The notes under the pieces were generated by a model, which was not told the DNA's origin, ran no database searches, and saw only the letters and a program-made list of their open reading frames with translations. A stretch of DNA of 64,000 nucleotides. It comes from Candidatus Nezhaarchaeales archaeon. Its GTDB lineage: Archaea; Thermoproteota; Methanomethylicia; Nezhaarchaeales; JAWCJE01. Below, in pieces: positions 1 through 64,000 of the stretch (position 1 is the stretch's first letter; every line of letters begins with the position of its first letter). The stretch lies in the NCBI GenBank assembly GCA_038853715.1, contig JAWCJE010000010.1, forward strand, positions 378 through 64,377, written 5' to 3'. The position numbers were made by a program, and so were the translations under genes.

Positions 1-219
1 TGAGGGACTCGAGCAGCCCTATTACTATAGCCGTTGACTCGAGCGGTGTTAGCGTTCATAAGTCTGGTGGATGGGTTACGCGCGTACACGGTAAGAAGAA
101 GCGCTACATCAAGATCCACTTCGCAGGTTAAGACTAAGGAGGTTTTAGCTATGGAGGTAACAACCGACGACGTTCACGACTCGGAAGCAGCATTAAGGAT
201 TGCTACGCTTACTGGTTAG
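1..219 (+). pseudogene. Remnant of an IS4/IS5-like DDE transposase. It is split between frame 3 (through the taa stop at 129-131) and frame 1 (34-219), and the window start truncates it.
   Basis: Frame 3 reads ...ITIAVDSSGVSVHKSGGWVTRVHGKKKRYIKIHFAG*. Frame 1 reads ...VKTKEVLAMEVTTDDVHDSEAALRIATLTG*. The AVDSSG ... KxHxAVD ... EVTxDxVHDS pattern is typical of the IS4/IS5 DDE core. There is a frameshift and a premature stop, and no C-terminal part. Confidence 0.35.
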
Positions 220-1325
220 AATAAGGACATCCGAATGAAGCATAATCCACATATTATGAATAGTAGTGGGAATAACGCTTTACGTGAAGGGCTTAGGGGT
301 GAAACGTCGTCGAGGGGTCCTGGATGGCCTCTTAAGGCGGTCATAAGCCCGAAGATGGCCATGACGGGCGATATGAAGATGGCCATGAAAAGCGTCGCCA
401 CCATTGAGATCGCGCTGTGAAGCCTTCTACCGGTTACTGCCCTTAACACGTGACCACCGTCAAGTTGCCCTATGGGTATCGCGTTAAGCAACGTTATGAT
501 GGTGCCGACCCAACCCGCAAACCCTACGGGGTGTAGGAGTGGCACGTAGTCTTCGCCAGCCTCGGGCATTAACCATCCGATTAAAAGCATGAAGACCGGA
601 CTAACTGGGAGCTCCGTAGGAGGTTCTGGAAGCCGTGCTATTAACGCGCTTGGTACTAGCACTGAAAGCTGGATGCCTATAGCTGATATCAATACGGCTG
701 TTATAAAGCCTACTAATGGTCCTAGGAGACCTAGGTCGAAAAGCTGATCCCTATTAACCGGTGGCGACTCCTGAAGTATTACGGCCCCAAAGGTCCCTAT
801 GGGGAAGAAGGGTGGTATTGGCGGAGCAGGTATGAAGAGTGGAGGTGTAGACTTTATCCCATGGTAGAGGCACGCAATCTTATGGCCTAGCTCGTGAAGC
901 CCCACTATTAAGAGGAGGGCTAACGTGTACGTTGGTACTACTAGCCATGGATTCATATTCGGCATTAACTCTTGAAGCACGGGGCTTAGCGTAAACGTAA
1001 ACCCGGCGAGAGATACCGTCGCAATGGTAGCTAGGAATAGGAGCTTGCTTAAACGCGTCCATTGCCTCTTACGTTTAACCATCGCCGGGAGGACCCTGAG
1101 AATTACTTGGCCACCCTCCCTCCGTAATATGGGGGTTAAACCCATAGGGATCAGCTTGAAGTTTAAGTCTAGGAAGCGCCGCTTCATATCGGGCTCCAGC
1201 CCTACCTCGTAGGTTAATGAGCTCAACGAAGGCCAAAGGTTTAGAACCTTAAACCTCGACTTTACGAGCTGATCAGCGGTGGCTAGCGGCTCCGGTAGGC
1301 TCCACATATGAGGCTCGCCCTCCAC
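216..1325 (-). CDS. Site-2 protease family (M50) membrane metalloprotease
   Basis: It is a multi-TM protein with an HExxH zinc motif (LHELGHKIA) and a Pro-rich segment typical of the S2P/M50 family. Confidence 0.6.
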   Translation of the reverse strand: MEGEPHMWSLPEPLATADQLVKSRFKVLNLWPSLSSLTYEVGLEPDMKRRFLDLNFKLIPMGLTPILRREGGQVILRVLPAMVKRKRQWTRLSKLLFLATIATVSLAGFTFTLSPVLQELMPNMNPWLVVPTYTLALLLIVGLHELGHKIACLYHGIKSTPPLFIPAPPIPPFFPIGTFGAVILQESPPVNRDQLFDLGLLGPLVGFITAVLISAIGIQLSVLVPSALIARLPEPPTELPVSPVFMLLIGWLMPEAGEDYVPLLHPVGFAGWVGTIITLLNAIPIGQLDGGHVLRAVTGRRLHSAISMVATLFMAIFISPVMAIFGLMTALRGHPGPLDDVSPLSPSRKALFPLLFIICGLCFIRMSLF

Positions 1326-1546
1326 GTATGTCTCCCATTAAATTAACCTAATTGGCTGAAAAGTCTTTCTAACCCGATCATTAAACATGCTTAAAACTGT
1401 AAGCGTCACTCGATGTAGAGCCAGCGCGATCTACATTAAGCTTGACGTAAAACCTTACGCGCGTAATTAACTGGTTACACTTTTAGCTTCCAAGTGCTTC
1501 ATGCAAGCAGTTTATAATTAGGTTTTAAAACACGAAAAGTAAAAAT

Positions 1547-2065
1547 TTGTTTATACATCCGTATCCTAAATACGCGTCGCTGGCTGGTGTTAGGTTGAGC
1601 TTTAACATTAGGGGGTTCAGACCGGAGGATTTGGATCGCGTAGTTATGATAAATAGATCCACTCTACCGGAGAATTACCCGCCAGATTTCTTCCTTTTTC
1701 ACTACCGTGAAAATCCGCGCGCCTTTATGGTGGCTGAGGTTAATGGTGAGGTTGTCGGCTACATTATGTGCAGGGTGGAGCGTGCATTTCAAGGGTTCAA
1801 GAAAGGAGTGATGAAGAAGGGGCATATAATATCGATCGCCGTACTACCTCACGCTAGAGGTAGAGGTATTGGGAGGGAGTTGTTACGTTTAGGTCTTCAA
1901 GCTTTGAAGGAGTACGAGGCGGACGAAGCGTACTTGGAGGTTCGAGTAAGCAATAAGGTAGCTATAAACCTCTATAAGTCCATGGGCTTCACGGTAGCTA
2001 AGAGGGTACCCGCGTACTACGCTGATGGGGAGGATGCGTACTTGATGGTTAAACCCCTTAAATAA
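1547..2065 (+). CDS. GNAT family N-acetyltransferase (RimI/Ard1-like)
   Basis: It carries the acetyl-CoA binding motif IAVLPHARGRGIGRELL and is 172 aa. Confidence 0.7.
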   Translation: MFIHPYPKYASLAGVRLSFNIRGFRPEDLDRVVMINRSTLPENYPPDFFLFHYRENPRAFMVAEVNGEVVGYIMCRVERAFQGFKKGVMKKGHIISIAVLPHARGRGIGRELLRLGLQALKEYEADEAYLEVRVSNKVAINLYKSMGFTVAKRVPAYYADGEDAYLMVKPLK

Positions 2066-2390
2066 GAGCTACGAGGTAACTACTTAACGATATAGGTGAA
2101 CGGTTTTAAGATCCTATCCTTCAGGTTAGCGAGTAACCTTCACCCTGAAGGTCGGAGGCTTGAATCTATGCTAAAGCTCGACTCTATAACGTTAAGTTTA
2201 ACCTATGCTTCCGGTGGAGGCTCCACTAGAACTTAAGTGGAGTTTGATGTTTCAAGCCGTCGATAAAAAAGTGAGGTATTGTATTGCTTTGGATACGATG
2301 CAAAGGTTTTATGATGACCGCTAAGTGAACTTATAAGGTCTTTATCGCCGGGTTTAGCTATAGCTACTTCTTCTAAGTACGGCGTAGACC

Positions 2391-3722
2391 TTAAAAAGGC
2401 CGATTTAACCCTGTTTGAACAGGGCCGAGGCCGATAGCTAAATAGTTAACCTTACCTAGGTACTCCCTCGGGTCGTAGATACGCCTACCGTCTACTACTA
2501 TCGGGCGCCTCATAAGCTTTAGGTAGTCTTCGGGCTTTAACCGTTTGAATTCATCCCACTCGGTTACGATTATGCAGCAATCAGCGCCTTTAATACATTC
2601 AAACGTTGAAGCAGCGTATTCCACCTCCTCGGGCAATATCCGCTTAGCGTTAGGTATTGCTACTGGATCGTAAACCACTACGTTAGCCTCCTCCTTTAAC
2701 AGCTCCTTAACCACCTTAATCGATACGGCTTCACGCATATCATTGGTACCGGGTTTAAAGGATAATCCGAGGATTGCGATACGCTTACCCTTTAAGCCGT
2801 GAAGTGCTTCCTTAGCGAGCTCTACGGCCTTAAGCGCCTGCTTACTATTAACCGCTTCAACGGCTTTAATCAACTCAGGTTCATAGTTTAATTGCTCCGC
2901 GAACCTAATTAACGCCTTAACGTCCTTAGGTAGACAGCTTCCTCCATAGCCTAGTCCAGCGTTTAAGAAGCTTGGTCCTATCCGTTTATCTAAGCCTATG
3001 CCCTTAGCAACCACGGTGACGTCGGCATTAGGTATTCGTTCACAGATGTTCGCCATGGTGTTTATGAAGCTTATCTTCATCGCTAAGAAAGCGTTACTGG
3101 CGTATTTTATAAGCTCGGCGTTTACCATCGTAGTCCTCAGTATGGGTGGTGCTTTAGCGTAGAAGGCGCGGTAGAAATCCTCGAGTAGGCTTCCAGACTT
3201 CTCGTCGTACTCACCTATTATGATTCTATCGGGTTGAAACGTATCGTATACGGCTGAACCCTCCCTTAAAAACTCGGGGTTTACGCATAACCCAAAGCCT
3301 TCGCCGCAACGTTTACCAGCTTCCTCTTCAATAACCCTTTTCACTAAATGTTCGCTTGTCCCTGGTGGTACCGTGCTTTTAACAACTACTAGGTGGTAAT
3401 CCGATTTATCGCGAAGCGCTAAGCCTATTTTCCGTGATACGTCCTCAATCTGGCTAAGGTCCGTACTACCATTAGGCTTTCCCGGCGTACCAACGGTTAT
3501 GAAAGAGGTACTAGTAGCTCGTATGGCTTCTTTAAAGTCTAAGGTGCAATTGAAAAGCCCTTTACGTAGGGATTCCGCGAGTAAGGTGGGTAAGCCTTCC
3601 TCATGGATTATGGGTATGCCTCTATTTATCGTTTCAACCTTTTCATGCTCAACGTCCACTCCGATTACCTTAAAACCCCTACTAGCGAAGCATACCGCGG
3701 TGCAAAGACCTACATACCCCAT
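2391..3722 (-). CDS. Nucleotide-sugar 6-dehydrogenase (UDP-glucose/GDP-mannose dehydrogenase family)
   Basis: It has an N-terminal Rossmann motif (GYVGLCTAVCFASRGFKVIGVD) and the catalytic Cys motif GGSCLPKDV. It is 443 aa. Confidence 0.8.
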   Translation of the reverse strand: MGYVGLCTAVCFASRGFKVIGVDVEHEKVETINRGIPIIHEEGLPTLLAESLRKGLFNCTLDFKEAIRATSTSFITVGTPGKPNGSTDLSQIEDVSRKIGLALRDKSDYHLVVVKSTVPPGTSEHLVKRVIEEEAGKRCGEGFGLCVNPEFLREGSAVYDTFQPDRIIIGEYDEKSGSLLEDFYRAFYAKAPPILRTTMVNAELIKYASNAFLAMKISFINTMANICERIPNADVTVVAKGIGLDKRIGPSFLNAGLGYGGSCLPKDVKALIRFAEQLNYEPELIKAVEAVNSKQALKAVELAKEALHGLKGKRIAILGLSFKPGTNDMREAVSIKVVKELLKEEANVVVYDPVAIPNAKRILPEEVEYAASTFECIKGADCCIIVTEWDEFKRLKPEDYLKLMRRPIVVDGRRIYDPREYLGKVNYLAIGLGPVQTGLNRPF

Positions 3723-3938
3723 GCCGAAGACGGAGATGCCTCGCGTAGAAAACCCCGTTAAGCTTAGGCGTTAGCCCTTAATAGCTTTAACCTAGGGAGG
3801 TAAGGTTTCAACTGAAAGTTAAGCTTTAACTCTGCTGAAATAGCTAAAGGTTTACATGGTTTCTACCGGAGCCTTCGATGGGAATTAAGCGAGCCTTTTT
3901 AGGTGGGAACGGCTTAAGCTGTTAAGGGGGTTTTAAGC

Positions 3939-4817
3939 GTGGCGTTCACCGTTCGTAAGGCTGTAATACCGGCGGCAGGTTTAGGGACTAGGCTTCTACC
4001 GGCAACCAAGGAGATGCCTAAGGAGATGCTTCCAATCTTCGTTAGATGTGGGGATGGTAGGATCCGCTTAAAACCTATGCTTCAAGCTATCTTCGAGCAG
4101 CTCTACGACTTCGGGTTTAGGGAGTTCTGCTTCGTGGTTGGAAGAGGTAAAAGAGCTATAGAGGATCACTTCACGCCGGATAGGGAGTTCCTTAACTTTT
4201 TAAGGGAGAAGCGTAAAGACGATGCAGTTAACGATCTAGAGGCCTTCTACGAGAAGATTAATAGTTCAAGCATAGTTTTCATCAATCAGCCTGAACCGCA
4301 CGGTTTTGGGGACGCCATACTTAAGGCTAAGCCCTTCGTAAAGGAGCCCTTCTTGGTTCACGCTGGCGATACGTATATTATCTCGCGCAACCTAAGCCAC
4401 CTGGTTAGGCTTATGAGGCATTACGAAGGCCTGAAGGCTAAGGCTACGCTCCTAATTCAAGAGGTTGAAGACCCTAGGCAGTACGGTGTTGTAGAGGGCG
4501 TTGAAGTTGAAGAGGGCGTATATAGGGTTAAGAGGGTTGTAGAGAAGCCTGAGAAGCCGCCTAGTAGGCTGGCGATAATGCCTCTTTACGTTTTCGCGGA
4601 AACTATTTTCGACGCCCTCGAAGTAACACCGACCGGGGTTGGAGGCGAGGTTCAACTTACCGATGGTATTCAAAAGCTAATAGATTGGGGGTTTAACGTA
4701 GTAGCGGTTAAACTAGCGGCTGAAGATATTAGGTTGGACATTGGAAGCCCTAAAACGTGTTGGGATGCCTTAAGGCTTTCGTATAAGGCTTTCGGCGGCG
4801 AGGAACAGTATGAGTGA
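3939..4817 (+). CDS. Sugar-1-phosphate nucleotidyltransferase (UTP-glucose-1-phosphate uridylyltransferase-like)
   Basis: It has the N-terminal motif KAVIPAAGLGTRLLPATKEMPKEMLP typical of GalU/RmlA-type NTP transferases. Confidence 0.7.
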   Translation: MAFTVRKAVIPAAGLGTRLLPATKEMPKEMLPIFVRCGDGRIRLKPMLQAIFEQLYDFGFREFCFVVGRGKRAIEDHFTPDREFLNFLREKRKDDAVNDLEAFYEKINSSSIVFINQPEPHGFGDAILKAKPFVKEPFLVHAGDTYIISRNLSHLVRLMRHYEGLKAKATLLIQEVEDPRQYGVVEGVEVEEGVYRVKRVVEKPEKPPSRLAIMPLYVFAETIFDALEVTPTGVGGEVQLTDGIQKLIDWGFNVVAVKLAAEDIRLDIGSPKTCWDALRLSYKAFGGEEQYE

Positions 4818-5850
4818 GGATAGTATTGAGGAAGGCGTAGAACGCGTATTATCGGACTTAAACCTCGAGGAATTAAACGGTAAAAGGGTCCTTGTAACCG
4901 GCGGCGCCGGGTTTCTAGGTAGCTGGATGTGTGACGTACTGGTTAGGGTTAAAGCGCGGGTGGTTTGCCTCGATAACCTATCGGGGGGGAGGCTTGAAAA
5001 CGTTAACCATCTCCTAGGCTTAGAGGGCTTTAAGTTCGTAATGGGTGATGTATGCTCGTTTAAAAGCGACGAGCGATACGACTACATCCTCCACTTAGCA
5101 AGCCGCGCTGCACCCGAGGAGTACCAGCGCTACCCTATCGATACGCTCTTAGCCAATTCGTTAGGTAGCTTAAACGTGCTTGAGCTAGCTAGGAGGAATG
5201 ACGCGACAATACTCCTCGCTTCAACCTCCGAGGTTTACGGCGATTCGGAAGTAGTTCCTACCCCGGAGGATTACTGGGGTTACGTTAACCCGGTAGGGGT
5301 AAGGTCCTGCTACGATGAGGGTAAGAGGTTTGCCGAGGCTCTTTTCATGGCTTACCATAGGCAGTACGGGCTTAACACTAGGATCGTTAGGATATTTAAC
5401 ACGTACGGCCCTAGGATGAGGGGGGATGGATTCTACGCTAGGGTAATACCTAGGTTCGTAGTGCAAGCCTTAAGGGGCGAGGACTTAACGGTTTACGGTG
5501 ATGGAAGCCAAACCCGCTCATTCTGCTACGTATCGGATACCGCGGCAGGTATGCTACTCGCATTGTTAAAGCCAACAGCTAAAGGTGAAGTTATAAACAT
5601 CGGTAGCCCATGGGAAATAAGCATCTTGGAGCTGGCTAAAAAGGTAAAGGAAATGGTTAAAAGCGCCTCCAACATAGTTTTTAAGCCCCTACCACCCGAT
5701 GACCCTAAAAGGCGGAGGCCCGATGTTCAGAAGGCTAAAAAGCTACTCGGCTGGGAAGCTAAAGTTAGACTTGAGGAAGGGTTAGCGAGGACGGTTAACT
5801 GGTTTAAGGCGCATATCGGTTTAGGTGCTCGCGGAGCCCATCCCCGTTAA
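4810..5850 (+). CDS. NAD-dependent epimerase/dehydratase of the SDR family, UDP-glucuronate decarboxylase (UXS)-like
   Basis: It has the TGGAGFLGS Rossmann motif and the motifs NTYGPRM and VYGDGSQTRSFCYVSD characteristic of UXS/dTDP-glucose dehydratase-like SDRs. It is translationally coupled to the upstream nucleotidyltransferase. Confidence 0.7.
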   Translation: MSEDSIEEGVERVLSDLNLEELNGKRVLVTGGAGFLGSWMCDVLVRVKARVVCLDNLSGGRLENVNHLLGLEGFKFVMGDVCSFKSDERYDYILHLASRAAPEEYQRYPIDTLLANSLGSLNVLELARRNDATILLASTSEVYGDSEVVPTPEDYWGYVNPVGVRSCYDEGKRFAEALFMAYHRQYGLNTRIVRIFNTYGPRMRGDGFYARVIPRFVVQALRGEDLTVYGDGSQTRSFCYVSDTAAGMLLALLKPTAKGEVINIGSPWEISILELAKKVKEMVKSASNIVFKPLPPDDPKRRRPDVQKAKKLLGWEAKVRLEEGLARTVNWFKAHIGLGARGAHPR

Positions 5851-5855
5851 CTCCT

Positions 5856-6092
5856 TCACCTTTCCTCCACGGGTGGGTGCGGCGAGGCCAGTTTCATTAA
5901 GGCTGATAGGAGCTTGTATTGAACCCCTTTATTTAACGATCGGTTGTAGGCTTGTATCCTCCTTAAGGCTGAGGCCAGCTCAAGCTTATTCTTAACGCCA
6001 GCGTCCGCTTCACGCTCGAACCTTTTAACCACCATTTCCACTAGAAATACTGGTTCTGAAGCTAGTTTACGAGGCCCCGGCGAACGCTTCAA
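5856..6092 (-). CDS. Hypothetical small protein (uncertain)
   Basis: This 78-aa ORF lies in the 320-bp gap between convergent genes and has no recognisable motif. Confidence 0.15.
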   Translation of the reverse strand: MKRSPGPRKLASEPVFLVEMVVKRFEREADAGVKNKLELASALRRIQAYNRSLNKGVQYKLLSALMKLASPHPPVEER

Positions 6093-6169
6093 CCTTAGCT
6101 AATGAAGGGCTTAACGAGTGGTTAATAGGGGTCGATGGAAGGGGCTTAAAGTCTTGCTTAAACGGCCCT

Positions 6170-7066
6170 TTAAAGCCTCAAGGGAGAAGCCAGTAGAAAA
6201 CCGAGGGCCATTAACGCTTGGGTTAATAGGACGGTGACAACGTTTGCGCTTAACGCCTTAACGACTTTATCGCTTGAATGGTGTTTAAGCGCGCTGCTTA
6301 CCGCTTTAATAGCGAAGGGCAGGGTTATAAGGCTGATGAGTAGGGAGGGGGGCATTAAGTTAATCGCCGTGAAGATCAGTATCCAGCAGTAAGCGGCCAT
6401 GGTGAGGGCGCCGTAAAGCTTCGCGGCTCTAGGTTTTCCCAGCGCTATTACGAGGTTTCTTCTTCCATGCTTTGCATCGGGTTCCACGTCGGGGAACTCG
6501 TTAAGAAAGAGTAGGTTAAACACCAGTATGAAGGGGGGTACCGAGGCCGCCGCGGCTGTAGGGCTATACGTACCGGATTGAACGAAGTAAGCCCCTAGGA
6601 CTGGTAGTGCCCCTAGCCCTAAGCCAGCAAACACTTCTCCAAGCATCCACCTAGCGAGGTGCGTCGTGTAAAAGTAGGTGGCTATAGCGCCTATCACTAC
6701 GATTGGTAGAAGCAGAAGGCCCCTAACGGCGATGAAGTATACCCCTATCATAAGCCCGAGTAGGAGGCAGACTACGCCAAACCTATATACGGAGGTTGGG
6801 CTAAGTAGTTGGGCCGGGAGAATACCGCTACCTCCGCTAAAAGGCGTTCTTCTAGCCTCTAAGTCTATACCTGACTTGTAGTCAAAGTAGTCATTAAGCA
6901 CGTTTACGCTAATATGGAGAAGTAGTAGCCCGATAAGGGCTAGTAGGAAGTATATTGGGTTGAAGAAGCCCTCGTAAACAGCCACGGCCGTACCGAGGAG
7001 GATTAAAACAACCGAGAGAAGTAGGAATTGAGGCCTTACTTCAACGAACCATATCTTTAACTTCAC
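6170..7066 (-). CDS. UbiA-family prenyltransferase, MenA-like (1,4-dihydroxy-2-naphthoate polyprenyltransferase-like)
   Basis: It has about 8 TM helices and the Asp-rich motif NVLNDYFDYKSGID, which matches the NDxxDxxxD pattern of the UbiA family. Confidence 0.65.
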   Translation of the reverse strand: MKLKIWFVEVRPQFLLLSVVLILLGTAVAVYEGFFNPIYFLLALIGLLLLHISVNVLNDYFDYKSGIDLEARRTPFSGGSGILPAQLLSPTSVYRFGVVCLLLGLMIGVYFIAVRGLLLLPIVVIGAIATYFYTTHLARWMLGEVFAGLGLGALPVLGAYFVQSGTYSPTAAAASVPPFILVFNLLFLNEFPDVEPDAKHGRRNLVIALGKPRAAKLYGALTMAAYCWILIFTAINLMPPSLLISLITLPFAIKAVSSALKHHSSDKVVKALSANVVTVLLTQALMALGFLLASPLRL

Positions 7067-7181
7067 GTTAAACCGCTCCGCCCAAGGCTTTAGGGGGTAG
7101 GTATTTAACCGTTTCGACCCCCTTTAACCTCATTAAGGCTTGTCCTCGTTAAAGCCGGTAACCGGCTTCTTACTGCACCTC

Positions 7182-8342
7182 TTAATAGGCGTTGCTTAAT
7201 AGGTGGATATTCCCTATTACCACGTTGTTTAACCCTTCCCTTTTAGCGGCCTTTAAGGCTTCCTGAGCGTGGGAACTACTCGTTGTTGGGAGGTCGTGGA
7301 TCATGTAGCAAGGGTAGAAAGCTAGTAAGCTATAGGGGATGTTGGGGTTTAAGCTCGCTATGAAGCGAGCTATGCTTTTAACCTCTTCAACGTCGACGTA
7401 GCCCGGTACTAGAAGCGTACTCGCGGTAAGTAGCGGCGGGTTTAAGCGTTCTCCTATAAGGCTAGCTACAAACCTAAAGTTTTCGTAGATAGGCTTATTG
7501 GAGACGCCGCATAGCGCTTTATAGATTGGTTCTGACCAAGCTTTTAAGTCAAACTTTATGTTGCCGCCTGTTTTAAGCGATAGTTCAACGGCCTTCTCAA
7601 CGGCCTTCCTACTCATAAGCCCATTCGTCTCCCAGCAGATCCTTAGAATACCGTTCCACTGTTTAGCCCTTTTAATGGCTAGCTCGCTGGTTTTAATGGC
7701 GTGAGGCATCTGTGGTGATGGATCCCCGCCGAAGTAGCATATACAGGAAACCCTTTCGTTAACCTTGGAGGCTAGTTCTTCAGCGGTTAAAATAGGTGTT
7801 CCACGGAACGCTAGCTCCCTATAACTCCAGTTTTGGCAGAATAAGCAATCGAGGGAGCAGCTACCATAGAATACGGCTAGGTTATTATACCCGTATTCAG
7901 GGCCGTTTAAATAGGCGTACTTAGGGTAACCGGACCCGGTACAGCCTGGACATGTGAAGGCTGCTACGCAATTAGTAGGTAGGGGGTCGTAATACCACTC
8001 CAATAAGCCTTTATCCGGGGTTCCAGCGATCCTTAAAATGTTGCCATCCTGATTTCTAGCTAACCCACAGTAACCATAACCGCCTATTGGAATACGGCAA
8101 TCGTTAGCGCAAAGACCGCATAAAGCCCCCTTCGGGTCCTTGGGGGGTTCCTTCGGGAGGCCGTACCTACCACGGCTTTCTCGGTGTGCCTCCATAGCTA
8201 TTGGTAAAGCTTCCGAGGGCCTATCCTTAAGGCATTGGGCGCAAACACCTATGGCGGATGCGATAAGCTTACTTCTAGCTCCACATACCTTACATTCTTT
8301 CTCCTTAACCATTAGCGGTTTAAGCGTCCTAAAAATAGTCAT
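7182..8342 (-). CDS. Radical SAM enzyme, pyruvate formate-lyase activating enzyme-like (COG1180-type), with an N-terminal Cys-rich segment
   Basis: It has a CxxxCxxC motif (CSLDCLFCQNW) and an N-terminal CKVCG...CAQC zinc-ribbon-like segment. It is 386 aa. Confidence 0.6.
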   Translation of the reverse strand: MTIFRTLKPLMVKEKECKVCGARSKLIASAIGVCAQCLKDRPSEALPIAMEAHRESRGRYGLPKEPPKDPKGALCGLCANDCRIPIGGYGYCGLARNQDGNILRIAGTPDKGLLEWYYDPLPTNCVAAFTCPGCTGSGYPKYAYLNGPEYGYNNLAVFYGSCSLDCLFCQNWSYRELAFRGTPILTAEELASKVNERVSCICYFGGDPSPQMPHAIKTSELAIKRAKQWNGILRICWETNGLMSRKAVEKAVELSLKTGGNIKFDLKAWSEPIYKALCGVSNKPIYENFRFVASLIGERLNPPLLTASTLLVPGYVDVEEVKSIARFIASLNPNIPYSLLAFYPCYMIHDLPTTSSSHAQEALKAAKREGLNNVVIGNIHLLSNAY

Positions 8343-8456
8343 AGTATCACTCTGATAAGTCCCTATATATTCATTTAAAACCGTAGGTAATAAGGGATAC
8401 GAAGTACCTCCAATAACCCCGTAGCGGTTAGGGTTCTAGGCTTCGATACGGCTATG

Positions 8457-8672
8457 TTAACTGTTAACGGGTTTACTTTTTTTAAGTTTGACGTACATCC
8501 CGATGAGAAGTACTGTTGGAAGGTAGAAAACTAAGACCTCGAAAACGGGGTCGAAACCTAGGGATACGCCGAGTAGTTTTACCATGATGAGCGTAACGGT
8601 TAAAGCCGTCATGATTAAAGCTGAAGCTAGTAGTGCTACTTCCTCATCCTTATCCAGCGCCATAAGGGCCAC
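8457..8672 (-). CDS. Small hydrophobic protein (uncertain)
   Basis: It is 71 aa with two predicted TM helices. An antisense ORF at 8584-8766 makes either call uncertain. Confidence 0.2.
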   Translation of the reverse strand: MALMALDKDEEVALLASALIMTALTVTLIMVKLLGVSLGFDPVFEVLVFYLPTVLLIGMYVKLKKSKPVNS

Positions 8673-8821
8673 TCAGCCTGACCATCCAAGGGTTTTTAGC
8701 GTCACGACGCCATGCGGGGGCTTCTTAGCTTCCTTAAAGGGGCCTTTAGACCTATCGTCCATATAGGTTCGGTACTAGGTTTAGGCTTTACGGTTTTTTA
8801 AAATTTATAATGAGGGGGGGT

Positions 8822-9109
8822 TTAAGGTTGGGGCTTCCTAACCCATCGATCTAAACGTTTAACCACCAAACCCTTCCTTTGAAGGGCGCCTAGTAACGCG
8901 TAAACCTTACTCGGCTTGAAGTTTAAAGCGTTAACTAGCTCATCAACGGTGGTTTTACCTGCTTCAAGTGCCTTTAACAACTTTACCGCGTCTTCGCTTA
9001 AGCCCTCGTATTGATGCGCCTCCTGATGAAGCCTTATAGCTACCACGGCGTTAGCGTTAAACTTCGCACCGCATTTAGGACAATACCAAGTCAGAGGCCG
9101 ATCCCCCAT
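8822..9109 (-). CDS. Putative transcription regulator with a zinc ribbon and a winged helix
   Basis: It has an N-terminal CPKCGAKF...H..H zinc-ribbon-like motif and a C-terminal winged-helix-like segment (VDELVNALNFKPSKVYALLGALQRKGLV). Confidence 0.45.
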   Translation of the reverse strand: MGDRPLTWYCPKCGAKFNANAVVAIRLHQEAHQYEGLSEDAVKLLKALEAGKTTVDELVNALNFKPSKVYALLGALQRKGLVVKRLDRWVRKPQP

Positions 9110-9474
9110 ATTATTTTTATCCCGTTTAATTAATTTACGGACCTAACCCTTAGGTATATTATGCTACTTGTATGGGTACTTTGATGCTAGCCTCTTGTAC
9201 CTTATGGTTATCCTTCCGAAGGCTTTTATTCACGCTAAGAACCTTTCAACAGCGCTCCTCCCGTTAACTTTATCTCCTGGATTACTCACCTGAAAGAACG
9301 ACAAGCTTAACAATCCCTTTACCTCTGTAAAGCCTCTTACAAGCATCACTAAGTGAGAATACTTGACATACGAGCTTGAGCAAGAAAGTATAATAAAAAT
9401 GCTTTTATCACGTAAAGCTAAGAATGTTTTACTTCAACTTCCTGATGGGTTAAAGCCCTACAGCACCGTTAAGG

Positions 9475-9843
9475 GTGGGTGGAAACGTGAAGGTTGAAGG
9501 AAGGGCCTTCACACTGGCAGCGCTCCTAGCGTTCTTAGCGCTTCAGGCGGCCCAGCCCGTGATGGCTCAGGAGTTAACGGTTAGCGTCGATAAACGCTTC
9601 TACATGCTCGGCGAAACGGTGACTGTTAGCGGCTCCTGCCCGCGGGGCTCAACGGTTTTAATAATGGTTCGGGACAGCGTTGGGAGACCGGTGTTCACCG
9701 ATCAGCTATGGGAGGGCTACGGCGTAACCGGTACGAGCTACAGGACGAGCTTCAGGCCCCCCTTCAGCATATCCTACCCTAAACCGACGTGCCCTTTAGG
9801 CAGGTTTGGCTGTACTACGGAAACTACACCGTTACAGCTTTAA
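9475..9843 (+). CDS. Secreted hypothetical protein
   Basis: It has an N-terminal signal peptide (AFTLAALLAFLALQAAQPVMA) and uses a GTG start. Confidence 0.4.
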   Translation: MGGNVKVEGRAFTLAALLAFLALQAAQPVMAQELTVSVDKRFYMLGETVTVSGSCPRGSTVLIMVRDSVGRPVFTDQLWEGYGVTGTSYRTSFRPPFSISYPKPTCPLGRFGCTTETTPLQL

Positions 9844-9851
9844 GGGCATCC

Positions 9852-11777
9852 TTAAGGGCTCCTTCCCTCCTTAGGGCTTTGAATAGCTCGATGGTTAACC
9901 GTGACTACCATTCCGGGCTCGGGCTGGTATAACATACCTTGCTGTAGTAGTCGCCATAGGGCTGTTTCCACTTGAGCTTTACTAAGCCCGGTAGCTTCAA
10001 CGGCTTGTTCCACTAGCTTTTGAACTGGTACGGGTTTTGAGGGTAGGTTTCCCATGAACCATCTAAACGCTTTACCAAGCCCCTTAACGTCTACGAGTTC
10101 AGGCGTAAACCATTCGTATTGCTTCACCCTCTTAACCGGTTGTGTTTGAGGTGGTGGTATGTAGGCCGTTATCCTCTCCTCAGGTTTAAGGATTACTGGT
10201 TTTACTACCTGCGGTTTAGGGGCTTCAATTACGACTTGCCTTTTCGGTAGCTTCCTATTAAGCTGCTTTATCACTCTACGCATCCTCCTTACCTTCGCTA
10301 TTGTCGTCCAGTAGAATACTTCGTCCAAGGTTCCTTCGGCCATTATTATGGATACCTTACCAGCCACCCTTCTACCGGTCCTCCCCCTTCGCTGGATGTA
10401 CCTTATTTCGCTTGGCACCGGCTCGTAAAATACTACGTGATCCACTTCGGGTATATCTAAGCCCTCCTCGGCTATACTAGTAGCGACTAGTACGTTTACT
10501 TCTCCGCCTCTAAGCTTTTGTATCGCTTCATGCTGTTGCTCCTGTGTCATCCCCGGGCTGCCATCCTTAAAGCCTTGACCTACGAAGCGGGCTGCTTTAA
10601 CCTTGGGTAGGCCTTCAAGCCTTTTAAGGATCATATCCACGGTATCGCGATATTGCGAAAACACTATTAACCTTGAATCCGGCTTAGCGTTAAACTGCTC
10701 CTGTAGTATGCGTTTTAACTCCTCCACTTTAGGGTTTGGCGTTGCTAGGGCCTGAGTAGTATATATTTTCGCCTCCGTGAAGAGAGGATCGTTTAGGATG
10801 GATTTATGGCCCCTACTACCCTCCTCAGCCATATTTATGAGCGTCTTATCCATGAAGGCTTTAAGAGTCTCAGGCCCTTGGGTTTCTATTAACTCTATCA
10901 TGTGGGCTACGCTTAAAGCGGCCGTTGCCTGTACCTTAACCTCGTAGAGGTATCCGCCGCTACCTTCAACTAGCCGTCGCTGCAATTCCTCGTTTAACTC
11001 TACTAGGTCACGCCTAGTTATGAATGCTGGCTCCTTACCGGTTAGTACGCCTAACGCTTGTAGACGTTTAATACGTTCAATCAACATCTCCTTAAGCTTA
11101 TTCCTAACCTTTAAGTACGGCTCCGGTACTACTACCGGTCTCCATTGTACCTCTACTGGCTGGATGTAAGGCTTTACGTCTGGGTCTTCGTCATGCCTGA
11201 ACTCTATGGCCTCGATGGCTAGGTTCCTACATATCTGGGCTATGCTTTCCTCGGATCCGCCTGGTGAAGCCGTTAAACCAATTATCAACGGGTTGTTACG
11301 CTGCTGTACGTATGTTGAAGCTATACCTACGTAGGCGTAATTACCGCGTGCTCTATGCGCTTCATCGAATATTAGTAGCGAGAAACCATCAAGGCTTAGG
11401 ACTGCCGACTTTAAATCGTTATATATGCATTGAGGCGTAGCGAATATTACGCGAGCCGATTCATATAGCTGTATACGCTTAGATTGCGGATGCTTACCTG
11501 TTACTAATGCTAGCTCTTCTAAGCTTAGGGAAGTTTTATCCTTAAACGTTTCGTAGTGTTGGTAGGCTAGTGGCCTCGTAGGGGCCATGAATAATACTTT
11601 GCCATCGTTAAGCTTTTCTAAGGCGAGTAGCATGGCTATAATGGTTTTACCTAGCGCGGTTGGTAGCACTATGAGCGTATTCCTACTTCTAGCGGTTTCT
11701 AGTATTTTACGCTGGTATAGCCTATCCTCTACGGCTCTCGGCTTTAGTAGGGGGTGTTGAACGTAGCTTTTCTCCAA
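9852..11777 (-). CDS. SF2 helicase of the Hef/FANCM/MPH1 type, with a C-terminal winged-helix-like tail
   Basis: It has the N-terminal ED/RxYQ motif, Walker A (PTALGKT), DEAH (IFDEAHRA) and helicase C motifs (QRRGRTGR), plus an insertion domain between the RecA folds. Confidence 0.75.
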   Translation of the reverse strand: MEKSYVQHPLLKPRAVEDRLYQRKILETARSRNTLIVLPTALGKTIIAMLLALEKLNDGKVLFMAPTRPLAYQHYETFKDKTSLSLEELALVTGKHPQSKRIQLYESARVIFATPQCIYNDLKSAVLSLDGFSLLIFDEAHRARGNYAYVGIASTYVQQRNNPLIIGLTASPGGSEESIAQICRNLAIEAIEFRHDEDPDVKPYIQPVEVQWRPVVVPEPYLKVRNKLKEMLIERIKRLQALGVLTGKEPAFITRRDLVELNEELQRRLVEGSGGYLYEVKVQATAALSVAHMIELIETQGPETLKAFMDKTLINMAEEGSRGHKSILNDPLFTEAKIYTTQALATPNPKVEELKRILQEQFNAKPDSRLIVFSQYRDTVDMILKRLEGLPKVKAARFVGQGFKDGSPGMTQEQQHEAIQKLRGGEVNVLVATSIAEEGLDIPEVDHVVFYEPVPSEIRYIQRRGRTGRRVAGKVSIIMAEGTLDEVFYWTTIAKVRRMRRVIKQLNRKLPKRQVVIEAPKPQVVKPVILKPEERITAYIPPPQTQPVKRVKQYEWFTPELVDVKGLGKAFRWFMGNLPSKPVPVQKLVEQAVEATGLSKAQVETALWRLLQQGMLYQPEPGMVVTVNHRAIQSPKEGRSP

Positions 11778-11786
11778 CTTAATTCA

Positions 11787-12050
11787 CTATAGGTTGGGTA
11801 TTAGCCTCTCTACCGCGTCCTTTACCCGGTTCCACTCCGTTCTATCGCGTATTACGTACTTCTGTTTACGCTTCCATTGATTGCCTCTCTTAGTCCATAG
11901 GTATAGGGCTACCTGCTTCCTACCGAAGCTTTCAAGTAGGGCTACGGCTGCCCACCACTTATCCGATTTAAAGAGGGTTTCGTGTTGTAGGACTTTAAGC
12001 TTCTCCGATATGGGTAATGGTTCCTCGGCCATAGTAATGCCTCTATACAC
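11787..12050 (-). CDS. Hypothetical protein
   Basis: This 87-aa ORF lies 10 bp downstream of the helicase on the same strand. Confidence 0.3.
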   Translation of the reverse strand: MYRGITMAEEPLPISEKLKVLQHETLFKSDKWWAAVALLESFGRKQVALYLWTKRGNQWKRKQKYVIRDRTEWNRVKDAVERLIPNL

Positions 12051-12568
12051 TTCTTGTTAAGGCCTTTTTAAGCGTTAAGGGTTTAGGTTGATCCGTTAAC
12101 AAGTAGAGGGGCGATAGCCTACTCTTACTTCGTCCATTAACCCCCTCCTGCTCCAGTTAAGTGTAGCCGTTAAGTATTAGGGGTTACGATGCTCTTGATG
12201 CTTACGACGTACGCCTTAGCCCGGGCGGATTGATGGCTATGATTAGCCTCGTAAAGGTTAAATATGTATCTCTAGTACCAGTAATGATGTATATTAAAGT
12301 TTCGCGGTTTACGAACTGCTTTAAGCTTTTCTTCTTCTACTCTTTGTTACGGTTAGGTTTTTTATCCTTCCAGCCTGCTTTCACGGCTGCTAATTACCTC
12401 TTTAGAGGCGCTGATCACCATCCCGCCGCTTAGCACTTCTAAGCGGCTTAATTACGCTTAAAAGGGAAATCAGGAGCGTTCCATGGAAAACATAAGTAAA
12501 ACAGCCGTAAACCTTATGAAGAAGTGCAGCCTTCAAGGGTTGATTAAAGAACGAAGAAGCTGACGTGG

Positions 12569-12763
12569 ATGCTGGGCTTCTTAGGCTTTTTAGGTTTTCA
12601 AGCGTTTAGAGTTCATGATCTTTGGCTACTATTCCTATTCTGCCTCTTTAGCTACTTTTCCTACTTAAAGTACTACAAGGAGTGGTTAAAGCACTTATGG
12701 CTACTTGGCGTAGCTGGCTTAATTACGGCGATACTTGGAGTTTTCGGAGTAATTAAGGTGTAA
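12569..12763 (+). CDS. Small hydrophobic ORF (uncertain)
   Basis: It is 64 aa with two TM-like segments, sits in an 800-bp low-coding region, and begins with the repetitive sequence MLGFLGFLGF. Confidence 0.15.
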   Translation: MLGFLGFLGFQAFRVHDLWLLFLFCLFSYFSYLKYYKEWLKHLWLLGVAGLITAILGVFGVIKV

Positions 12764-12862
12764 TTAAGGCTGCTCCTTTACCCTTTTACAGGGCGGAGAA
12801 CCACGTGTAGCTCCTCTTAGTGGGTGGAAACGTTTTAAGCTGATTTTAACCTATAGTAAAGC

Positions 12863-14008
12863 GTGGCTAATGCTTTGCCTACGCGTCTTAACGTTGCGCG
12901 GGGGGTTATGGAGGAGTACGCCCGCTTAACGGGTTTACATCCTGAAGGGTGGCCGCGGCGATACTTATGGACGGATGCTTTCGCCGTGTTTAACTTTTTA
13001 GAGCTGTATAGGCTTACGGGTGGGGGGCTTTATAAGCAGCTTGCGATACGCTTAGTAGATCAGGTTCATCACGTTCTAGGTAGGCATCGCGGGGATGATG
13101 GGAGGAGCGGTTGGATTAGCGGGCTTAATGATTCTGAGGCTGAGGAGCATCCAACGGTTCGCGGTTTAAGGATAGGTAAGAAGCTACCTGAACGTAGGCT
13201 GGATGAGCCTTACGACCCGGTTTTAGAGTGGGAGCGCGATGGTCAATACTACCATTACCTTACGAAGTGGATGCTCGCCTTACGTAAGATGGCTAAAGCT
13301 ACTGGTAACGTTAAATACCTTAAGTGGTCTGTGGAATTGGCTAAAGCCGCCCATAAGGCTTTCATTCATACTTCGCCGCTTGATGGCCGTAAGTACATAT
13401 ACTGGAAGATGAGTATAGATCTATCCTATCCCCTTACGCTTCAGGAGGGGCAGCATGACGTAATTGACGGGCTGATAACTTACGCTGAGCTTCAAGTAGC
13501 TTCGCCTGAAGGAGTTCTAACGGAGGAGGTAAAGGAGGCTTTAAGCATGTGTAAGGAGCGGGATTGGAGTGAATGGGTTAGTGATGACCCCTTAGGCGTA
13601 GGCGAACTCCTAAGCCTTTCTTTTAGGGCTGCGAGGCTAACTTTTAAAGGGGCAAGCTACTTAGCTGGTTTACTACACTCTCTGCTTGAAGCAGCTTACG
13701 TTAGCCTTAAGGCCTACCTACCTAAAGACTTCCTCAACCTTCCGGCTAGCCGTAGGCTTGCATTTCGCGAACTCGGCCTTTCAATAGGTCTTCACGCGGC
13801 TGAAGAACTTAAAGCTCTAGCTGAAAAACTAGGTTTAACTTATCATCCATTAATTAAAAGCTTGGAAAAATTCATTCCGATGGGCTTAAAGATTAAGGAG
13901 TTTTGGACTAACCCGATTAACTGGGAGGTTGATAGCTGGATGGAGCATCGGGAAATCAACATGGTTATGTTAGCAACTAGCCTACTACCAGACGGATACC
14001 TCGATTAA
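12863..14008 (+). CDS. Hypothetical protein, possibly of an alpha/alpha-toroid (glycoside hydrolase/epimerase-like) fold
   Basis: It is 381 aa with protein-like composition and repeated aromatic-rich helical segments. I did not recognise a specific family. Confidence 0.45.
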   Translation: MANALPTRLNVARGVMEEYARLTGLHPEGWPRRYLWTDAFAVFNFLELYRLTGGGLYKQLAIRLVDQVHHVLGRHRGDDGRSGWISGLNDSEAEEHPTVRGLRIGKKLPERRLDEPYDPVLEWERDGQYYHYLTKWMLALRKMAKATGNVKYLKWSVELAKAAHKAFIHTSPLDGRKYIYWKMSIDLSYPLTLQEGQHDVIDGLITYAELQVASPEGVLTEEVKEALSMCKERDWSEWVSDDPLGVGELLSLSFRAARLTFKGASYLAGLLHSLLEAAYVSLKAYLPKDFLNLPASRRLAFRELGLSIGLHAAEELKALAEKLGLTYHPLIKSLEKFIPMGLKIKEFWTNPINWEVDSWMEHREINMVMLATSLLPDGYLD

Positions 14009-14219
14009 CTACGTAAGGAGCCTAATAGTAGCTAGGTTTTACTCGTTTCCCCTTATTAGTCTTACTATGAGACCTATTAAAACCATTAAGGCCACCTTAA
14101 CGTTAAGAAGTAAGCTAGTTAAGGTATTAACTTTAACCATCATACTGAGGGGCGCTATACCGAAGAGCCTGAACGTCCTTATGCTATTTCGCTTAGACGC
14201 AACGACCTATGGTTTAGAG

Positions 14220-14516
14220 TCATTCACCTCCGTTTATTAAGAGTTTAAGCGGTATATCTTGATACTCTCCGCTTGGTAGTTTACGTCTCACGGTTAAGGG
14301 TAAAACCCCTTTCTCAAGCTCGAGTGTAGCTATCTTTATAGGGTCTGTCTCCCCTTTAGGTACTTCGATTAGTATTGGGGCCCCCATAGATATTTGGAGC
14401 GCCCTAGCCCCTATAATCCTAGCTTTCTCGTAGCGCGTTAACCTTGGTAGCCAAACCTTAACCTTTAAAGGCTTTTCCTCCTCCTTAGAGGGAGGAGTTA
14501 TGCTCGTAGCGGGCAC
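14220..14516 (-). CDS. rpoK: DNA-directed RNA polymerase subunit K (Rpb6/RpoK)
   Basis: It carries the Rpb6 signature [26 protein letters not shown]. Confidence 0.65.
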
Positions 14517-14849
14517 TCTTAAATCACCACGCGCCCATAGCTAAGGCTTAGCTTAGCCATTAAGCGCTAGCTTAAAGCTAATGCAAAAAGCAAATTAAAC
14601 GAATATATAAATTCTTGCTTTACGGCTTTCCTTAAGCCTGCCGCAAAACTCCACTACTTAAGTTACTAGTAGAGCACTTGTTAAGAGCTTTGTAATAGCC
14701 TTCCCTTATTGTTAAATTATGGTCAAGGAACGCCAATCACGCCCTCACGCTATACGAGCACTTAGGCTATGATCTAATAGAAGTATACGTTACGTTTATT
14801 GTTGAGAAGGGGCTCCGGCGGAAACCTTCGGCTATTTTAAAGGGAGATT

Positions 14850-15188
14850 TTAAACGTTAATCGATACTACGTTCTTCGAGATTTTAACCTCCACTTCATC
14901 CCCTATCTCAGGTTTTTGTTCAAGCCTTTCCCATTCGTCCTCGGTTAACCATAAGGTTAAGCGTTGAAGGGTAACTTTACCGGGCCTTATGAAGGGTAAC
15001 GACTGCATTACCTGGTTTATTACCGGCATTACTTCACGAGCGAGCGGCGACGTACTTCCTTCAGGGGAGATAATTACGGGTGGAGGGGCTTCCTTCTCCT
15101 CGGTTAAGTCCAAGCGTACCCCCCTATTACCTAGGGGGTCGGTTACTAAGGATTTACCAACAACCGTCGCTTTAAAGGTAACGCCCAC
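14850..15188 (-). CDS. Hypothetical protein
   Basis: It is 112 aa with no recognised motif. Confidence 0.3.
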   Translation of the reverse strand: MGVTFKATVVGKSLVTDPLGNRGVRLDLTEEKEAPPPVIISPEGSTSPLAREVMPVINQVMQSLPFIRPGKVTLQRLTLWLTEDEWERLEQKPEIGDEVEVKISKNVVSINV

Positions 15189-15333
15189 TAATAACCCTCC
15201 TTAGCCTAGTTATTTGGCTATGCCGGCTTATAAATCGTTAACATGCCAGCGCGTAACAAACCTTTAAAGCTCATTTAAAACTAACGGTGACCCTCAGCCT
15301 TCTTACCCCCCGGGTTAAAGCTTAGCGAAGGGG

Positions 15334-16401
15334 ATGTATGCTTCCTCGGGGAGCGATGGAGCCCTTGCTAGGAAGAGCGCCGCGGTTAAATACGGCGTTG
15401 CCTCATGGCTTATAGTGATGCGTATGTTAAGGACGGCCGAGGACGTAATGGTTGCTGCTCAATTAGCTGCTACGTTAGAGGTTAGTGGATGGCCTAAGCC
15501 TGGAAATGTGCATAGGACTTCGAGCTATCCTGATAAGGGCTTTGAACACTTCTTGGCGGGTTCAATAGCTTTAGGCCCTGCTATTAAGCTTGCAGCGGTT
15601 CGAGGCGTGAAAGCTAGGTTAAAGGACGATTTCTCTAGGGTTCAGCTTGGAGCCCTAATTAAGAAGGCCTGTAAAGCCAGCCTTTCTTGGCAGCGGGCTG
15701 GTAATACGCATTTAGGGGTAGTTTTACTCTTCACGCCGATAGCCGTAGCTATTGGCTCACTACTTCCTTGGGAAGGCGGGGTTCAACGGTTAAGGGATAA
15801 CGCCATTAGAGTTATGAGGAGTACTACGCCTATCGATACGCTTCGCGTATATGAAGCCATTAGGCTGATGAAGCCTAGCGGGCTTGGAAGGGTGAAGGGT
15901 GAAGGTTTTGACGTATTTAGTGAAAGGAGCGAAGTCTTAAGGCGGGGTATAACCCTCTTCGACTCAATGAAGGTAGCGGCTAAATGGGATAGTGTAGCTA
16001 AGGAGTTAGCGGATGGGTTTACGGTTACGTTTACGGTGGGCTACCCTTACTTCATGAAGCTCTACGAGGAGACGTATGACGTAAACGTTGCGGTTGTCCA
16101 TACGTACCTTAAACTTCTCTCAACGTACCCCGATACGTTCATAGCTAGAAACGTGGGGCTTAAGATCACCGAGGACGCTGAGGAGGCCGTAAAGTTAGGG
16201 TTAGAGGAGGCTCGTAAGGTATCGATGAAGGCCGATGAGGTTTTAAGGCTCGGCGGGCTTCAAACGGCGGAAGGTAGGAAGATGCTTCTAAAGCTCGACG
16301 AGGAGCTTAAGAGCCTAGGCCAAGACTATAACCCGGGGGCAACGGCCGATTTAACGGCTTCTTCAATCTTCGTAGCCGTATTGGAGGGGTTTAGGCCTTG
16401 A
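15334..16401 (+). CDS. CitG/MdcB-family protein (ATP:dephospho-CoA triphosphoribosyl transferase-like)
   Basis: Its motifs (LEVSGWPKPGNVHRTSSYPD and others) match the triphosphoribosyl-dephospho-CoA synthase family. The 4-nt TTGA start-stop overlap couples it translationally to the next gene. Confidence 0.55.
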   Translation: MYASSGSDGALARKSAAVKYGVASWLIVMRMLRTAEDVMVAAQLAATLEVSGWPKPGNVHRTSSYPDKGFEHFLAGSIALGPAIKLAAVRGVKARLKDDFSRVQLGALIKKACKASLSWQRAGNTHLGVVLLFTPIAVAIGSLLPWEGGVQRLRDNAIRVMRSTTPIDTLRVYEAIRLMKPSGLGRVKGEGFDVFSERSEVLRRGITLFDSMKVAAKWDSVAKELADGFTVTFTVGYPYFMKLYEETYDVNVAVVHTYLKLLSTYPDTFIARNVGLKITEDAEEAVKLGLEEARKVSMKADEVLRLGGLQTAEGRKMLLKLDEELKSLGQDYNPGATADLTASSIFVAVLEGFRP

Positions 16402-17438
16402 GGAAGGTGGTTGCACCTATTGAAGGCTGGTACTTGGAAACTGTTGAGAAGCTAATCTTCACCGTTAAGGGGCATCTCCACCCCTACGGGCACCTTGTAG
16501 CATACGTTAGGTATGCCCCTCATCCTGAAGGTGATCGTGAAAGGGGCGGCGTAAGGTATAAGCGGTTATACCACCTTGATGAGCAGGAAAACTTCCTACT
16601 TGAGCATTACCCTCACTACTTGCTTTACGACGGGGTTATGGATGAATTATTACAGGCGGTCCCGATAAAGCGTATAGTGAAGCTTTACGATCCAACCGAG
16701 AAGCTTATCGAGCTACAGCGTAGCCGCGGCCTGTTAACACCAGTTGAACAGGATGCGTTAAGCTTCGCTGAGCTTCTAGCGAGTAGGGCTAAAGTACCCC
16801 TTGAATCGTTAGGGGTATCCGGCTCGATACTTGTAGGGCTACATAAACCTAGCTCAGATATAGACTTAGTGGTTTACGGCGTTAATAGTAGCCGCCTCGT
16901 ACATTCAGCTTTACTGAGTATGCTTAACGAGGATGATGAGGTGAAAAAACTCGACGTTGAAGGGTTTAGGAGGCTTTACGAGTTTAGGGTTAAAGATACT
17001 AGGATACCCTTCGAAACCTTCATAAGCCAGGAGTCGAGGAAGGTTATCCAAGGTAGGTTCCGTGGAAGGGAGTACTTCATTAGGTTCGTTAAGCTACGCC
17101 ACGAATTAACGGAGCTTTACGGGGATAGCTTCATTAAATGTTTGGGTAGGGCGACCATAAGGGCTAGGGTGGCTTCCGATGAAAATGCTATTTTTACGCC
17201 TTGCGTATACCAAATATTAAACGTGGAGTTCCTGGAAGGGGTTAAGGTGCCTAAACTAACCCAGGTATGCTCGTTTAGGGGGAGGTTTTGCGAGCAGGCT
17301 AAAGTCGGCGAGGAGGTAATAGCTAGCGGTAAGGTAGAGGAGGTTCAAAGGAAGGATGGAGAGGTCTACCATAGGCTTGTGGTGGGTGCAACCCCTAACG
17401 ACTACCTAATTTCATTAACGCCTACTGCCTCCATCTAG
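16398..17438 (+). CDS. Pol-beta-superfamily nucleotidyltransferase with N-terminal and C-terminal extra domains
   Basis: It has the GVSGSILVGLHKPSSDIDLVVYG motif, matching GS-x9-13-DxD, and is 346 aa. It is a paralog of the 18458-19516 gene. Confidence 0.5.
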   Translation: MRKVVAPIEGWYLETVEKLIFTVKGHLHPYGHLVAYVRYAPHPEGDRERGGVRYKRLYHLDEQENFLLEHYPHYLLYDGVMDELLQAVPIKRIVKLYDPTEKLIELQRSRGLLTPVEQDALSFAELLASRAKVPLESLGVSGSILVGLHKPSSDIDLVVYGVNSSRLVHSALLSMLNEDDEVKKLDVEGFRRLYEFRVKDTRIPFETFISQESRKVIQGRFRGREYFIRFVKLRHELTELYGDSFIKCLGRATIRARVASDENAIFTPCVYQILNVEFLEGVKVPKLTQVCSFRGRFCEQAKVGEEVIASGKVEEVQRKDGEVYHRLVVGATPNDYLISLTPTASI

Positions 17439-17644
17439 GGGAGGTGGAGAAGCTCTTACCTATGGTTTTAGCGGCTTCTACTAGAGGCTCGGATGGAAAC
17501 GTTGGTTTTAATCTAATCGATAGATCGCGTTTCACCCGAAGCTTCCGTGGAAACGGTATAGTGCTTGAAGGGACGGTGGCTACCACTATAGGGTATTCGA
17601 AGGACGGTCCGTACTAGGTTACAACGTACTCCTAGCTTGGAAGC

Positions 17645-18352
17645 CTAGCTATGCTTCGCCGGTTTAACTTCCTTTAATAGCCTTTTAAGGTAGCTTTCAA
17701 CCCTTTTCATCCTTCTACCTAGGAAGGATAGGTTTAATATATGGATGGCCTGCTTCCTTAAACTCGAGTAGCTACTAGCTCTCGTTAGGATGCCGCGATC
17801 CCTAAGGGAGGCTATTAGGCGTGTAAATTCGTCTATCGTTACGCCTAAGGTTTTAACTGCTACGTCTACGGCTGGCGATGAGGCTATGGCCTTTAAAACC
17901 TTAATATCACCCCTCGTTAACTTTAAGTCAGGTATAAGTAGGGCTGGTTCGTAGTCGTTTAGAGCGTCCTGAACGGCTTGACGGACGATGAGTTCAAGCT
18001 CCTCAGGCTCTAAAAGGATGTAGAAATCGGGAAGCTCCAATACTTTAACGCCAAGCTGTTTAGCGGTTAATTCAGCGGCTGTATCAGCGTAGCCTTTACA
18101 TATCACCATCGGCTTTAACCCCGAGATCTGCGCGTTAGTATACGCCTGCCTAACGTCGGATACGCCTATACGGCCTGCCTTTACCTCAACGGAGTAAACA
18201 TCGCCCTCCGGGCTTTTAGCCACTAGGTCGATCTCAGCGACTTCAACCCCGCCTATCTCGAGCCTCTTCCTAGATTCAAGTATTTGAAAACCCATGCGTT
18301 CAAGAATACCGCGCCCTATACGTTCGCTACTAGCACCTCTCTTCATTGACAA
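17645..18352 (-). CDS. Hjc-like PD-(D/E)xK nuclease domain fused to a C-terminal winged helix
   Basis: The N-terminus (SSERIGRGILERMGFQILESRK...AEIDLVA...SVEVKAGR) aligns with the catalytic E, D and ExK residues of the archaeal Holliday junction resolvase Hjc. The C-terminal roughly 90 aa are wHTH-like. Confidence 0.5.
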   Translation of the reverse strand: MSMKRGASSERIGRGILERMGFQILESRKRLEIGGVEVAEIDLVAKSPEGDVYSVEVKAGRIGVSDVRQAYTNAQISGLKPMVICKGYADTAAELTAKQLGVKVLELPDFYILLEPEELELIVRQAVQDALNDYEPALLIPDLKLTRGDIKVLKAIASSPAVDVAVKTLGVTIDEFTRLIASLRDRGILTRASSYSSLRKQAIHILNLSFLGRRMKRVESYLKRLLKEVKPAKHS

Positions 18353-18457
18353 CTTTTAACCCTACTACTTTAGTGCTTCCCCCTTAATAAAGGGTTAACC
18401 ATTAGCTGGAGGGTGCCTATTTAAGAAGAACCTTGTAGGTGTTACTTTGAGGGGTGC

Positions 18458-19516
18458 ATGATGCTTCGAGGGTTTAGGGATCGCGATCAGCTTTTAACTA
18501 GGGAGGGGCTTTTCTTCACGGTCGTTGGAAACCTACACCCTGAGGATCGGATTATAAGCTATTTGAAGTATATACCTAACCCCGGGGGTAAGTGGGGGCG
18601 TGGGAAATCTAGGTATGCGAGGATGCTTCAATACTACACGATTCCATCACTCCTAGACACCATAAGGTACCTTGAAGAAAAATATAGGCATTACGTATGG
18701 TTCTCCGAGGAGCTAGGCATTAAGATGTCAGCCGTGCCGAAGGAGTATGTTCAAAGGCATTATAAGCCTGAGGAGAAGCTTTCCGAGCTTCTAAATGCGC
18801 GGCGTAGGGATAGGCTTGAGGAGGCCGTAGTTAACTTAGTAGGCTTAATCTCCGATGAAAGCGGCGTAGCAACTACGGCCTTCGGGGTTACCGGCTCAAT
18901 ACTCGTCGGTATACATAACGTGAAGTTCTCCGATATCGATTTAACCGTTTACGGTGTTAGTAATAGCCTTAAGGTTAAGGAGGCTTTAACTAAAATCTAC
19001 GACGACTCCGAGAAACCGGTTAAAAGGCTACCGCCTGGAAAGCTACAATACCTATTGAATAGGAGGATGAGGCTTTACCACCTCTCTAGGGAGGATGCGG
19101 AATTAATCTGCCTTAGGAGGTGGAATAGGGGGGTGTTTGGTAGTATTGACTTCTCGATACACCCGGTAAAGCTAGAGGAGGAGGAAAAGCTTAGATTCGG
19201 GGATTATAGGTTTAAGCCTAAAGGTATTGTGACCGTTGAAGCTATCGTTACTGATACCTCTGAAGCCATGTTTATGCCTTGCACCTACCGTATTGAACCT
19301 ACGAGGGTATTGGAGGGTGAAGCCGGGCCGGACCTAACGACCGTAACATCCTTCGAGGGATTATACGCGGATATAGCTTTAGAGGGTGAAGCTATAAGGG
19401 TTAGGGGTAAGCTGGAGGCCGTTATCGATAGGAAGGGGCGGATAATGCACCATAGGGTTCTAGTAGGATCACCGGAGGCTGAAGGCTACGATTACATAGT
19501 GGTCGTAAAAAGCTAG
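18458..19516 (+). CDS. Pol-beta-superfamily nucleotidyltransferase, paralog of 16398-17438
   Basis: It has the GVTGSILVGIHNVKFSDIDLTVYG motif, and the same N-terminal FTVxGxLHP...YxPxPxG and EKLxEL motifs as its paralog. Confidence 0.5.
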   Translation: MMLRGFRDRDQLLTREGLFFTVVGNLHPEDRIISYLKYIPNPGGKWGRGKSRYARMLQYYTIPSLLDTIRYLEEKYRHYVWFSEELGIKMSAVPKEYVQRHYKPEEKLSELLNARRRDRLEEAVVNLVGLISDESGVATTAFGVTGSILVGIHNVKFSDIDLTVYGVSNSLKVKEALTKIYDDSEKPVKRLPPGKLQYLLNRRMRLYHLSREDAELICLRRWNRGVFGSIDFSIHPVKLEEEEKLRFGDYRFKPKGIVTVEAIVTDTSEAMFMPCTYRIEPTRVLEGEAGPDLTTVTSFEGLYADIALEGEAIRVRGKLEAVIDRKGRIMHHRVLVGSPEAEGYDYIVVVKS

Positions 19517-19856
19517 GCTGAGGCCGTGAAGGGTTGAAGCGAAGGTATGATGGAAGGCTCGGATACCTAGAAGGGCGGGTTGAGGCCTGCTTCCGGGGCA
19601 GCCCTCGAGTATTAACCCGTGTTAAGCTTAACCTTCAAATCCTCCAGTAACGGTTAAAAGGCTACTTTCACCGAAGGTACGAGTTGAGCTTAATGTTTTA
19701 AACTTACACTTCTAGCCGGGTTTCGAGTAAGGAAGATCGGACTGTTGAAAATCAGCGTTCCACTGAAGATTCTAGTAGGAGCCGTGTAAGCCTTTAGTTA
19801 TTAATACTGTTTTGCTTCTAAGGTTGATAGGTATGTTGTTGATTTGAGGGGTTTAG

Positions 19857-20579
19857 CTAGGGTTGATAACGCTTCTTATGCTTATTGTATTCGTATAATC
19901 CCTTAAATTGTATTATTAACTCGTGTTCATGGACCTCGCCGGGGAGGAAGAATATCGGGAAGGCTATGTCGGAGAAGCAGCATGGAAGTAGTACGGCTAG
20001 GAAGACGATTAATATGAGGCCTAGTAGGTATTGAATGATTGACGTGGGGCCGAAGGCGATGAAGTAGAGCGATGACGCTGCCGATGAAATAAGGACGTGT
20101 GCGGAATGAGGGATAAGGCTTGGATGAAGCATAACCCGTACTAGAAGTATACCTATAAGTGTACCTAGGGCGGCTGGGATTAAAACGAGGTGCGGATGGA
20201 CTAGAAGGCATATATGTAGCTCTAGTTCCTTCACGCCGAGGATGAGCCCACCTATATAGGGTATGATGATGTCTGATAACGAGCAAGGCGCGATAGACCC
20301 TATAATACCTACTGGTAACGTTGCGATAAACCGTTTACTATGCTTATAGTAGACGGCGGCCGTAGTAATAGCGCTTAGAAGCATGTGTAGAGGATGCGTT
20401 ATATGAAAGAATTCGTCGGCGAAGGCCTCGAGGCCTCCATTGGTAAAGGCTGCCGTTAAAGCTACGGTAAGCCCTATACCTACTAACACGCCAAGCATGG
20501 TAAACGGGGAATGGTAAAGGAGTTCGAAAAGTAGATGTCTTAATGCTTTTTGCAACGCGGTCACCACGTTTATGGGCAA
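19857..20579 (-). CDS. His-rich polytopic membrane protein, putative metal (Ni/Co) transporter
   Basis: It has 6-7 TM helices with conserved intramembrane His residues (FFHITHPLHML, HPHLV, HPSLIPHSAHV) and is divergent from nikR. Confidence 0.4.
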   Translation of the reverse strand: MPINVVTALQKALRHLLFELLYHSPFTMLGVLVGIGLTVALTAAFTNGGLEAFADEFFHITHPLHMLLSAITTAAVYYKHSKRFIATLPVGIIGSIAPCSLSDIIIPYIGGLILGVKELELHICLLVHPHLVLIPAALGTLIGILLVRVMLHPSLIPHSAHVLISSAASSLYFIAFGPTSIIQYLLGLILIVFLAVLLPCCFSDIAFPIFFLPGEVHEHELIIQFKGLYEYNKHKKRYQP

Positions 20580-20735
20580 CGGGGTTATATTAAAGTTTTT
20601 CCTTAAATTTATTAAAAATTAAGTGGATGCCGCCATAAGTTTTAATAATTTGAAACGCACATATTCCAACGGTATTCCTACATATTGGGAAAAGTTAAAC
20701 TAGAGATGTAATCCCTCCTTAATAGGGAGGAGGAA

Positions 20736-21128
20736 ATGATAGTTAGCTTAGCTATTCCAAACGAGCTTTTAAAGGAGGTTGACCAAGTAGTAAAGCTTGG
20801 AGAATACGCGAGTAGATCGGAGATTATACGCGCCTCCTTAAGGGAGTTTCTATCAAGGCATAGGTGGCTATCAGGCCTTGAAGGATGTTTCTTAGCCACC
20901 ATAATGTTTACGTACCTTAAAGGGAGGATCGACTTGGAGAAGTTAACCGACCTTAAACACGAGTTTGATGATGTAATAGCTACCGAGATGCATACACACC
21001 TAGAGAAGGAAAATTGCCTCGAGGTCCTCGTAATTAAGGGTGATGCCTCACGGATTAAGAAGTTAAAGTCCCAGCTTTCAGCGATAAAAGGTATTAGGCA
21101 CGTCGAGCTTATCTCGATAGCTATTTAA
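20736..21128 (+). CDS. nikR: Nickel-responsive regulator NikR
   Basis: It has an N-terminal ribbon-helix-helix (ELLKEVDQVVKLGEYASRSEIIRASLREFL) and a C-terminal ACT-like domain with an H-x-H...C metal site (TEMHTHLEKENCLEV). It is 130 aa. Confidence 0.7.
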   Translation: MIVSLAIPNELLKEVDQVVKLGEYASRSEIIRASLREFLSRHRWLSGLEGCFLATIMFTYLKGRIDLEKLTDLKHEFDDVIATEMHTHLEKENCLEVLVIKGDASRIKKLKSQLSAIKGIRHVELISIAI

Positions 21129-21574
21129 TGAATTTAAAGGTAGCCGTCTAGGACCTGAAAATCCTTCCTCAAGACGTCTTTAAGCCTCGGCTTGTAAAGC
21201 GCCGCCGCTGGATGAAAGGTTAGAAGGACCCCTACCTTTAAACCCCGCTTTACTAAGCAGGTAACTAGCGGAAAGCGTTACCACCTTCACGGTAACCCTG
21301 GGGGGCCGCGCCAAGGCCTCGAAGCACCAATAACCTTTAAACTAATCCTAGGAGCGTAGAACACACCCTTACTTTTTAAAGAAGTATAGGTTAACACGAT
21401 TTTCATCGAAGCCTCCATTAGAGGTGCCGGTTTTGAACCTAGCCGATCAAGCTCTACTTCTGAGGAGGCGTAGGTTAAATGTTTAGGTTTCCTTCTTCGA
21501 ATTAGTCGTTAAGGTGGAAAACCCTTTATAACTGAAGGCTTCAACCTACTACTAATTAATGGTGGCTGAGGCCT

Positions 21575-23098
21575 TTGGAGGCTAAGCTTGAAGCTGTAAA
21601 CGTTTTAAAGTATACTAAAAGCTTATGCCCTGAATGTCTACGGGTTCTTGAAGCGGTAATTTACGAGCGGAACGGGGTTGTTTACATCTCTAAGCGCTGC
21701 CCTACCCATGGAGAGTATGAAGACGTTTACTGGGGTGACTATCAGTTATGGCTACGCGCCCTTAAGTTTGAGCACGTGGGTGATGGGCTTGCTAACCCGC
21801 GGACGAAGCGTAAGGAGGGTTGTCCCTACGATTGCGGTATATGTAATGAGCATAAGTCTTTCACGGTGCTAGCCATAGTTGACGTGACGAACCGCTGCAA
21901 CCTCACATGCCCAGTCTGCTTCGCCCATGCTGGAGCCGCTGGCTACGTTTATGAGCCGAGTACCGAGGAGGTGAAACGTATACTTGATAACTTCCGCGCT
22001 AATGAGCCTGCTAAGCCGCCAGGGCTTCAATTCTCGGGCGGTGAACCTACCCTACGTGAAGATCTACCTGAGCTTATCGAATATGCTGATAAGATCGGTT
22101 TCCACCATATAGAGGTTAATACTAACGGTATACGTATAGCTGAAAGCCTTGAATATACTAAGCAGCTGGTTGACGCTGGGGCTAACGCGATATACTTACA
22201 GTTCGACGGGTTAACCGATGATGTATACGTTAAGACGCGGGGCCTACCAATGTTAAAGCATAAGATGAAGGCGATAGAGAATTGCCGTAAACTCGGTTTT
22301 GACGCCGTGGTTTTAGTACCGACCGTAATACGCGGCGTTAACGATCATGAGGTCGCCGACATCGTTAAGTTCGCAGCTAGGAACTCCGATGTAATTCGAT
22401 GTGTAAACTTTCAACCCGTTAGCTTATGTGGACGTATCGATAGGGCTAGGCTAAAGGAGATGAGGATAACGATACCCGACGTAATTAGACAGGTAGAGAA
22501 AGGTACTGAAGGAGAGGTGGCTATTGAGGATTGGTACCCTGTACCCTTCGTAGTGCCGATACCCCGCGCGATAGGTTCCCTTAAAAACCATAGGTATGGA
22601 GCTGAGTTTACGGCTCACCCGCACTGCGGAATGGCTACCTACGTCTTCGTGGAGGACGGCAAGATTGTTCCAATAACTAGGAAGGCTAACGTTGAAAAGT
22701 TCATGGAGGTAATGGAGGGGGTCTATAAGCTGGCTAAAGAGGGGCATAAAACGAGGGCTAAAATGAAGCTACTAACCGCTTTACGCTACGTTAAAGGCGA
22801 CCTACTACGGAAGTTATTATGGCCGATACTTAAGACCGGTACGTATGAGGCGCTTCGCGATCTACACTTCAAGATGGTGATGATAGGCATGATGCACTTC
22901 ATGGACCTATACAACTTCGACCTAGAAAGGCTTCAACGCTGCGTTATTCACTACGGTATACCCGACGGACGTATCATCCCATTCTGCTCAATGAATAGCG
23001 TACACCGCCAAGAGGTTGAAAAACGGTTCGCCATTACCTGGGACGAGTTTAAACGGCGCATGGATGAAGCTAGAAGACGCGGCCTTAAACATTACTAG
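21575..23098 (+). CDS. Radical SAM protein with a rubredoxin-like N-terminal Cys4 motif, a possible tetraether lipid synthase (Tes/GDGT-MAS-like)
   Basis: It has the CxxxCxxC motif (VTNRCNLTCPVCFA), an N-terminal CPECL...CPTHG motif and additional C-terminal Cys clusters (HPHCG, HYGIPDGRIIPFC). The 507-aa size matches Tes. Confidence 0.5.
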   Translation: MEAKLEAVNVLKYTKSLCPECLRVLEAVIYERNGVVYISKRCPTHGEYEDVYWGDYQLWLRALKFEHVGDGLANPRTKRKEGCPYDCGICNEHKSFTVLAIVDVTNRCNLTCPVCFAHAGAAGYVYEPSTEEVKRILDNFRANEPAKPPGLQFSGGEPTLREDLPELIEYADKIGFHHIEVNTNGIRIAESLEYTKQLVDAGANAIYLQFDGLTDDVYVKTRGLPMLKHKMKAIENCRKLGFDAVVLVPTVIRGVNDHEVADIVKFAARNSDVIRCVNFQPVSLCGRIDRARLKEMRITIPDVIRQVEKGTEGEVAIEDWYPVPFVVPIPRAIGSLKNHRYGAEFTAHPHCGMATYVFVEDGKIVPITRKANVEKFMEVMEGVYKLAKEGHKTRAKMKLLTALRYVKGDLLRKLLWPILKTGTYEALRDLHFKMVMIGMMHFMDLYNFDLERLQRCVIHYGIPDGRIIPFCSMNSVHRQEVEKRFAITWDEFKRRMDEARRRGLKHY

Positions 23099-23165
23099 CA
23101 CGTTTAGCTTTCCGTCCACATCCATAGTGTCGTAAACGATACGTTAATACTGATTCATATGGTTT

Positions 23166-23624
23166 TTATTCTGAAACCTCAACCACCGAGGCCTTCGACG
23201 CCTTCTTTAGGTCTTCGACCTTGACCTTCATAAGCGTGTTAGGTGTACCGGCAGCCGTCCATACTTCGTCAAACCTCTCAATGGACTTATCCATAAATAC
23301 GAGGACGTGCTCGTAGTGGGGAAACGGTGGAACCCCTCCCACGGGGTATCCCGTAGTTTTTTTAACGGTTTCAGGATCAGCTATCTTAACCCTACGACCA
23401 ACGATCTCCGATAACTTCTTAATGTTCACCCGTCTATCCCCGGGGAGTACTACGACTATTGGCTTGCCGCCGTTAAAGACTATGGATTTAGCTATTTGGG
23501 AAAGCGGACACTTTAAAAGCTGGGCTGCCAATTGTGACGTACGCGTGCTTTCATTAAACTCGAGGATCTCCACGTCTAGCTTAGCGCTTTTTACGTATGA
23601 ACGAACCCTTTCAAGGGTACTCAC
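23166..23624 (-). CDS. YbaK/ProX-type aminoacyl-tRNA deacylase
   Basis: It has a YbaK-domain motif (GYPVGGVPPF) and is 152 aa. Confidence 0.7.
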   Translation of the reverse strand: MSTLERVRSYVKSAKLDVEILEFNESTRTSQLAAQLLKCPLSQIAKSIVFNGGKPIVVVLPGDRRVNIKKLSEIVGRRVKIADPETVKKTTGYPVGGVPPFPHYEHVLVFMDKSIERFDEVWTAAGTPNTLMKVKVEDLKKASKASVVEVSE

Positions 23625-23824
23625 GTTAAACCCTTAAAGGTAAGAGAAGGTTTGAAAAACTATTTAAGCCTTCTCTATAATCCGATTGCTTACTGGAAGG
23701 CTGGCCTTTAAGGGTTTTACGGGCGTTTCTAAGCGTTCCGGGGGTGTTCGATACGTTAACGACGTTAACGTATATGGGCTTGAATAGGTTTAACCGGTTG
23801 AGCCCTACCTTAAGGTGTTGAGGG

Positions 23825-24799
23825 TTGCCCTTAGCCTCGGTAATCATACCCGCGCGGAACGTGGAGAAGACTGTAGGGGCTACGTTGGAGAGTTTATTAA
23901 AGCAGAACTTTAAGGATTATGAGGTGATAGTAGTTAACGATCACTCCACCGATACGACTAAGGAGGTATGTACGAGGTATAATGTAAAGGTTGTTGATAG
24001 TATTGGAAGGGGCGTTAATGCTGCTAGGAATGCTGGCGTTAAGGAGGCTAAAGGGGATATTATAGCTTTTATAGATGGCGACGCCGTAGCTCCTCAAGAC
24101 TGGTTGTCAAAGCTGGTTAATAGCTTAACGTCGAGCGGGGCCGACATAGTTTTTGGAGGTGTTAAAGCCTTAAACTCGGATAAGCTAGTATCGAGGTACG
24201 TGGAAAGCTCGATACTGGGCTTAATGCCTAATTTTAGAAGTAGAAAGCTGGTTTACAATAGGCAGGTAAGTACCGTTGTAGCCGGATGTAACATGGGTTT
24301 TCGACGTAGGGTCTGGGAGGAGGTAGGGTTTTTCGATGAAAGCTACCTACTCTACTATGATGAGTTGGACTTCGAGGCTAAAGCCTTAAGTAAGGGGTTT
24401 AAGATGCTTCTAGAGCCTAACCTCGTCGTCTACCATAGGAACGTTGAGAGGCTAGTTGACCTACTGAGGAGGGCGTGGAGGCAGACTAGAGCGTTAAAAA
24501 CGTTTAGCGTGAAGAACCCTGACCACCCTATAGTCTTGATAATTAGGATGTTATGCCTACTGGTTAGCTTATGCCTTATCCTAGTTATGGGCTCCATAGT
24601 CTATTACCTATTTTATGTTGTGAATACCGTGTTTACGTTTGACTTAGCGATGCTAGCCCTACTTTACGTAGGGCTAACGTTTTACTATTTAGCTAGAAAT
24701 GGGAGGCTGGTGGATAGCTTAATCTTCCCGTTTCTGGATTTTATCGTCGGCTTAACTATGTACTTCAGGGTCTTAATGAATTATCTAAGTAAAGCTTAA
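23825..24799 (+). CDS. Family 2 glycosyltransferase with C-terminal TM helices
   Basis: It has the GT-A N-terminus VIIPARNVEKTV...YEVIVVNDHSTD and a DGD motif (IDGDAV), plus about 3 C-terminal TM helices. Confidence 0.7.
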   Translation: MPLASVIIPARNVEKTVGATLESLLKQNFKDYEVIVVNDHSTDTTKEVCTRYNVKVVDSIGRGVNAARNAGVKEAKGDIIAFIDGDAVAPQDWLSKLVNSLTSSGADIVFGGVKALNSDKLVSRYVESSILGLMPNFRSRKLVYNRQVSTVVAGCNMGFRRRVWEEVGFFDESYLLYYDELDFEAKALSKGFKMLLEPNLVVYHRNVERLVDLLRRAWRQTRALKTFSVKNPDHPIVLIIRMLCLLVSLCLILVMGSIVYYLFYVVNTVFTFDLAMLALLYVGLTFYYLARNGRLVDSLIFPFLDFIVGLTMYFRVLMNYLSKA

Positions 24800-24831
24800 A
24801 TACTTCTAGGTTTCTAGAAATTTTGATTCTT

Positions 24832-25002
24832 ATGAGCGAAGAAGTTAAGAAGCTCGTGAAGACAAGCATAACGCTAACCAAGGATCTATGGGAGCAAGCT
24901 AAAATAATTGCTTTAAAGCAGGGCTTAACCTTAACGGAGGTAATTCAAGCAGCCCTCAAAAAGTACTTAGAGATCTTAGAGAAGGAGCGAAAGGGAACTT
25001 AA
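24832..25002 (+). CDS. Small ribbon-helix-helix (CopG/Arc-like) protein, not in the supplied ORF track because it is under 60 aa
   Basis: I translated it manually as MSEEVKKLVKTSITLTKDLWEQAKIIALKQGLTLTEVIQAALKKYLEILEKERKGT. It shows a beta-strand followed by two helices, as in the RHH fold. Confidence 0.4.
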   Translation: MSEEVKKLVKTSITLTKDLWEQAKIIALKQGLTLTEVIQAALKKYLEILEKERKGT

Positions 25003-25087
25003 AAGTAAGCCTTAAGCTAACGTCCTTAGTGTTTCCCTGCATGTCATCGTGAATCATTGGCTTAAAGGTTGAACTAAGCCCATAACC

Positions 25088-25336
25088 CTACTGGCTGCTT
25101 CTTCGAGGGTTTTTAACTACACCGTACCAGTCGTTCATTCTACCCTCCTTTATTAGCTCCTCGTAAGCCCTCCAAACCCTTCTAACGTTTAGATGCATAC
25201 AGCAGTAACCGTCTTCCTCCAATATCTTTACGACCTCCTCGTAGAGTTCTTGAGGGTATGGTGCTAAGCCTTGAGTTACGGCTTTTAAAACCGCCTTCTT
25301 AACGTCGTTATTCCTCGGGTAACTTAACTTAGACAA
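25088..25336 (-). CDS. Hypothetical protein
   Basis: This 82-aa ORF lies 12 bp downstream of the AGOG-like gene on the same strand. Confidence 0.3.
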   Translation of the reverse strand: MSKLSYPRNNDVKKAVLKAVTQGLAPYPQELYEEVVKILEEDGYCCMHLNVRRVWRAYEELIKEGRMNDWYGVVKNPRRSSQ

Positions 25337-25348
25337 GTTGAGGCCGCC

Positions 25349-26230
25349 TCAACCATCGGTTTTGCGGAGGAGTTCACGTACTAAGTTATTAACGGAGGCG
25401 TAATCGACATAGCCACGCCAAAGCCCGTATAAGGCCTTTACGCCAAGTTCAACCTGCCCTACGTCCCTTACAACACCCCCTAGAAGCCAGAGTGGCGCGT
25501 CAAGGTTTAACGGCGGTATCCCTGAGCATACTCCAACCCTGCTCCAAGCCATTTGTGCTATCTCCCTACGTCTTACTAGTCGTTCTATTAATGTGCTTAG
25601 AGGTTGAGGCGCGCCTACCATACCCGATAAGACTGTTATCCGGGATATTCGACGGTCGACGGGTATTGGAATGCTAAACGGTACTTGTATCCTTTTACCT
25701 GTAGCTGCTCGAAACGCGTAATAAAACATTTTAACGGCGAAAACCACGGTTTTTAATGAGGCATCCACCATTAAAGCCGAAGCTAGATCGCGCCTCAACC
25801 CCTCAAGGTTATAGGCGTACCCCTCATAACCACTATAGACCTTACCTACGAAGCCTGATGAACGCATTAAGGAGAGGCGTTTAAACTTAGCGGGTTTAAA
25901 GAGCCTATTACCCTTACACTCCTGAAGAAAGGATACCATTAACGCGTACACCTCCTCGGCTGACCCCACCTTAAACCTCCGTTTTAAAACGTAGTCTACA
26001 AACTCGTTCCAGTACTCCTCGCCAGTACTCGTTAACATGTAGCTTATCGTCGCGTTTAAACACATTAAAGTACAGCAAACGTTAATATCCACGGCCTCCT
26101 TAAGCCTTAATGCAGCTTTAAATTGGGGATCCTCCTCCTCAAGCTTCAATACGGCATTAAGCCCTATGGATTTAAACGCCTCAGAAACGGCGTTAACCCT
26201 TCTTTGATTAACCGTTAACCGAGGCCTCAT
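25349..26230 (-). CDS. AGOG-family N-glycosylase/DNA lyase (archaeal 8-oxoguanine glycosylase)-like
   Basis: Its motifs VLKLEEEDPQFKAA, IPIPVDRRISRIT and IPPLNLDAPLWLLGGVV resemble what I recall of Pyrobaculum AGOG. This is recalled from memory, not computed. Confidence 0.45.
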   Translation of the reverse strand: MRPRLTVNQRRVNAVSEAFKSIGLNAVLKLEEEDPQFKAALRLKEAVDINVCCTLMCLNATISYMLTSTGEEYWNEFVDYVLKRRFKVGSAEEVYALMVSFLQECKGNRLFKPAKFKRLSLMRSSGFVGKVYSGYEGYAYNLEGLRRDLASALMVDASLKTVVFAVKMFYYAFRAATGKRIQVPFSIPIPVDRRISRITVLSGMVGAPQPLSTLIERLVRRREIAQMAWSRVGVCSGIPPLNLDAPLWLLGGVVRDVGQVELGVKALYGLWRGYVDYASVNNLVRELLRKTDG

Positions 26231-26294
26231 ACTCCATAGAGTTAACGAGGTTAACTAGTCGACCGGATGATGGGGTCTTTAGATAAACTTAAAG

Positions 26295-27143
26295 CTAAGT
26301 TTTCCTAGAGGGGGACTGTTTAACCCTTTCTAGTTTAAAACTACAGTAAGGATCCCCTTTAGCTATACATTTCTCCTCAAAGAATACGTAATCCTCAATA
26401 CCCGTTAAGGCCCTTATGATACCGCTAATCATCCCCCTAAAATATTGGCTATTTGCTGAATTAAGCTGCCCCCTAAAGGGTTCGCATTCATATAGGTCGT
26501 AAGCAACGATCTGGGCCACCCCTTTATCTAGGTTTAATTCCTCAAACTTGAGGATGGCGAAGCCATGACTTCTTCCGAGCTCGGCAAGAAACTTAGCTAC
26601 ATTGTTCACGCCCCCCTCAAATAGGAAGGGGAAGGCTTTACGGTATCCTCTAACTACGGCTTCTCCGTAGTTTACCCCCTGCATGAATAAGACGAAGTCC
26701 GCCGCGGATCCAAAGGCCGCCCTTAAGGCTTTCACTATTTCAGCGTAACCGTTAACGTTCTGCACGAAAGCGCGGCCAAGAGCCGTTAACAGCTTGAAGT
26801 GGTAGGCTTCCAATAGGAAATCATTTCCTTCCACGTATTCAACGCTAAGCAGTTTTCGCCTCCTCCTTAACCTCTCCGCAACCTCTTCGGGTGATGCAGT
26901 AGCGTTCGTAAGGTCTACACCTATAGTAACCCAAGCCGTTTCCTCTGTAGATACTGGAGGTGCGCAAATACTGATTACGTTTGCTCCATACTTACGGAGT
27001 GTTTCAGTTACCGCGTTTAAAGCTCCTGGGACGTTTTTAAGAAGTATTCTATACTCAGCAATCCTCCTTCCAGGTAGATAAAAAACGGCGGGAATCCACC
27101 TTGGGATGTAAGCGTCCTCTTTATGCGTAGGGTTTAAAGCCAT
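26295..27143 (-). CDS. Protein with ACT-like and V4R (4-vinyl reductase) domains, a putative small-molecule sensor
   Basis: The N-terminus is ACT-like (ILLKNVPGALNAVTETLRKYGANV). The C-terminus has V4R-like Cys motifs (CEPFRG...CIAKGDPYCSF). Confidence 0.45.
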   Translation of the reverse strand: MALNPTHKEDAYIPRWIPAVFYLPGRRIAEYRILLKNVPGALNAVTETLRKYGANVISICAPPVSTEETAWVTIGVDLTNATASPEEVAERLRRRRKLLSVEYVEGNDFLLEAYHFKLLTALGRAFVQNVNGYAEIVKALRAAFGSAADFVLFMQGVNYGEAVVRGYRKAFPFLFEGGVNNVAKFLAELGRSHGFAILKFEELNLDKGVAQIVAYDLYECEPFRGQLNSANSQYFRGMISGIIRALTGIEDYVFFEEKCIAKGDPYCSFKLERVKQSPSRKT

Positions 27144-27159
27144 CGTTACTCATCTACTT

Positions 27160-27184
27160 AAAAAAATGCTTCGTCTTTTTTTTT
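27160..27184. terminator. A7-N9-T9 hairpin between same-strand genes, a possible bidirectional oligo-T terminator
   Basis: The sequence is AAAAAAATGCTTCGTCTTTTTTTTT. On the minus strand the T-run follows the NreA-like gene. Confidence 0.3.
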
Positions 27185-27387
27185 AAGTCTATCGGTTAGG
27201 CTAAGGTGTTTGTAGTAGTCCATTAGTTTTATTAATGCTTTCTATGCTTATCATTTTCCCTCTAAGCCTTTTACTGTTTTAATTCGTGTGTAGGCTAGGT
27301 TTGTTAAGGTTTACTGGGTTACCTTTGGTTAAGCCGTATGGTGATTAGGATTCGCCTATAGGCATGGTTGAAGCGTTAATAGCGTGG

Positions 27388-28743
27388 TTAAATTAGGTGC
27401 TCGGTTAAGCGGCGTTGGTAGAGGGCGGTTCTTAGTAGTGAACTACACTTAATCCACGTGGTTAACGGTATGGCTAGCTTGGTTGATATGTAGTTTAAGG
27501 CCTCCTTTAGGTCGTTAAATTTTAGTGGAGGCCGTTTAAGGGCGTTCCTAACGTTCTCCCTAACCTGCCATACGCCTACCGGCATTAAGTAGCCGGGGTG
27601 TACTTCGCGTAGGATAAGCGCCGATGCTTGTCTTCGTTCCTTCTCTAGGAATTCCGTTACGGCTAACCGGGCTGCATAGTAGCAGCCTCCTATAGCCGCG
27701 TAGGTTGTTCTACCCCTATAGTTTTCGAAATCACCGAAAATAGCTAAGTGGTTGGGGTCCGGGTTCCATAGGGTGGATGGGTACCAAGCTTCTATGCACT
27801 CGTAGCTCCAAGCATTTGGCATTAAGATAACCATGAAGCGGTTATCTAGGTAATTGGATTCGTAAACAGCGTAGTCGTTGATTAACGGATAGCGTCTAAT
27901 CTTCTCCATCATCCTTAGGGAGAGGAGGCTATCCACCGCGGTAATACTCCACCTAGTAGGTACGAAGCGTCTCTTCCCCCTTATCCCCATAAGCCCGGCG
28001 CTAAAGGCCCGCTGAACCCTTGATACCGGTACGCCGTTCTCGTAGAGTTTAAGTATAGCGTCCGATGCCTTAAGATCCGTATCGCTGTAAACCTTTTCAA
28101 TTCTTTGATCGGGTTTTGGGTTATCGACGCTTAAAGAGTTAAGTGGAGCCGCTGGCCCCATGGGCTGTACGTCGTCGTCAAGTAGTAGTAGCCCCCTAGG
28201 CTTCCTAGTGAAGGTTAGATCTACGTCCACGGGGCTCCTAGCCATAGCTAGCTCCTGGATAGCCTCTAGGTACCTACCGTTAGCCTCAGCGTCTGTTACT
28301 TTAACGTTTAGCTTACCCCTTACTAAGGAGAGCCTAAAGCCTACTATTTCATCTATGGGCTTCCCGAGCCAAAGCTCGGGGGTATCGAAGAGGCCTGTAT
28401 CACCCTTAATGGGCGGGGTTAATGGGCCGATGCTAACGCGGGGATAACCCATTCGTCCTACGAATATACTCGGAGGAGAAGTACCTTCAAGCTTAAGCCC
28501 GTTTAGCTTCGACGCTAGCTTAAGTAGTGATAAGGCCTTAATGATTATTGGGCAACGCCTTTTACCGCAAAGAAACTTAGACCCTTTACAGGCTACGCAT
28601 AAACCTGTTCGTCCGGCTCTAACCTTTAAGTAGTCCTCGTTAAAGTTTAAATCTAAAGCTAGCTTCGCGTCTTCTAAAGCTTGAACGGTCCAGTAGTTCT
28701 CTTTACCTGTTAGCAGTATTTTCTTAATTAACTTTTTAGGCAA
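27388..28743 (-). CDS. NreA-like archaeal DNA repair protein
   Basis: It has an N-terminal Cys cluster (CVACKGSKFLCGKRRCP) and a PSIFVGRMGYP motif, and is 451 aa. These features match the Nre family as I recall it. Confidence 0.45.
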   Translation of the reverse strand: MPKKLIKKILLTGKENYWTVQALEDAKLALDLNFNEDYLKVRAGRTGLCVACKGSKFLCGKRRCPIIIKALSLLKLASKLNGLKLEGTSPPSIFVGRMGYPRVSIGPLTPPIKGDTGLFDTPELWLGKPIDEIVGFRLSLVRGKLNVKVTDAEANGRYLEAIQELAMARSPVDVDLTFTRKPRGLLLLDDDVQPMGPAAPLNSLSVDNPKPDQRIEKVYSDTDLKASDAILKLYENGVPVSRVQRAFSAGLMGIRGKRRFVPTRWSITAVDSLLSLRMMEKIRRYPLINDYAVYESNYLDNRFMVILMPNAWSYECIEAWYPSTLWNPDPNHLAIFGDFENYRGRTTYAAIGGCYYAARLAVTEFLEKERRQASALILREVHPGYLMPVGVWQVRENVRNALKRPPLKFNDLKEALNYISTKLAIPLTTWIKCSSLLRTALYQRRLTEHLI

Positions 28744-28792
28744 AACGTCCCCGTAGGGAGAGCTTTACGTGAACTATTTAACTTTGACGCGT

Positions 28793-29479
28793 CTACCCGC
28801 TCATTAGGTCCTTTAGTAAATCTATTATTCTGAACGGCGTATCTATTACCCAGTCTACGTAGGGGCTTTCAACCTTACTTTCCGAAACTAAGATGGTCTT
28901 CATCCCTAGTAATTTTGCCGGTTTAACTTCCTCCTCCACGCGGTCGCCCATGTAGATGGCTTCGCTAGCTTTAACCCCTAAGGCTTCGAGGGCCTTAAGG
29001 TAGGGTTTAGGGCTGGTTTTAGGCTCGGTATCGCTACTGGTTATTAGTGCGTCGACGCTTTCAGGAGGTAGTTGGAGCGCCTCCATGGTTTTAAGCGCGT
29101 GAGGCCTACCGGAGTTAGTTATGATGGCCACCTTTAACCCCATGGCGTGAAGGGCATCCATTAACCCCTTAATCCTAGTGTCTGGCTTTAGGAACTTTGA
29201 GTAGTTAAGCCTTTTAGAGAGTTCCTCGTAAAAGTAGTGCCTTGAAACCCCTATGAGCTCGATGGCCTGGGTTAACGTTACGCAGGCCTTCCTCGCCTCC
29301 ATTAGCCTTCGCTCCGCGTGATCTTCGGTAACGCCTAGCTTCTCCGAGATTATTTCAAGGGTTTTACGCTTAATCTCAGCCTCGTAAGGCTTCGACCTGT
29401 AGAGGGTTCCATCTAGGTCTGTTAGAACGGCCTTTACGGTCATAGAGGTCCATCCATTAGATCCTTCGCTTACCTCCAC
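28793..29479 (-). CDS. HAD-superfamily hydrolase (phosphatase)
   Basis: It has HAD motif I (VLTDLDGTLY) and a C-terminal GDR/D motif (YMGDRVEEE). Confidence 0.7.
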   Translation of the reverse strand: MEVSEGSNGWTSMTVKAVLTDLDGTLYRSKPYEAEIKRKTLEIISEKLGVTEDHAERRLMEARKACVTLTQAIELIGVSRHYFYEELSKRLNYSKFLKPDTRIKGLMDALHAMGLKVAIITNSGRPHALKTMEALQLPPESVDALITSSDTEPKTSPKPYLKALEALGVKASEAIYMGDRVEEEVKPAKLLGMKTILVSESKVESPYVDWVIDTPFRIIDLLKDLMSG

Positions 29480-29746
29480 TACGAGCCTATTTAAACCTTA
29501 ACTTAAGGTTCGCGTCATACACGAGGGCTTACGATGGGGTATTTTGCGGCTTAGAAGGATGGATTGAAGCCGTCTTCGAGGCTAAAGCCCCTACTGGAGG
29601 TATAGGTTTCACTTTTCAACCTATATTCCTACTGGAGTTTTGGATGGAAAAATTCTTAATAGGCTGGCTTCAAAACCTAGGGGAAGGCCCCTTAAAGTAC
29701 GTATGGATGGCCGGGGTCTATTAACGTAGGTAGGTGTACTTAGTTT

Positions 29747-30544
29747 ATGAGTACGCGGCCCCGTATTGGGGTACTTGTTAAGGCGGCTTTAAACGTAGGG
29801 CAACTCCTCGTTGAGGATGGGAAGCCCCTATTGGAAAGTACTCCTTTAAAGATTAGCGATATCGATCGGAACGCCGTTGAGGAGGCTGTAAGAATTAAGG
29901 AGAGGCTGGGGGGGTTTATCTCGGCTTTTTCAGCCCTTACTTGGGGTCCTCTCGATAAGAGGGTGGAGGAGGGTAAAGCGGTTCTTAGGGAGGGTCTGGC
30001 TATGGGTGTTGACGAGGCTTATCTAATAGTTGACGGAAGACTGGTTGGCGCTGATAGCTTCTTAGTGGGTACGGCTATCTCTACCGCTATTAAGAGGCTT
30101 GGAGGGGTTGACGTTATTCTTGCCGGTGAAGGCTCCATAGACGATTACGCCGGCCAGGTTGGGCCTAGGGTTGCTGAAGAGCTAGGTATACCCGTTGTTT
30201 CTTACGCTAGGAGGATCGATGTTAAGGATAAGGCTTTGGTGGTGGAAAGGGATTTAGAGGGGCATATCGAGGTTGTTGAGGTTAAGCCACCGGCTTTTGT
30301 CTCCGTTACGAGGGAGATAAACCTACCTCGCTTACCTACGTCGTTACAGGTTAGAATGGCGTTTAGGAAGCCGTTGAAGGTCTTAAGCCTTTCGGACTTA
30401 GGGGTTGAAGCTAAGGCTTTAACCAGTACGGTTAGTTTGAAGGGTCTACAAGTGAGACGTAAAAAGGTGGCTATTAAGGGGGATGACGTTAACGCGTTAG
30501 CCGAAAACCTAGTGAAGGAACTATTGAAGGAAGGCGTTCTATGA
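29747..30544 (+). CDS. etfB: Electron transfer flavoprotein beta subunit
   Basis: It shows typical EtfB/FixA architecture and conserved segments. It is translationally coupled to etfA, with only a 1-bp gap. Confidence 0.7.
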   Translation: MSTRPRIGVLVKAALNVGQLLVEDGKPLLESTPLKISDIDRNAVEEAVRIKERLGGFISAFSALTWGPLDKRVEEGKAVLREGLAMGVDEAYLIVDGRLVGADSFLVGTAISTAIKRLGGVDVILAGEGSIDDYAGQVGPRVAEELGIPVVSYARRIDVKDKALVVERDLEGHIEVVEVKPPAFVSVTREINLPRLPTSLQVRMAFRKPLKVLSLSDLGVEAKALTSTVSLKGLQVRRKKVAIKGDDVNALAENLVKELLKEGVL

Positions 30545-30545
30545 G

Positions 30546-31499
30546 GTGGCGTATTTGAAGCTGCTAACCGTATTAAGGTTTAAAGCTGATTTAGAGCTTT
30601 TAGGGTTCGCTAAAAGGTTGATGGAGTTAGGCGTTAACCCCGTGGTTGAAGCCTTAATTTTCGGAGGAGATTTAGAGGAAGCGCAGGACTATGTAGTTAG
30701 GGGCGCTAGGAAGGTATACGTGGTTGAAGGTGACCCTCGAAACCTTGATTGGCTATTAGCTTCAATACTTAAAGCCTTCGAACTATCTAAGCCTGATTAC
30801 CTACTGCTTTTAAGCGATAAGAATGGTAAGGAGGTTGGTGCTAGGGTTGCTCAACGCTTAAAGGCGGGGTCCATAGCGGATGTAGTTGACGTAGTAAGGG
30901 TAAACGGCGAGATAAGTTTCGTTAGAATAGTTTTAAGTGGTAAAGCGATATCCTACGAGAAGTCCGTTACGCCTACCGTAATCCTAGTTTCACCTAGGAA
31001 GTTCGAACCGCCGCCTCCACAGCAACAGCTAGGTGAAGTCTTAAGCTTAAAGGTGCCTAAGCCGGATGAAAGGGTTAAGGTCGTTAGGATCGAGGAGAAG
31101 AGGAAGGCTGAGTTAAAGCTTGAAGAGGCCGAGTTCATAGTGGCCGTCGGCCGAGGGTTAAAGAGGCAGGAGGACCTTAAAATTGTTCAGGAGCTAGCTC
31201 AGCTATTAGGGGCGCAGGTTGGCTGTACTAGGCCTATAGCCGCCGATATGGGCTGGCTACCTGAATGGATCGGCTTCTCCGGTAAGAAGGTTAAACCTAG
31301 GCTTTACCTAGCCTTAGGCATATCTGGGCAGACGCAGCACGTAACTGGGATTATGGACTCGAAGGTTGTAGTAGCCGTCAATAAGGACGTGAAGGCGCCA
31401 ATCTTCGACTACGCGGATTACTACGTGGTAAGCGACCTCTACGAGTACGTTCCAGCCTTAATAAAGGCGTTAAAAAGGCTGAGTAGGAAAGAAGCTTGA
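30546..31499 (+). CDS. etfA: Electron transfer flavoprotein alpha subunit
   Basis: Its C-terminal FAD-binding region (GISGQTQHVTGIMDSKVVVAVNKDVKAPIF...ADYYVVSDL) is EtfA/FixB-like. Confidence 0.75.
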   Translation: MAYLKLLTVLRFKADLELLGFAKRLMELGVNPVVEALIFGGDLEEAQDYVVRGARKVYVVEGDPRNLDWLLASILKAFELSKPDYLLLLSDKNGKEVGARVAQRLKAGSIADVVDVVRVNGEISFVRIVLSGKAISYEKSVTPTVILVSPRKFEPPPPQQQLGEVLSLKVPKPDERVKVVRIEEKRKAELKLEEAEFIVAVGRGLKRQEDLKIVQELAQLLGAQVGCTRPIAADMGWLPEWIGFSGKKVKPRLYLALGISGQTQHVTGIMDSKVVVAVNKDVKAPIFDYADYYVVSDLYEYVPALIKALKRLSRKEA

Positions 31500-31555
31500 A
31501 GGCCTTTAGGGTTTAAGGATTCACTCCGTAAAACTCGATACTGGGTTATGCTGTC

Positions 31556-33586
31556 TTATAACGCCTCGAAGACTATTTCGGCTATATCTTTAACCTCGAC
31601 CTTCCCCTCTAACCCCTCAATCTTTAAGGCGTCCGATAGCATTAATAGGCAGAAGGGGCATTGAGTCGCTATAAGGTTAGCGCCAGTCTTAACTAGTTCT
31701 CTAAGCCTTAATACGCTTATCCGCTCCCTTTCGGGGACATCATACCAGTAGTTGGCTCCTCCAGCACCACAACAGAATGTTTCGTGTTTCGTTCTTTCGG
31801 GTTCTATGATTCGCATTTTTAAGCCTAGGCTTAAAACGCTCCTATAAGGTCTTGTCGCCGCGTTATACCTAGATAGGTAGCAAGGGTCGTGAATAGTGAT
31901 AATTCCTGTCCGCTGGTTAAGCTTTAACCTACCGGTTTTAATTAGGTTGTCCAGTAGCTCGGAATGGTGTATAACTTGAAGCCTAACCCCGAAGCTAGGG
32001 TATTCGTTTTTAAACGTATTATAGCAGTGGGGGCATAGTACTAGTAGGTTCTTAACGTTATACTTGGTGAAGAGCTCCGTATTAGTGAGGACGAACTCCT
32101 GAAACCTCCCCTCTTCACCTAGCCTTCGTGCTGGATCGCCGCAGCAGGTTTCATTCGACCTTAGGGTGGCCACTTTTACCCCCGCCTTCTCCAATAAGGC
32201 CGCTAAGGATTGGACTACGAGTCTTATTCTTCCATCGTATGAGGCTAAACAGCCTAGCCATAAAACGTAGTCGCTGTTAGGTGCTTCATCCAAGCTCCTT
32301 ACGTTCAGCTCTGAAAGCCAGCGATGCCTATCGGCTTGCGGTAAGCCTAACGAGTTATTCGAGTAAGCCAAGTTTTGTAGTAGGCTTTGCTTCTTAACGT
32401 CGACCTTGCCGCTCGCTACTAGCCATCTCCTAAGCTCCACGATAAGGTCCACATGGTTAATCCTCACCGGACACGCGTATAGACATGCTCCGCAGGTTGT
32501 ACAGGACCATACTTCATCCTCACCTACCGCGTCGTCTACGATCTTGAATGATGCCTTAGCTTTCAACCCTTCAACCACTTTACTCCTAATCCTCCTAATG
32601 AAGCCGCTTGGAAGTAGCTGCCTACCGGATTCGGCGGCGGGGCAACGTCGATCGCACCTACCGCAGTTCATGCAGCAATCCATCATTAACCGCTTATCCC
32701 ATGGAACGTCCTTAACCTCACCGTAGCCGACCTTAAGCCCTTCAACACCTCCTTCGAGGAGGGCCTTAAGGTTAAAGGGGGTTGGTAGTTCCCCTAACAC
32801 CCGCTTACCGTTTAGGTAGGCGTTGAAGGGGGTAATGATAAGGTGCCAAAGCTTCGTGTAAGGCGTAGCAGCTATGAGCGTTAAGGCGATTACCGCGTGG
32901 AACCACCATAAGGCTACATGGACGTTAGGCTCCGCTAACCTTAAGCTAACGCACAGGTAAGCGAAGAAGCTACCTATCGGCGTCCACGAGGACCATGAAG
33001 GGTTTAGTACCGCTATTCTAACCCCTCTAACCATAAAGCCTGAAAGGGCGCAAATCATGATCAACAGTAGGATCACGTAGTCTTCAGCCTTAGACTCTAG
33101 GTATTTAGGCTTAAGGAAAAGCCTCCTCCACATCGCCACTAGGACGCCGAAGATTAGTAGGCCGCCGCCGAAAACGTCGTTAATAGCTTTAAAAAGCGTA
33201 AGGAAGGTGCCTGCGAGAAGCTTAACCCTTAATATGGGGGTTACTAAGTAGTGGTCGAGGGCGATAGTTAACGTGGATAATCCTAGTATGAGCATACTGT
33301 AAAACATTGGAAGGTGGACTAAGGCTCCGTATCCCTCGTTAACTACCCTTCGCTGAAGAAATACGTCTAGGAAAGCCTCTTTTAAACTGCTATCCTTAGC
33401 TTTAAAGGCTGAAAAAAAGCTTCTTAAGCTAGGAGGAGCGTAACCTTGAAGCCTTCGGTAAACACCGTAGGAAAACACTCCAACGCTAATGAGCGTTAAA
33501 ACGTAGAAGAGCGTAGGGGTCCAAGGTGGGAGCAATAGGAATTCGACGTATTGCTGGCCGCCTTCAATCATCAAGAACGCCTTCAC
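31556..33586 (-). CDS. Membrane-anchored Fe-S oxidoreductase, an HdrE-like TM domain fused to HdrD-like 2x[4Fe-4S] and CCG domains
   Basis: It has about 6 N-terminal TM helices, two ferredoxin motifs (CMNCGRCDRRCP and CTTCGACLYACP) and two CCG motifs (CCGDPA and CCGAGG). Confidence 0.65.
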   Translation of the reverse strand: MKAFLMIEGGQQYVEFLLLPPWTPTLFYVLTLISVGVFSYGVYRRLQGYAPPSLRSFFSAFKAKDSSLKEAFLDVFLQRRVVNEGYGALVHLPMFYSMLILGLSTLTIALDHYLVTPILRVKLLAGTFLTLFKAINDVFGGGLLIFGVLVAMWRRLFLKPKYLESKAEDYVILLLIMICALSGFMVRGVRIAVLNPSWSSWTPIGSFFAYLCVSLRLAEPNVHVALWWFHAVIALTLIAATPYTKLWHLIITPFNAYLNGKRVLGELPTPFNLKALLEGGVEGLKVGYGEVKDVPWDKRLMMDCCMNCGRCDRRCPAAESGRQLLPSGFIRRIRSKVVEGLKAKASFKIVDDAVGEDEVWSCTTCGACLYACPVRINHVDLIVELRRWLVASGKVDVKKQSLLQNLAYSNNSLGLPQADRHRWLSELNVRSLDEAPNSDYVLWLGCLASYDGRIRLVVQSLAALLEKAGVKVATLRSNETCCGDPARRLGEEGRFQEFVLTNTELFTKYNVKNLLVLCPHCYNTFKNEYPSFGVRLQVIHHSELLDNLIKTGRLKLNQRTGIITIHDPCYLSRYNAATRPYRSVLSLGLKMRIIEPERTKHETFCCGAGGANYWYDVPERERISVLRLRELVKTGANLIATQCPFCLLMLSDALKIEGLEGKVEVKDIAEIVFEAL

Positions 33587-33739
33587 ACTCGGTGACGAAG
33601 ATGAAGTTTAAAAACTTTTACGAAGAATTGATGTTGGGGGTTCGTGTATGTATAACCCTATTGAGGAGGCCGTTAGGCTTGAAAGGCTCGTAGTTAACGG
33701 GTTGCTACGTAAGTATTATAGGCCTGTAAGGGCTGGCCG

Positions 33740-34432
33740 TTGGTACGGTGGAAAGCGGTAATCGTTAAGCCGCCCGCTATCGCCACGGCCGATTGTGTAG
33801 GATGCCCTTTGAAATGCGTTTTCTGCTGGAGTAATGCTCCGAGGGATAATCCATCCTCTATTGGTAGGTTTTACAGCCCCCATGAAATATTTAAGGGGTT
33901 AGATGCATGCGCTAAGAAGCACGGTTATACGCAGTTAAGGGTTAGCGGTAACGAGCCTACGTTAGGTAGGGACCATCTATTAAGGCTTTTAGAGTTGGTT
34001 GAGGGGCATGGAGGCTACACCTTCATACTTGAGACTAATGGAATACTGCTAGGGTATGATGTGGAGTACGCTAAGGCTTTATCTAGGTTTAGCAGGGTCC
34101 ATGTACGCGTAAGCCTTAAGGGGACTAATAGTAATGAGTTTGCTATGCTTACGGGAGCCGTACCTGAAGGCTTTGAGCTACAGCTTAAAGCCTTGAAGAA
34201 CCTGATTAACGCTGGGGTTTCTTGTCATCCGGCTGTTATGCTTAGCTTCAGCACCGATGAAGGATTGAACGAACTCTTAGAGAGGATTAAGGGTATAGAC
34301 GTAAGCCTAGCGGAAAACCTCGAAGAGGAATACGTATTCCTATATCCCCATGTTGAGAGGAGGCTTAAAGCCGCAGGTATTACGCCTAGGCTTGCTTATT
34401 CACCAAGTGACATCCCTAAGGAACTAGTATGA
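33740..34432 (+). CDS. Small radical SAM protein (COG0602 QueE/NrdG-like organic radical activating enzyme family)
   Basis: It has a CxxxCxxC motif (CPLKCVFCWSN) and a GNEPTL motif, and is 230 aa. Confidence 0.5.
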   Translation: MVRWKAVIVKPPAIATADCVGCPLKCVFCWSNAPRDNPSSIGRFYSPHEIFKGLDACAKKHGYTQLRVSGNEPTLGRDHLLRLLELVEGHGGYTFILETNGILLGYDVEYAKALSRFSRVHVRVSLKGTNSNEFAMLTGAVPEGFELQLKALKNLINAGVSCHPAVMLSFSTDEGLNELLERIKGIDVSLAENLEEEYVFLYPHVERRLKAAGITPRLAYSPSDIPKELV

Positions 34433-34552
34433 GTTTGGCCGTAAAGCCTGGTTTATGTATTCTACTAAGAGGATTAACGCTTGTTGGAACCTTAACCATT
34501 ACCTTCTTAACAGCTCATTCGCGGAATGTTTAAAATAGGGTTTTAGCCGGCT

Positions 34553-35182
34553 TTAAGCGGATCCTTCAGATTTCTCCCTAGCTTTAAGCTTATAGCTACT
34601 AATTACGTCTATCTTAGTTACTATACCTACTGGTTTACCCTTATCTACAACTAGTATTGCTGGTCTACCTTTAGATAGGAGTGCTTCGGCCTCTTCTATG
34701 GAGGATGATGGGGCTAGCATTGGGAATGGTTCATCTAGGACCGTTTGAACCTTTTGATAGAAGAGTTCTTCAGGCTTTTTACTATGGCCTAAAGCTTTAA
34801 GTATGCTATTCTCCTGAATACTGCCAATTACGCTGCCGTTCTTAATTACCGGGAGCTGTGATATGCCGTAGCGCTCCATTAGCTCGACGGCTTTCCTAAT
34901 GCTTTCGTTAGCCTTAACGCATATAACTGGGCTATGCATGATGTCGGCCACGGTTAAGGACCTCCCACTCGATGAAAGCGCGTTTAATATCCTCCTTAGG
35001 GTTGAAGCCCTAGGATCAACGGTGCCAGCTTCTATCCTAGCTATTAAGGACTGGCTTACATTAGCGCGTTTAGCGAGTTCCTTCTGCGTAAGCTTAGCCA
35101 GCTTCCTAAGCCTTCGAAGCTCTTCAGGTGTAGGGATGCTAACGCCCAAAAATTTACCCGTAGTAATCTTTGTGGAGCCCAC
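34553..35182 (-). CDS. HTH (XRE-type) transcription regulator with a tandem CBS pair
   Basis: It has an N-terminal HTH (LTQKELAKRANVSQSLIARIE) followed by two CBS motifs. Confidence 0.65.
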   Translation of the reverse strand: MGSTKITTGKFLGVSIPTPEELRRLRKLAKLTQKELAKRANVSQSLIARIEAGTVDPRASTLRRILNALSSSGRSLTVADIMHSPVICVKANESIRKAVELMERYGISQLPVIKNGSVIGSIQENSILKALGHSKKPEELFYQKVQTVLDEPFPMLAPSSSIEEAEALLSKGRPAILVVDKGKPVGIVTKIDVISSYKLKAREKSEGSA

Positions 35183-36062
35183 TAATTAATTTAAGCCCTC
35201 TAGGTTTAGGTTCAACCCTAATATCTAGTGATACATGGTACCAGTTGGGGCCTACCCGTCTTACTATCCTTCGTCCTTCCACTCGATGTTCAACCTTTAA
35301 CGCGTTAAGCTTAACGCGAACCTTTCTTTCAACCTTATCCTCGGGGTTTTCATCGCGGTAGGCATGCTCGAAGTCGTGGTAATGAATCCATCCTCCCTTA
35401 GGCTTAAGGGCTATTAACGCTACCTCTAAGTATTCGTACGCTTTTAATGGTAGTGGCATAAGAACGCGGTCCGCGGCTTCAACTAGGCTTGACTCAATAA
35501 TGCTTTTAGCGTCGCCATTAATAACGTGTACTAATCGTCTAACCCCGTTTAGCTTTACGTTCTCCTCGGCGTAACGAGATGCTTCAGGGTTGATATCGAT
35601 TGAGAATACTTCTACATCTGGTTTATATTTGGCGGCTATTATTGAGAAGCTACCGATACCGGCGAACATGTTGATGATGGTCTCGCCGGGCTTAATTAAC
35701 CGTGTAATACGCCATCTCTCATAGCTAAGTCTAGGGGTGAAGAAAGTCTTGGTTAGATCTACTTTAAACGTGCATCCATACTCCTTATGGAGGGTTTCGG
35801 TACGTTTTTCACCAGCTAACCATTCCACCCCGCGAACCCTATAAGCACCCGAGGTAGGATGTGTATACCTTAAAACCACGTGGACGTACTTAACCATTTT
35901 AAGTAGTGACGTAGCTATTAACTCAGCCTTAGCTTCAAGCTCCGGGGGAAGCTTGATGATGGCTATATCCCCCACCACGTCGAGTCGTTTTATAACCCTT
36001 TCAGCTGCTTCACGTCCTATCGCATTCTCCACGGCTTTAACCATCAACGTCCGCTTAGGCAA
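35154..36062 (-). CDS. Trm5/TYW2-family tRNA methyltransferase (Met-10+ like)
   Basis: It has SAM-binding motif I (INMFAGIGSFSI) and Trm5-like flanking regions. Confidence 0.65.
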   Translation of the reverse strand: MPKRTLMVKAVENAIGREAAERVIKRLDVVGDIAIIKLPPELEAKAELIATSLLKMVKYVHVVLRYTHPTSGAYRVRGVEWLAGEKRTETLHKEYGCTFKVDLTKTFFTPRLSYERWRITRLIKPGETIINMFAGIGSFSIIAAKYKPDVEVFSIDINPEASRYAEENVKLNGVRRLVHVINGDAKSIIESSLVEAADRVLMPLPLKAYEYLEVALIALKPKGGWIHYHDFEHAYRDENPEDKVERKVRVKLNALKVEHRVEGRRIVRRVGPNWYHVSLDIRVEPKPRGLKLISGLHKDYYG

Positions 36063-36185
36063 ACTTAAACCCCCTTAAGCGTTCGTACGGCTTAAGGCGG
36101 ACTTAATAGGCAGGTTTTAAAGCTAACATTTTCAGTTTAAACCTATAGAAATAGTCTCCTTCCATCCGTTGAGCTAAGGATTAAA

Positions 36186-36249
36186 GTTATCTCAAAACCC
36201 TTAATAAGAGGTTGATCGGTCAAGTTAAAGAATGGAGTTTTGAGATAAC
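36186..36249. repeat. Perfect 13-bp inverted repeat (GTTATCTCAAAAC / GTTTTGAGATAAC) with a 38-nt loop
   Basis: The arms are at 36186-36198 and 36237-36249, in the divergent intergenic region between the Trm5 gene and 36392-36796. Confidence 0.6.
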
Positions 36250-36391
36250 CTCGATTGTTAAAGCTAGTCTAGATAATCTGGCTACGCGTAATAGTATCCC
36301 CGGTTCAGGTATTTAATAACGCTTTAACTTACGCTTAATGTGTAAGAAGAATTAAAAGGTAAGAAATGTAAGAAAGCAGAGTTGGCTAGGA

Positions 36392-36796
36392 ATGTCTAAA
36401 GGGAGTTTTAGTAGATTGGGGGTTCTGGAGGGTATTAAAGTTCTATTCGAGTTTGAAGGATACGGAGTTGTTAAAGGTGAAATTGTTAGGGTTTTAGCGC
36501 CTAGAACCGTTGAAGCGTTATACGCCGCCCTACCTATAAGGTCGCGCGTTTACCGTTGGAGGGAGGGAGTTTACTTTGAAACCTCGGTTGTCCGAGGATT
36601 GGAGAAGCCGAGGGTTGAAGTTAACCCTGGCGATATCTGCTATTACGCTAGGAGTAAAGCTGTATGCCTATTCCACGATAAAGCTAAACCGCTAGGAGGG
36701 ATAACTTTACTGGGACGCGTAGTGGAAAACTTGGAGCTACTACCGAGGGTTAAATCGGGTAGTTTTGTGCTTATGAGGGTGAACTCGACGTTTTAA
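36392..36796 (+). CDS. Hypothetical protein (cyclophilin-like fold?)
   Basis: It is 134 aa. I did not recognise a specific family. Confidence 0.35.
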   Translation: MSKGSFSRLGVLEGIKVLFEFEGYGVVKGEIVRVLAPRTVEALYAALPIRSRVYRWREGVYFETSVVRGLEKPRVEVNPGDICYYARSKAVCLFHDKAKPLGGITLLGRVVENLELLPRVKSGSFVLMRVNSTF

Positions 36797-36885
36797 ACGT
36801 TAAGCTCTTCTTTAAACCCTATCGTTTAAGTTGGCTGGTTAATCTCCTGCTAAGGGTTTTTACGTTAAAATGGGGGCGGTAAAAA

Positions 36886-37242
36886 TCATGATAAAGAGAC
36901 GAATCTAGGCTTTTCGCGGATACTTACGATCGGAATTACCATATAGCCTGGCCGTGTACCTTCAGATACTAATATGGTCTCTTTAGGTTCCTCGGCTTTT
37001 ATAAGTATATAGTTACCCGGTAGCGGTTCGTCCGTCTCATGGAAGTAGAATAGGGGTACGCCGTATAGCTCGTAGAAGTCGTGGAAGACCGCGAAGATAC
37101 CGTATACGTGTTTATCCTGATGCTTAAAGTGTATAACGTAGACCGGTTGTCCGAGCGCTGCCATTGAAGCCGCGAAGCGCGCGAGGTCGTTTAATCCTTC
37201 AACGCGGAGGGCTTCTATAGTTTTTACTTCATGGGCCTTCAT
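36886..37242 (-). CDS. Hypothetical protein
   Basis: It is 118 aa and rich in His, Tyr and Phe. It matches no family I recognise. Confidence 0.35.
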   Translation of the reverse strand: MKAHEVKTIEALRVEGLNDLARFAASMAALGQPVYVIHFKHQDKHVYGIFAVFHDFYELYGVPLFYFHETDEPLPGNYILIKAEEPKETILVSEGTRPGYMVIPIVSIREKPRFVSLS

Positions 37243-37317
37243 AGCTTACCGCCTTAATCGTAATTCATGAACCTTAATAAATCCTTTTTGGAACGCGTAT
37301 TGTAGTTGCGTTTTTTA

Positions 37318-37443
37318 TGTTGTGACACATTATGTGGTTGTGTTGTAACGCGTTATATAATTGTGTTGTAACATGTATTGTGGTTGTGTTGTAGCGTATT
37401 ACGTAGTCATGCTGTGACAAGTATTATACGCGTGTAGTATTCG
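37318..37443. repeat. Degenerate tandem repeat array of about 4.5 units of 23 bp (TGTTGTRACRNGTWWTRTRRTTG)
   Basis: Units start at 37318, 37341, 37364, 37387 and 37413. The units are contiguous with no unique spacers. The array lies in a 478-bp intergenic region. Confidence 0.55.
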
Positions 37444-37720
37444 TCTAGAGTATCGCACCTCATAAGTATGGGCTGTTTTTAAGCTTATAGTCTTCTTTAA
37501 ACCTTGGCCCTGAGCTGGTAGCTGGAGCTTGAGACTTTTGGCATTATGCTTCAGCTTATCGGTAGTAATATCATCAAAGGTTAAGCGTGATCTCTATGGT
37601 CAAAGCGTTTGAGGCCTTTATTTGGCTTAACTACTGCATTAACTTCTTTACCGTTAACGTTTTAAGCGGTAAGCTTTGACGTTCACCTCGACAGAAATCG
37701 AGGGGCTCTGTTTTTAACGG

Positions 37721-38599
37721 TTAACGCTTTACCTTAGATATTACGTAGTTTATGATTGCGTCGGCTATGTTTATTGAAGTTACTGATTGTAAACCATGCC
37801 ATCCCGGTTGACTGTTGATCTCAACCACGTAGAAGCCGTTCTTACTTTCTAGAATATCGACCCCCGCTATTTCACACCCTAATAGTTTAGCCGATTTAAT
37901 TGCTAATTCCATTGCTTCACCGGTTAGATTTAAGGGTATGGGTTTAGCTCCTTGAGCTACGTTGGTCTTCCAGCTTTGAGCTACCCGGTACATTGCTGCT
38001 ACTACGCCATCACCGACTACGAAGGCTCTAATGTCCTTGACGCCGTGAGGAATGAACTCCTGTACGTAGATAACGTTACGCGTAAAGGCTAACGCCCTGA
38101 AGACCCTTGAAGCTGTCTCCCTATCAGTAAGCCTGGTAACTCCTAAACCTCGAGCTCCGAACATCGGTTTACATACTACGTCGCCGCCGAGCTCATCGAA
38201 GGCTTCAAGGGCTGAGGCCGGGCTCTCAGTTACGATAGTGCGTGGAACCGGTATTCCATGCTCGTTGAGAAGGGATATAGCGTAGTACTTATCCATGCTT
38301 CGCTCTATGGCTGAGGGGTTATTAATAATCGTTAAGCCAAGCCTATGTAGTTTATGTAGAACGTCGATCCTAAATACGCATTCATCAATAGATCCTCTAC
38401 CTATAGGTCTAACTATTAACGCGGAGAGGTCTACGGCTAGGTTAAGCCCTAATGCCGTTACTGGCTTCTGTAGGTTCACCCTAGCCGTTAAATCGTTAAA
38501 CCTGAAGAAGAATGGTTCAACCCCGAGCTTAATACAAGATGCTTTAAGCTGTTGGGGGGCCCAGGCGTTAGCATTACGGGTTAAAATACCAATCCTCAA
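37721..38599 (-). CDS. RimK-family ATP-grasp ligase (LysX/ArgX/MptN/CofF-like)
   Basis: It has ATP-grasp motifs and a RimK-type N-terminus (MRIGILTRN...) and C-terminus (EINSQPGW), and is 292 aa. Confidence 0.7.
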   Translation of the reverse strand: MRIGILTRNANAWAPQQLKASCIKLGVEPFFFRFNDLTARVNLQKPVTALGLNLAVDLSALIVRPIGRGSIDECVFRIDVLHKLHRLGLTIINNPSAIERSMDKYYAISLLNEHGIPVPRTIVTESPASALEAFDELGGDVVCKPMFGARGLGVTRLTDRETASRVFRALAFTRNVIYVQEFIPHGVKDIRAFVVGDGVVAAMYRVAQSWKTNVAQGAKPIPLNLTGEAMELAIKSAKLLGCEIAGVDILESKNGFYVVEINSQPGWHGLQSVTSINIADAIINYVISKVKR

Positions 38600-39071
38600 C
38601 CTAACCCTTCCTCGATGAAGTAAGAAAACGGCTTAAGATAAGCTTACCTCTAAGGTTGATTAGATGATGTATGGAAGCGGTGTACGATTAACAAAACGCG
38701 TAAACTTGTTCCCCATCGCCTTCACCGTTAGCTTTAGGGAGACGCCGATTATCATATTGAAGGCCATGTATAGTAAACGTAATCTAAAGGGACCCTATTA
38801 CGCTCAAATAAACCAAGCTCACAAATCAACCTCCTAACACTAAACATGAAACAGTGCATGGAGGAGGAGACTTAAATACCTTAAGTTGCCAGGTCCGAGG
38901 CGGTTAAGGAGGCGGTTAAAATGGCTAAGGCATCCATTAAGCTAGCAGAGAAGGTTAAACTATCTGAGGAGGAAACGGTAAGGGCTAAGTGGGCTGTAAC
39001 TGAGAGGAAAGACCGTGTAATCACGTGCCCATATCCAAGAGTTCGGATAACGGTAAGGGGTGCGTTAAACG

Positions 39072-40357
39072 ATGTTTTTAATCGGTAGCTCGTACGGTAC
39101 TTTAGTAGGGTTAGCGAATCTTTCTTTCTTGATTATGGCATTGGTTATTAAGAGTCGAGTGCCACGTATCCCGGCATGGAGCGTGATGTCGTTCACGGCG
39201 TTTACTACGGTCGTTTTTAACATCGTTAGCTTTGACGATCTTGGAACCGTTATAGATATGGAGGTAATAATATTCCTAATCGGTATGTTCAGTATGGTTG
39301 GACTTGCTGAATCCTCCGGGTTACTTAACGCTATCGCGGCGTGGTTTGTAAGCAAATTTAAGCGTAGAAAATCTTTAATCTTCGGGTCATCAGTGCTGTT
39401 TGGCTTGCTGGCGGCTATAGCCGTTAATGATACCATAGCGTTAATGGGCCCGCCGATAATCTACACGATCTCCAAAGCGGCTAGAGTAAGGCCTAAAATG
39501 ATGTTCCTCCTACTAGCTTTCTCAATAACTATAGGCTCAGCCATGACCCCCATAGGGAACCCCAAAACGTTTTAATAGCTATTAAATCCGGTATGGAGGC
39601 TCCATTCATAACCTTCATCCATAAGCTTGTCATACCGACGCTGTTGAACCTCCTCATAACGCCGTACCTCCTTATGAAGATGTTTAAGGTTAAGGAAGGT
39701 GAGGCAAAACTACTCTTAATCCCCCACGAAGCTCTACGGAATCGTAAGGATGCTACGTTAGCAATTATTGGGTTAACCTCATCCATAGCGATACTCATCG
39801 CGAACGATATACTTGAACTTCTACATATGCCGCACGTGACTAAGAGGGGGTTCATACCGTTTATCGTGGCGGCTGGGATTTACCTTTTTTCGAGTGACCC
39901 GAGGAAACTTATATCGAACGTTGATTGGGGTACAATAGTTTTCTTCATCTCCATGTTTATAACTATGGAAGGTGTATGGAGAAGCGGGATCTTAACACCA
40001 TTACTTATGGCGTTATCAAGCTCCAAAGGTAGTGGGATTATGGATGCCCTTACCATATCGTTCGTATCGATAACGCTAAGCCAATTGATGAGTAACGTCC
40101 CCTTCGTTAAGCTCTTTACGAGGTATATGGAGGACTTAGGCTATGGAGCTGGAGACGTTAATGCATGGCTTACTCTAGCCGCAGCGTCGACGATCGCCGG
40201 TAACCTAACCATCCTAGGTGCAGCATCAAACATAATCATACTCGAGTACTTAGAATCAAAAATGAAGGTGACGATAGGGTTCGGTGAATTCCTAAAGTAC
40301 GGCTCCTTGGTGACGATTATAAATATTGCCGTATATTTACCGTTCCTCATTGCTTAA
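39072..40357 (+). pseudogene. ArsB/NhaD/CitMHS-superfamily permease interrupted by a frameshift (39072-39575 and 39593-40357)
   Basis: The two adjacent ORFs (167 + 254 aa) together match the size of an ArsB/NhaD permease. The first ORF ends in IGNPKTF*. Adding one A to the CCCCAAAACG run would give GNPKNVLIAIKSGMEAPFITF, which restores a GNPxNxLIA motif. The ORFs are in different frames, mod 3 = 0 and 2. Confidence 0.5.
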
Positions 40358-40647
40358 CAACTTTTAAACGATCCCACCTTACCCCTTTATTCCGAAAGTC
40401 AGGAACGTTCTTGTCAAGGTTTTAAACCTCGTAGGTGATTACGATTTCTGAGCCCTCCTCTGAATGGTCCTAGTTGTAATATCAAGAAGCTTCTTAGAGA
40501 GCTTTTTAAGAACCTATCGTAAGCCTTAAGTATGATTTTAAGAGAACAACGCGTACTACCGCTTAAACCCTCGTGGGAAAAGTGGCTAATGGTTTAGAAA
40601 GCGTGGTTTTACGATGAGGAAAAAAGTAGGGTGGCTTTAAAGTTCCT

Positions 40648-41604
40648 TTAGAGCTCTAGGGATCTCCTTAAGGCCTCCTGATTAATCTTACCATTGGTGA
40701 AGCTTTTGCCGGTGGTTTTACAGGTGACGGTTATCTTCCCGATGGTGAAGAAGGAGTTATCTAGCTTCGACCAGTCGAAGTTAACCGCTTTTAAAGCTTC
40801 GTATGATAGTTTACCGTAATCAGCCCAGGCGGTAGCGGGGGCTTTACTAAGCATTTCCTTCAATAGTGCTTCCTCCTCATCTATTAGGTAGCTTGCTACT
40901 CCTCCGTAGAGTAAGGCATCCTCCTGCTTAGCTGTTGAAACACCTACATCGGGGTGGGGCGGCATTATGGGCGCGCAACCACTAGCGAAAACAACATTCT
41001 TCGGGTCAAGCCCTAGGAACTCTAACCTGTAGAGGCCTGTTTCAGCTACTCTCCCTGATACTTGGACCGAGCCGGCCATGGATGCCGTGGTGGTTAAAAG
41101 TATGTAAAGGTTTTTAGGGTCTACCTTACAGTCCGTAGCTACTCGTTGAGCTACTTCATCGGTAGGTTTCCTCGTGGTTTCCATCACTATTACTGCTTCG
41201 TTATACTCATCTTTGTAGCCGACCTTCTCAAGAACCTTCTTCGGCTTAAGCGCTAAGGCTCTAGCAGGCCCTGAAGAGGGAGCGAAGAAGTCCCCTACCT
41301 TCACCATCCAACCGGCTAATTGACAGCCTAATAGCGAGATTGCTGGATGATCTGTTGCAACCACGATGCTCGGCATTTCGAGGTCTCCGTAGGACTTATA
41401 CGTTAACCAGCATTGAGCTAATCCTCCTAGACAGACTTCTGTTAGCTTTAACCCCGCTAGGTAGCCGCCAGCTGCTTCTAGGCCCGTATCTATAACTGTT
41501 GCTCCGCAGGGTAGCTTCTCAACCTTCACCCTATACTCTTCAGGGTGGTTTAAGAGTTCGTTTACAACCCTCATGGCTAACCTATTAACGCTTATCCCCG
41601 GCAT
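40648..41604 (-). CDS. mch: Methenyl-tetrahydromethanopterin cyclohydrolase
   Basis: The N-terminus SVNRLAMRVVNELLNHPEEYRVKVEKLPCGATVIDTGLEAAGGYLAGLKLTEVCLGGLA matches the Mch family. It is 318 aa. Confidence 0.8.
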   Translation of the reverse strand: MPGISVNRLAMRVVNELLNHPEEYRVKVEKLPCGATVIDTGLEAAGGYLAGLKLTEVCLGGLAQCWLTYKSYGDLEMPSIVVATDHPAISLLGCQLAGWMVKVGDFFAPSSGPARALALKPKKVLEKVGYKDEYNEAVIVMETTRKPTDEVAQRVATDCKVDPKNLYILLTTTASMAGSVQVSGRVAETGLYRLEFLGLDPKNVVFASGCAPIMPPHPDVGVSTAKQEDALLYGGVASYLIDEEEALLKEMLSKAPATAWADYGKLSYEALKAVNFDWSKLDNSFFTIGKITVTCKTTGKSFTNGKINQEALRRSLEL

Positions 41605-41706
41605 ACCGATCCATCCACACGCATAAGGCGCTGGCTTTAATAGGTTTTGATCAAGTTTTCCGCTCGAAACTCCACTGGAAATGTGAGTTGAAACATTAAG
41701 TATGAC

Positions 41707-42558
41707 TTGAACCGTCCTTCTCTAACTCGTGGCGAGGCTCATTTACGCTACCACTTAATAAGCTTATACGCTATTAAACTGTTAAGAGGCTGGTTTAACG
41801 TGAGCGTTAAGGTCGAGATTTACGGTATAAAGGTTAATGGTGAAGTGAAGGAGGGGGAGGATCTCGCGCGCTTAATTGTTGAGGAGGCGGAGCGTCAAGC
41901 TAACGGGTTACTCGATGGCGACGTGGTAGTTGTAACCTCGAAGATAGTGGCTAAAGCTGAAGGTAGGCTGGTAAACCTGAAAAGGGTCCGTCCATCGGCC
42001 TTCGCTAAAAACCTAGCTAGGTATACTGGTAAACCGGCTACGCTTATCGAAGTCATTCTTAGGGAGTCGAGGTCTATAACAAGGGTTAGGAGGGGTACGA
42101 TAATAGTTGAAACGAAGCATGGGTTTATCTGTGCGAACGCTGGTGTGGATAGGTCAAACGTGAAGCCGGGCTTCCTAACGCTACTACCTAAGGATCCTGA
42201 TAGGTCGGCCCAGATGCTGAAAAGTAGGATTAAGGAGTTAACGGGTAGAGACGTAGCCGTGATAATATCGGATACTCAAGGAAGGCCCTTCCGAGAGGGG
42301 CAGGTGGACGCTTCCATAGGTCTAGCCGGGCTTGAACCTATTAACGATTTAAGGGGGCTTGAAGACCTTTACGGGTATAGGTTAAGGGTTAAACGTATAG
42401 CGATTGCTGACGAACTAGCCGCTGCAGCCGAATTAGTTATAGGGCAAGCTAGTGAAGGTATACCGATAGCCGTAATTAGAGGCGTAAAGTATCGTAGCTC
42501 TGAAAAGGCTACGGTTAAAAGGCTACTCCGCCCAAAGAGAAGAAGCCTCTTCTTGTAG
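41707..42558 (+). CDS. cofE: Coenzyme F420-0:L-glutamate ligase
   Basis: It has CofE motifs VVTSKIVAKAEGR...ETKHGFICANAGVDRSNV...SDTQGRPFREGQVD. Confidence 0.7.
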   Translation: MNRPSLTRGEAHLRYHLISLYAIKLLRGWFNVSVKVEIYGIKVNGEVKEGEDLARLIVEEAERQANGLLDGDVVVVTSKIVAKAEGRLVNLKRVRPSAFAKNLARYTGKPATLIEVILRESRSITRVRRGTIIVETKHGFICANAGVDRSNVKPGFLTLLPKDPDRSAQMLKSRIKELTGRDVAVIISDTQGRPFREGQVDASIGLAGLEPINDLRGLEDLYGYRLRVKRIAIADELAAAAELVIGQASEGIPIAVIRGVKYRSSEKATVKRLLRPKRRSLFL

Positions 42559-43310
42559 GGGATGCTTCAAGGTAGGGGTATCGTCAAGTTAACGAGTAGG
42601 AGCCGCGTATAGTTAATGAGTCAACTTGACAGCAGCTATGTAGGGTGTTTGCAGTAGTTCATTACCTCCTGGCTATTGAGTTTATTACGTTTAGTATTGT
42701 TGTGAATGTTTTATCCGGTTTAGGGAACCCCTTTTTAGTCTAGTTTTAACGATCTGAATACTTATTCTACCTAAATTCGAACGTTACGTGTTTACGTTTA
42801 GCTTTAACGTATTCTAACGCGTTATACCATGGCCCTCCGCCGTATACGTATCAGCGTTAAAACCAAGCCTACCTACAATCCTTAACGCATCTATGGAAGC
42901 TCTACCATCAAAGCTTACGCAAACCCCTATGATTCGTTTAAAGTTTAAACCTCCTATAAACTAAGCCAATTTCATCCATAGCTACAAGCCTAACCTTAAG
43001 CCTTAGATAAGGAATACCAATAACTACATAAACTCATGAAGGGAAAACCGTACTTAAATGAAGCAGCCCTATAGGATAAATCCGGGTAATAATCTATTAA
43101 CGTTTTAACCATATCAACGGAAGAGTTGCAATCACCGTAGGGTTTAACCAAAGGTATACCTAGTAGGGTTTGAACTAAGCGTTCCCTAATAATCCTAGAA
43201 ACCGATAGACTGATACATATATGTAGGTGTGAAAAACTATTTAAGCTCCTTAATGCTCTACTAGCTGGACCTTTAGCGAAGTATAAGCACATCTTCAGGC
43301 GGAGAGTAAC

Positions 43311-43667
43311 ATGAGCGGAGGAACTACTGAGGAGAAAAAGCCTGTAGAGGAGAAAAAACCGCCAGTTAAAAAACCTGCGCCACCACTAAAACCCATAAGT
43401 GAAAATACTGTTCTAGTGGGGCGTAAGCCCGTAATGAACTACGTTTTAGCCACCGTTATGCAGTTCAATCAAGGTGCCGACAAGGTTATCGTTAAAGCGC
43501 GAGGACGAGCTATATCGAAGGCCGTTGATGCGGTAGAAATCGTAAAGATGCGCTTCCTAACGGACCAAGTTGAAGTCAAGGATGTAAAGGTCGGCACCGA
43601 GAAGGTAGGCGAAACAGGGCAGGAGCGCAACGTATCTACCATCGAGATAGTGATGGGTAGGAAGTAA
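43311..43667 (+). CDS. albA: Alba DNA/RNA-binding protein with a Lys/Pro-rich N-terminal extension
   Basis: Its core [48 protein letters not shown]...[10 protein letters not shown] matches Alba. It is preceded by a 30-aa extension, [22 protein letters not shown]. Confidence 0.8.
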
Positions 43668-43689
43668 CCGTTAAACGGAAACAACCTCG

Positions 43690-43715
43690 AACAATCTCCT
43701 ATTTCTCTCTTATTT
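43690..43715 (+). terminator. Oligo-T terminator downstream of the Alba gene
   Basis: The sequence CTCCTATTTCTCTCTTATTTTTTTCTTTGTTCC lies immediately after the stop codon. Confidence 0.4.
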
Positions 43716-44750
43716 TTTTCTTTGTTCCTTAACCTTAGGGCCTACGTAGGGGGATGGCCTTCACGTACCTTCACGTATATCGTTGTTTATCATATCCACT
43801 ACGATTAATGACTTTAAGCCTAACGCCTCTAAACCTAAAGGAGGCATGGGTAGGGCGATCTTAGCTTAACTCTACGTAGCTTGCCTCATTTATTCTTAAA
43901 ATAGTGTCGATAGCAATTAGCGTGGATGGAGCGCCATGCTTAAACGTGTTTTATTGAAGGCCTGTTAAAGAGCGTACTCAAACACCCGTAGATAGTGACG
44001 TAAAGCTTTACAACGCGCTCGGCGTAACCATTGACTGCGAAGCTTCAGTATGTACACAGAAGAGTAAATGGAGAGCCGCGGAGTTCAGGGTTACACTATA
44101 CAACGAGAAAGCATACGTCCTTAAGCCGCCGTACGATGCGCTTAAACAACACGGGTACAGAGTATACCTGTATAGGGCGTCTAAAGGCAGAACAATAAGC
44201 TACGGTAGCTTCAGCAACGACTATCGCCACATCGGAGTATGCGCTAAAGATCATGTTAAGCGCCTCCCAGAGAACGTTGAACTAATGCTTCCACAGAAAC
44301 AGCTTAACCGTTTCCCTCGTACTAGTAAATACGAGCGTCGATATTCATCAGGTTGACGTCTATTGAGGAGTCGAAACCCGTTCTACCGGGTTTAAGGGCT
44401 TCTGGACCCGGAAGTAAGCCTCAATAAGCCTTTCAAGCCCCTAAACGCTTTATCGTACTTCATCTTTAACGCTTCAACTAGAAACTCCAGTAGAAGCAAA
44501 GGTTCTTAACCAATATTTCTACTGGAGGCTCCGCTGGAAACGCCGGTTTCTTAACATTAGCTTCTACCAGAGGCTTTATCCTCCATTATCCTTAGCGAAG
44601 CCGATCGATCCGCCTAAGGTTATGTTACTCAACGTATTCCCTTAGGTTCAGCGTTAGGCCGTTTCTCCTCGATTCATAGGGTTGCGTAAGTTTAATATTG
44701 ATGGAAACCTCCGTTAAAGGGAGGTAGTTTGGTTCATCAGTGATGGCTAC

Positions 44751-45869
44751 ATGGCTTCATCCTTTATACCGATAAATAAGCCTATAATGGGCGACGAGGA
44801 GGTTGAAGCAGTTAAGCAGGTAATAGCTTCAGGTATATTAACCGATTGGAGGCCCCAAGGAGGGCCCATGAATAGAAGGTTTGAGGAGTGTTTCGCTTCC
44901 TTCATAGGGGTAAGGTACGCGGTAGCTGTAAGCTCTGGAAGCGCTGCGCTTCACGCTGCGCTTTTAGCAGCAGGCGTAAAACCGGGTGATGAGGTTATTG
45001 TTCCTGCTTTCACGTTTCCAGCTACAGCTAACATGGTCCTTATGGCTGGGGCTAAACCGGTTTTCGCCGATATAAGTACGGAAACCTACAATATCGACCT
45101 TGAATCCGTGAAAAAGCTTATATCGGCTAGGACGAAGGCGATAATTCCCGTTCACCTTTACGGGCTACCGGCTGACATGGATCCGGTGATGGAGTTAGCT
45201 GAAGAACACGGCCTAATGGTTATTGAAGACGCGGCCCAAGCCCATGGAGCCAAGTATAAGGGTAGGTATACCGGTACGCTAGGACATATGGCTTGCTTCT
45301 CCTTCTACCCCAGTAAGATAATATCGACCGGCGAAGGAGGTATGGTAACAACTAACGACGAGGAGCTAGCTCTTAAGCTGCGAAGCATTAGAACCCATGG
45401 ACAAGTTAAGGGTTTTGATTCTAAAATCTTAGGCCATAACTATCGTATGCCGGAGATCGAAGCGGCCATAGGCCTAGTTCAAATGAAGAGGCTACCAGGC
45501 TTCCTCGAGGCTAGGAGGCGTAACGCGAAGCTATTAACCGAGGGGCTTTCGGACCTAGACGAGTTAAAGCTACCTGTTGAGCCGCCCGGGTTAAACCATT
45601 GCTGGTACCTTTACACGGTGAGGCTTACTAAGCGGCAATACCTTAGGGATTTAATCGTTAAAAGGCTTAATCAAGCTGGTATAGGGGCTGCTATCTACTA
45701 TGAAACCCCGGTTCCCCTTCTACCGCTCTACAGTAGGCTTCGTAGGCGTAGTACTTACCTTAACGCGATAGTAGCTTCTAGATCGGTTTTTCAGCTTCCA
45801 GTCCATCCAGGCGTTTCGGAGGAACAAGCCTTAAACATTACTAAGGAGGTGAAGAAGGCTTTAACTTGA
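44751..45869 (+). CDS. DegT/DnrJ/EryC1/StrS-family PLP-dependent sugar aminotransferase
   Basis: It shows typical family conservation throughout, including SGSAALHAAL and a probable PLP-Lys region (FSFYPSKII). It is 372 aa. Confidence 0.8.
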   Translation: MASSFIPINKPIMGDEEVEAVKQVIASGILTDWRPQGGPMNRRFEECFASFIGVRYAVAVSSGSAALHAALLAAGVKPGDEVIVPAFTFPATANMVLMAGAKPVFADISTETYNIDLESVKKLISARTKAIIPVHLYGLPADMDPVMELAEEHGLMVIEDAAQAHGAKYKGRYTGTLGHMACFSFYPSKIISTGEGGMVTTNDEELALKLRSIRTHGQVKGFDSKILGHNYRMPEIEAAIGLVQMKRLPGFLEARRRNAKLLTEGLSDLDELKLPVEPPGLNHCWYLYTVRLTKRQYLRDLIVKRLNQAGIGAAIYYETPVPLLPLYSRLRRRSTYLNAIVASRSVFQLPVHPGVSEEQALNITKEVKKALT

Positions 45870-45947
45870 AGCCAGTAATAGTTTAAGCCCACGTGTTCGT
45901 AGCCCGGTTAACTCTTCAATCGTTGAAGCGAGGCTCGATATAACGTC

Positions 45948-46799
45948 ATGAAAGGTCTCCGCCTTAAAAGGGTAAGGACGCCCTTCTGGCTTCCGAGGGT
46001 TAATTTAAAGCATGAAATCCTTAAGTCATTAGATGGCGTTGTTCGTCCGGGTCACGTGGTGGTATTATCGGAGAAGGCTCTCTCGGTGGCCCTAGGTTTA
46101 ATAGTGGATGAGGGCTTGGTTCGTCCAAGTTTAGCGTCGAAGGTATTCACGTTCCTATGGATGCGTCTAGTATGGGGCTACCTTTTAGGGCCTTTATGCG
46201 GCCTTAAACGCTCAACGCTAAACGCGCTTAGGAAGTATCCGATTAGGGAGGGCGCGGCTCATAAACAGTTGGTGTTAAGGGTTGCGGGAATCATGCAGGC
46301 CTTTAAACCCTTTTCGGAGGGTGGTATTGACGGTAGCAACCTTCCATATAGGTATGTTAGCTTACCATTACCTAACCCGCAGGAGCTAGCGGAAGAGGTT
46401 AAGGGGTGGGTGAAGGCTGGGTTAGGTGTTGATGTATCTGTGGCGATAGTTGATAGTGATAGGACCTACGTGTTTAAAGGTACGCCTTTAAGGTTTTCAG
46501 CTAGGAAGACCTACGTTAAGGGGTTGGTGTCATTAGGCTTTCTAGCCTATATCGCTGGCCGCTTATTAAGGAGGTGGGTTAAACCCTTTGCAACGCCTCT
46601 TGCGCTAGCTGGTTTAAAGCTACCAATTGATACGTTATTACTAATAGCGGAGGCCGCGGATAGGTTAAGGGGTTATGGTGCTGGTCGAAACGTGTTTGAA
46701 ATGGCGGAACGCTTTAAAACTTCGATAAACGGGGTAACGTGGAGTATGATTAGAAGCGTAAAACATTACCCAATTATACTAGTTGAAACTTTAAAATGA
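45948..46799 (+). CDS. CofE-like (F420-0:gamma-glutamyl ligase family) divergent paralog
   Basis: It has GGIDGSNLPY...VDSD motifs reminiscent of the CofE GxDxSN motifs but is otherwise divergent. It is 283 aa. Confidence 0.35.
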   Translation: MKGLRLKRVRTPFWLPRVNLKHEILKSLDGVVRPGHVVVLSEKALSVALGLIVDEGLVRPSLASKVFTFLWMRLVWGYLLGPLCGLKRSTLNALRKYPIREGAAHKQLVLRVAGIMQAFKPFSEGGIDGSNLPYRYVSLPLPNPQELAEEVKGWVKAGLGVDVSVAIVDSDRTYVFKGTPLRFSARKTYVKGLVSLGFLAYIAGRLLRRWVKPFATPLALAGLKLPIDTLLLIAEAADRLRGYGAGRNVFEMAERFKTSINGVTWSMIRSVKHYPIILVETLK

Positions 46800-46811
46800 A
46801 AAAGGGTTAAT

Positions 46812-47741
46812 TTACTTGTAGAACTTCCTCGCCGCTTCAATAGCTTCCTTATTGAATACCTTAAAGGGCCCCAGTTTCCCTCCGAAGTTTACGGCTGTAA
46901 TCTTTTTAACGCCCGATACCTTAGCGGCGGCTAGTATCCCTACTCCTTGCGCTATTTTAACGCTTTCGGCGTTCAACCCGTTAATGACGATTTCAAGTAC
47001 GCTTTTAACTTCTAAGGGGACCTTGGATTCCGATACCTTATCCTTTATGGTTGGGCAGAAGAGATGGTTTGTACTGGCTGGAAGCTTAGGATACTTTAAC
47101 GAGCCGACCTTCGAGCCGCTTCTAACTATGCCTCCTGGGAAGGGCATAATTACGTTTCTACAGGTCTTCCTGATGGCTTCGACGGCGGCCATAGCCCCCT
47201 TTAACGCTGAATCCTCGCTATCACCCATAACTATAATGTTTCCTCCAGCTACACCCTTCACTACGCCTAAGGTGTCTTCAACTAGGAACCATCCCTGCAT
47301 AACCGGTATCCTATACATGGTCCTTCCGTACACCTTTTCAACGGCCTCGAAGCCGTCGCCGAACTTACCTACGGCGCTACCTATATGCATCTTCCTCTTG
47401 GCTTGAGGTATACCGTCGAACGCGGCCGTGGTTGGACACGTTAAAATGCATTGCCCCAGCCTTGCCAACACTTGGAACTTTAACTCGGGTACTGTGTTAT
47501 GGTATATGTGGATTAAGGCGCCCGGCCTACCATCAGGTGTTTCCTCGGGGCTTAATAGCCTTTCAACACCTGCTTCAGCCGGAGACATTATTATAGAGCT
47601 GGCGAAGCCGGTGGCTACTTGAGCCGCTGTTGTAGCCCAGTATTCATCACGCGCGGTAATCAGTATGCGCGTGCCAACCATTGGAAACGCTTCAGCAAAT
47701 GTATCCTCAACTTCAACTCCGTCCACGGTAAATGAGGACAT
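46812..47741 (-). CDS. ftr: Formylmethanofuran:tetrahydromethanopterin formyltransferase
   Basis: The N-terminus VDGVEVEDTFAEAFPMVGTRILITARDEYWATTAAQVATGFASSIIMSPAEAG matches Ftr. It is 309 aa. Confidence 0.8.
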   Translation of the reverse strand: MSSFTVDGVEVEDTFAEAFPMVGTRILITARDEYWATTAAQVATGFASSIIMSPAEAGVERLLSPEETPDGRPGALIHIYHNTVPELKFQVLARLGQCILTCPTTAAFDGIPQAKRKMHIGSAVGKFGDGFEAVEKVYGRTMYRIPVMQGWFLVEDTLGVVKGVAGGNIIVMGDSEDSALKGAMAAVEAIRKTCRNVIMPFPGGIVRSGSKVGSLKYPKLPASTNHLFCPTIKDKVSESKVPLEVKSVLEIVINGLNAESVKIAQGVGILAAAKVSGVKKITAVNFGGKLGPFKVFNKEAIEAARKFYK

Positions 47742-47860
47742 GGGTTTGCACCCCCTCTGAATACGTATAGCTATTTATAAAGTTTGATCCCGCCATAACT
47801 TTCCATATACCGATACTCTAAGGCTAACGTTCTCAGGCTTTTCCAGCCTTCCTCTTCAAT

Positions 47861-49018
47861 ATGCTTCGAAGCCTTAGCCCCTTCCTACTTATCTGCTTAA
47901 TATGCATACTCAAATACAAGCATATACCTCTCTATATCCGGGGCTACCGATTGTCTAGGGCGGCAGCGATAATCCTAGCTGGAGGTATGGGTAGACGTTT
48001 TCAGCTTCCCCAGCAGCCTTGGAGGGATAAGGCTTTGGAGGTTGTTAACGGTAAACCCATGCTGAGGCGCGTGGTTGAAGCGGCGTTAAGTTTTACCGAT
48101 GAGGTCATAGTTACCGTTAACTCCTTAAGTAGGAAGCTAATCTACGAGAAGCTCCTAGAAGGGTTAAGCGGGGTGAAGGTGGCCGTTGATGGAGGCGGTA
48201 TGGCTTCAGGCCCCTTAATAGGGTTGAGGACTGGTTTAAAGTGGCTAACGGCGGAGAAAGGCGTATCGATACCTTGCGATTCACCCTTCATTTCACCATC
48301 CATACTAAGCTATTTAGCGCAAGCGGTGGATGGCGTGGATGTGGCTATGCCTGTTTGGGGTAATGGGAGGCTTGAACCCTTATTTCTAGCTTTAAGGAGG
48401 GCGATCGTAGGCGTGGGGGTCGATATCCTAGTTAAGCTCGGTAGGAGGAGGCCTGACGACCTTATTAGGATCGGTTTAAGGACGCGTTTAATACCTGTAG
48501 GCGAGCTTAAAACCTTGGATCCGGAGCTTAAAACCTTCGTTAACGTAAATCGGCCTGAAGACCTATTAGTTAAACGGATCGCTAGTATTAATGATACGCC
48601 TAGGGCTTCTCTTCAAACCCTTGAGGCTCATCAAATTCCGCTTGAGAGGCTTAAAGAATTAAGCGTGGCTCTACCGTTAACAGGCTTTAAAGACTTAAAG
48701 TCTATCGAGGAGGTCTTCGTTGGATCGCCCTTCATTATCGGGGCCTTATATGAGCAGGTTGGCTTCGCTGAGTTAAACCGTAACCCTCAAGAAGCTTTAG
48801 GAGCGTTAAGGTACGCCTCCCTACAATACCTTATCGAGGCGGACTTCTACGAGGCTAAGGGGCTTTTATCGCTGGCTGGACACGCCTTAACGGATGCTTA
48901 CCGCTGCTTAAAGCCTTTAAACGGGGTTAAGGCTGAAGCAGTATTGAGTCGTGCTTTAAAGACCTACAGCAAGGTAGGGCTTAGAAGGAAGGGAGGTAAA
49001 GCCGTTGACGAAGCCTAG
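47861..49018 (+). CDS. MobA-like molybdenum cofactor guanylyltransferase with a roughly 190-aa C-terminal extension of unknown function
   Basis: It has the NTP-transferase motif AAIILAGGMGRRF. Its stop overlaps the fdhD start. Confidence 0.5.
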   Translation: MLRSLSPFLLICLICILKYKHIPLYIRGYRLSRAAAIILAGGMGRRFQLPQQPWRDKALEVVNGKPMLRRVVEAALSFTDEVIVTVNSLSRKLIYEKLLEGLSGVKVAVDGGGMASGPLIGLRTGLKWLTAEKGVSIPCDSPFISPSILSYLAQAVDGVDVAMPVWGNGRLEPLFLALRRAIVGVGVDILVKLGRRRPDDLIRIGLRTRLIPVGELKTLDPELKTFVNVNRPEDLLVKRIASINDTPRASLQTLEAHQIPLERLKELSVALPLTGFKDLKSIEEVFVGSPFIIGALYEQVGFAELNRNPQEALGALRYASLQYLIEADFYEAKGLLSLAGHALTDAYRCLKPLNGVKAEAVLSRALKTYSKVGLRRKGGKAVDEA

Positions 49019-49838
49019 TTTAAGCGTTAGGGTTAATAAGCTAAACGTTAAGCTGGGAAGCGTTAAGCAAGAAGTATTTGAGGTAGCAGTTGAAGCACCC
49101 GTTTCCTTAAGCGTTAACGGTAAGTACCTAAGGACCTTGGTGGCTACCCCCATTATGCTTACTGAGCTAGCCCTAGGGCATTTATACAGCGAGGGGATAA
49201 TAGACTCCTTAAGCGACGTGAAGGACGTAATCGTTAAGGAGTTAAGCGTCGACGTCCACCTGTTTAAAGACGTAAATACAAAGATTTTAGCAGCTCTTAC
49301 AACGAGGGTTACGACAACCGCTTGCGGCTCGGCTGAAACCTCCTTTTTAAGCCTTTTGGATAGGATTAAAAAGCCCATCGTTCTATCAAGTCTCACCGTA
49401 GACCCTAACATAATACCTAAAGCGGTTTTAAAGCTTAACGAGGTCGGCGTCCTTTACAAGGCTACTAAAGCCACGCATTCAGCCGTAATACTTAGTACGG
49501 ATGGTAACCTCGTAGCGGTAGCGGAGGACGTAGGAAGGCATAACGCGGTGGATAAAGCGATAGGCTTAACCCTTCTAAAAAAGGTTAACCTATCAGGATG
49601 TATATTAGTATGCTCCGGTAGGCCTACGGCGGACATGACGTTGAAAGCGGCTAGGGCTGGCATACCGGTCGTTCTATCCTTATCGTTACCGACAGATTTG
49701 AGTATTAAGATAGCTGAAGAAACAGGGGTTACATTGGCATCGGTTAGGGGGCGGGACTTAACCATTTACGCGCATCCTGAAAGGTTGCTTAAAAGCTTAA
49801 TTCGTAAGCCATATGACCTAAGTACTAACCGGTGTTGA
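49005..49838 (+). CDS. fdhD: FdhD-family sulfurtransferase (formate dehydrogenase/molybdoenzyme accessory protein)
   Basis: It has the FdhD signature EDVGRHNAVDKAIG and a TACGSA cysteine loop. Confidence 0.7.
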   Translation: MTKPSLSVRVNKLNVKLGSVKQEVFEVAVEAPVSLSVNGKYLRTLVATPIMLTELALGHLYSEGIIDSLSDVKDVIVKELSVDVHLFKDVNTKILAALTTRVTTTACGSAETSFLSLLDRIKKPIVLSSLTVDPNIIPKAVLKLNEVGVLYKATKATHSAVILSTDGNLVAVAEDVGRHNAVDKAIGLTLLKKVNLSGCILVCSGRPTADMTLKAARAGIPVVLSLSLPTDLSIKIAEETGVTLASVRGRDLTIYAHPERLLKSLIRKPYDLSTNRC

Positions 49839-50398
49839 GGAGTATGCCTAAACCCTTTACGCTAGCGGTGTTCGGCTTTAAGAATAGCGGTAAAACAAGC
49901 CTTGTAGAGTGGTTAGTTTCTAACCTGGTTAAGGAGGGGTTTAAGGTTGCTACCTTTAAGCATATACATCATCCGGGCTTCACTATCGACACTAAGGGCA
50001 CTGATACTTGGAGGCATGCTAAAGCTGGAGCTAACCCTGTAGTTAGTGTATCTGATGGTGAGGTGGCTTTAATATTAAAGCGGCCCACCCCGATGATGGG
50101 TTTAAGCGGCCTATTGACGTTAATTAAGGGCTTCGACGTCGATATCGTCATGTTTGAAGGTTTTCATAGGGTATTGGGGGGAAGTAAGGAAGTCTATAAG
50201 ATATTGATTGCTAGAAGCCAGCAGGAGTTAGAGAACCTCATACCTGAAACGGAGCAACCCATCATAGCCCTGGTGGCCTCCTTCCAACCTAAGCCTGGCT
50301 TAAACCTCCCAGCCCCCTTAATAATGAGCGATAATAAGCAAGTTCTCCTCGCTATCGTTAAACAGGCCTACTTAAACTATAAAGCCGCGAAGTATTAA
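49832..50398 (+). CDS. mobB: Molybdopterin-guanine dinucleotide biosynthesis protein B
   Basis: It has a P-loop (FGFKNSGKTSL) and an FKHIHH motif, and is 188 aa. Confidence 0.65.
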   Translation: MLRSMPKPFTLAVFGFKNSGKTSLVEWLVSNLVKEGFKVATFKHIHHPGFTIDTKGTDTWRHAKAGANPVVSVSDGEVALILKRPTPMMGLSGLLTLIKGFDVDIVMFEGFHRVLGGSKEVYKILIARSQQELENLIPETEQPIIALVASFQPKPGLNLPAPLIMSDNKQVLLAIVKQAYLNYKAAKY

Positions 50399-50457
50399 GT
50401 AGGAAGGCTACTCTTCCTAGCCTTTATGGAGGCTTTTATACCGTTTAGAAATCCTCT

Positions 50458-51414
50458 TCAAGGGTGGATGACGTTTAAGTGCTTGTTTAACTCTTTTATG
50501 AGGCTTTTAAAGTTCTCCTTCGGGATTCTAGCTCCACTCGCCATAGGATGGCCTCCTCCATCCCCGCCCAGCCTTGGTGCTATATGCCTTAAAATGTTGT
50601 TTAGGTCGATCTTCTCGTTGTAAGTCCTTAGGCTCATGTCGATCATACCTTTTCGTTCTTCCCCGGCGATACCTACGAGGGCATCGGTTAAGCCGCGTAT
50701 ATACATCGCGGTTTTACCTAGGGAGAAGGGGAAGTTGAGGATGTACGCGATTTTCCCCTCAACGTTGACCCGGCCCTTAAGCTCCTTTACGACCTCCTCT
50801 TCCTTTCTAGTGTATTGTAGGGCTAACCTTACTAGGTCTTCGTTAAAGCTCGGCGGCTTATTATTGGAGAGGTCTTGAACTATTCTTCGCTTAGAGTCAT
50901 AGCTTCTCCCTAAGGCTTCAACCCCTTGAACGAGTATCCCCGTCTCTAAATATAGGGTTCTCTTATCCCACTTTCTTAGGAGGGTTTGAATTAAGGGTGT
51001 GTTATCCAAGTAGTCGCCTATGGCTCCATAGATGGCTATCCGCGCGTACGTAGGGTCTAGCCTAGATTGAAAGTAAGAATAGACTTGTTCTGACGCTGAG
51101 GCGTTAAGGTTATACGTAACCATCCCGGGGACTTCGTTTCTCGAAATACCTTCCGGTAGTGGGTGGTGGTCGATGTAAATTAATGCCCCCTCATGTACGA
51201 TGGCCTTAAACCTTTGTAGGATTTGGTTTAAACGGATCTCGGATAGAGCGATATCGCATATAATCACTTTATCCGTATCCTTAGCCCTTTGCAGATCTTC
51301 CAGTAGGCCGTAAGGATGGGTGAAGAAGACTTGGGCACCAGGATTAGCTGCTAAGGATAAGGCGCCGGAGCAAAGGCCGTCTGTATCGCCGTGGGTAAAT
51401 ATCCAAACGTCCAT
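50458..51414 (-). CDS. DHH-family phosphoesterase (NrnA-like, DHH-DHHA1)
   Basis: It has an N-terminal HGDTDG motif, an internal DHH motif (IDHHP) and a DHHA1-like GGGH at the C-terminus. Confidence 0.65.
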   Translation of the reverse strand: MDVWIFTHGDTDGLCSGALSLAANPGAQVFFTHPYGLLEDLQRAKDTDKVIICDIALSEIRLNQILQRFKAIVHEGALIYIDHHPLPEGISRNEVPGMVTYNLNASASEQVYSYFQSRLDPTYARIAIYGAIGDYLDNTPLIQTLLRKWDKRTLYLETGILVQGVEALGRSYDSKRRIVQDLSNNKPPSFNEDLVRLALQYTRKEEEVVKELKGRVNVEGKIAYILNFPFSLGKTAMYIRGLTDALVGIAGEERKGMIDMSLRTYNEKIDLNNILRHIAPRLGGDGGGHPMASGARIPKENFKSLIKELNKHLNVIHP

Positions 51415-51572
51415 TTAATATCCTCACGGCCTAAATGGTCTTTAACCAAGTTACGCTACCGTCTTCTATAAAGATTCCTTAAAGCCTAGCCTTATTAGCT
51501 TCGGCTAACCTACCCCTTAGTTATGAACGAAAAGTATATACTTAAACTCGGTTTTTATATCGAGGTGATTTA

Positions 51573-52433
51573 ATGGCGAGCGGAAAGCCGCCAGTAGTAA
51601 AGGTAGGCATTCTAAAGCTCGGCTGCGTTGGTACAGCGCCTCTTCTCGAGTACCTCCTTGATGAGAGGGCTGACCGAGAGGATATAGATGTTAGAGTGGT
51701 TTCGTCGGGCGCTAAGATGGATCCTGATAAGGCGGAGGAGGTAGCGCGGAAGCTCATCGAGTTTAAGCCGCATTTCGCCGCTGTTGTAAGCCCTAACGCT
51801 GCTCTACCAGGACCTACGAAGGCGCGTGAGATCCTTTTAGAGGCCGGCTTACCGGTTATAGTGATCTCCGACGCGCCAGCTAAGAAGGCTATTCAAAGCT
51901 TAGAGGCTAAGGGCTTTGGCTACATCGTAGTTGAGGGCGACGCAATGATAGGGGCTAGAAGGGAGTTCTTAGACCCCGTCGAAATGGCCTGCTTTAACGC
52001 TAACATAATAAAGGTGTTAGCGATAACAGGTGCTTACAACGTTATAGTTGAACAACTTGATAAGGTTATCGAGGACTTAAAGGAGGGAAGGAAGCCGGAG
52101 CTACCGAAGGTCGTAGTTGATAAGGAGGTAGCTTTAAAGGCGGCTGGCTTTAATAACCCGTACGCTAAAGCTAAGGCCATGGCCGCCTACGAAACAGCTA
52201 GGAAGGTAGCAGATCTAACCGTTGAGGGGTGCTTCAAGGTTCAAGAGTGGGAGAGGTACGTACCACTAGTAGCTGCGGCGCATGAGATGATGGAAGTAGC
52301 AGCTAAACTGGCTGATGAGGCAAGGGAGCTTGAAAAACCAGCCGATACTTTATCGCGTAGGCCTCATGCTCGCGACGGCACGTTAATGTCGAAGCTAAAA
52401 CTCATCGAGAAGCCGGTTAAGATTAAAAAGTAG
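51573..52433 (+). CDS. mtd: F420-dependent methylene-tetrahydromethanopterin dehydrogenase
   Basis: VKVGILKLGCVGTAPLLEYLLDERADREDIDVRVVSSGAKMDP...MIGARREFLDP...NPYAKAKAMAAYE matches Mtd nearly motif for motif. Confidence 0.8.
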   Translation: MASGKPPVVKVGILKLGCVGTAPLLEYLLDERADREDIDVRVVSSGAKMDPDKAEEVARKLIEFKPHFAAVVSPNAALPGPTKAREILLEAGLPVIVISDAPAKKAIQSLEAKGFGYIVVEGDAMIGARREFLDPVEMACFNANIIKVLAITGAYNVIVEQLDKVIEDLKEGRKPELPKVVVDKEVALKAAGFNNPYAKAKAMAAYETARKVADLTVEGCFKVQEWERYVPLVAAAHEMMEVAAKLADEARELEKPADTLSRRPHARDGTLMSKLKLIEKPVKIKK

Positions 52434-52441
52434 GGTTAACG

Positions 52442-54187
52442 ATGTCCGTTCAAACTACGTTCACCCTAATAACGGGAAGGTCCTTGGATCAAGGGCGAGC
52501 GTTGGAGAAGGGTAAGTTCACTGACGACTACTTATCCAGCGTAGCTATATGCGAAGTGAACCCTGAAGACTTAAAATTGGTAAGGGTTAAGAGCGGGTCA
52601 AACGTTAAGGTGAAAACGGCGTACGGAGAGGTCGTCGTTAAAGTAAAAGAGTCGCAGGCCGTAAGCCCGGGAACCATATTTATACCGATGGGCCCTTGGG
52701 CTAACGTACTTGTTGACCCTAATACTTACGGGTCCGGGATGCCGACCCTTAAGGGCGTTCCGGCTACGCTTGAGCCAACCGATGAAGCCGTTCCAACCAT
52801 AGCGCAACTCATCCAAAAATTCTCCAGTAGGGCCTTCGAAGTAAAACTTGGACAAAAAACGGTGGATCCCCCTCCTCTAGAAGGAGTTATTAAGGACGTT
52901 GTATGCGCTTTTTGCGGTTGTGTTTGCGATGATATAGAGGTAACCATTAAGGGCGGAGTTATAGAGTCGGTTAAAGGCGCGTGTGGTTTAGGTTTAGCTA
53001 AGCTCTTAAACTACAGTAGGGAAAGGGTTTACAGTCCGATGGTTAGGAGGAGTCAAAGCTTCGTTGAGGTAAGCTTTGAAGAGGCCGTGGAGGAGGCCGC
53101 TGATATACTCGTTAACGCGAAGTACCCCTTACTTTACGGTTGGTCTTCCACCTCTAATGAGGCCGTAAGGCTCGGTGTTGAGTTGGCTGAGTTGGTGGGA
53201 GGCGTTATAGATGATACGTCGGTTACGTGTCACGGGCCTACGACCCTAGCCTTACAGGAGACGGGTGTTGTAACCGCTACACTCGGTCAACTTAAGAACC
53301 GCGCGGATTTAATGGTTTACTGGGGTTGTAACCCGGGTCATGCCCATCCGAGGCATACAGTTCGCTATTCGGCTATGGCTAAAGGCCGCTTCGTTAAGGG
53401 TAGGAGGGAACGTAGAATCGTAGTAGTTGACGTTAGGGAGACGCCGACAGCTAAAATGGCGGATCTCTTCGTCAAGGTTCAACAGGGTATGGACTACGAG
53501 CTCCTAACAGCGCTTCGCATGGCGGTTAAAGGTTATACCATAGAGGTTGAAGAGGTTGCCGGCGTACCTAGGAATATGATCTTTAAACTAGCCGATATGT
53601 TGACGTCAGCTAAGTTCGGGGTTATATTCTTTGGTATGGGCGTAACCATGACGGCTGGGAAAGGTAGAAACGTTGAGGAAGCTATAAGGCTCGTTCAAGA
53701 ACTAAACGATCATACGAAGTTCACGATATTAGCTATGAGGGGACACTACAACGTTACTGGCTCCGGCGCCGTTATGACGTGGTTAACCGGATACCCCTAC
53801 GCTGTCGACTTTAGTAGGGGCTATCCAAGGTATAACCCGGGCGTTACGTCTTCGACGGATATACTTATGCGTGGTGATGCTGATGCTGCCTTAATAGTGG
53901 CTTCAGACCCGGTATCGCACTTCCCGATGAAGGCCGTGGAGAACCTTTCCCGAATACCCGTAGTGGTTATAGATCCGAGGTGGAGCCCGACGGCCGCTAT
54001 AGCCAACGTTTTCATACCGTCGGCCTTCGTAGGCATCGAGGTCGAAGGAACCGTGTATAGGATGGATAAGGTACCTATTAGGGCTAAGAAGCTCTTAGAA
54101 CCTCCGCCGGGCGTTAAAAGCGACGTAGAGATTCTTCAAGCGTTAATCGATAGGGTTAAGGCTAGGAAGCTTAAGGGAGGTGGTTAA
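52442..54187 (+). CDS. fwdB: Formylmethanofuran dehydrogenase subunit D fused to subunit B (Cys-containing, non-selenocysteine form)
   Basis: The N-terminal roughly 130 aa are FwdD-like (TLITGRSLDQGRA...FIPMGPWANV). They are followed by FwdB with VVCAFCGCVCDD and a VTCHGPT motif, which has Cys at the position where Sec-type enzymes have U. Confidence 0.75.
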   Translation: MSVQTTFTLITGRSLDQGRALEKGKFTDDYLSSVAICEVNPEDLKLVRVKSGSNVKVKTAYGEVVVKVKESQAVSPGTIFIPMGPWANVLVDPNTYGSGMPTLKGVPATLEPTDEAVPTIAQLIQKFSSRAFEVKLGQKTVDPPPLEGVIKDVVCAFCGCVCDDIEVTIKGGVIESVKGACGLGLAKLLNYSRERVYSPMVRRSQSFVEVSFEEAVEEAADILVNAKYPLLYGWSSTSNEAVRLGVELAELVGGVIDDTSVTCHGPTTLALQETGVVTATLGQLKNRADLMVYWGCNPGHAHPRHTVRYSAMAKGRFVKGRRERRIVVVDVRETPTAKMADLFVKVQQGMDYELLTALRMAVKGYTIEVEEVAGVPRNMIFKLADMLTSAKFGVIFFGMGVTMTAGKGRNVEEAIRLVQELNDHTKFTILAMRGHYNVTGSGAVMTWLTGYPYAVDFSRGYPRYNPGVTSSTDILMRGDADAALIVASDPVSHFPMKAVENLSRIPVVVIDPRWSPTAAIANVFIPSAFVGIEVEGTVYRMDKVPIRAKKLLEPPPGVKSDVEILQALIDRVKARKLKGGG

Positions 54188-54189
54188 AC

Positions 54190-55902
54190 GTGGAGTTCCT
54201 AATAAGGAACGGCTACGTTTACGACCCCATTAACGGTATTAACGGGGAGAGGATGGACGTAGCCATTAAGGACGGTAGGATCGTAAGTACCGACGCCATT
54301 ACCCCTTCTAAGGCTAAAGTTATTGACGCTACAAACATGTTGGTGATGCCGGGCGGCGTTGATATGCATAGCCATATAGCTGGGCCTAAGCTTAACGTCG
54401 GCAGGGTTATGAGGCCTGAGGATCACTACCGCGTTTTCATGAAGGCCATACCCGGAGTTAGAAGGTCTGGTACCGGTAGAACTACGCCTAGCACCAACGT
54501 GATTGGCTATAAGTATGCTCGGATGGGGTGGACTACCGTGATCGAGCCCGCAACGCCGCCGCTTGAAACGAGGCATACCCATGAGGAGCTTGACGATATC
54601 CCGATAATAGATAAAGCTTGCTTTCCGCTATTAGACTCCAACTGGTTCGTCCTTGACTACCTAGCTAAAAAGGATTATGAGAAGTGCGCCGCCTTCATAG
54701 CGTGGATACTTAACGCTACGAAGGGTTACGCCGTAAAGATCGTGGATCCGGGTTCAGGTGAAGCTTGGGGTTGGGGCGGATCGATACGTAGCCTCGACGA
54801 CCAGGTACCGGGCTTCGGCGTTACACCCCGCGAGATCGTAAGGGGGTTATGTAGGGTTAACCAGATGTTAAACCTACCGCATCAAATACACGTCCACTGT
54901 AATAGGCTCGGTTATCCAGGTAATTACGTTGTCACGTTAGATACCATGGCCTCCGTCTCCGACTTAACGTCATCTGACGGTAGGCCAAACATACACATTA
55001 CCCACTGCCAGTTTACTGGTTACGCTGGTACAACGTGGGCTAACCTAATGCCGGGCGGCGAGAAGATAGCTAAGTACGTTAACAATAATCCCCATGTAAC
55101 TCTAGACTTGGGTCAAGTGGTATTTGGCGACGCTACCACCATGACGGCGGACGCGCCCTTCGAGTTCGTACTATACCATATGACTCGGGGTAAATGGTCA
55201 AGCTCCGACGTAGAGGCTGAAAGCGCCGCTGGCATAGTGCCGTATAGGTATAGGAGGAGTAACTACGTAAACACCGTTCAATGGTGTATAGGGCTGGAAC
55301 TTATCTTACTAGTTAAGGATACGTGGCGCGTGATCATGACCACTGACCATCCTAACGCTGGCCTCTTCACTAGGTACCCGCAAATAATATCCTGGCTCAT
55401 GAGTAGGAGGGCGCGTGAAGCCGTAATGGACAAGGTTAATAAGAGGGCTCTAAAGAAGTCGGCATTACCAGCTATAGACCGCGAGTTAACCTTTTATGAG
55501 GTAGCCATAACTACTAGGGCGGCGCCAGCAAAACTCCTAGGGTTAACCGGTAAGGGCCATTTAGGTGTTGGAGCCGACGCCGATGTAGCGATTTACAACG
55601 TAAACCCCAAGGAAGTAGATCCTTCAAAGAGCCCGGAGATTATTGAGAAAGCTTTCAAGAGGGCCGCTTACACCATTAAGGGCGGGGAGATAGTAGTTAA
55701 GGACGGTGAAATAGTTCAACATATTTACGGTAAAACCCTCTACGTTAAACCCGAAGTCCCTGAGGACTTACTTAAGGCTACGCTAAACGATGTAGAGCCT
55801 AAGTTTAAGGAGTGGTACTCGATATCCTTCAGTAACTACCCGATCATGGATCACGAGGTTAGAGCGCTTAAGGCTATACCGGTAAAAACCAGTTTGAAGT
55901 AG
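54190..55902 (+). CDS. fwdA: Formylmethanofuran dehydrogenase subunit A (amidohydrolase)
   Basis: MEFLIRNGYVYDPINGINGERMDVAIKDGRIV...VMPGGVDMHSHIAG matches FwdA. It is 570 aa. Confidence 0.8.
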   Translation: MEFLIRNGYVYDPINGINGERMDVAIKDGRIVSTDAITPSKAKVIDATNMLVMPGGVDMHSHIAGPKLNVGRVMRPEDHYRVFMKAIPGVRRSGTGRTTPSTNVIGYKYARMGWTTVIEPATPPLETRHTHEELDDIPIIDKACFPLLDSNWFVLDYLAKKDYEKCAAFIAWILNATKGYAVKIVDPGSGEAWGWGGSIRSLDDQVPGFGVTPREIVRGLCRVNQMLNLPHQIHVHCNRLGYPGNYVVTLDTMASVSDLTSSDGRPNIHITHCQFTGYAGTTWANLMPGGEKIAKYVNNNPHVTLDLGQVVFGDATTMTADAPFEFVLYHMTRGKWSSSDVEAESAAGIVPYRYRRSNYVNTVQWCIGLELILLVKDTWRVIMTTDHPNAGLFTRYPQIISWLMSRRAREAVMDKVNKRALKKSALPAIDRELTFYEVAITTRAAPAKLLGLTGKGHLGVGADADVAIYNVNPKEVDPSKSPEIIEKAFKRAAYTIKGGEIVVKDGEIVQHIYGKTLYVKPEVPEDLLKATLNDVEPKFKEWYSISFSNYPIMDHEVRALKAIPVKTSLK

Positions 55903-55914
55903 GAGGCGATAAAT

Positions 55915-56775
55915 TTGGCTAAGCTTAACGAGATGGTATTAACCCCTAAGTACGAGTTTAAGGTACCGGTGGAAGCTAAATGTATATCGCCGGACGTTTT
56001 CGCAGGTAAAAGCTTAAGTGATATACGCGCACTACCGGTTTACGAAGGTAATACGAAGAGGGCTTTGATCGACCTTTTCAACATTGAAGGTAATCCTGGG
56101 GCTACTAGTGCTGAAACGGCTATAGTAATTCGAGGAGACGCGTGGAAGGTTAGACGTATAGGGGAGGGTATGAGTAACGGTAAGATAATCGTAGAGGGAC
56201 GTGTAGGAGCATATCTAGGGTTAAAGATGAAGGGTGGAACCATAACCGTTAAAGGCGACGCCGAATCATGGCTAGGCGCTAAGATGAAGGGTGGAACCAT
56301 AGAAGTATTCGGGAACGCGGGCGACTGTGTTGGAGGCGCTTTTAGGGGTGAAGGACCTGGTAGGGGGATGAGCGGAGGAACCATAATAATTCACGGTAAC
56401 GTGGGGGCTGAAGCTGGACGCGGTATGGGGGGCGGCACCATAGTTGTAGATGGTAACGCTGCTTTCCTACCTGGAGTGGATATGGTTGGAGGGGCTGTAG
56501 GGATTAAGGGGGACTGTCAAGGTAAAGCTGGAGCCAGGATGAGGGGGGGACGCGTAGTTATAGGCGGCTTCCTACCATCAGTACTGCCGAGCTTCTACGT
56601 GGATGAAGTAAGGGAATCGATAAAGGTTGGCCCTGAAAAAATGGCTGGACCATTCTACGTCTTCGTCGGCGACGTCTTGGCCGACGTAAAGTGTCGAGGA
56701 AGGCTATTCGTATCTGTAGCTAGAAACCAGCACCTAAAACGGTACGAGGAACTACTAACTACTCCAACGCTTTAA
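55915..56775 (+). CDS. fwdC: Formylmethanofuran dehydrogenase subunit C
   Basis: It has repeated GGTI(x)V(x)GnaG beta-helix motifs typical of FwdC and of the glutamate synthase C-terminal domain. Confidence 0.75.
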   Translation: MAKLNEMVLTPKYEFKVPVEAKCISPDVFAGKSLSDIRALPVYEGNTKRALIDLFNIEGNPGATSAETAIVIRGDAWKVRRIGEGMSNGKIIVEGRVGAYLGLKMKGGTITVKGDAESWLGAKMKGGTIEVFGNAGDCVGGAFRGEGPGRGMSGGTIIIHGNVGAEAGRGMGGGTIVVDGNAAFLPGVDMVGGAVGIKGDCQGKAGARMRGGRVVIGGFLPSVLPSFYVDEVRESIKVGPEKMAGPFYVFVGDVLADVKCRGRLFVSVARNQHLKRYEELLTTPTL

Positions 56776-56780
56776 TCCTT
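56764..56780 (+). terminator. Oligo-T tract after fwdC
   Basis: The sequence TTTAATCCTTTTTTATTCC overlaps the stop. It lies between convergent genes. Confidence 0.35.
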
Positions 56781-56824
56781 TTTTATTCCTAGCGTTCGTA
56801 ACGTTACATATCGGCGCGTGTCTA

Positions 56825-57253
56825 CTACGCGTACGAAATCCGTATCTCCCTAGGTTCTTTAGCATACCTGGTTAGGGCTATGGGGAATACGTTTATAATG
56901 CCTAGTAGATCACCCTTTTTCACTTCACCTTTATCGATAGCGAGGCAGACAGCCTGATCTACGTACCTAGTTTTCTCTACGGGGCGGGGGCCTCCATAGT
57001 CGATGACCGATATCACTACTAGGAATGCGTGACGCTGGTAGGGTGATGGTAGTATTAAGCAATCGTTCGGAATAACTATCCTTTTAACCTTCACCTTCTT
57101 AACTTCCCCTCGGTTAAAGTTAACTTCATCATCCGAGATGACCATCTCCCATTTACCTCCCGTAGCCATCATGTAGGCGTAGGGCTCTACCTCCAAGTTC
57201 TTCGATACGTAAACCCCTGGTTCCTTCTCTACCGTTAACCTAACCTTAACCAA
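56825..57253 (-). CDS. Hypothetical protein
   Basis: It is 142 aa and I could assign no family confidently. Confidence 0.35.
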   Translation of the reverse strand: MVKVRLTVEKEPGVYVSKNLEVEPYAYMMATGGKWEMVISDDEVNFNRGEVKKVKVKRIVIPNDCLILPSPYQRHAFLVVISVIDYGGPRPVEKTRYVDQAVCLAIDKGEVKKGDLLGIINVFPIALTRYAKEPREIRISYA

Positions 57254-57655
57254 TATTGATCACGCCTACAGTTAAACCTGTAGAGTTTTAAAGGTATTCC
57301 TTCATTAAGGCGTATCTGAAATTTTACCATAAATATTTATTAACCCGACATACATGCACACTACGTTATTGAGCAGTGTATGTACGTGAAGCTCCTTAGC
57401 TAGCTTAAGGCTCTCGTTAGGCCTCCCCTAGGGCGATTAATCCTCCCATTGATTCCGTCAATTTTTATCGTATTTACTCTCAAGCTCCATTCCTTACTTA
57501 AGGTTCCCTCTCTAAACGCTTAAAGCCTAAAACGTTCCTACGGGCTTTAACGGGTTTAACCCAACTTTTAGTGTTTATATGCCGATATACGTTTACGTCG
57601 TGTAAGCTTTAATGTATAGGTACACCCTACCTAGGTGGTTTGGCAAAGTGTTAAA

Positions 57656-58807
57656 TTAATAGGATGGGGGCTGGTTTAGGATGGCTTTAGCTATGATGTT
57701 TCTCTGGATTTCGCTTGTCCCTTGGTATATGGGTGTTATCCTTACGTCGCGGTAGAAGCGTTCAACGTCGTACTCGGCTATGTAGCCGTAGCCACCGAAT
57801 ATTTGGAGTGCCTCGTTGGTGACCCTTACGGCCATCTCGGTAGCGAACGCCTTAGCCATGGAGGTAAGCCCGAGTATAATCCTGCCTTGGTCAACGTGCC
57901 AGGCCGCCTTATACGTTAATAACCTAGCGGCTTCGATCTGTATAGCCATATCCGCTAGCTTATGCTGTATAACTTGGAAATCCGCTATCTTGCGGTTAAA
58001 CTGAGACCTCTCCTTAGCGTACTTCACGGCGCGGTCAAGGGCCCCTTGAGCTATTCCGACTGCTTGTATCGCGATGATTATACGCTCTAAACCTAGGAAA
58101 TCAAGTGCATAGTAGAAGCCCCTACCCTCAACACCAACTAGGTTCTCGAGGGGTACGCGTACATTGTTAAAGGAGTACTCACCTATCAATGAAGCCCTAA
58201 TACCCATCTTACCCTCTATCTTCGAAGCTTCAAAGCCTTCGGTGCCTTTATCAACTACTAGAAGCGTCTGCTTATACTTCTCCCTAGGTACCGATTGACA
58301 AAGGACCACGGCGAAGTTCGCAATAGGGGCATTGGTTATAAGCGTCTTAGTGCCATTCACTACGTAATGGTTACCCTCACGCTTAACCATGGTATCAAGC
58401 ACACTGATGTCACTCCCGTGAGCTGGCTCGGTAAAGGCCACGGAAGAAATCCACTCACCTCTAGTAACTTTAGGTAAGTACTTCTTTTTCTGCTCCTCAG
58501 TTCCAAAGAGGTAGATCAGATCGGATTGGGAGGCACCGAGGCACACCGCTGTCCCAAGTGTTGGATCCGCTCTACAAAACTCTTCTACGATGAGGCAGGT
58601 TTCAAAGAACCCGTAGCCTTGACCTCCGTACTCCTCTGGAAAGTGGCATCCTATAAAGCCTAAGCTAGCGGCTTTCTTAAAGAGTTCGTAGGGGAACTCC
58701 TCCTTCCTATCGTATTCCCTAGCAAGCTCGGGTTTAAACTCCTTCTGAGCGAACTCACGAGCAGCAGTTTGAACCTCCTTTTGCTCCTTAGTTAACTCGA
58801 AGTCCAA
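57656..58807 (-). CDS. Acyl-CoA dehydrogenase
   Basis: It shows full-length ACAD architecture, with an N-terminal helical domain, a middle beta domain and a C-terminal region ending in the catalytic base segment IYQGTSEIQ. Confidence 0.8.
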   Translation of the reverse strand: MDFELTKEQKEVQTAAREFAQKEFKPELAREYDRKEEFPYELFKKAASLGFIGCHFPEEYGGQGYGFFETCLIVEEFCRADPTLGTAVCLGASQSDLIYLFGTEEQKKKYLPKVTRGEWISSVAFTEPAHGSDISVLDTMVKREGNHYVVNGTKTLITNAPIANFAVVLCQSVPREKYKQTLLVVDKGTEGFEASKIEGKMGIRASLIGEYSFNNVRVPLENLVGVEGRGFYYALDFLGLERIIIAIQAVGIAQGALDRAVKYAKERSQFNRKIADFQVIQHKLADMAIQIEAARLLTYKAAWHVDQGRIILGLTSMAKAFATEMAVRVTNEALQIFGGYGYIAEYDVERFYRDVRITPIYQGTSEIQRNIIAKAILNQPPSY

Positions 58808-59220
58808 CGGCGCTACACCTTAGCTAGAGCGGTTAACACTAATCTATAAGTGTTTTGACGGTCCATCAGCTTTACTTATGCTTCCACTAGTTAGTAGAAA
58901 GACGCTTACATAGTATATGATTAATTCACACTCCATACATGCTATAAACGTTCACTTAAGCTTAGATTTAACGTTGAGTATGTTCATGATAGTAGCCCTC
59001 GGTATGAGTTAAGGCGAAACACCGACACGTAAACTTTAACGTAAGGAACTCTGTGGAGAAACGTTTAAATCGTTAAAGCATGGGATTAAGAGGTTCCACC
59101 GCTTTAAACACGGAAGTAGTAAGAGAACGACGTTGAACTGGATAAAAGCATTTATAACGATACTAAACACGATAAACCTAATAATAAGGAGGTTTTAACG
59201 CATCGTAGACGAGGAATATT

Positions 59221-59490
59221 ATGAAGGTTAAAGCCTCTCTTGGGAAGGTCTTGGAAGCTTGTAGAAATAAGCCTCTCATCCTAGTAGATGAGAGTTTCTG
59301 GTACCTAGAAGCACTAAGGAACCTAAACCTTAAATGAAGGCACGCGACCTTCGGGACGAGAAACCGCGTGGAACGATGGTTCGGCGTATTAAAGAGGGGA
59401 AGTTCAACGACACAATCCTAAGCGCGGAAATATCCTTAGAAACATTCATAACAGGGTACAATACACTACTTAAAATGAAAAGCCGATAAT
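59221..59490 (+). pseudogene. Degenerate C-terminal remnant of an IS6-family transposase
   Basis: The broken frames read ...EACRNKPLILVDESFWYLEALRNLNLK* and HATFGTRNRVERWFGVLKR.... These resemble the IS6 C-terminus (...PLILVDGGPWY...ALK.LG...HVTFG.RN.VERWFG.LK.R). Confidence 0.35.
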
Positions 59491-59502
59491 AATGGTAAAA
59501 GG

Positions 59503-60585
59503 GTGAATAACGCTTTGAACGAGTACTTTAACGCTAAGATCAAGGAACTCAGTGAAAGGGTGAATAACGCTTTGAACGAGTACTTTAACGCTAAGATTGA
59601 GGAGGCTCGAAGGATTAGCGTTAACCATTACGAGTACTACTCTAAGCTTAAGGATTTCGTTTTACGTGGAGGTAAGAGGTTAAGGCCTGTATCGCTAATT
59701 ATGGCTTACAAGGGCATTAAAGGTGTAATCGACGAGGGCGTGGTGAGGGCCTCGTTATGCGTTGAGCTTCTCCACAACTCAAGCCTCATCCACGACGATA
59801 TAATGGATAGGGACGAGTATAGGAGGGGGGAGCCTACCTTTCACGCCCTTTATAGGGAATGGTATAGGCGGGTTAAGGCTGAGTTAAATGAGCACTTCGG
59901 AGTATCGATGGGGATCCTTGGGGGTGATTCCCTATTCAACATGGGGTTCGAGATCTTAAGTAACGCACCCTTCCACCCAAGCTTGGTTATAAGGTCGCTT
60001 AACCATTATGTAGAGGCGTATAGGGAGCTGGTGGATGGGATGATCCTCGATATGATGCTCCCCCTCCTACCATCAGCTAGCGAGGAGGACTACATGTTAA
60101 TGGTTTCCCTTAAAACTGGGGCCCTATTTGAGAAGTCGATAGCTATAGGCGCAACTCTAGCTGGGGGGAGTGAATTGCAGGTAAGTAAACTAAGCGAGTA
60201 CGCCCAATTAGCAGCTCAAGCCTTTCAAGTGAGGGACGACGTACTTGGGCTCTTTGGAGGGGAGGAGGTGGGGAAACCTATTGGTAGTGATCTACGCGAG
60301 GGTAAAAGGACCTTGATAGTTATTAAAGCCTTAGAGGGTGCGACTCAGGACGACAGGATTAAGCTTCAAAGGCTTTTAGGTAAGCGTGACTTAACGATCC
60401 AAGAAGTTGAGGAGGCTAAACGCATCATTATCTCTACGGGCGCCTTAAACTACGCTCAGGCTAAGGCGTTAAAGCTTGTTGAAGCGGCTAAACAAAAGTT
60501 AAAGGAGGCCAAACCCCCCTTAAACAAGGAGGCTGAGGCCTTCTTTATAGAGCTAACGGACTTCTTCATTGAGCGAAGCTACTAG
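59503..60585 (+). CDS. Polyprenyl synthetase (geranylgeranyl diphosphate synthase-like)
   Basis: It has the FARM motif LIHDDIMD, the SARM motif VRDDVLG and GGKRLRP. It uses a GTG start and has a duplicated N-terminal 19-aa segment. Confidence 0.75.
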   Translation: MNNALNEYFNAKIKELSERVNNALNEYFNAKIEEARRISVNHYEYYSKLKDFVLRGGKRLRPVSLIMAYKGIKGVIDEGVVRASLCVELLHNSSLIHDDIMDRDEYRRGEPTFHALYREWYRRVKAELNEHFGVSMGILGGDSLFNMGFEILSNAPFHPSLVIRSLNHYVEAYRELVDGMILDMMLPLLPSASEEDYMLMVSLKTGALFEKSIAIGATLAGGSELQVSKLSEYAQLAAQAFQVRDDVLGLFGGEEVGKPIGSDLREGKRTLIVIKALEGATQDDRIKLQRLLGKRDLTIQEVEEAKRIIISTGALNYAQAKALKLVEAAKQKLKEAKPPLNKEAEAFFIELTDFFIERSY

Positions 60586-60849
60586 AGTAAGCAGGTCTTC
60601 ATAGGATCAACGTAAACTTCATCGGCCGCCTTAGCTAACTCAAGCTCTTCAAGCGTAAGCCCCTTCTCACTATGCAACCCTATGCTTACGAGGCGGGGAC
60701 CATACTAAAACAGCCCTCAACCTTTCCATGTTAAGCTGAAACCGCTTAAGCAGGAGTGCTTAAAGATTATTGGAAGCTTAAAGACTTAACGCTTTACTTA
60801 GTTCCCTTTGAAATAGCTGAAGGTTTATACCATAGGCCCCGCGTGAAGC

Positions 60850-61677
60850 TTATTCCTCTTCAAACTCTCCAACCTCCTTTAACGGTATTTTAAGCTTCTT
60901 AGCTAACTTATTAAGGTCTAAGGGGGTAACTCCGTCCTTTGTAACCGTGAAGGCTGCCCAAGAAAGTTCGTGAGGCGCCCCCTTCAACTTCCTAATCCTT
61001 AACTGCTTAAGCAGGTAGCCAAGTGATAGGAGGCTGGGCTCATACCTGAAGTCTATGATTACGTCCGCTACGTATTCGAGTAGCTCGTAGAACTGTTCAA
61101 GTATTCTTAACCCTAGGTGTACGGAGGCTAAGCTAAGTATGTTACGCTTCTTAACGTATTCAGCACGCCACTTCTTAATGGATTCGATCACCTTTAAGGG
61201 TTCATCCAAGGAGAAAAGCTCGGTTATAGAGTCAATAACTAGGAGGCCTCTTCCTTCGATTTTAAACTTGTCAACAACCGCTGATATGGCGTTCGTAACA
61301 TCGTGTAGGTTTTTAGGGTTTTCAACGTACGTTACGTGGGGCGGCATCTTAGAGGGGTCCGGGCTCATCCTGAAGCTGTAGCAATCTATGAAGTGAAGCG
61401 TACCTTTCTCGGCATAGCTTTTTATATCGGAGCCTGTGGACTCCCCTATATACTCTATGGAGAATGGAGCGTCGTCGAAGCATACGAAAACCACCGGTTT
61501 ATCCGTTTTTAACGCCTCCTTCACCACCTGAAGAAGCAACACCGACTTACCAGTACCGCTTTCACCTGAAAGTATTACTAAGCTATTTTTAGGCAAACCT
61601 TCAGGAGCTAGGGAGTCTAATAGCTTAACGCCTGTTCTAATAAGTTCGACCTTAGGCTTATCCATTAAATCCACCAC
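60850..61677 (-). CDS. KaiC-like RecA-superfamily ATPase
   Basis: It has Walker A (LSGESGTGKS) and Walker B (LLVIDSITE) motifs on a single KaiC/RadA-like domain. It is 275 aa. Confidence 0.6.
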   Translation of the reverse strand: MVDLMDKPKVELIRTGVKLLDSLAPEGLPKNSLVILSGESGTGKSVLLLQVVKEALKTDKPVVFVCFDDAPFSIEYIGESTGSDIKSYAEKGTLHFIDCYSFRMSPDPSKMPPHVTYVENPKNLHDVTNAISAVVDKFKIEGRGLLVIDSITELFSLDEPLKVIESIKKWRAEYVKKRNILSLASVHLGLRILEQFYELLEYVADVIIDFRYEPSLLSLGYLLKQLRIRKLKGAPHELSWAAFTVTKDGVTPLDLNKLAKKLKIPLKEVGEFEEE

Positions 61678-61784
61678 TTAACCCTAAACGGTTTAACCTC
61701 CTTCCTTCTTGCTTGATTCTGTGTTTAATTTTAACGCTTATAAGCCTAAGCCTCTAGAAACTATACCGCCAGCGGTGAAGGCGT

Positions 61785-61934
61785 GTGAAGGTTGTAACCG
61801 TTAAGCTTCCAGAGTTTTTATTAAAGAAGCTCGACGAGCTTGTTGAGGCCGGCATATTCCCCTCTAGAAGCGAGGCGATAAGAACCGCGTTAAGAAACCA
61901 GATAGAGAAGGAGCTAGCTAACCTCGAAAAGTAG
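61785..61934 (+). CDS. Small ribbon-helix-helix (CopG-family) protein, not in the supplied ORF track because it is under 60 aa
   Basis: I translated it manually from a GTG start as VKVVTVKLPEFLLKKLDELVEAGIFPSRSEAIRTALRNQIEKELANLEK. It has the classic RHH signature, and its stop abuts the PGI/PMI start. Confidence 0.4.
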   Translation: MKVVTVKLPEFLLKKLDELVEAGIFPSRSEAIRTALRNQIEKELANLEK

Positions 61935-61935
61935 G

Positions 61936-62955
61936 TTGCTTGAAAACTTGCTCCCCCTCAATGAAGAGGTGAGGAAGGGGGATGCATCTATGCATACCTT
62001 CTTCATTGAGTACTTAAAGAAGTTTCCAACGGCGCTTAAACTAGCGTTAACCGGTGAAGTAGTGTTACCGCAGAGCTACCTGAAGGTTAAATGTATAGTT
62101 ATATCCGGTATGGGTGGATCCGCGGCGGCTGGAGATATAGTTAAGGATTGGCTTTATAGGGAGGTTAACATACCGATCGAGGTCGTAAAGGGTTATAACC
62201 TACCTGCCTACGCCGATGAAAATACGCTACTTATCTGCGTAAGCTACTCGGGGGATACTTGGGAAACCCTAACCCAGTTTGAGCAAGGATGGCTTAAGGG
62301 ATGTAGGTTAGTAGCCATCTCCTCCGGTGGGGCTTTAAAGGCTAGGGCGGAAGAGCTTAAAACGCCCTACGTAGAGGTCCCTAGGGGTTTACTACCGAGA
62401 CTGGCTTTACCGCAGCTTTTAGCGGGCATTATAAAGGTTTTAAGGAGTATAGGGATTGTGGGTGAAGTCAATATTGAGGGATTGGAGGGATTGGAGCCTA
62501 TGGTTAGGGGGTACGCGGAGAAGCTAGCTATGGCTATTAAGGATAAAACCCCCATAGCCATTAGCGTTTACCCCTCGGTATGCTTCAGGTTTAAAACCCA
62601 GCTTAACGAAAACGCTAAAATCCTAGCTAAATGCGAAGTACTCCCCGAGCTCAACCATAACGAGGTGGAGTCATGGGTCAACCTGAGCCCCGGCTTCACG
62701 GTGATAGCCTTCAGAGATGAAAGGGAGGAGGCTAAGAAAGTTAAGGAGGCTATCGAGGTGCTTAAGGAGGTTGTTAGCGAAAAGGCCTCGTGGTTTGACG
62801 TATACGCCGAGGGTACTTCAAGGCTTGAACGAATACTCCACTTAGTATGGCTAGGCGACTATACATCTTACCTAGCGGCCATTCAAAGAGGTATAAACCC
62901 CGTTAAGATAGATATTATCGAGCTGTTAAAGAAGAGGGTGGCTAAAATACGTTAA
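61936..62955 (+). CDS. Bifunctional phosphoglucose/phosphomannose isomerase (SIS-domain, crenarchaeal type)
   Basis: It has the SIS motif CIVISGMGGSAAAGDIV and a second SIS-like half. It is 339 aa. Confidence 0.6.
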   Translation: MLENLLPLNEEVRKGDASMHTFFIEYLKKFPTALKLALTGEVVLPQSYLKVKCIVISGMGGSAAAGDIVKDWLYREVNIPIEVVKGYNLPAYADENTLLICVSYSGDTWETLTQFEQGWLKGCRLVAISSGGALKARAEELKTPYVEVPRGLLPRLALPQLLAGIIKVLRSIGIVGEVNIEGLEGLEPMVRGYAEKLAMAIKDKTPIAISVYPSVCFRFKTQLNENAKILAKCEVLPELNHNEVESWVNLSPGFTVIAFRDEREEAKKVKEAIEVLKEVVSEKASWFDVYAEGTSRLERILHLVWLGDYTSYLAAIQRGINPVKIDIIELLKKRVAKIR

Positions 62956-63183
62956 AACGTTAAGGATGGGCTTCCAACCATTTAGGTGAAAGCTTTAACG
63001 TAACTAAAGACCTAAACCGCTGCGGGATTCATAGTTTTTCATTCCTTCCCTTTCACCTCTATCTTTACGGGTTCATTGAGGGCTTTCGGGGCAATTGGAA
63101 TGATGAACTGTTGTGAAAGCCTAAAAGGCGTAGTGAAGCTTTAAAGATCCGCTTTAAATCTGCGGGAAATTAACGTATTTTTA

Positions 63184-63618
63184 TCACAGGTATCTTGAGA
63201 GTTTCGGTAGGCTTTTTCCAAGTACCTTCTTAGCTGTGTATATTATGGCGTTAGCGTAAAGGATCGTGAAGTCTGAAACGTCTTCAGCTGGTATCCCCCA
63301 TTCCTTAGCCTCCTTCGAGTATAGGGCTTTAAGGACGTCTGGGAATTCAGGGGAGTACTTCTGCATGAAGTAGTAGATCTCTAAATAGGATAGAGGTTTT
63401 ACGCGTAATACCCACTCCGTGGCCTCATCTAGCTTATAGTCTACTAATTCAGCGTTCATAGCTTTAGCGATGACCCCTATTTCCTCCCTAGTTATCTTGG
63501 CCAATATGGTGAGCCTCTGCTCCAACGCCGACTCCACGAACCTTTTATGCGCAAAACCACCTTCAAACTCCGTTATCCCGATAAGGTTTTTAAACACCTC
63601 CTTTGACGCCTCCCCCAT
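63184..63618 (-). CDS. Hypothetical protein
   Basis: It is 144 aa with no recognised family. Confidence 0.35.
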   Translation of the reverse strand: MGEASKEVFKNLIGITEFEGGFAHKRFVESALEQRLTILAKITREEIGVIAKAMNAELVDYKLDEATEWVLRVKPLSYLEIYYFMQKYSPEFPDVLKALYSKEAKEWGIPAEDVSDFTILYANAIIYTAKKVLGKSLPKLSRYL

Positions 63619-63708
63619 AGTATTGTTACCCCCTTTAAAGGTGATAATTTGATAGGTTTATTGCTTTGTGGCTTAATTCTTTAAGCTTTTTATGTCTTGC
63701 TTTAATCT

Positions 63709-64000
63709 ATGTATTGGTCTGTTGTTGATGAGAGGCTTATTAGGCGTGGTGAGCTCCTACTTGGCTTAGACTTTCTTGAGGGCTATGACGCTGAACTCAC
63801 GGGTTTGAATGTTGGTAAGGTTGGACGCCCCTTTAAGATTACCGTTAGGTATGTTGAGTTCCTCACTGTTGTGCGTTATCTCTTCTCAATGCCTTATAGG
63901 CAGCTTGAAGGCTTCACTAGGGCTTTAAATAGGCTTATCCCTAAGCTTCCATCAGTTGATTACTCATGGGTTAGGAGGCGTATATTAAGGCTTAACCCAT
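63709..64000 (+). mobile_element. IS6-family transposase N-terminal part, truncated by the window end
   Basis: The ATG is at 63709 and the frame stays open to the end of the window. It reads MYWSVVDERLIRRGELLLGLDFLEGYDAELTGLNVGKVGRPFKITVRYVEFLTVVRYLFSMPYRQLEGFTRALNRLIPKLPSVDYSWVRRRILRLNP. The PFK...YRQLE...D(H/Y)S(T/W)...RWV pattern matches the IS6/IS26 N-terminal HTH region. Confidence 0.5.

Follow-up and report, generated by a model that had tools for sequence, protein, structure and literature searches.

A CitG-like gene coupled to two paralogous nucleotidyltransferases: a candidate module for H4MPT-type cofactor biosynthesis

A CitG-like gene, the pol-beta nucleotidyltransferase (NTase) gene that it overlaps (NT-A) and a paralog of the latter (NT-B) form a module that very probably belongs to the H4MPT-type cofactor pathway. 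This assignment is strongly supported by clustering with methanopterin genes, by an HPPK fusion and by the contrast with methylotrophs. The module, found here in a 64,000-nucleotide stretch of DNA from a Candidatus Nezhaarchaeales archaeon (the window, Table 1), sits in the methanopterin clusters of many archaea and some bacteria, and its NTases were previously uncharacterised. The CitG-like protein and the two NTases are thus strong candidates for the unassigned steps of the ribose-phosphate-hydroxyglutarate tail; that the module is a conserved part of H4MPT-type biosynthesis, building the distal side chain by a two-step route, is a proposal for which we regard the case as evenly balanced.

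Table 1. Genes of the module and its surroundings, numbered from the first nucleotide of the window.
Feature	Position	Strand	Basis or remark
CitG-like ATP-dependent triphosphoribosyl transferase homolog	15334..16401	+	355 aa; Pfam PF01874
NT-A, 346-aa pol-beta nucleotidyltransferase	16398..17438	+	overlaps CitG stop
Hjc-like PD-(D/E)xK nuclease domain with C-terminal helical region	17645..18352	-	weak Pfam match, Foldseek
NT-B, 352-aa paralog of NT-A, same architecture, catalytic motif intact	18458..19516	+	33% identity to NT-A
Radical-SAM enzyme with HMPTM zinc ribbon, methanopterin pterin C-methylase family	21575..23098	+	PF23545 E=1.6e-20, PF04055 E=1.2e-28
RimK/MptN-like ATP-grasp ligase	37721..38599	-	tblastn with RimK family of related loci: 47% identity, E=1e-81
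mch, methenyl-H4MPT cyclohydrolase	40648..41604	-	46% identity, E=1e-97 to MCH members (PF02289)
CofE	41707-42558		
ftr, formylmethanofuran:H4MPT formyltransferase	46812..47741	-	63% identity, E=2e-117
mtd, F420-dependent methylene-H4MPT dehydrogenase	51573..52433	+	PF01993 E=7.6e-124
fwdDB (fused), fwdA, fwdC, formylmethanofuran dehydrogenase subunits	52442..56775	+	E from 2e-37 down to 0

The four ORFs of the original prediction were all confirmed at its coordinates. The first gene, originally predicted to encode a CitG/MdcB homolog, matches the Pfam CitG model over positions 3-284 of its 284 (E=2e-68, 231.5 bits), and the protein is publicly annotated as 'triphosphoribosyl-dephospho-CoA synthase'. 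Its scores against the NCBIfam CitG/MdcB equivalogs (43-59 bits) fall far under their cutoffs of 272-282. E. coli CitG is 22% identical to it over the full length and shares the motifs PKPG.V.R, NTH.G and PG.[ST]ADL, while PDB 3h9p, a CitG homolog from Archaeoglobus, matches with E=7e-22. Judged by sequence, the protein represents a CitG subfamily distinct from genuine CitG/MdcB; this subfamily is tied to H4MPT genes, not to citrate lyase or malonate decarboxylase. As the original prediction had stated, the window contains neither of these systems: tblastn with E. coli CitC, CitD, CitE, CitF and CitX found no citrate lyase genes, and a Pfam scan of the ∼45 window ORFs found no malonate decarboxylase domain.

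The TGA stop of the CitG-like gene and the TTG start of NT-A share TTGA (16398-16401), the predicted 4-nt overlap. An alternative GTG start for NT-A at 16407 leaves a 5-nt gap, so the two genes are tightly coupled with either start. Across 85 NTase loci (the window and 84 related loci), a CitG gene is present at 47, often immediately upstream of the NTases; in all 20 co-directional cases it overlaps or abuts NT-A (gap -47 to +21 nt, with -4 nt in four loci). The gene that overlaps CitG in Vulcanisaeta is of the NT-B type.

NT-A has three domains: a beta-rich one at the N terminus, the pol-beta nucleotidyltransferase core, and an OB fold at the C terminus. It aligns with NT-B over the full length (338 residues, of which 33% are identical; E=1e-48), which bears out the prediction of a second paralog. 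The motifs that the two had been said to share are also present (FTVKGHLHP or FTVVGNLHP, and GS...SDIDL), with the qualification that the described x10 spacing between GS and SDIDL holds for NT-B, that of NT-A being x9. Among 85 NT-A orthologs, G142-S143 and S153-D154-x-D156 are invariant, as are a set of NT-A-specific basic residues (K24, R38, R47, R197, K215, R229, R294, R296, R326), alongside an NT-A-specific SFRGRFCEQA motif; GS and SDxD are invariant in the 68 members of the NT-B group. Orthologs from Vulcanisaeta and from two other loci (L002, L003) are 41-49% identical to NT-B and only ∼30-34% identical to NT-A. NT-A and NT-B represent two ancient orthologous groups, and the duplication, together with the cluster, is common to Thermoproteota, Asgard archaea, Chloroflexota and Acidobacteriota. 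NT-A is the better conserved paralog; the NT-B group is more divergent and has expanded in some lineages. NTase paralogs number 3-4 in many genomes, some Bathyarchaeia among them.

Neither protein has a dedicated family model in Pfam or NCBIfam. The AF2 model of NT-A contains the NTase core, whose distant fold matches include DncV and CdnE; its C-terminal domain is similar to nucleic-acid-binding OB folds, and the PDB holds no full-length structural relative of this architecture. Homology to CitX was not detectable (hhalign probability 0.2%), nor did Pfam CitX/MdcG models match at E<=0.1; the likeness to CitX is one of function, by analogy, not of family membership. Profile searches (Pfam, NCBIfam, PADLOC) upheld the CitG family and returned no toxin-antitoxin, tRNA-modification or defence assignment, the first two of which the original prediction had named as damaging.

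NT-A and NT-B usually occur together in the related loci. Of the 57 loci with 3 kb or more on both sides, 41 have NT-B and 33 have CitG no further than 3 kb away, and 38 contain one or more H4MPT gene families; only 4/57 lack all three. Such loci come from Bathyarchaeia, Asgard archaea, Vulcanisaeta, Anaerolineae and Acidobacteriota, among others, with gene orders such as MptE-DUF447-CitG-NT-A-NT-B, NT-A-AfpA-MptH-like-NT-B-DUF447-MptG-like and, in Anaerolineae, mch-RimK-CitG-NT-A-NT-B. Neighbouring Pfam families comprise MptE-like, DUF447, DUF6513+Pterin_bind (MptH-like), GHMP kinase (MptG-like), HPPK+GCHY-1 (MptA), PTPS, AfpA-type flavoprotein, DUF1464, ATP-grasp, RimK, MCH, FTR, FwdABCD, Mer and Mpt_N; MfnB (4HFCP_synth) and CofE also occur in the clusters. 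Some bacteria encode proteins in which NT-A is fused to HPPK (P0115, P0251), a pterin enzyme. The gene arrangement seen in the window is far beyond chance, since dozens of distant genomes share it. Methylotrophs offer a contrast: the published gene lists for their mch-orf5(RimK)-orf7(CitG)-fae cluster contain no NTase (PMC3615186, PMC11533326), and the cofactor that they make is dephospho-H4MPT, without the phosphate and hydroxyglutarate (PMC8141765).

Within the window, similarity and Pfam matches confirmed each of the H4MPT-related genes cited in the original prediction as context (mch, mtd, ftr, fwd and the RimK-like gene). The HMPTM radical-SAM gene lies 2 kb downstream of the module, a synteny common to loci L005 and L018 (neighbour family 38). 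With this gene nearby, the methanopterin operons of many lineages and the HPPK fusion, the predicted link between the CitG/NTase pair and H4MPT is strongly supported. At three euryarchaeal CitG loci (Archaeoglobus, Methermicoccaceae), CitG is paired with DUF447 and NTase genes are absent within 8 kb; no euryarchaeal methanogens are among the NTase matches listed. As these organisms make the hydroxyglutarate-containing cofactor, their NTase would be located elsewhere or be divergent, or another enzyme would perform the step.

CitG makes an alpha-(1''->2') ribosyl 5''-triphosphate from ATP, and in the canonical pol-beta NTase reaction a hydroxyl attacks the alpha-phosphate of a ribose 5'-triphosphate; H4MPT carries an alpha-ribofuranosyl 5-phosphate, diester-joined to hydroxyglutarate. 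From these parallels we infer both substrates and both reactions of the module, a two-step chemistry to which we give somewhat less than an even chance. The CitG-like enzyme would use ATP as ribosyl donor, releasing adenine, and would place a 5-triphospho-alpha-D-ribosyl group on the 5-OH of the 1-(4-aminophenyl)-1-deoxyribitol part of a pterin-arylamine intermediate, as CitG does on dephospho-CoA, yielding the alpha-glycosidic bond found in H4MPT. NT-A could then use the ribose 5-triphosphate as a nucleotide-like donor: attack of the 2-OH of (S)-2-hydroxyglutarate on the alpha-phosphate would expel PPi and create the H4MPT phosphodiester, equivalent to the reaction of CitX/MdcG with the serine of an acyl carrier protein (ACP). 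NT-B might be a partner of NT-A or serve a different acceptor. Against this scheme, one phosphodiester does not obviously call for two active paralogs, and a single such step does not explain three or four per genome; the NTases, moreover, lack detectable homology to CitX, have an OB fold akin to nucleic-acid-binding ones, and are absent near CitG in the three euryarchaeal loci. The scheme also differs from work on cell extracts by White in 1996, in which the ribosyl donor was reportedly PRPP and the hydroxyglutarate step is said to have needed ATP.

Some of these points would suit a different chemistry in the same pathway, to which we assign a clearly smaller probability. NT-A and NT-B may be conventional NTP-using nucleotidyltransferases that, like CofC in F420 synthesis, activate a phosphate monoester with AMP or GMP. 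Their substrate would be 2-phospho-hydroxyglutarate or the ribosyl-5-phosphate intermediate, and the diester would form with release of NMP, each paralog perhaps serving one half-reaction. Two catalytically intact paralogs fit activation plus transfer, as do the ATP-dependent hydroxyglutarate step and the monophosphate intermediate reportedly observed in White's extracts, and the genomic context is the same for both chemistries. Such a route would pass naturally through dephospho-H4MPT (PMC8141765). This leaves unexplained, however, why an NTase should be translationally coupled to CitG specifically; pol-beta NTases normally catalyze attack on an alpha-phosphate rather than passing on the phospho-alcohol of an NDP-activated donor, and a CofD-like transferase is not among the conserved neighbours. 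That the module serves another C1 cofactor is improbable: fwd, MfnB, ATP-grasp ligases and CofE do occur in the clusters, and RimK-like orf5, adjoining orf7 in methylotrophs, is a methylofuran enzyme (PMC8141765), but ribose and phosphodiester are both missing from the established structures of methanofuran and methylofuran, the phospholactyl linkage of F420 is already covered by CofC and CofD, and the closest neighbours are pterin/arylamine enzymes (MptE, MptH-like, MptG-like, DUF447, HPPK fusion).

Still less probable, we believe, is an RNA- or tRNA-directed role for NT-A and NT-B with incidental or regulatory C1 co-location, although the OB fold and poly(A)-polymerase-like core might suggest an RNA substrate. 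A genuine CitG/holo-ACP synthase system, providing 2'-(5''-phosphoribosyl)-3'-dephospho-CoA to an unrecognised acyl-carrier enzyme, would accord with the CitG family membership, the adjacent NTase and the public annotation; we consider it highly unlikely, given that citD/E/F/C/X and mdc genes are absent from the window and the conserved neighbours, that CitG scores so far under the equivalog cutoffs, and that the NTases are unrelated to CitX. The original prediction had also entertained a nucleotide-signalling module with a nuclease effector, and a signalling/defence module or minimal-NTase toxin-antitoxin pair is suggested by the nuclease gene lying between the two NTases and by the DncV and CdnE fold matches. 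The distribution of that gene effectively refutes this: nuclease homologs occur at only 4/85 loci (the window, L005, L018 and L070). PADLOC gave no match at a meaningful E-value, a HEPN partner is missing, the proteins (∼350 aa) carry extra domains, and base composition is not atypical. Because of its rarity, the Hjc-like gene is probably an unrelated lineage-specific insertion outside the CitG/NT-A/NT-B module. It had been described as a fusion of an Hjc nuclease to a winged helix, of which the nuclease part stands: E10, D42 and E56-x-K58 are visible, and archaeal Hjc structures head the Foldseek matches obtained with a single-sequence AF2 model (2wcw, 1gef; prob 1.0, E ∼3e-3), although the N-terminal domain only weakly matches Pfam UPF0102/YraN (24 bits, cutoff 23.6), Mrr_cat falls under its cutoff and the Pfam Hjc model does not match. 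The winged helix was not borne out, since the C-terminal region has pLDDT <50 and all wHTH matches are sub-threshold; the helical region may nonetheless be a wHTH.

The two-step scheme draws on CitG with CitX and MdcB with MdcG, in which the CitG-family gene likewise adjoins or overlaps a transferase gene (the overlap is 26 nt between citX and citG of E. coli and 4 nt here), and the CitG/CitX logic is the one proposed: a ribosyl 5-triphosphate is made from ATP, and a hydroxyl then displaces PPi. Unlike those systems, which have dephospho-CoA and an ACP serine as acceptors, the module would act on a small-molecule cofactor intermediate and hydroxyglutarate; ACP, citrate lyase and mdc genes are absent, and the NTases belong to a different family from CitX, with no Pfam MdcG match. 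Orf7 of methylotrophs is a CitG homolog linked to H4MPT-dependent C1 genes, near mch and a RimK-like ligase (PMC3615186, PMC11533326), and the same mch-orf5-orf7 synteny occurs in Anaerolineae with NT-A and NT-B added. PDB 3h9p, a putative triphosphoribosyl-dephospho-CoA synthase solved by structural genomics from the H4MPT-using archaeon Archaeoglobus, belongs to the same CitG subfamily, although its partner gene there is DUF447 and no NTase gene adjoins it. CofC and CofD of the F420 pathway similarly join a 2-hydroxy acid to a cofactor core through a nucleotidyltransferase-dependent phosphodiester; they differ in folds and families, CofC activates phospholactate with GTP, and a CitG-type step is absent. 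NT-A and NT-B share the GS...DxD motif and core fold of the pol-beta superfamily (PF01909; poly(A) polymerases, GLD2, CD-NTases), from whose other members they are set apart by their combination of beta-rich domain, NTase core and OB fold.

The four open reading frames on which the original prediction was built, a CitG homolog, two nucleotidyltransferases (NT-A and NT-B, which together with the CitG-like gene form what we call the module) and an Hjc-like nuclease, were recovered where they had been placed, in DNA whose base composition is ordinary for the window. Profile search upheld the CitG assignment: the protein scores 231.5 bits against PF01874 (EC 2.4.2.52; cutoff 27) over profile positions 3-284 of 284, and it aligns along its full length with E. 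coli CitG at 22% identity, with which it has in common an N-terminal PKPG.V.R, a central NTH.G and a C-terminal PG.[ST]ADL motif. NCBIfam scores of 42.7-58.9 bits fall short of the CitG/MdcB equivalog cutoffs (272-282), and the closest solved relative is 3h9p, an Archaeoglobus protein without an assigned function. A public record from a MAG of Candidatus Nezhaarchaeales contains an identical protein. The reported absence of citrate lyase and malonate decarboxylase genes from the window also held: tblastn found no match to citC, citD, citE, citF or citX within it, and its Pfam-annotated ORFs include no malonate decarboxylase or ACP domain. Neither enzyme's families occur among the conserved neighbours of related loci in other genomes. 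Because both systems are absent, the substrate implied by ‘triphosphoribosyl-dephospho-CoA synthase’, a public name widespread in archaeal genomes and borne by the window protein, by the representative protein P0121 and by others, is probably wrong, the name having been transferred at family level.

Features of the module and its surroundings, in window coordinates
Feature	Coordinates	Strand	Remarks
ORF, 381 aa, soluble	12863-14008		Pfam-negative
Arcadin-1 gene	14850-15188		Divergent to CitG; PF18653, E=2e-34
CitG-family protein, full length	15334-16401	+	PF01874, E=2e-68
NT-A, 346 aa	16398-17438	+	PF01909 match just over threshold
PD-(D/E)xK protein, Hjc-like	17645-18352	-	Weak UPF0102 and Mrr_cat Pfam matches; motif E10/D42/E56-x-K58 visible
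NT-B, 352 aa	18458-19516	+	Paralog of NT-A; PF01909 score below threshold
ORF, 240 aa, polytopic membrane	19857-20579		Pfam-negative
NikR-type regulator	20736-21128		Precedes radical-SAM HMPTM gene
Radical-SAM enzyme with HMPTM N-terminal zinc ribbon (methanopterin C-methylase family)	21575-23098		2 kb downstream of NT-B
RimK-like ligase	37721-38599		
Short overlapping ORFs	39065-39575		Just upstream of 39593-40357
ORF, 254 aa	39593-40357		Matches only C-terminal half of CitMHS citrate transporter (profile positions 166-336)
mch	40648-41604		
CofE	41707-42558		F420_ligase family, strong match (E=1e-76)
ORF, F420_ligase (CofE) family	45948-46799		Weak, partial match (E=4e-8); adjoins ftr
ftr	46812-47741		
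mtd	51573-52433		
fwdDB/A/C	52442-56775		

NT-A and NT-B share 33% identity in an alignment that spans both proteins (E=1e-48), bearing out their predicted paralogy. Both have the core fold of the pol-beta superfamily (PF01909) with its catalytic motifs, hG[GS] and DxD, and neither falls into any further Pfam or NCBIfam family. NT-A, modelled with confidence by AF2 (pLDDT 93.7), comprises a beta-rich N-terminal domain, a pol-beta nucleotidyltransferase core and an OB fold at the C terminus. No PDB sequence was matched by a profile of the family, neither protein has a Pfam match to CitX (PF03802) or MdcG (PF10620) at E<=0.1, and hhalign of the profile with E. coli CitX returned a probability of 0.2%. 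Searching 1.84 billion representative proteins yielded 1,573 clusters at E<=1e-3, of which 523 also pass E<=1e-30; their members, where named at all, are called ‘hypothetical protein’ or ‘predicted nucleotidyltransferase’; this is a real, moderately sized, uncharacterised protein family. In the window, the CitG stop codon and the TTG start of NT-A share TTGA, with an alternative GTG start 9 nt downstream; whichever start applies, the arrangement implies that the two genes are probably translationally coupled.

A set of 85 loci, the window included, contains 164 family members, and G-S and S-D-x-D are kept in every NT-A and NT-B sequence. NT-A is the more conserved group, with invariant basic residues of its own and the motif SFRGRFCEQA. 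Reciprocal BLAST of two unrelated loci, L002 (a 208-kb archaeal contig) and L003 (from an Anaerolineales bacterium), identified their upstream nucleotidyltransferases as NT-A orthologs and their downstream ones as NT-B orthologs (42-49% identity, versus ~30-33% to NT-A). By these alignments, NT-A and NT-B are two ancient orthologous groups. Full-length copies number one in 31 loci (many of them short contigs), two in 39, three in 13 and four in two; some Bathyarchaeia carry three or four tandem paralogs (L055:10001-13123, L061:9989-13099, L028:9017-13243, L031:891-5694) with 25-30% mutual identity, each retaining GS...SD[IL]D intact.

When one genome was scanned for each species, 523 matches were confirmed, the best 80 of which are mostly from Bathyarchaeia, the remainder of these 80 including Nezhaarchaeales, Methanomethylicia, Baldrarchaeota, Odinarchaeota, Promethearchaeota, Anaerolineae and other Chloroflexota, and Acidobacteriota. 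Further family members occur in Korarchaeota, Wukongarchaeota and the cultured crenarchaeon Vulcanisaeta sp. JCM 14467; no euryarchaeal methanogen is among the matches listed (the best 80 of 523 genome matches and the top protein matches). ORFs were called in all loci and clustered, recurrent families were annotated with Pfam labels, and neighbourhoods were counted in those 57 loci where NT-A has 3 kb or more of flanking sequence on each side. Of the 57, 41 have NT-B and 33 have CitG within 3 kb of NT-A, and 38 have one or more H4MPT-related families; just four lack all three. Wherever CitG and NT-A are co-directional neighbours (20 of 20 cases), the gap between them is -47 to +21 nt.

Clustering with H4MPT biosynthesis genes is conserved across distant lineages. 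Bathyarchaeia have the order MptE-like < DUF447 > CitG > NT-A > NT-B, and Chloroflexota (L067, L069, L077) have NT-A > AfpA-type flavoprotein > DUF6513/Pterin_bind (MptH-like) > NT-B > DUF447 > GHMP kinase (MptG-like). The Anaerolineae string runs fwd-ftr-fwdC-mch-RimK-CitG-NT-A-NT-B, followed by DUF1464, a flavoprotein, PTPS and HPPK+GCHY-1 (MptA), and that of Vulcanisaeta runs DUF1464-MptA-MptE-ftr-fwdDB-fwdA-fwdC-mch, with RimK on the opposite strand, continuing with an NT-B-type gene that overlaps CitG and then ATP-grasp, MfnB, AA kinase, hydantoinase A, Fae and SHMT. Two bacterial proteins of ~505 aa, P0115 (L001:8001-9521) and P0251, are fusions of NT-A with a folK-type domain (PF01288) of HPPK, a pterin-branch enzyme. 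Apart from the fusion gene, the surroundings at L001 have no connection with C1 metabolism.

Two further families recur at these loci. A DUF447 gene lies directly 3' of the CitG homolog, adjacent or overlapping, in Archaeoglobus and a Methermicoccaceae MAG (L087:8001-9464, L088:8001-9502, L089:448-1847), loci with no nucleotidyltransferase gene within 8 kb of CitG, and 5' of CitG in Bathyarchaeia operons. CitG and DUF447 are therefore the broader core; they look like a universal pair, in which DUF447 may be a reductase or another partner in the same section of the pathway. In 33 of 85 loci (within L002-L084, e.g. L035:1068-1853), the gene immediately preceding NT-A encodes a membrane protein of ~260 aa resembling an ECF-transporter S component (PF07155/PF12822). 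This gene often lies between divergent CitG and NT-A genes, and suggests cofactor-precursor uptake or salvage linked to the module. It is absent from the window, and the membrane ORF downstream of NT-B, which with a soluble ORF flanks the module, does not belong to this family.

The H4MPT context invoked in the original prediction (RimK-like, mch, ftr, mtd and fwd genes) is present in the window. The NikR-type regulator and radical-SAM HMPTM gene downstream of NT-B occur in the same arrangement in two related loci, L005 and L018. One gene considered as mtd (41707-42558) was rejected, being CofE; a second, weaker F420_ligase-family match may represent a divergent CofE-like protein with another role. 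The ORF resembling half a citrate transporter may be a truncated or split gene. Just upstream of CitG are genes for RpoK and arcadin-1; arcadins are part of the crenactin cytoskeleton system, and the presence of arcadin-1 fits a Thermoproteota host.

An alternative originally offered was a nucleotide-signalling module with a nuclease effector. The protein encoded between NT-A and NT-B is a putative Hjc-like nuclease. The Pfam Hjc model gave no match; an AF2 model built from the single sequence (N-terminal domain pLDDT ~80) has archaeal Hjc structures as its best Foldseek matches (2wcw and 1gef, E ~3e-3). The C-terminal half is poorly modelled, so the winged helix predicted there is unconfirmed. 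Its gene was found in only four of the 85 loci, all from lineages near the window, and on this ground an effector role was rejected; the nuclease is probably irrelevant to the module. PADLOC defence-system models gave no meaningful match for any of the four proteins checked, and the rare nuclease gene is not the conserved effector gene expected of a CD-NTase/CBASS system. As to an MNT/HEPN pair, NT-A and NT-B have three domains and 346 and 352 aa, versus ~100-150 aa for the small nucleotidyltransferase of such pairs, and no HEPN gene adjoins them. The signalling reading is therefore very unlikely.

The main evidence, the recurrence of these genes in the same operons in different phyla, together with the coupling to CitG and the fusion to HPPK, instead argues that the module very probably belongs to methanopterin-type cofactor biosynthesis, and the pathway link of the original prediction is strong. 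The specific chemistry that it proposed is plausible. CitG forms an alpha-linked ribose 5-triphosphate on a hydroxyl from ATP, with release of adenine, and H4MPT carries an alpha-ribofuranosyl 5-phosphate on the ribitol 5-OH. In the reaction of pol-beta nucleotidyltransferases, a hydroxyl attacks a ribose 5'-triphosphate at its alpha-phosphate and displaces pyrophosphate; CitX and MdcG use the CitG product in this same way. The CitG-like enzyme would thus consume ATP, release adenine and leave an alpha-linked ribose 5-triphosphate on a hydroxyl; in the nucleotidyltransferase step, a hydroxyl would attack the alpha-phosphate of this group, with loss of pyrophosphate, giving a phosphodiester. 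We follow this scheme because CitG chemistry, pol-beta chemistry and the comparison with methylotrophs converge on it.

Several observations argue against the specific mechanism. The nucleotidyltransferases show no detectable homology to the holo-ACP synthase CitX and no match to the Pfam family of the holo-ACP synthase MdcG. Euryarchaeal methanogens and Archaeoglobi make a hydroxyglutarate-containing cofactor, and the nucleotidyltransferases were not seen in them (among the matches listed and within 8 kb of CitG, respectively). A single phosphodiester step leaves two to four catalytically intact paralogs, and hence the tandem expansion, unexplained; the predicted OB fold is of a type usually seen with nucleic acids; and in extract work by White (1996), PRPP was reportedly the ribosyl donor, with ATP needed for the hydroxyglutarate step. 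For these reasons appreciable weight stays with a rival reading within the same pathway, CofC-like chemistry, in which a phosphate monoester undergoes conventional nucleotidyl activation. The idea that two paralogs exist only to form a heterodimer was rejected, since some genomes have one, three or four copies. Roles in another cofactor, RNA modification, a genuine holo-ACP system or defence/toxin-antitoxin are unlikely. As a tentative extension of the CitG-plus-nucleotidyltransferase scheme, with the balance still against it, NT-A, NT-B and the extra paralogs could be a new enzyme family using a CitG-made triphosphoribosyl intermediate of the cofactor as a nucleotide-like donor, each paralog with a different head group (hydroxyglutarate or another alcohol), to produce variously tailed methanopterins in TACK and Asgard archaea and some Chloroflexota and Acidobacteriota. 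If so, CitG/CitX-type logic would be seen for the first time in the making of a small-molecule cofactor, by a route distinct from that of euryarchaeal methanogens.

A 2011 inventory left about seven unknown proteins in the methanopterin pathway (PMC3087415). The module supplies three candidate genes for its late steps, addition of alpha-ribosyl phosphate and hydroxyglutarate, and with them a chemically explicit hypothesis, testable with purified proteins, for long-missing steps of a central archaeal cofactor pathway. For Bathyarchaeia, Asgard archaea and bacterial lineages, in which C1 metabolism is at present inferred only from genomes, the family could also be a marker of a complete methanopterin pathway.

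Methylotroph genetics had already linked a CitG homolog to H4MPT genes, the homolog being the long-known orf7 of the mch-orf5-orf7-fae cluster (PMC3615186); Methylomonas DH-1 has mch, a glutamate ligase, ‘triphosphoribosyl-dephospho-CoA synthase’ and fae in order (PMC11533326). The open literature searched contains gene-table mentions of this link and no mechanistic one, and on the late pathway steps it yielded nothing of use. As far as we found there, neither the NT-A/NT-B family nor its architecture or position in H4MPT clusters has been described. Methylotrophs make dephospho-H4MPT, which lacks the phosphate and hydroxyglutarate (PMC8141765), and published methylotroph gene lists for the mch-RimK-CitG cluster include no nucleotidyltransferase; the module offers a reason for the dephospho cofactor, with CitG (orf7) kept. 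In Anaerolineae the mch-RimK-CitG cluster additionally contains NT-A and NT-B. The arrangement also matches that of CitX and MdcG, transferases whose genes adjoin or overlap a CitG-family gene: citX and citG overlap in E. coli just as CitG and NT-A do here. What would be new is the transferase family and the class of substrate, the pairing of CitG with a transferase being itself a known logic.

Follow-up and report, generated by a model that had tools for sequence, protein, structure and literature searches.

An H4MPT- and methanofuran-dependent C1 branch in a probably non-methanogenic archaeon of the order Nezhaarchaeales

Results

The methyl-branch genes and their organization

The stretch of DNA analysed here, 64 kb in length and referred to below as the window, carries the genes for the upper part of the archaeal C1 branch, leading from CO2 to methylene-H4MPT. 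Its ORFs were compared with curated NCBIfam/TIGR and Pfam profiles, and the scores were read against the curated cut-offs. The mch, ftr, mtd, fwdDB-fwdA-fwdC and cofE genes lie exactly where the original prediction had placed them, and all score far above these cut-offs. Methenyl-H4MPT cyclohydrolase (Mch) is encoded on the minus strand at 40648-41604 (TIGR03120, 327.5 bits, cut-off 228.8; also PF02289) and, in the comparison of loci, is 77% identical to the Mch of the Methanonezhaarchaeceae loci L008 and L011. Divergently oriented from it is the gene for CofE, the F420-0:L-glutamate ligase (41707-42558, plus strand; TIGR01916, 293 bits, cut-off 180.65). The formyl-MFR:H4MPT formyltransferase Ftr is encoded at 46812-47741 on the minus strand (NF002554, 407.6 bits, cut-off 297; also PF01913 and PF02741), and the F420-dependent methylene-H4MPT dehydrogenase Mtd at 51573-52433 on the plus strand (NF002162, 411.5 bits, cut-off 297). 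Mtd is the first gene of a tight plus-strand operon, mtd-fwdDB-fwdA-fwdC, which has a TATA-like box and a GGTGA ribosome-binding site upstream and in which the gaps measure only 2-12 bp (8 bp between mtd and fwdDB). Its second gene encodes a fusion of FwdD (residues 6-126, 121.6 bits) to FwdB (residues 152-572; TIGR03129, 580 bits, cut-off 327.8) at 52442-54187; it is followed by the genes for FwdA, the amidohydrolase subunit that forms formyl-methanofuran (54190-55902; TIGR03121, 784.5 bits, cut-off 392.75), and FwdC (55915-56775; TIGR03122, 245.8 bits, cut-off 130.65).

The 64-kb window itself does not contain Mer. The Mer of the window species was first sought among the homologs of the L011 Mer, and several candidates were rejected: P0161 belongs to co-occurring 'Methanomethylicia' bins, P0151 comes from the Muzhaarchaeceae MAG GCA_038894875.1, P0159 from S9B5_HD70, P0156 from a Guaymas Muzhaarchaeceae-type genome, and P0154 from a further related lineage. 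Using TBP as a handle, the gene was found on the same contig (JAWBVH010000004.1), about 6 kb beyond the left edge of the window (TIGR03555, 513.8 bits). Together with the Fwd, Ftr, Mch and Mtd of the window, this Mer completes the set of five methyl-branch steps in a region of about 64 kb. This Mer is 70-72% identical to its closest relatives, which are of the 'Methanomethylicia' and Hecatellales type, and only 53-57% identical to the Mer of other Nezhaarchaeales. Neither mcrABG nor mtr was found in the window or its flanks, which extend about 15 kb leftward and 1.3 kb rightward, and no CODH/ACS (cdh) genes were found in the window or the flanks seen.

The Fwd complex

Alignment to solved Fwd complexes showed that both the Cys-His metal-ligand pair and the N-terminal four-cysteine [4Fe-4S] motif of FwdB are conserved (TCHGP and CxxCxxxC...C are kept with respect to 5t5i_B). 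The active-site ligand is Cys and not Sec; chain 9sfi_Q prints X at that site. FwdA matches 5t5i_A and 8rja_A with 645-649 bits and conserves the HxH, Lys and DHP motifs of the metal site, and the FwdD domain matches 8rja_D with 110.6 bits. Of the features of a redox-active Fwd/Fmd complex, the FwdA metal ligands, the FwdB Cys and [4Fe-4S] motif, FwdC and FwdD are present. The original prediction had also considered formaldehyde or formate oxidation, for which an Fhc-type complex would be expected. The sequence makes this reading less likely: FwdB reaches 482 bits against the redox-active FwdB 5t5i_B, compared with only 52 bits against the methylotroph FhcB 6s6y_B, and, unlike the truncated FhcB of the methylotroph Fhc type, which has no redox function, it keeps the Cys ligand and the cluster motif.

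The same fused FwdD-FwdB ORF is called in the independent assemblies L082 and L083, and the fusion is also found in the relatives L003, L005, L008, L011 and L019. No gene for an FwdF/FwdG polyferredoxin, nor any other ferredoxin ORF, was found in the window, where the sole ferredoxin-type Cys motifs belong to an HdrD-like protein (31556-33586). FwdF/FwdG may be encoded elsewhere in the genome; in YNP3N, they are part of a second cluster (Kohtz et al. 2025, PMC12700198). With respect to the metal, the tungsten-specific NCBIfam exception models matched the Fwd proteins of the window below their cut-offs, and the ABC transporter encoded at the window's left edge has its best matches among the tungstate models TupA, TupB and WtpC, all of them below cut-off.

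Genes for cofactor supply

A pterin-cofactor operon of overlapping genes, MobA-FdhD-MobB, sits between Ftr and Mtd on the plus strand. The MobA-like molybdenum-cofactor guanylyltransferase (47861-49018; PF12804, 95.5 bits; TIGR02665, 73 bits, below cut-off) has a C-terminal extension of about 140 aa, and its gene overlaps by 14 bp that of the FdhD-family sulfurtransferase/chaperone for pterin-cofactor enzymes (49005-49838; PF02634, 215.8 bits), which is translationally coupled to both MobA and MobB (49832-50398; PF03205, 101.7 bits). A RimK-family, MptN-like ATP-grasp ligase is encoded at 37721-38599 on the minus strand (TIGR00768, 227.8 bits, above cut-off; NF040720, 278.8 bits, below the cut-off of 350). 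It is a candidate H4MPT:glutamate ligase, and in L007-L009 as well as L011 its homologs are found in the vicinity of Mch or Mtd. The plus-strand gene at 15334-16401 encodes a CitG-family protein (PF01874, 231.5 bits); in Muzhaarchaeceae-type loci, the corresponding gene adjoins those for DUF447, GCHY-1, MptE-like, DHNA and flavoprotein-Fer4 proteins in an H4MPT-biosynthesis cluster. We propose that MobA-FdhD-MobB and the tungstate-type transporter support the pterin cofactor of FwdB, that CofE supplies F420 to Mtd and Mer, and that the MptN-like and CitG-like proteins contribute to H4MPT.

Next to Ftr, at 45948-46799 on the plus strand, lies the gene for a second protein with a CofE fold, which is so divergent that it reaches only 33 bits with PF01996 and 18.8 bits with TIGR01916 and is 27% identical to the true CofE of the window. 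It has more than 1310 homologs, of which the named ones are mostly from Bathyarchaeia or Thermoproteota, and the gene also adjoins Ftr in L001-L005, L008 and L011. The only fold match of its AF2 model (pLDDT 91.7) is CofE (2phn/7uld, TM 0.52-0.64). In the literature, we found no link between any CofE paralog and methanofuran. A CofE-fold protein that travels with Ftr in TACK genomes is the most useful new lead provided by the window.

Other genes in the window

The original prediction had named several context genes, most of which were recovered: NreA (27388-28743), AGOG (25349-26230), NikR (20736-21128), the archaeal bifunctional PGI/PMI (61936-62955), EtfB/EtfA (29747-31499) and one acyl-CoA dehydrogenase of generic type (57656-58807). 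The proposed Hjc-like nuclease (17645-18352) was not confirmed; it gave a weak UPF0102 match only and no NCBIfam match. The case for beta-oxidation is weaker than had been suggested and comes down to EtfAB and one generic acyl-CoA dehydrogenase below every equivalog cut-off; no hydratase, dehydrogenase or thiolase of beta-oxidation was found in the window. The radical-SAM gene at 21575-23098 was considered as an H4MPT methylase, based on the Pfam domain Zn_ribbon_HMPTM, and was rejected: NCBIfam identifies the product as the tetraether lipid synthase Tes (646 bits). The window contains no tRNA genes, and no Rfam match was obtained at the gathering threshold or at E<=0.05.

Placement of the host

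The host belongs to the TACK archaea (Thermoproteota), as had been predicted, and is not a classical euryarchaeal methanogen. The context genes, which had been regarded as typical of TACK lineages, are not diagnostic, and the same gene mix first pointed to Archaeoglobi; the real TACK markers are Arcadin-1, present in the window, the affinity of TBP, and synteny. The nearest named TBP relatives are from Methanomethylicia, Verstraetearchaeota, Culexarchaeia and Thermofilaceae, and TBP, OTCase, PRT, M50, GNAT, Rpb6 and Arcadin-1 take part in long-range synteny with Muzhaarchaeceae genomes. NCBI names all eight window proteins tested 'Candidatus Nezhaarchaeales archaeon'. The Bathyarchaeia, put forward previously as an example of a possible host lineage, do not fit this label or the best named TBP matches, and only the C1 genes resemble one Hecatellales/Bathyarchaeia subclade. 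In the NJ tree of Mtd (the NJ trees of Mtd and Ftr were built without support values), the window groups with the Muzhaarchaeceae loci L001 and L002, in a clade that also holds Methanonezhaarchaeceae; a Bathyarchaeia/Hecatellales subclade (L003-L005) is nested among these sequences, and other Bathyarchaeia branch elsewhere. Based on the label, TBP affinity, synteny and the Mtd/Ftr clade, the host is a member of the order Nezhaarchaeales (class Methanonezhaarchaeia, Thermoproteota).

Within this order, Ftr and Mtd are 77-78% identical to those of Muzhaarchaeceae L001, and the identity of the C1 proteins to those of genus WYZ-LMO8 (L008, L011) is only 52-67%, with 77% for Mch. Eight of the nine species clusters of Methanonezhaarchaeceae fall within that genus (Kohtz et al. 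2025, PMC12700198). Because the window species belongs neither to WYZ-LMO8 nor to either Muzhaarchaeceae genus (L001/L114 and L113), it is most likely a member of the family Jinzhaarchaeceae (f__JAWCJE01). The basis of this placement is elimination together with co-occurrence in a sample rather than phylogenomics; a protein identical to the AGOG of the window is found in JGI 3300000866, from which a Jinzhaarchaeceae MAG was obtained. The assembly accessions of the window species do not appear in the genome table of Kohtz et al. 2025.

Discussion

We consider it likely that what the genes described here encode is the H4MPT/methanofuran (methyl) branch of the Wood-Ljungdahl pathway in its archaeal form, and that the host is a thermophile from hot springs within the Nezhaarchaeales, belonging most plausibly to the Mcr-less Jinzhaarchaeceae. 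The reactions of Fwd, Ftr, Mch, Mtd and Mer are established biochemistry of these enzyme families. FwdDB would reduce CO2 to formate at a Cys-ligated W- or Mo-bis-pterin site, and FwdA would join that formate to methanofuran; Ftr would move the formyl group to H4MPT, Mch would cyclise it to methenyl-H4MPT, Mtd would interconvert methenyl- and methylene-H4MPT using F420, and Mer would do the same for methylene- and methyl-H4MPT. We infer that the host lacks Mcr and that the pathway is linked to CODH/ACS, for the synthesis or cleavage of acetyl-CoA, and supplies C1 units for biosynthesis instead of serving methanogenesis.

The host is probably non-methanogenic, a view that rests on the family assignment by elimination together with published data: Jinzhaarchaeceae and Muzhaarchaeceae have been reported to be without mcr, which according to Table S6 of the preprint is absent in all their MAGs, and of the Mtr subunits the Jinzhaarchaeceae are reported to retain MtrA and MtrH alone (Kohtz et al. 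2025, PMC12700198). The same authors reported that both branches of the Wood-Ljungdahl pathway are conserved in all three families, the CODH/ACS branch largely so (Kohtz et al. 2025, PMC12700198). Either direction of net flux is compatible with the sequence. In one scenario, the H4MPT branch would work in the oxidative direction and provide the terminal route for acetyl-CoA derived from acyl-CoA oxidation by the acyl-CoA dehydrogenase, EtfAB and the NarI/HdrD-like membrane Fe-S protein. This would amount to an Archaeoglobus-like lifestyle that arose independently in the Thermoproteota, possibly aided by the CofE-fold ligase beside Ftr tailoring a C1 cofactor (methanofuran or H4MPT); we regard this scenario as unlikely, though conceivable.

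A first alternative is that the host is a genuine Methanonezhaarchaeceae-like methanogen that encodes Mcr and Mtr elsewhere and in which the module serves methanogenesis by CO2 reduction or methyl dismutation, on the model of Ca. Methanonezhaarchaeum fastidiosum. The window shares the order and the NCBI label with that lineage, its fused FwdDB and the order mtd-fwdDB-fwdA-fwdC match YNP3N and L008/L011, and Mch is 77% identical to that of the latter. However, the other C1 proteins reach only 52-67% identity to those of WYZ-LMO8, the genes of the ftr-mtd-fwd-mer-mch cluster no longer lie together, and Mer belongs to another type. Moreover, both synteny and the trees of Mtd and Ftr link the window to the Muzhaarchaeceae branch, which is without Mcr, the species co-occurs with the sample of the Jinzhaarchaeceae MAG, and no mcr has been reported in either sister family (Kohtz et al. 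2025, PMC12700198). A methanogenic host is therefore quite improbable.

The module might also have been acquired recently by horizontal transfer from Bathyarchaeia/Hecatellales or a euryarchaeote into an unrelated TACK host. For Ftr, Mtd, FwdDB, FwdA and FwdC, identity to the L003-L005 proteins amounts to 64-80% and exceeds that to the methanogenic Nezhaarchaeales, and the affinities of Mer point the same way. Nevertheless, the GC content is uniform across the module (0.47-0.49, versus 0.43-0.49 in the rest of the window), neighbouring non-C1 genes such as NikR, MobA and MobB are also common to L001/L002, and the nesting of L003-L005 in the NJ tree, which is without support values, agrees better with export from these lineages, or exchange among them, than with a recent import; such an acquisition is likewise improbable. 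Finally, an Archaeoglobi-type euryarchaeote running the pathway in reverse for acetyl-CoA oxidation, to which DUF22, EtfAB, the acyl-CoA dehydrogenase, the NarI/HdrD-like Fe-S membrane protein and a GC content of about 47% could point, is rejected as host in view of the NCBI label, the separate clade of Mtd, the Thermoproteota relatives of TBP and the presence of Arcadin-1, and DUF22 occurs in Muzhaarchaeceae-type loci as well.

In summary, a probably ex-methanogenic lineage has kept a complete and apparently functional methanogen-type C1 pathway together with cofactor support genes, which bears on how archaea repurpose remnants of methanogenesis. The observation in the original prediction is correct, but the novelty that it implied is not upheld, because both the Wood-Ljungdahl pathway of this lineage and a fused FwdBD, located in a ftr-mtd-fwd-mer-mch cluster, had already been described (Kohtz, Nupp and Hatzenpichler 2025, PMC12700198). 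Since the general point had been made for the Nezhaarchaeales by Kohtz et al. 2025, and before that in the cases of Bathyarchaeia and Archaeoglobi, the window adds detail and not discovery. Besides the CofE-fold protein, the new details are the rearranged cluster, the pterin-cofactor maturation operon inserted into it, the tungstate-type transporter nearby, and a Mer whose sequence history differs from that of Mtd and Ftr.

Among known systems, Ca. Methanonezhaarchaeum fastidiosum YNP3N and genus WYZ-LMO8 share with the window the order, the enzymes, the FwdD-FwdB fusion, the arrangement ftr/mtd-fwdDB-fwdA-fwdC and a CofE-like gene beside ftr. In those genomes, however, the cluster continues with fwdC-mer-mch, and the host has Mcr and Mtr. 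In the window species, about 58 kb separate Mer from Mtd, Mer is of another sequence type, and Mch is found next to CofE at a distance of 10 kb; ftr and mtd are separated by the mobA-fdhD-mobB operon and a DHH gene, and protein identity is only 52-77%. The tungsten FwdABCDFG of Methanothermobacter wolfeii (PDB 5t5i) is matched in having FwdA, B, C and D with conserved catalytic and cluster-binding residues, whereas here FwdD is fused to the N-terminus of FwdB and no FwdF/FwdG gene lies in or beside the operon. Archaeoglobus fulgidus is a non-methanogen that uses the H4MPT/MFR pathway for acetyl-CoA oxidation. It resembles the window species in combining a methanogen-type C1 pathway with an acyl-CoA dehydrogenase, Etf and an HdrD-like membrane protein in a non-methanogenic thermophile, but it belongs to another phylum, and among the matches listed Mtd is only 58-68% identical to that of Archaeoglobi; no terminal electron-acceptor system was identified in the DNA covered here. 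The Muzhaarchaeceae (f__B40-G2), for example S9B5_HD70 (L001, L114), are among the matches listed the nearest titled relatives for Mtd (78%) and Ftr (77%) and share NikR, the CofE-like gene, MobA and MobB as neighbours, as well as the synteny around TBP, M50, Rpb6 and Arcadin-1. In L001, by contrast, Mtd is not followed by fwd. The Muzhaarchaeceae Mer gene lies directly upstream of, and on the same strand as, those for signal peptidase and TBP, and its product is only about 54% identical to the Mer of the window species, which differs further in its inserted tungstate-type transporter and sugar-nucleotide genes.

Genes and predicted enzymes of the C1 module

The original prediction of mch, ftr, mtd, fwdDB, fwdA, fwdC and cofE holds for every gene, as each is an open reading frame with the very coordinates given there and widely passes a curated profile cut-off: Mch (40648-41604, minus strand; TIGR03120, 327.5 bits, cut-off 228.8), CofE (41707-42558, plus; TIGR01916, 293, cut-off 180.65), Ftr (46812-47741, minus; NF002554, 407.6, cut-off 297), Mtd (51573-52433, plus; NF002162, 411.5, cut-off 297), FwdD-FwdB (52442-54187, plus; TIGR03129 for the FwdB part, 580, cut-off 327.8), FwdA (54190-55902, plus; TIGR03121, 784.5, cut-off 392.75) and FwdC (55915-56775, plus; TIGR03122, 245.8, cut-off 130.65). 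FwdD (residues 6-126) and FwdB (residues 152-572) share one 581-aa open reading frame. Alignment with solved Fwd complexes shows that the Cys and His metal ligands (TCHGP) and the four-Cys cluster motif at the N-terminus of FwdB are intact, as are the metal-site motifs of FwdA (HxH, Lys and DHP); the metal-ligand position of FwdB is Cys, where chain 9sfi_Q prints X. Because FwdB scores 482 bits against the redox-active FwdB 5t5i_B and only 52 bits against the methylotroph FhcB 6s6y_B, which argues against an Fhc-type hydrolase, FwdDB-A-C is predicted to be a true CO2-reducing and formyl-MFR-oxidising enzyme.

The gaps between mtd, fwdDB, fwdA and fwdC are 8, 2 and 12 bp, and upstream of mtd there is a TATA-like box as well as the ribosome-binding site GGTGA, which argues that these genes form a single operon. 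The interval between ftr and mtd holds the overlapping genes mobA-fdhD-mobB (overlaps of 14 and 7 bp) together with an oppositely oriented DHH/DHHA1 gene. FwdB depends on a bis-pterin guanine dinucleotide cofactor, for whose synthesis and sulfuration MobA, FdhD and MobB are responsible; their placement is therefore functionally coherent. The MobA-like protein (47861-49018, plus; 385 aa) has about 140 C-terminal residues past the MobA domain without a family match, and its start differs among gene callers (327, 355 or 385 aa). The 64-kb window contains no open reading frame for an FwdF/FwdG-type ferredoxin or polyferredoxin, and the electron partner of Fwd is predicted not to be locally encoded.

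Bases 1-15 of the window form the 5' end of a gene for a TupA-like binding protein. It belongs to a three-gene ABC transporter (12272-15029 on L121, the contig of the same species that reaches left beyond the window), which, compared with Muzhaarchaeceae synteny, is an insertion separating PRT from the M50 peptidase. Its best matches are the tungstate models TupA (175.6 bits), TupB (169) and WtpC (277.5), all below their cut-offs, so that this nearby transporter only hints that Fwd uses tungsten. Cofactor genes in the window include an MptN-like ATP-grasp ligase (37721-38599; 278.8 bits, cut-off 350) and a CitG-family gene (15334-16401), which in relatives sits inside a GCHY-1/MptE-like/DHNA cluster for H4MPT biosynthesis.

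Convergent to ftr and 12 bp from it lies a gene for a divergent CofE-fold protein (45948-46799, plus), which is kept beside Ftr in Nezhaarchaeales, Bathyarchaeia and Hecatellales loci. PGAP labels it CofE despite a score far under the CofE cut-off, and it is only 27% identical to the true CofE of the window. The motifs SEKA, SEGGIDGSN and DSD are invariant among its homologs, and its AF2 model (pLDDT 91.7), which has an extra helical insert, matches only CofE (2phn/7uld; TM 0.52-0.64). One possible role of the protein is as a ligase that tailors a cofactor, either methanofuran or H4MPT.

Completion of the methyl branch

A tblastn search with Mer of L011, a Methanonezhaarchaeceae locus, found no Mer in the window (E>1). 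Mer comes after fwdC in Methanonezhaarchaeceae. Four Muzhaarchaeceae-type genomes have it immediately 5' of a small peptidase-like gene and TBP. A search from TBP on the species' own contig led to a 334-aa Mer (L121 8059-9063, minus strand) about 1 kb upstream of TBP and on the opposite strand, which scores 513.8 bits with TIGR03555 (cut-off 348.7) and reaches 432 bits when compared with solved Mer structures. Given its position at about -6955 to -5951 relative to the window, all five steps of the methyl branch are encoded within ~64 kb of one contig. No mcr, mtr or cdh was seen in the window or in the part of its flanks that was covered (about 15 kb left, 1.3 kb right).

Host and family

A scan of one genome per species gave, among the matches listed, 'Ca. 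Methanomethylicia archaeon S9B5_HD70' as the closest titled relative of Mtd (78% identity), followed by a 'Nitrososphaerota' MAG (76%) and MAGs of Bathyarchaeia and Hecatellales (67-73%). By exact-sequence matching, each of eight window proteins carries the NCBI name 'Candidatus Nezhaarchaeales archaeon', and the window species has been recovered repeatedly from Chinese hot-spring metagenomes, on contigs of up to 157.8 kb. A Nezhaarchaeales host is independently supported by TBP, just left of the window, whose nearest named relatives are Verstraetearchaeota/Methanomethylicia, Culexarchaeia and Thermofilaceae, by Arcadin-1 (14850-15188; PF18653, 118 bits), and by long-range synteny with Muzhaarchaeceae-type genomes (TBP, OTCase, PRT, M50 peptidase, GNAT, Rpb6 and Arcadin-1). 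The original prediction of an atypical, probably non-methanogenic TACK host stands in outline, but Bathyarchaeia, its example, was wrong, and its arguments from gene context were weak.

Nezhaarchaeales (GTDB c__Methanomethylicia; o__Nezhaarchaeales) comprise three families (Kohtz, Nupp and Hatzenpichler, Sci Adv 2025, PMC12700198): Methanonezhaarchaeceae (f__WYZ-LMO8), mostly Mcr-positive; Muzhaarchaeceae (f__B40-G2), without mcr and mtr, under which S9B5_HD70 is listed; and Jinzhaarchaeceae (f__JAWCJE01), without mcr, with only MtrA and MtrH and with a single Fpo-like complex. By elimination, the window species is most likely a member of Jinzhaarchaeceae. The evidence is circumstantial, as the genome table of PMC12700198 lists none of the species' assembly accessions; it includes the presence of its exact AGOG protein in JGI metagenome 3300000866 (Jinze sediment), the source of a binned Jinzhaarchaeceae MAG. 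Membership of either Muzhaarchaeceae genus was rejected on Mtd and Ftr identities of 77-78% with S9B5_HD70, on a Mer identity of ~54% to both genera and on synteny that differs in detail. The genus WYZ-LMO8 (loci L008 and L011) was likewise rejected: Mch is 77% identical, and the identities of Ftr, Mtd and Fwd lie at 52-67%. An Archaeoglobi host, suggested by DUF22, Etf, acyl-CoA dehydrogenase and an HdrD-like membrane protein, is wrong, since among the matches listed Mtd of Archaeoglobi is only 58-68% identical (classical methanogens, about 52-57%). Taking PMC12700198 together with this elimination, the host is probably a Jinzhaarchaeceae archaeon and probably lacks Mcr.

Origin of the module

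GC content is uniform across the C1 module. In rough neighbour-joining trees without support values, Mtd of the window groups with two Muzhaarchaeceae-type sequences (L001, which is S9B5_HD70, and L002), followed by one subclade of Hecatellales/Bathyarchaeia (L003-L005) and, further out, by Methanonezhaarchaeceae; the remaining Bathyarchaeia, Hecatella orcuttiae, Baldrarchaeota and Archaeoglobi are placed elsewhere. In trees of the same kind, Ftr of the window falls into a single group with L001/L002 and L003-L005, whose branching is unresolved, and FwdA and FwdDB of the window pair with L003/L005; neither L001 nor L002 has fwd next to mtd for this comparison. These patterns agree with descent within Nezhaarchaeales and an exchange in which one Hecatellales group took part. 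They do not match a recent acquisition by the window species. Mer departs from this: its identity to 'Methanomethylicia' and Hecatellales-type Mer is 70-72%, and only 53-57% to that of other Nezhaarchaeales families, which suggests a gene replacement; unlike Mer, Mtd and Ftr are 77-78% identical to those of Muzhaarchaeceae. The strand of Mer is also opposite to that in the conserved arrangement of Mer, peptidase and TBP.

Proposed flux and electron routes

Going by the known biochemistry of these enzymes, FwdDB-A-C interconverts CO2, methanofuran and reduced ferredoxin with formyl-MFR, Ftr passes the formyl group reversibly to H4MPT, Mch interconverts formyl- and methenyl-H4MPT, and the F420-dependent Mtd and Mer lead reversibly to methylene- and then methyl-H4MPT. 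Where Mcr is lacking, such a pathway would link up with CODH/ACS and biosynthetic C1 demand; the sequence does not reveal the direction of flux. If the assignment to Jinzhaarchaeceae is true, the reported electron-transport chain is minimal, with a single Fpo-like complex (PMC12700198), and would thus offer no obvious route for H2-driven CO2 reduction. EtfB, EtfA and a 676-aa membrane protein are encoded within 29747-33586, and a separate generic acyl-CoA dehydrogenase at 57656-58807. The membrane protein has a NarI-like N-terminus, two [4Fe-4S] motifs and two CCG domains, and its best match is TfrB/HdrD-like. Together these proteins may form an Etf:quinone-type electron route, which is not discussed in the 2025 paper (PMC12700198), and with them the C1 pathway might have an oxidative, Archaeoglobus-like role. 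Calling them beta-oxidation genes was an over-reading, because the acyl-CoA dehydrogenase scores under every equivalog cut-off and the window encodes no hydratase, hydroxyacyl-CoA dehydrogenase or thiolase.

Other features of the window

A DUF22 protein is encoded directly 3' of fwdC on the opposite strand (56825-57253, minus); in Muzhaarchaeceae-type loci of relatives, DUF22 genes adjoin Tes (L117-L119) or lie a few genes from CitG (L115). The window has its own radical-SAM-type Tes, a tetraether lipid (GDGT) synthase (21575-23098, plus; NF045702, 646 bits), a score that overrides the H4MPT methylase suggested by a Pfam Zn_ribbon_HMPTM match. Arcadin-1 adjoins an RpoK/Rpb6 gene (about 14220-14516) and a 381-aa open reading frame without a family match (12863-14008), and the segment 12863-15188 may be a portion of a crenactin-type cytoskeleton locus. 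A 641-aa Hef-like helicase (9852-11777, minus) aligns to positions 2-516 of the 781-position Hef model (603 bits, cut-off 610), and is predicted to retain the helicase part and lack the nuclease domain. A CitMHS-family transporter (39072-40357, plus) is split into two adjoining open reading frames in different frames (profile positions 3-142, then 166-336); a frameshift that made it a pseudogene, or a mistake in the assembly, could account for this. An imperfect 23-bp tandem repeat, TGTTGTAACACGTTATGTGGTTG, in 3-4 copies (37318-37425, intergenic), lies upstream of an unannotated open reading frame (36886-37242, minus) and may be a regulator binding array. The ~1.1 kb between Alba and a DegT aminotransferase (43668-44750) holds no open reading frame of at least 80 aa and no Rfam match even at E<=0.05.

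Comparison with known systems

The C1 module is already in the literature for Nezhaarchaeales. The cultured strain YNP3N has a fused FwdBD inside an ftr-mtd-fwdBD-fwdA-fwdC-mer-mch cluster (PMC12700198), and FwdD and FwdB are likewise fused in the window species.
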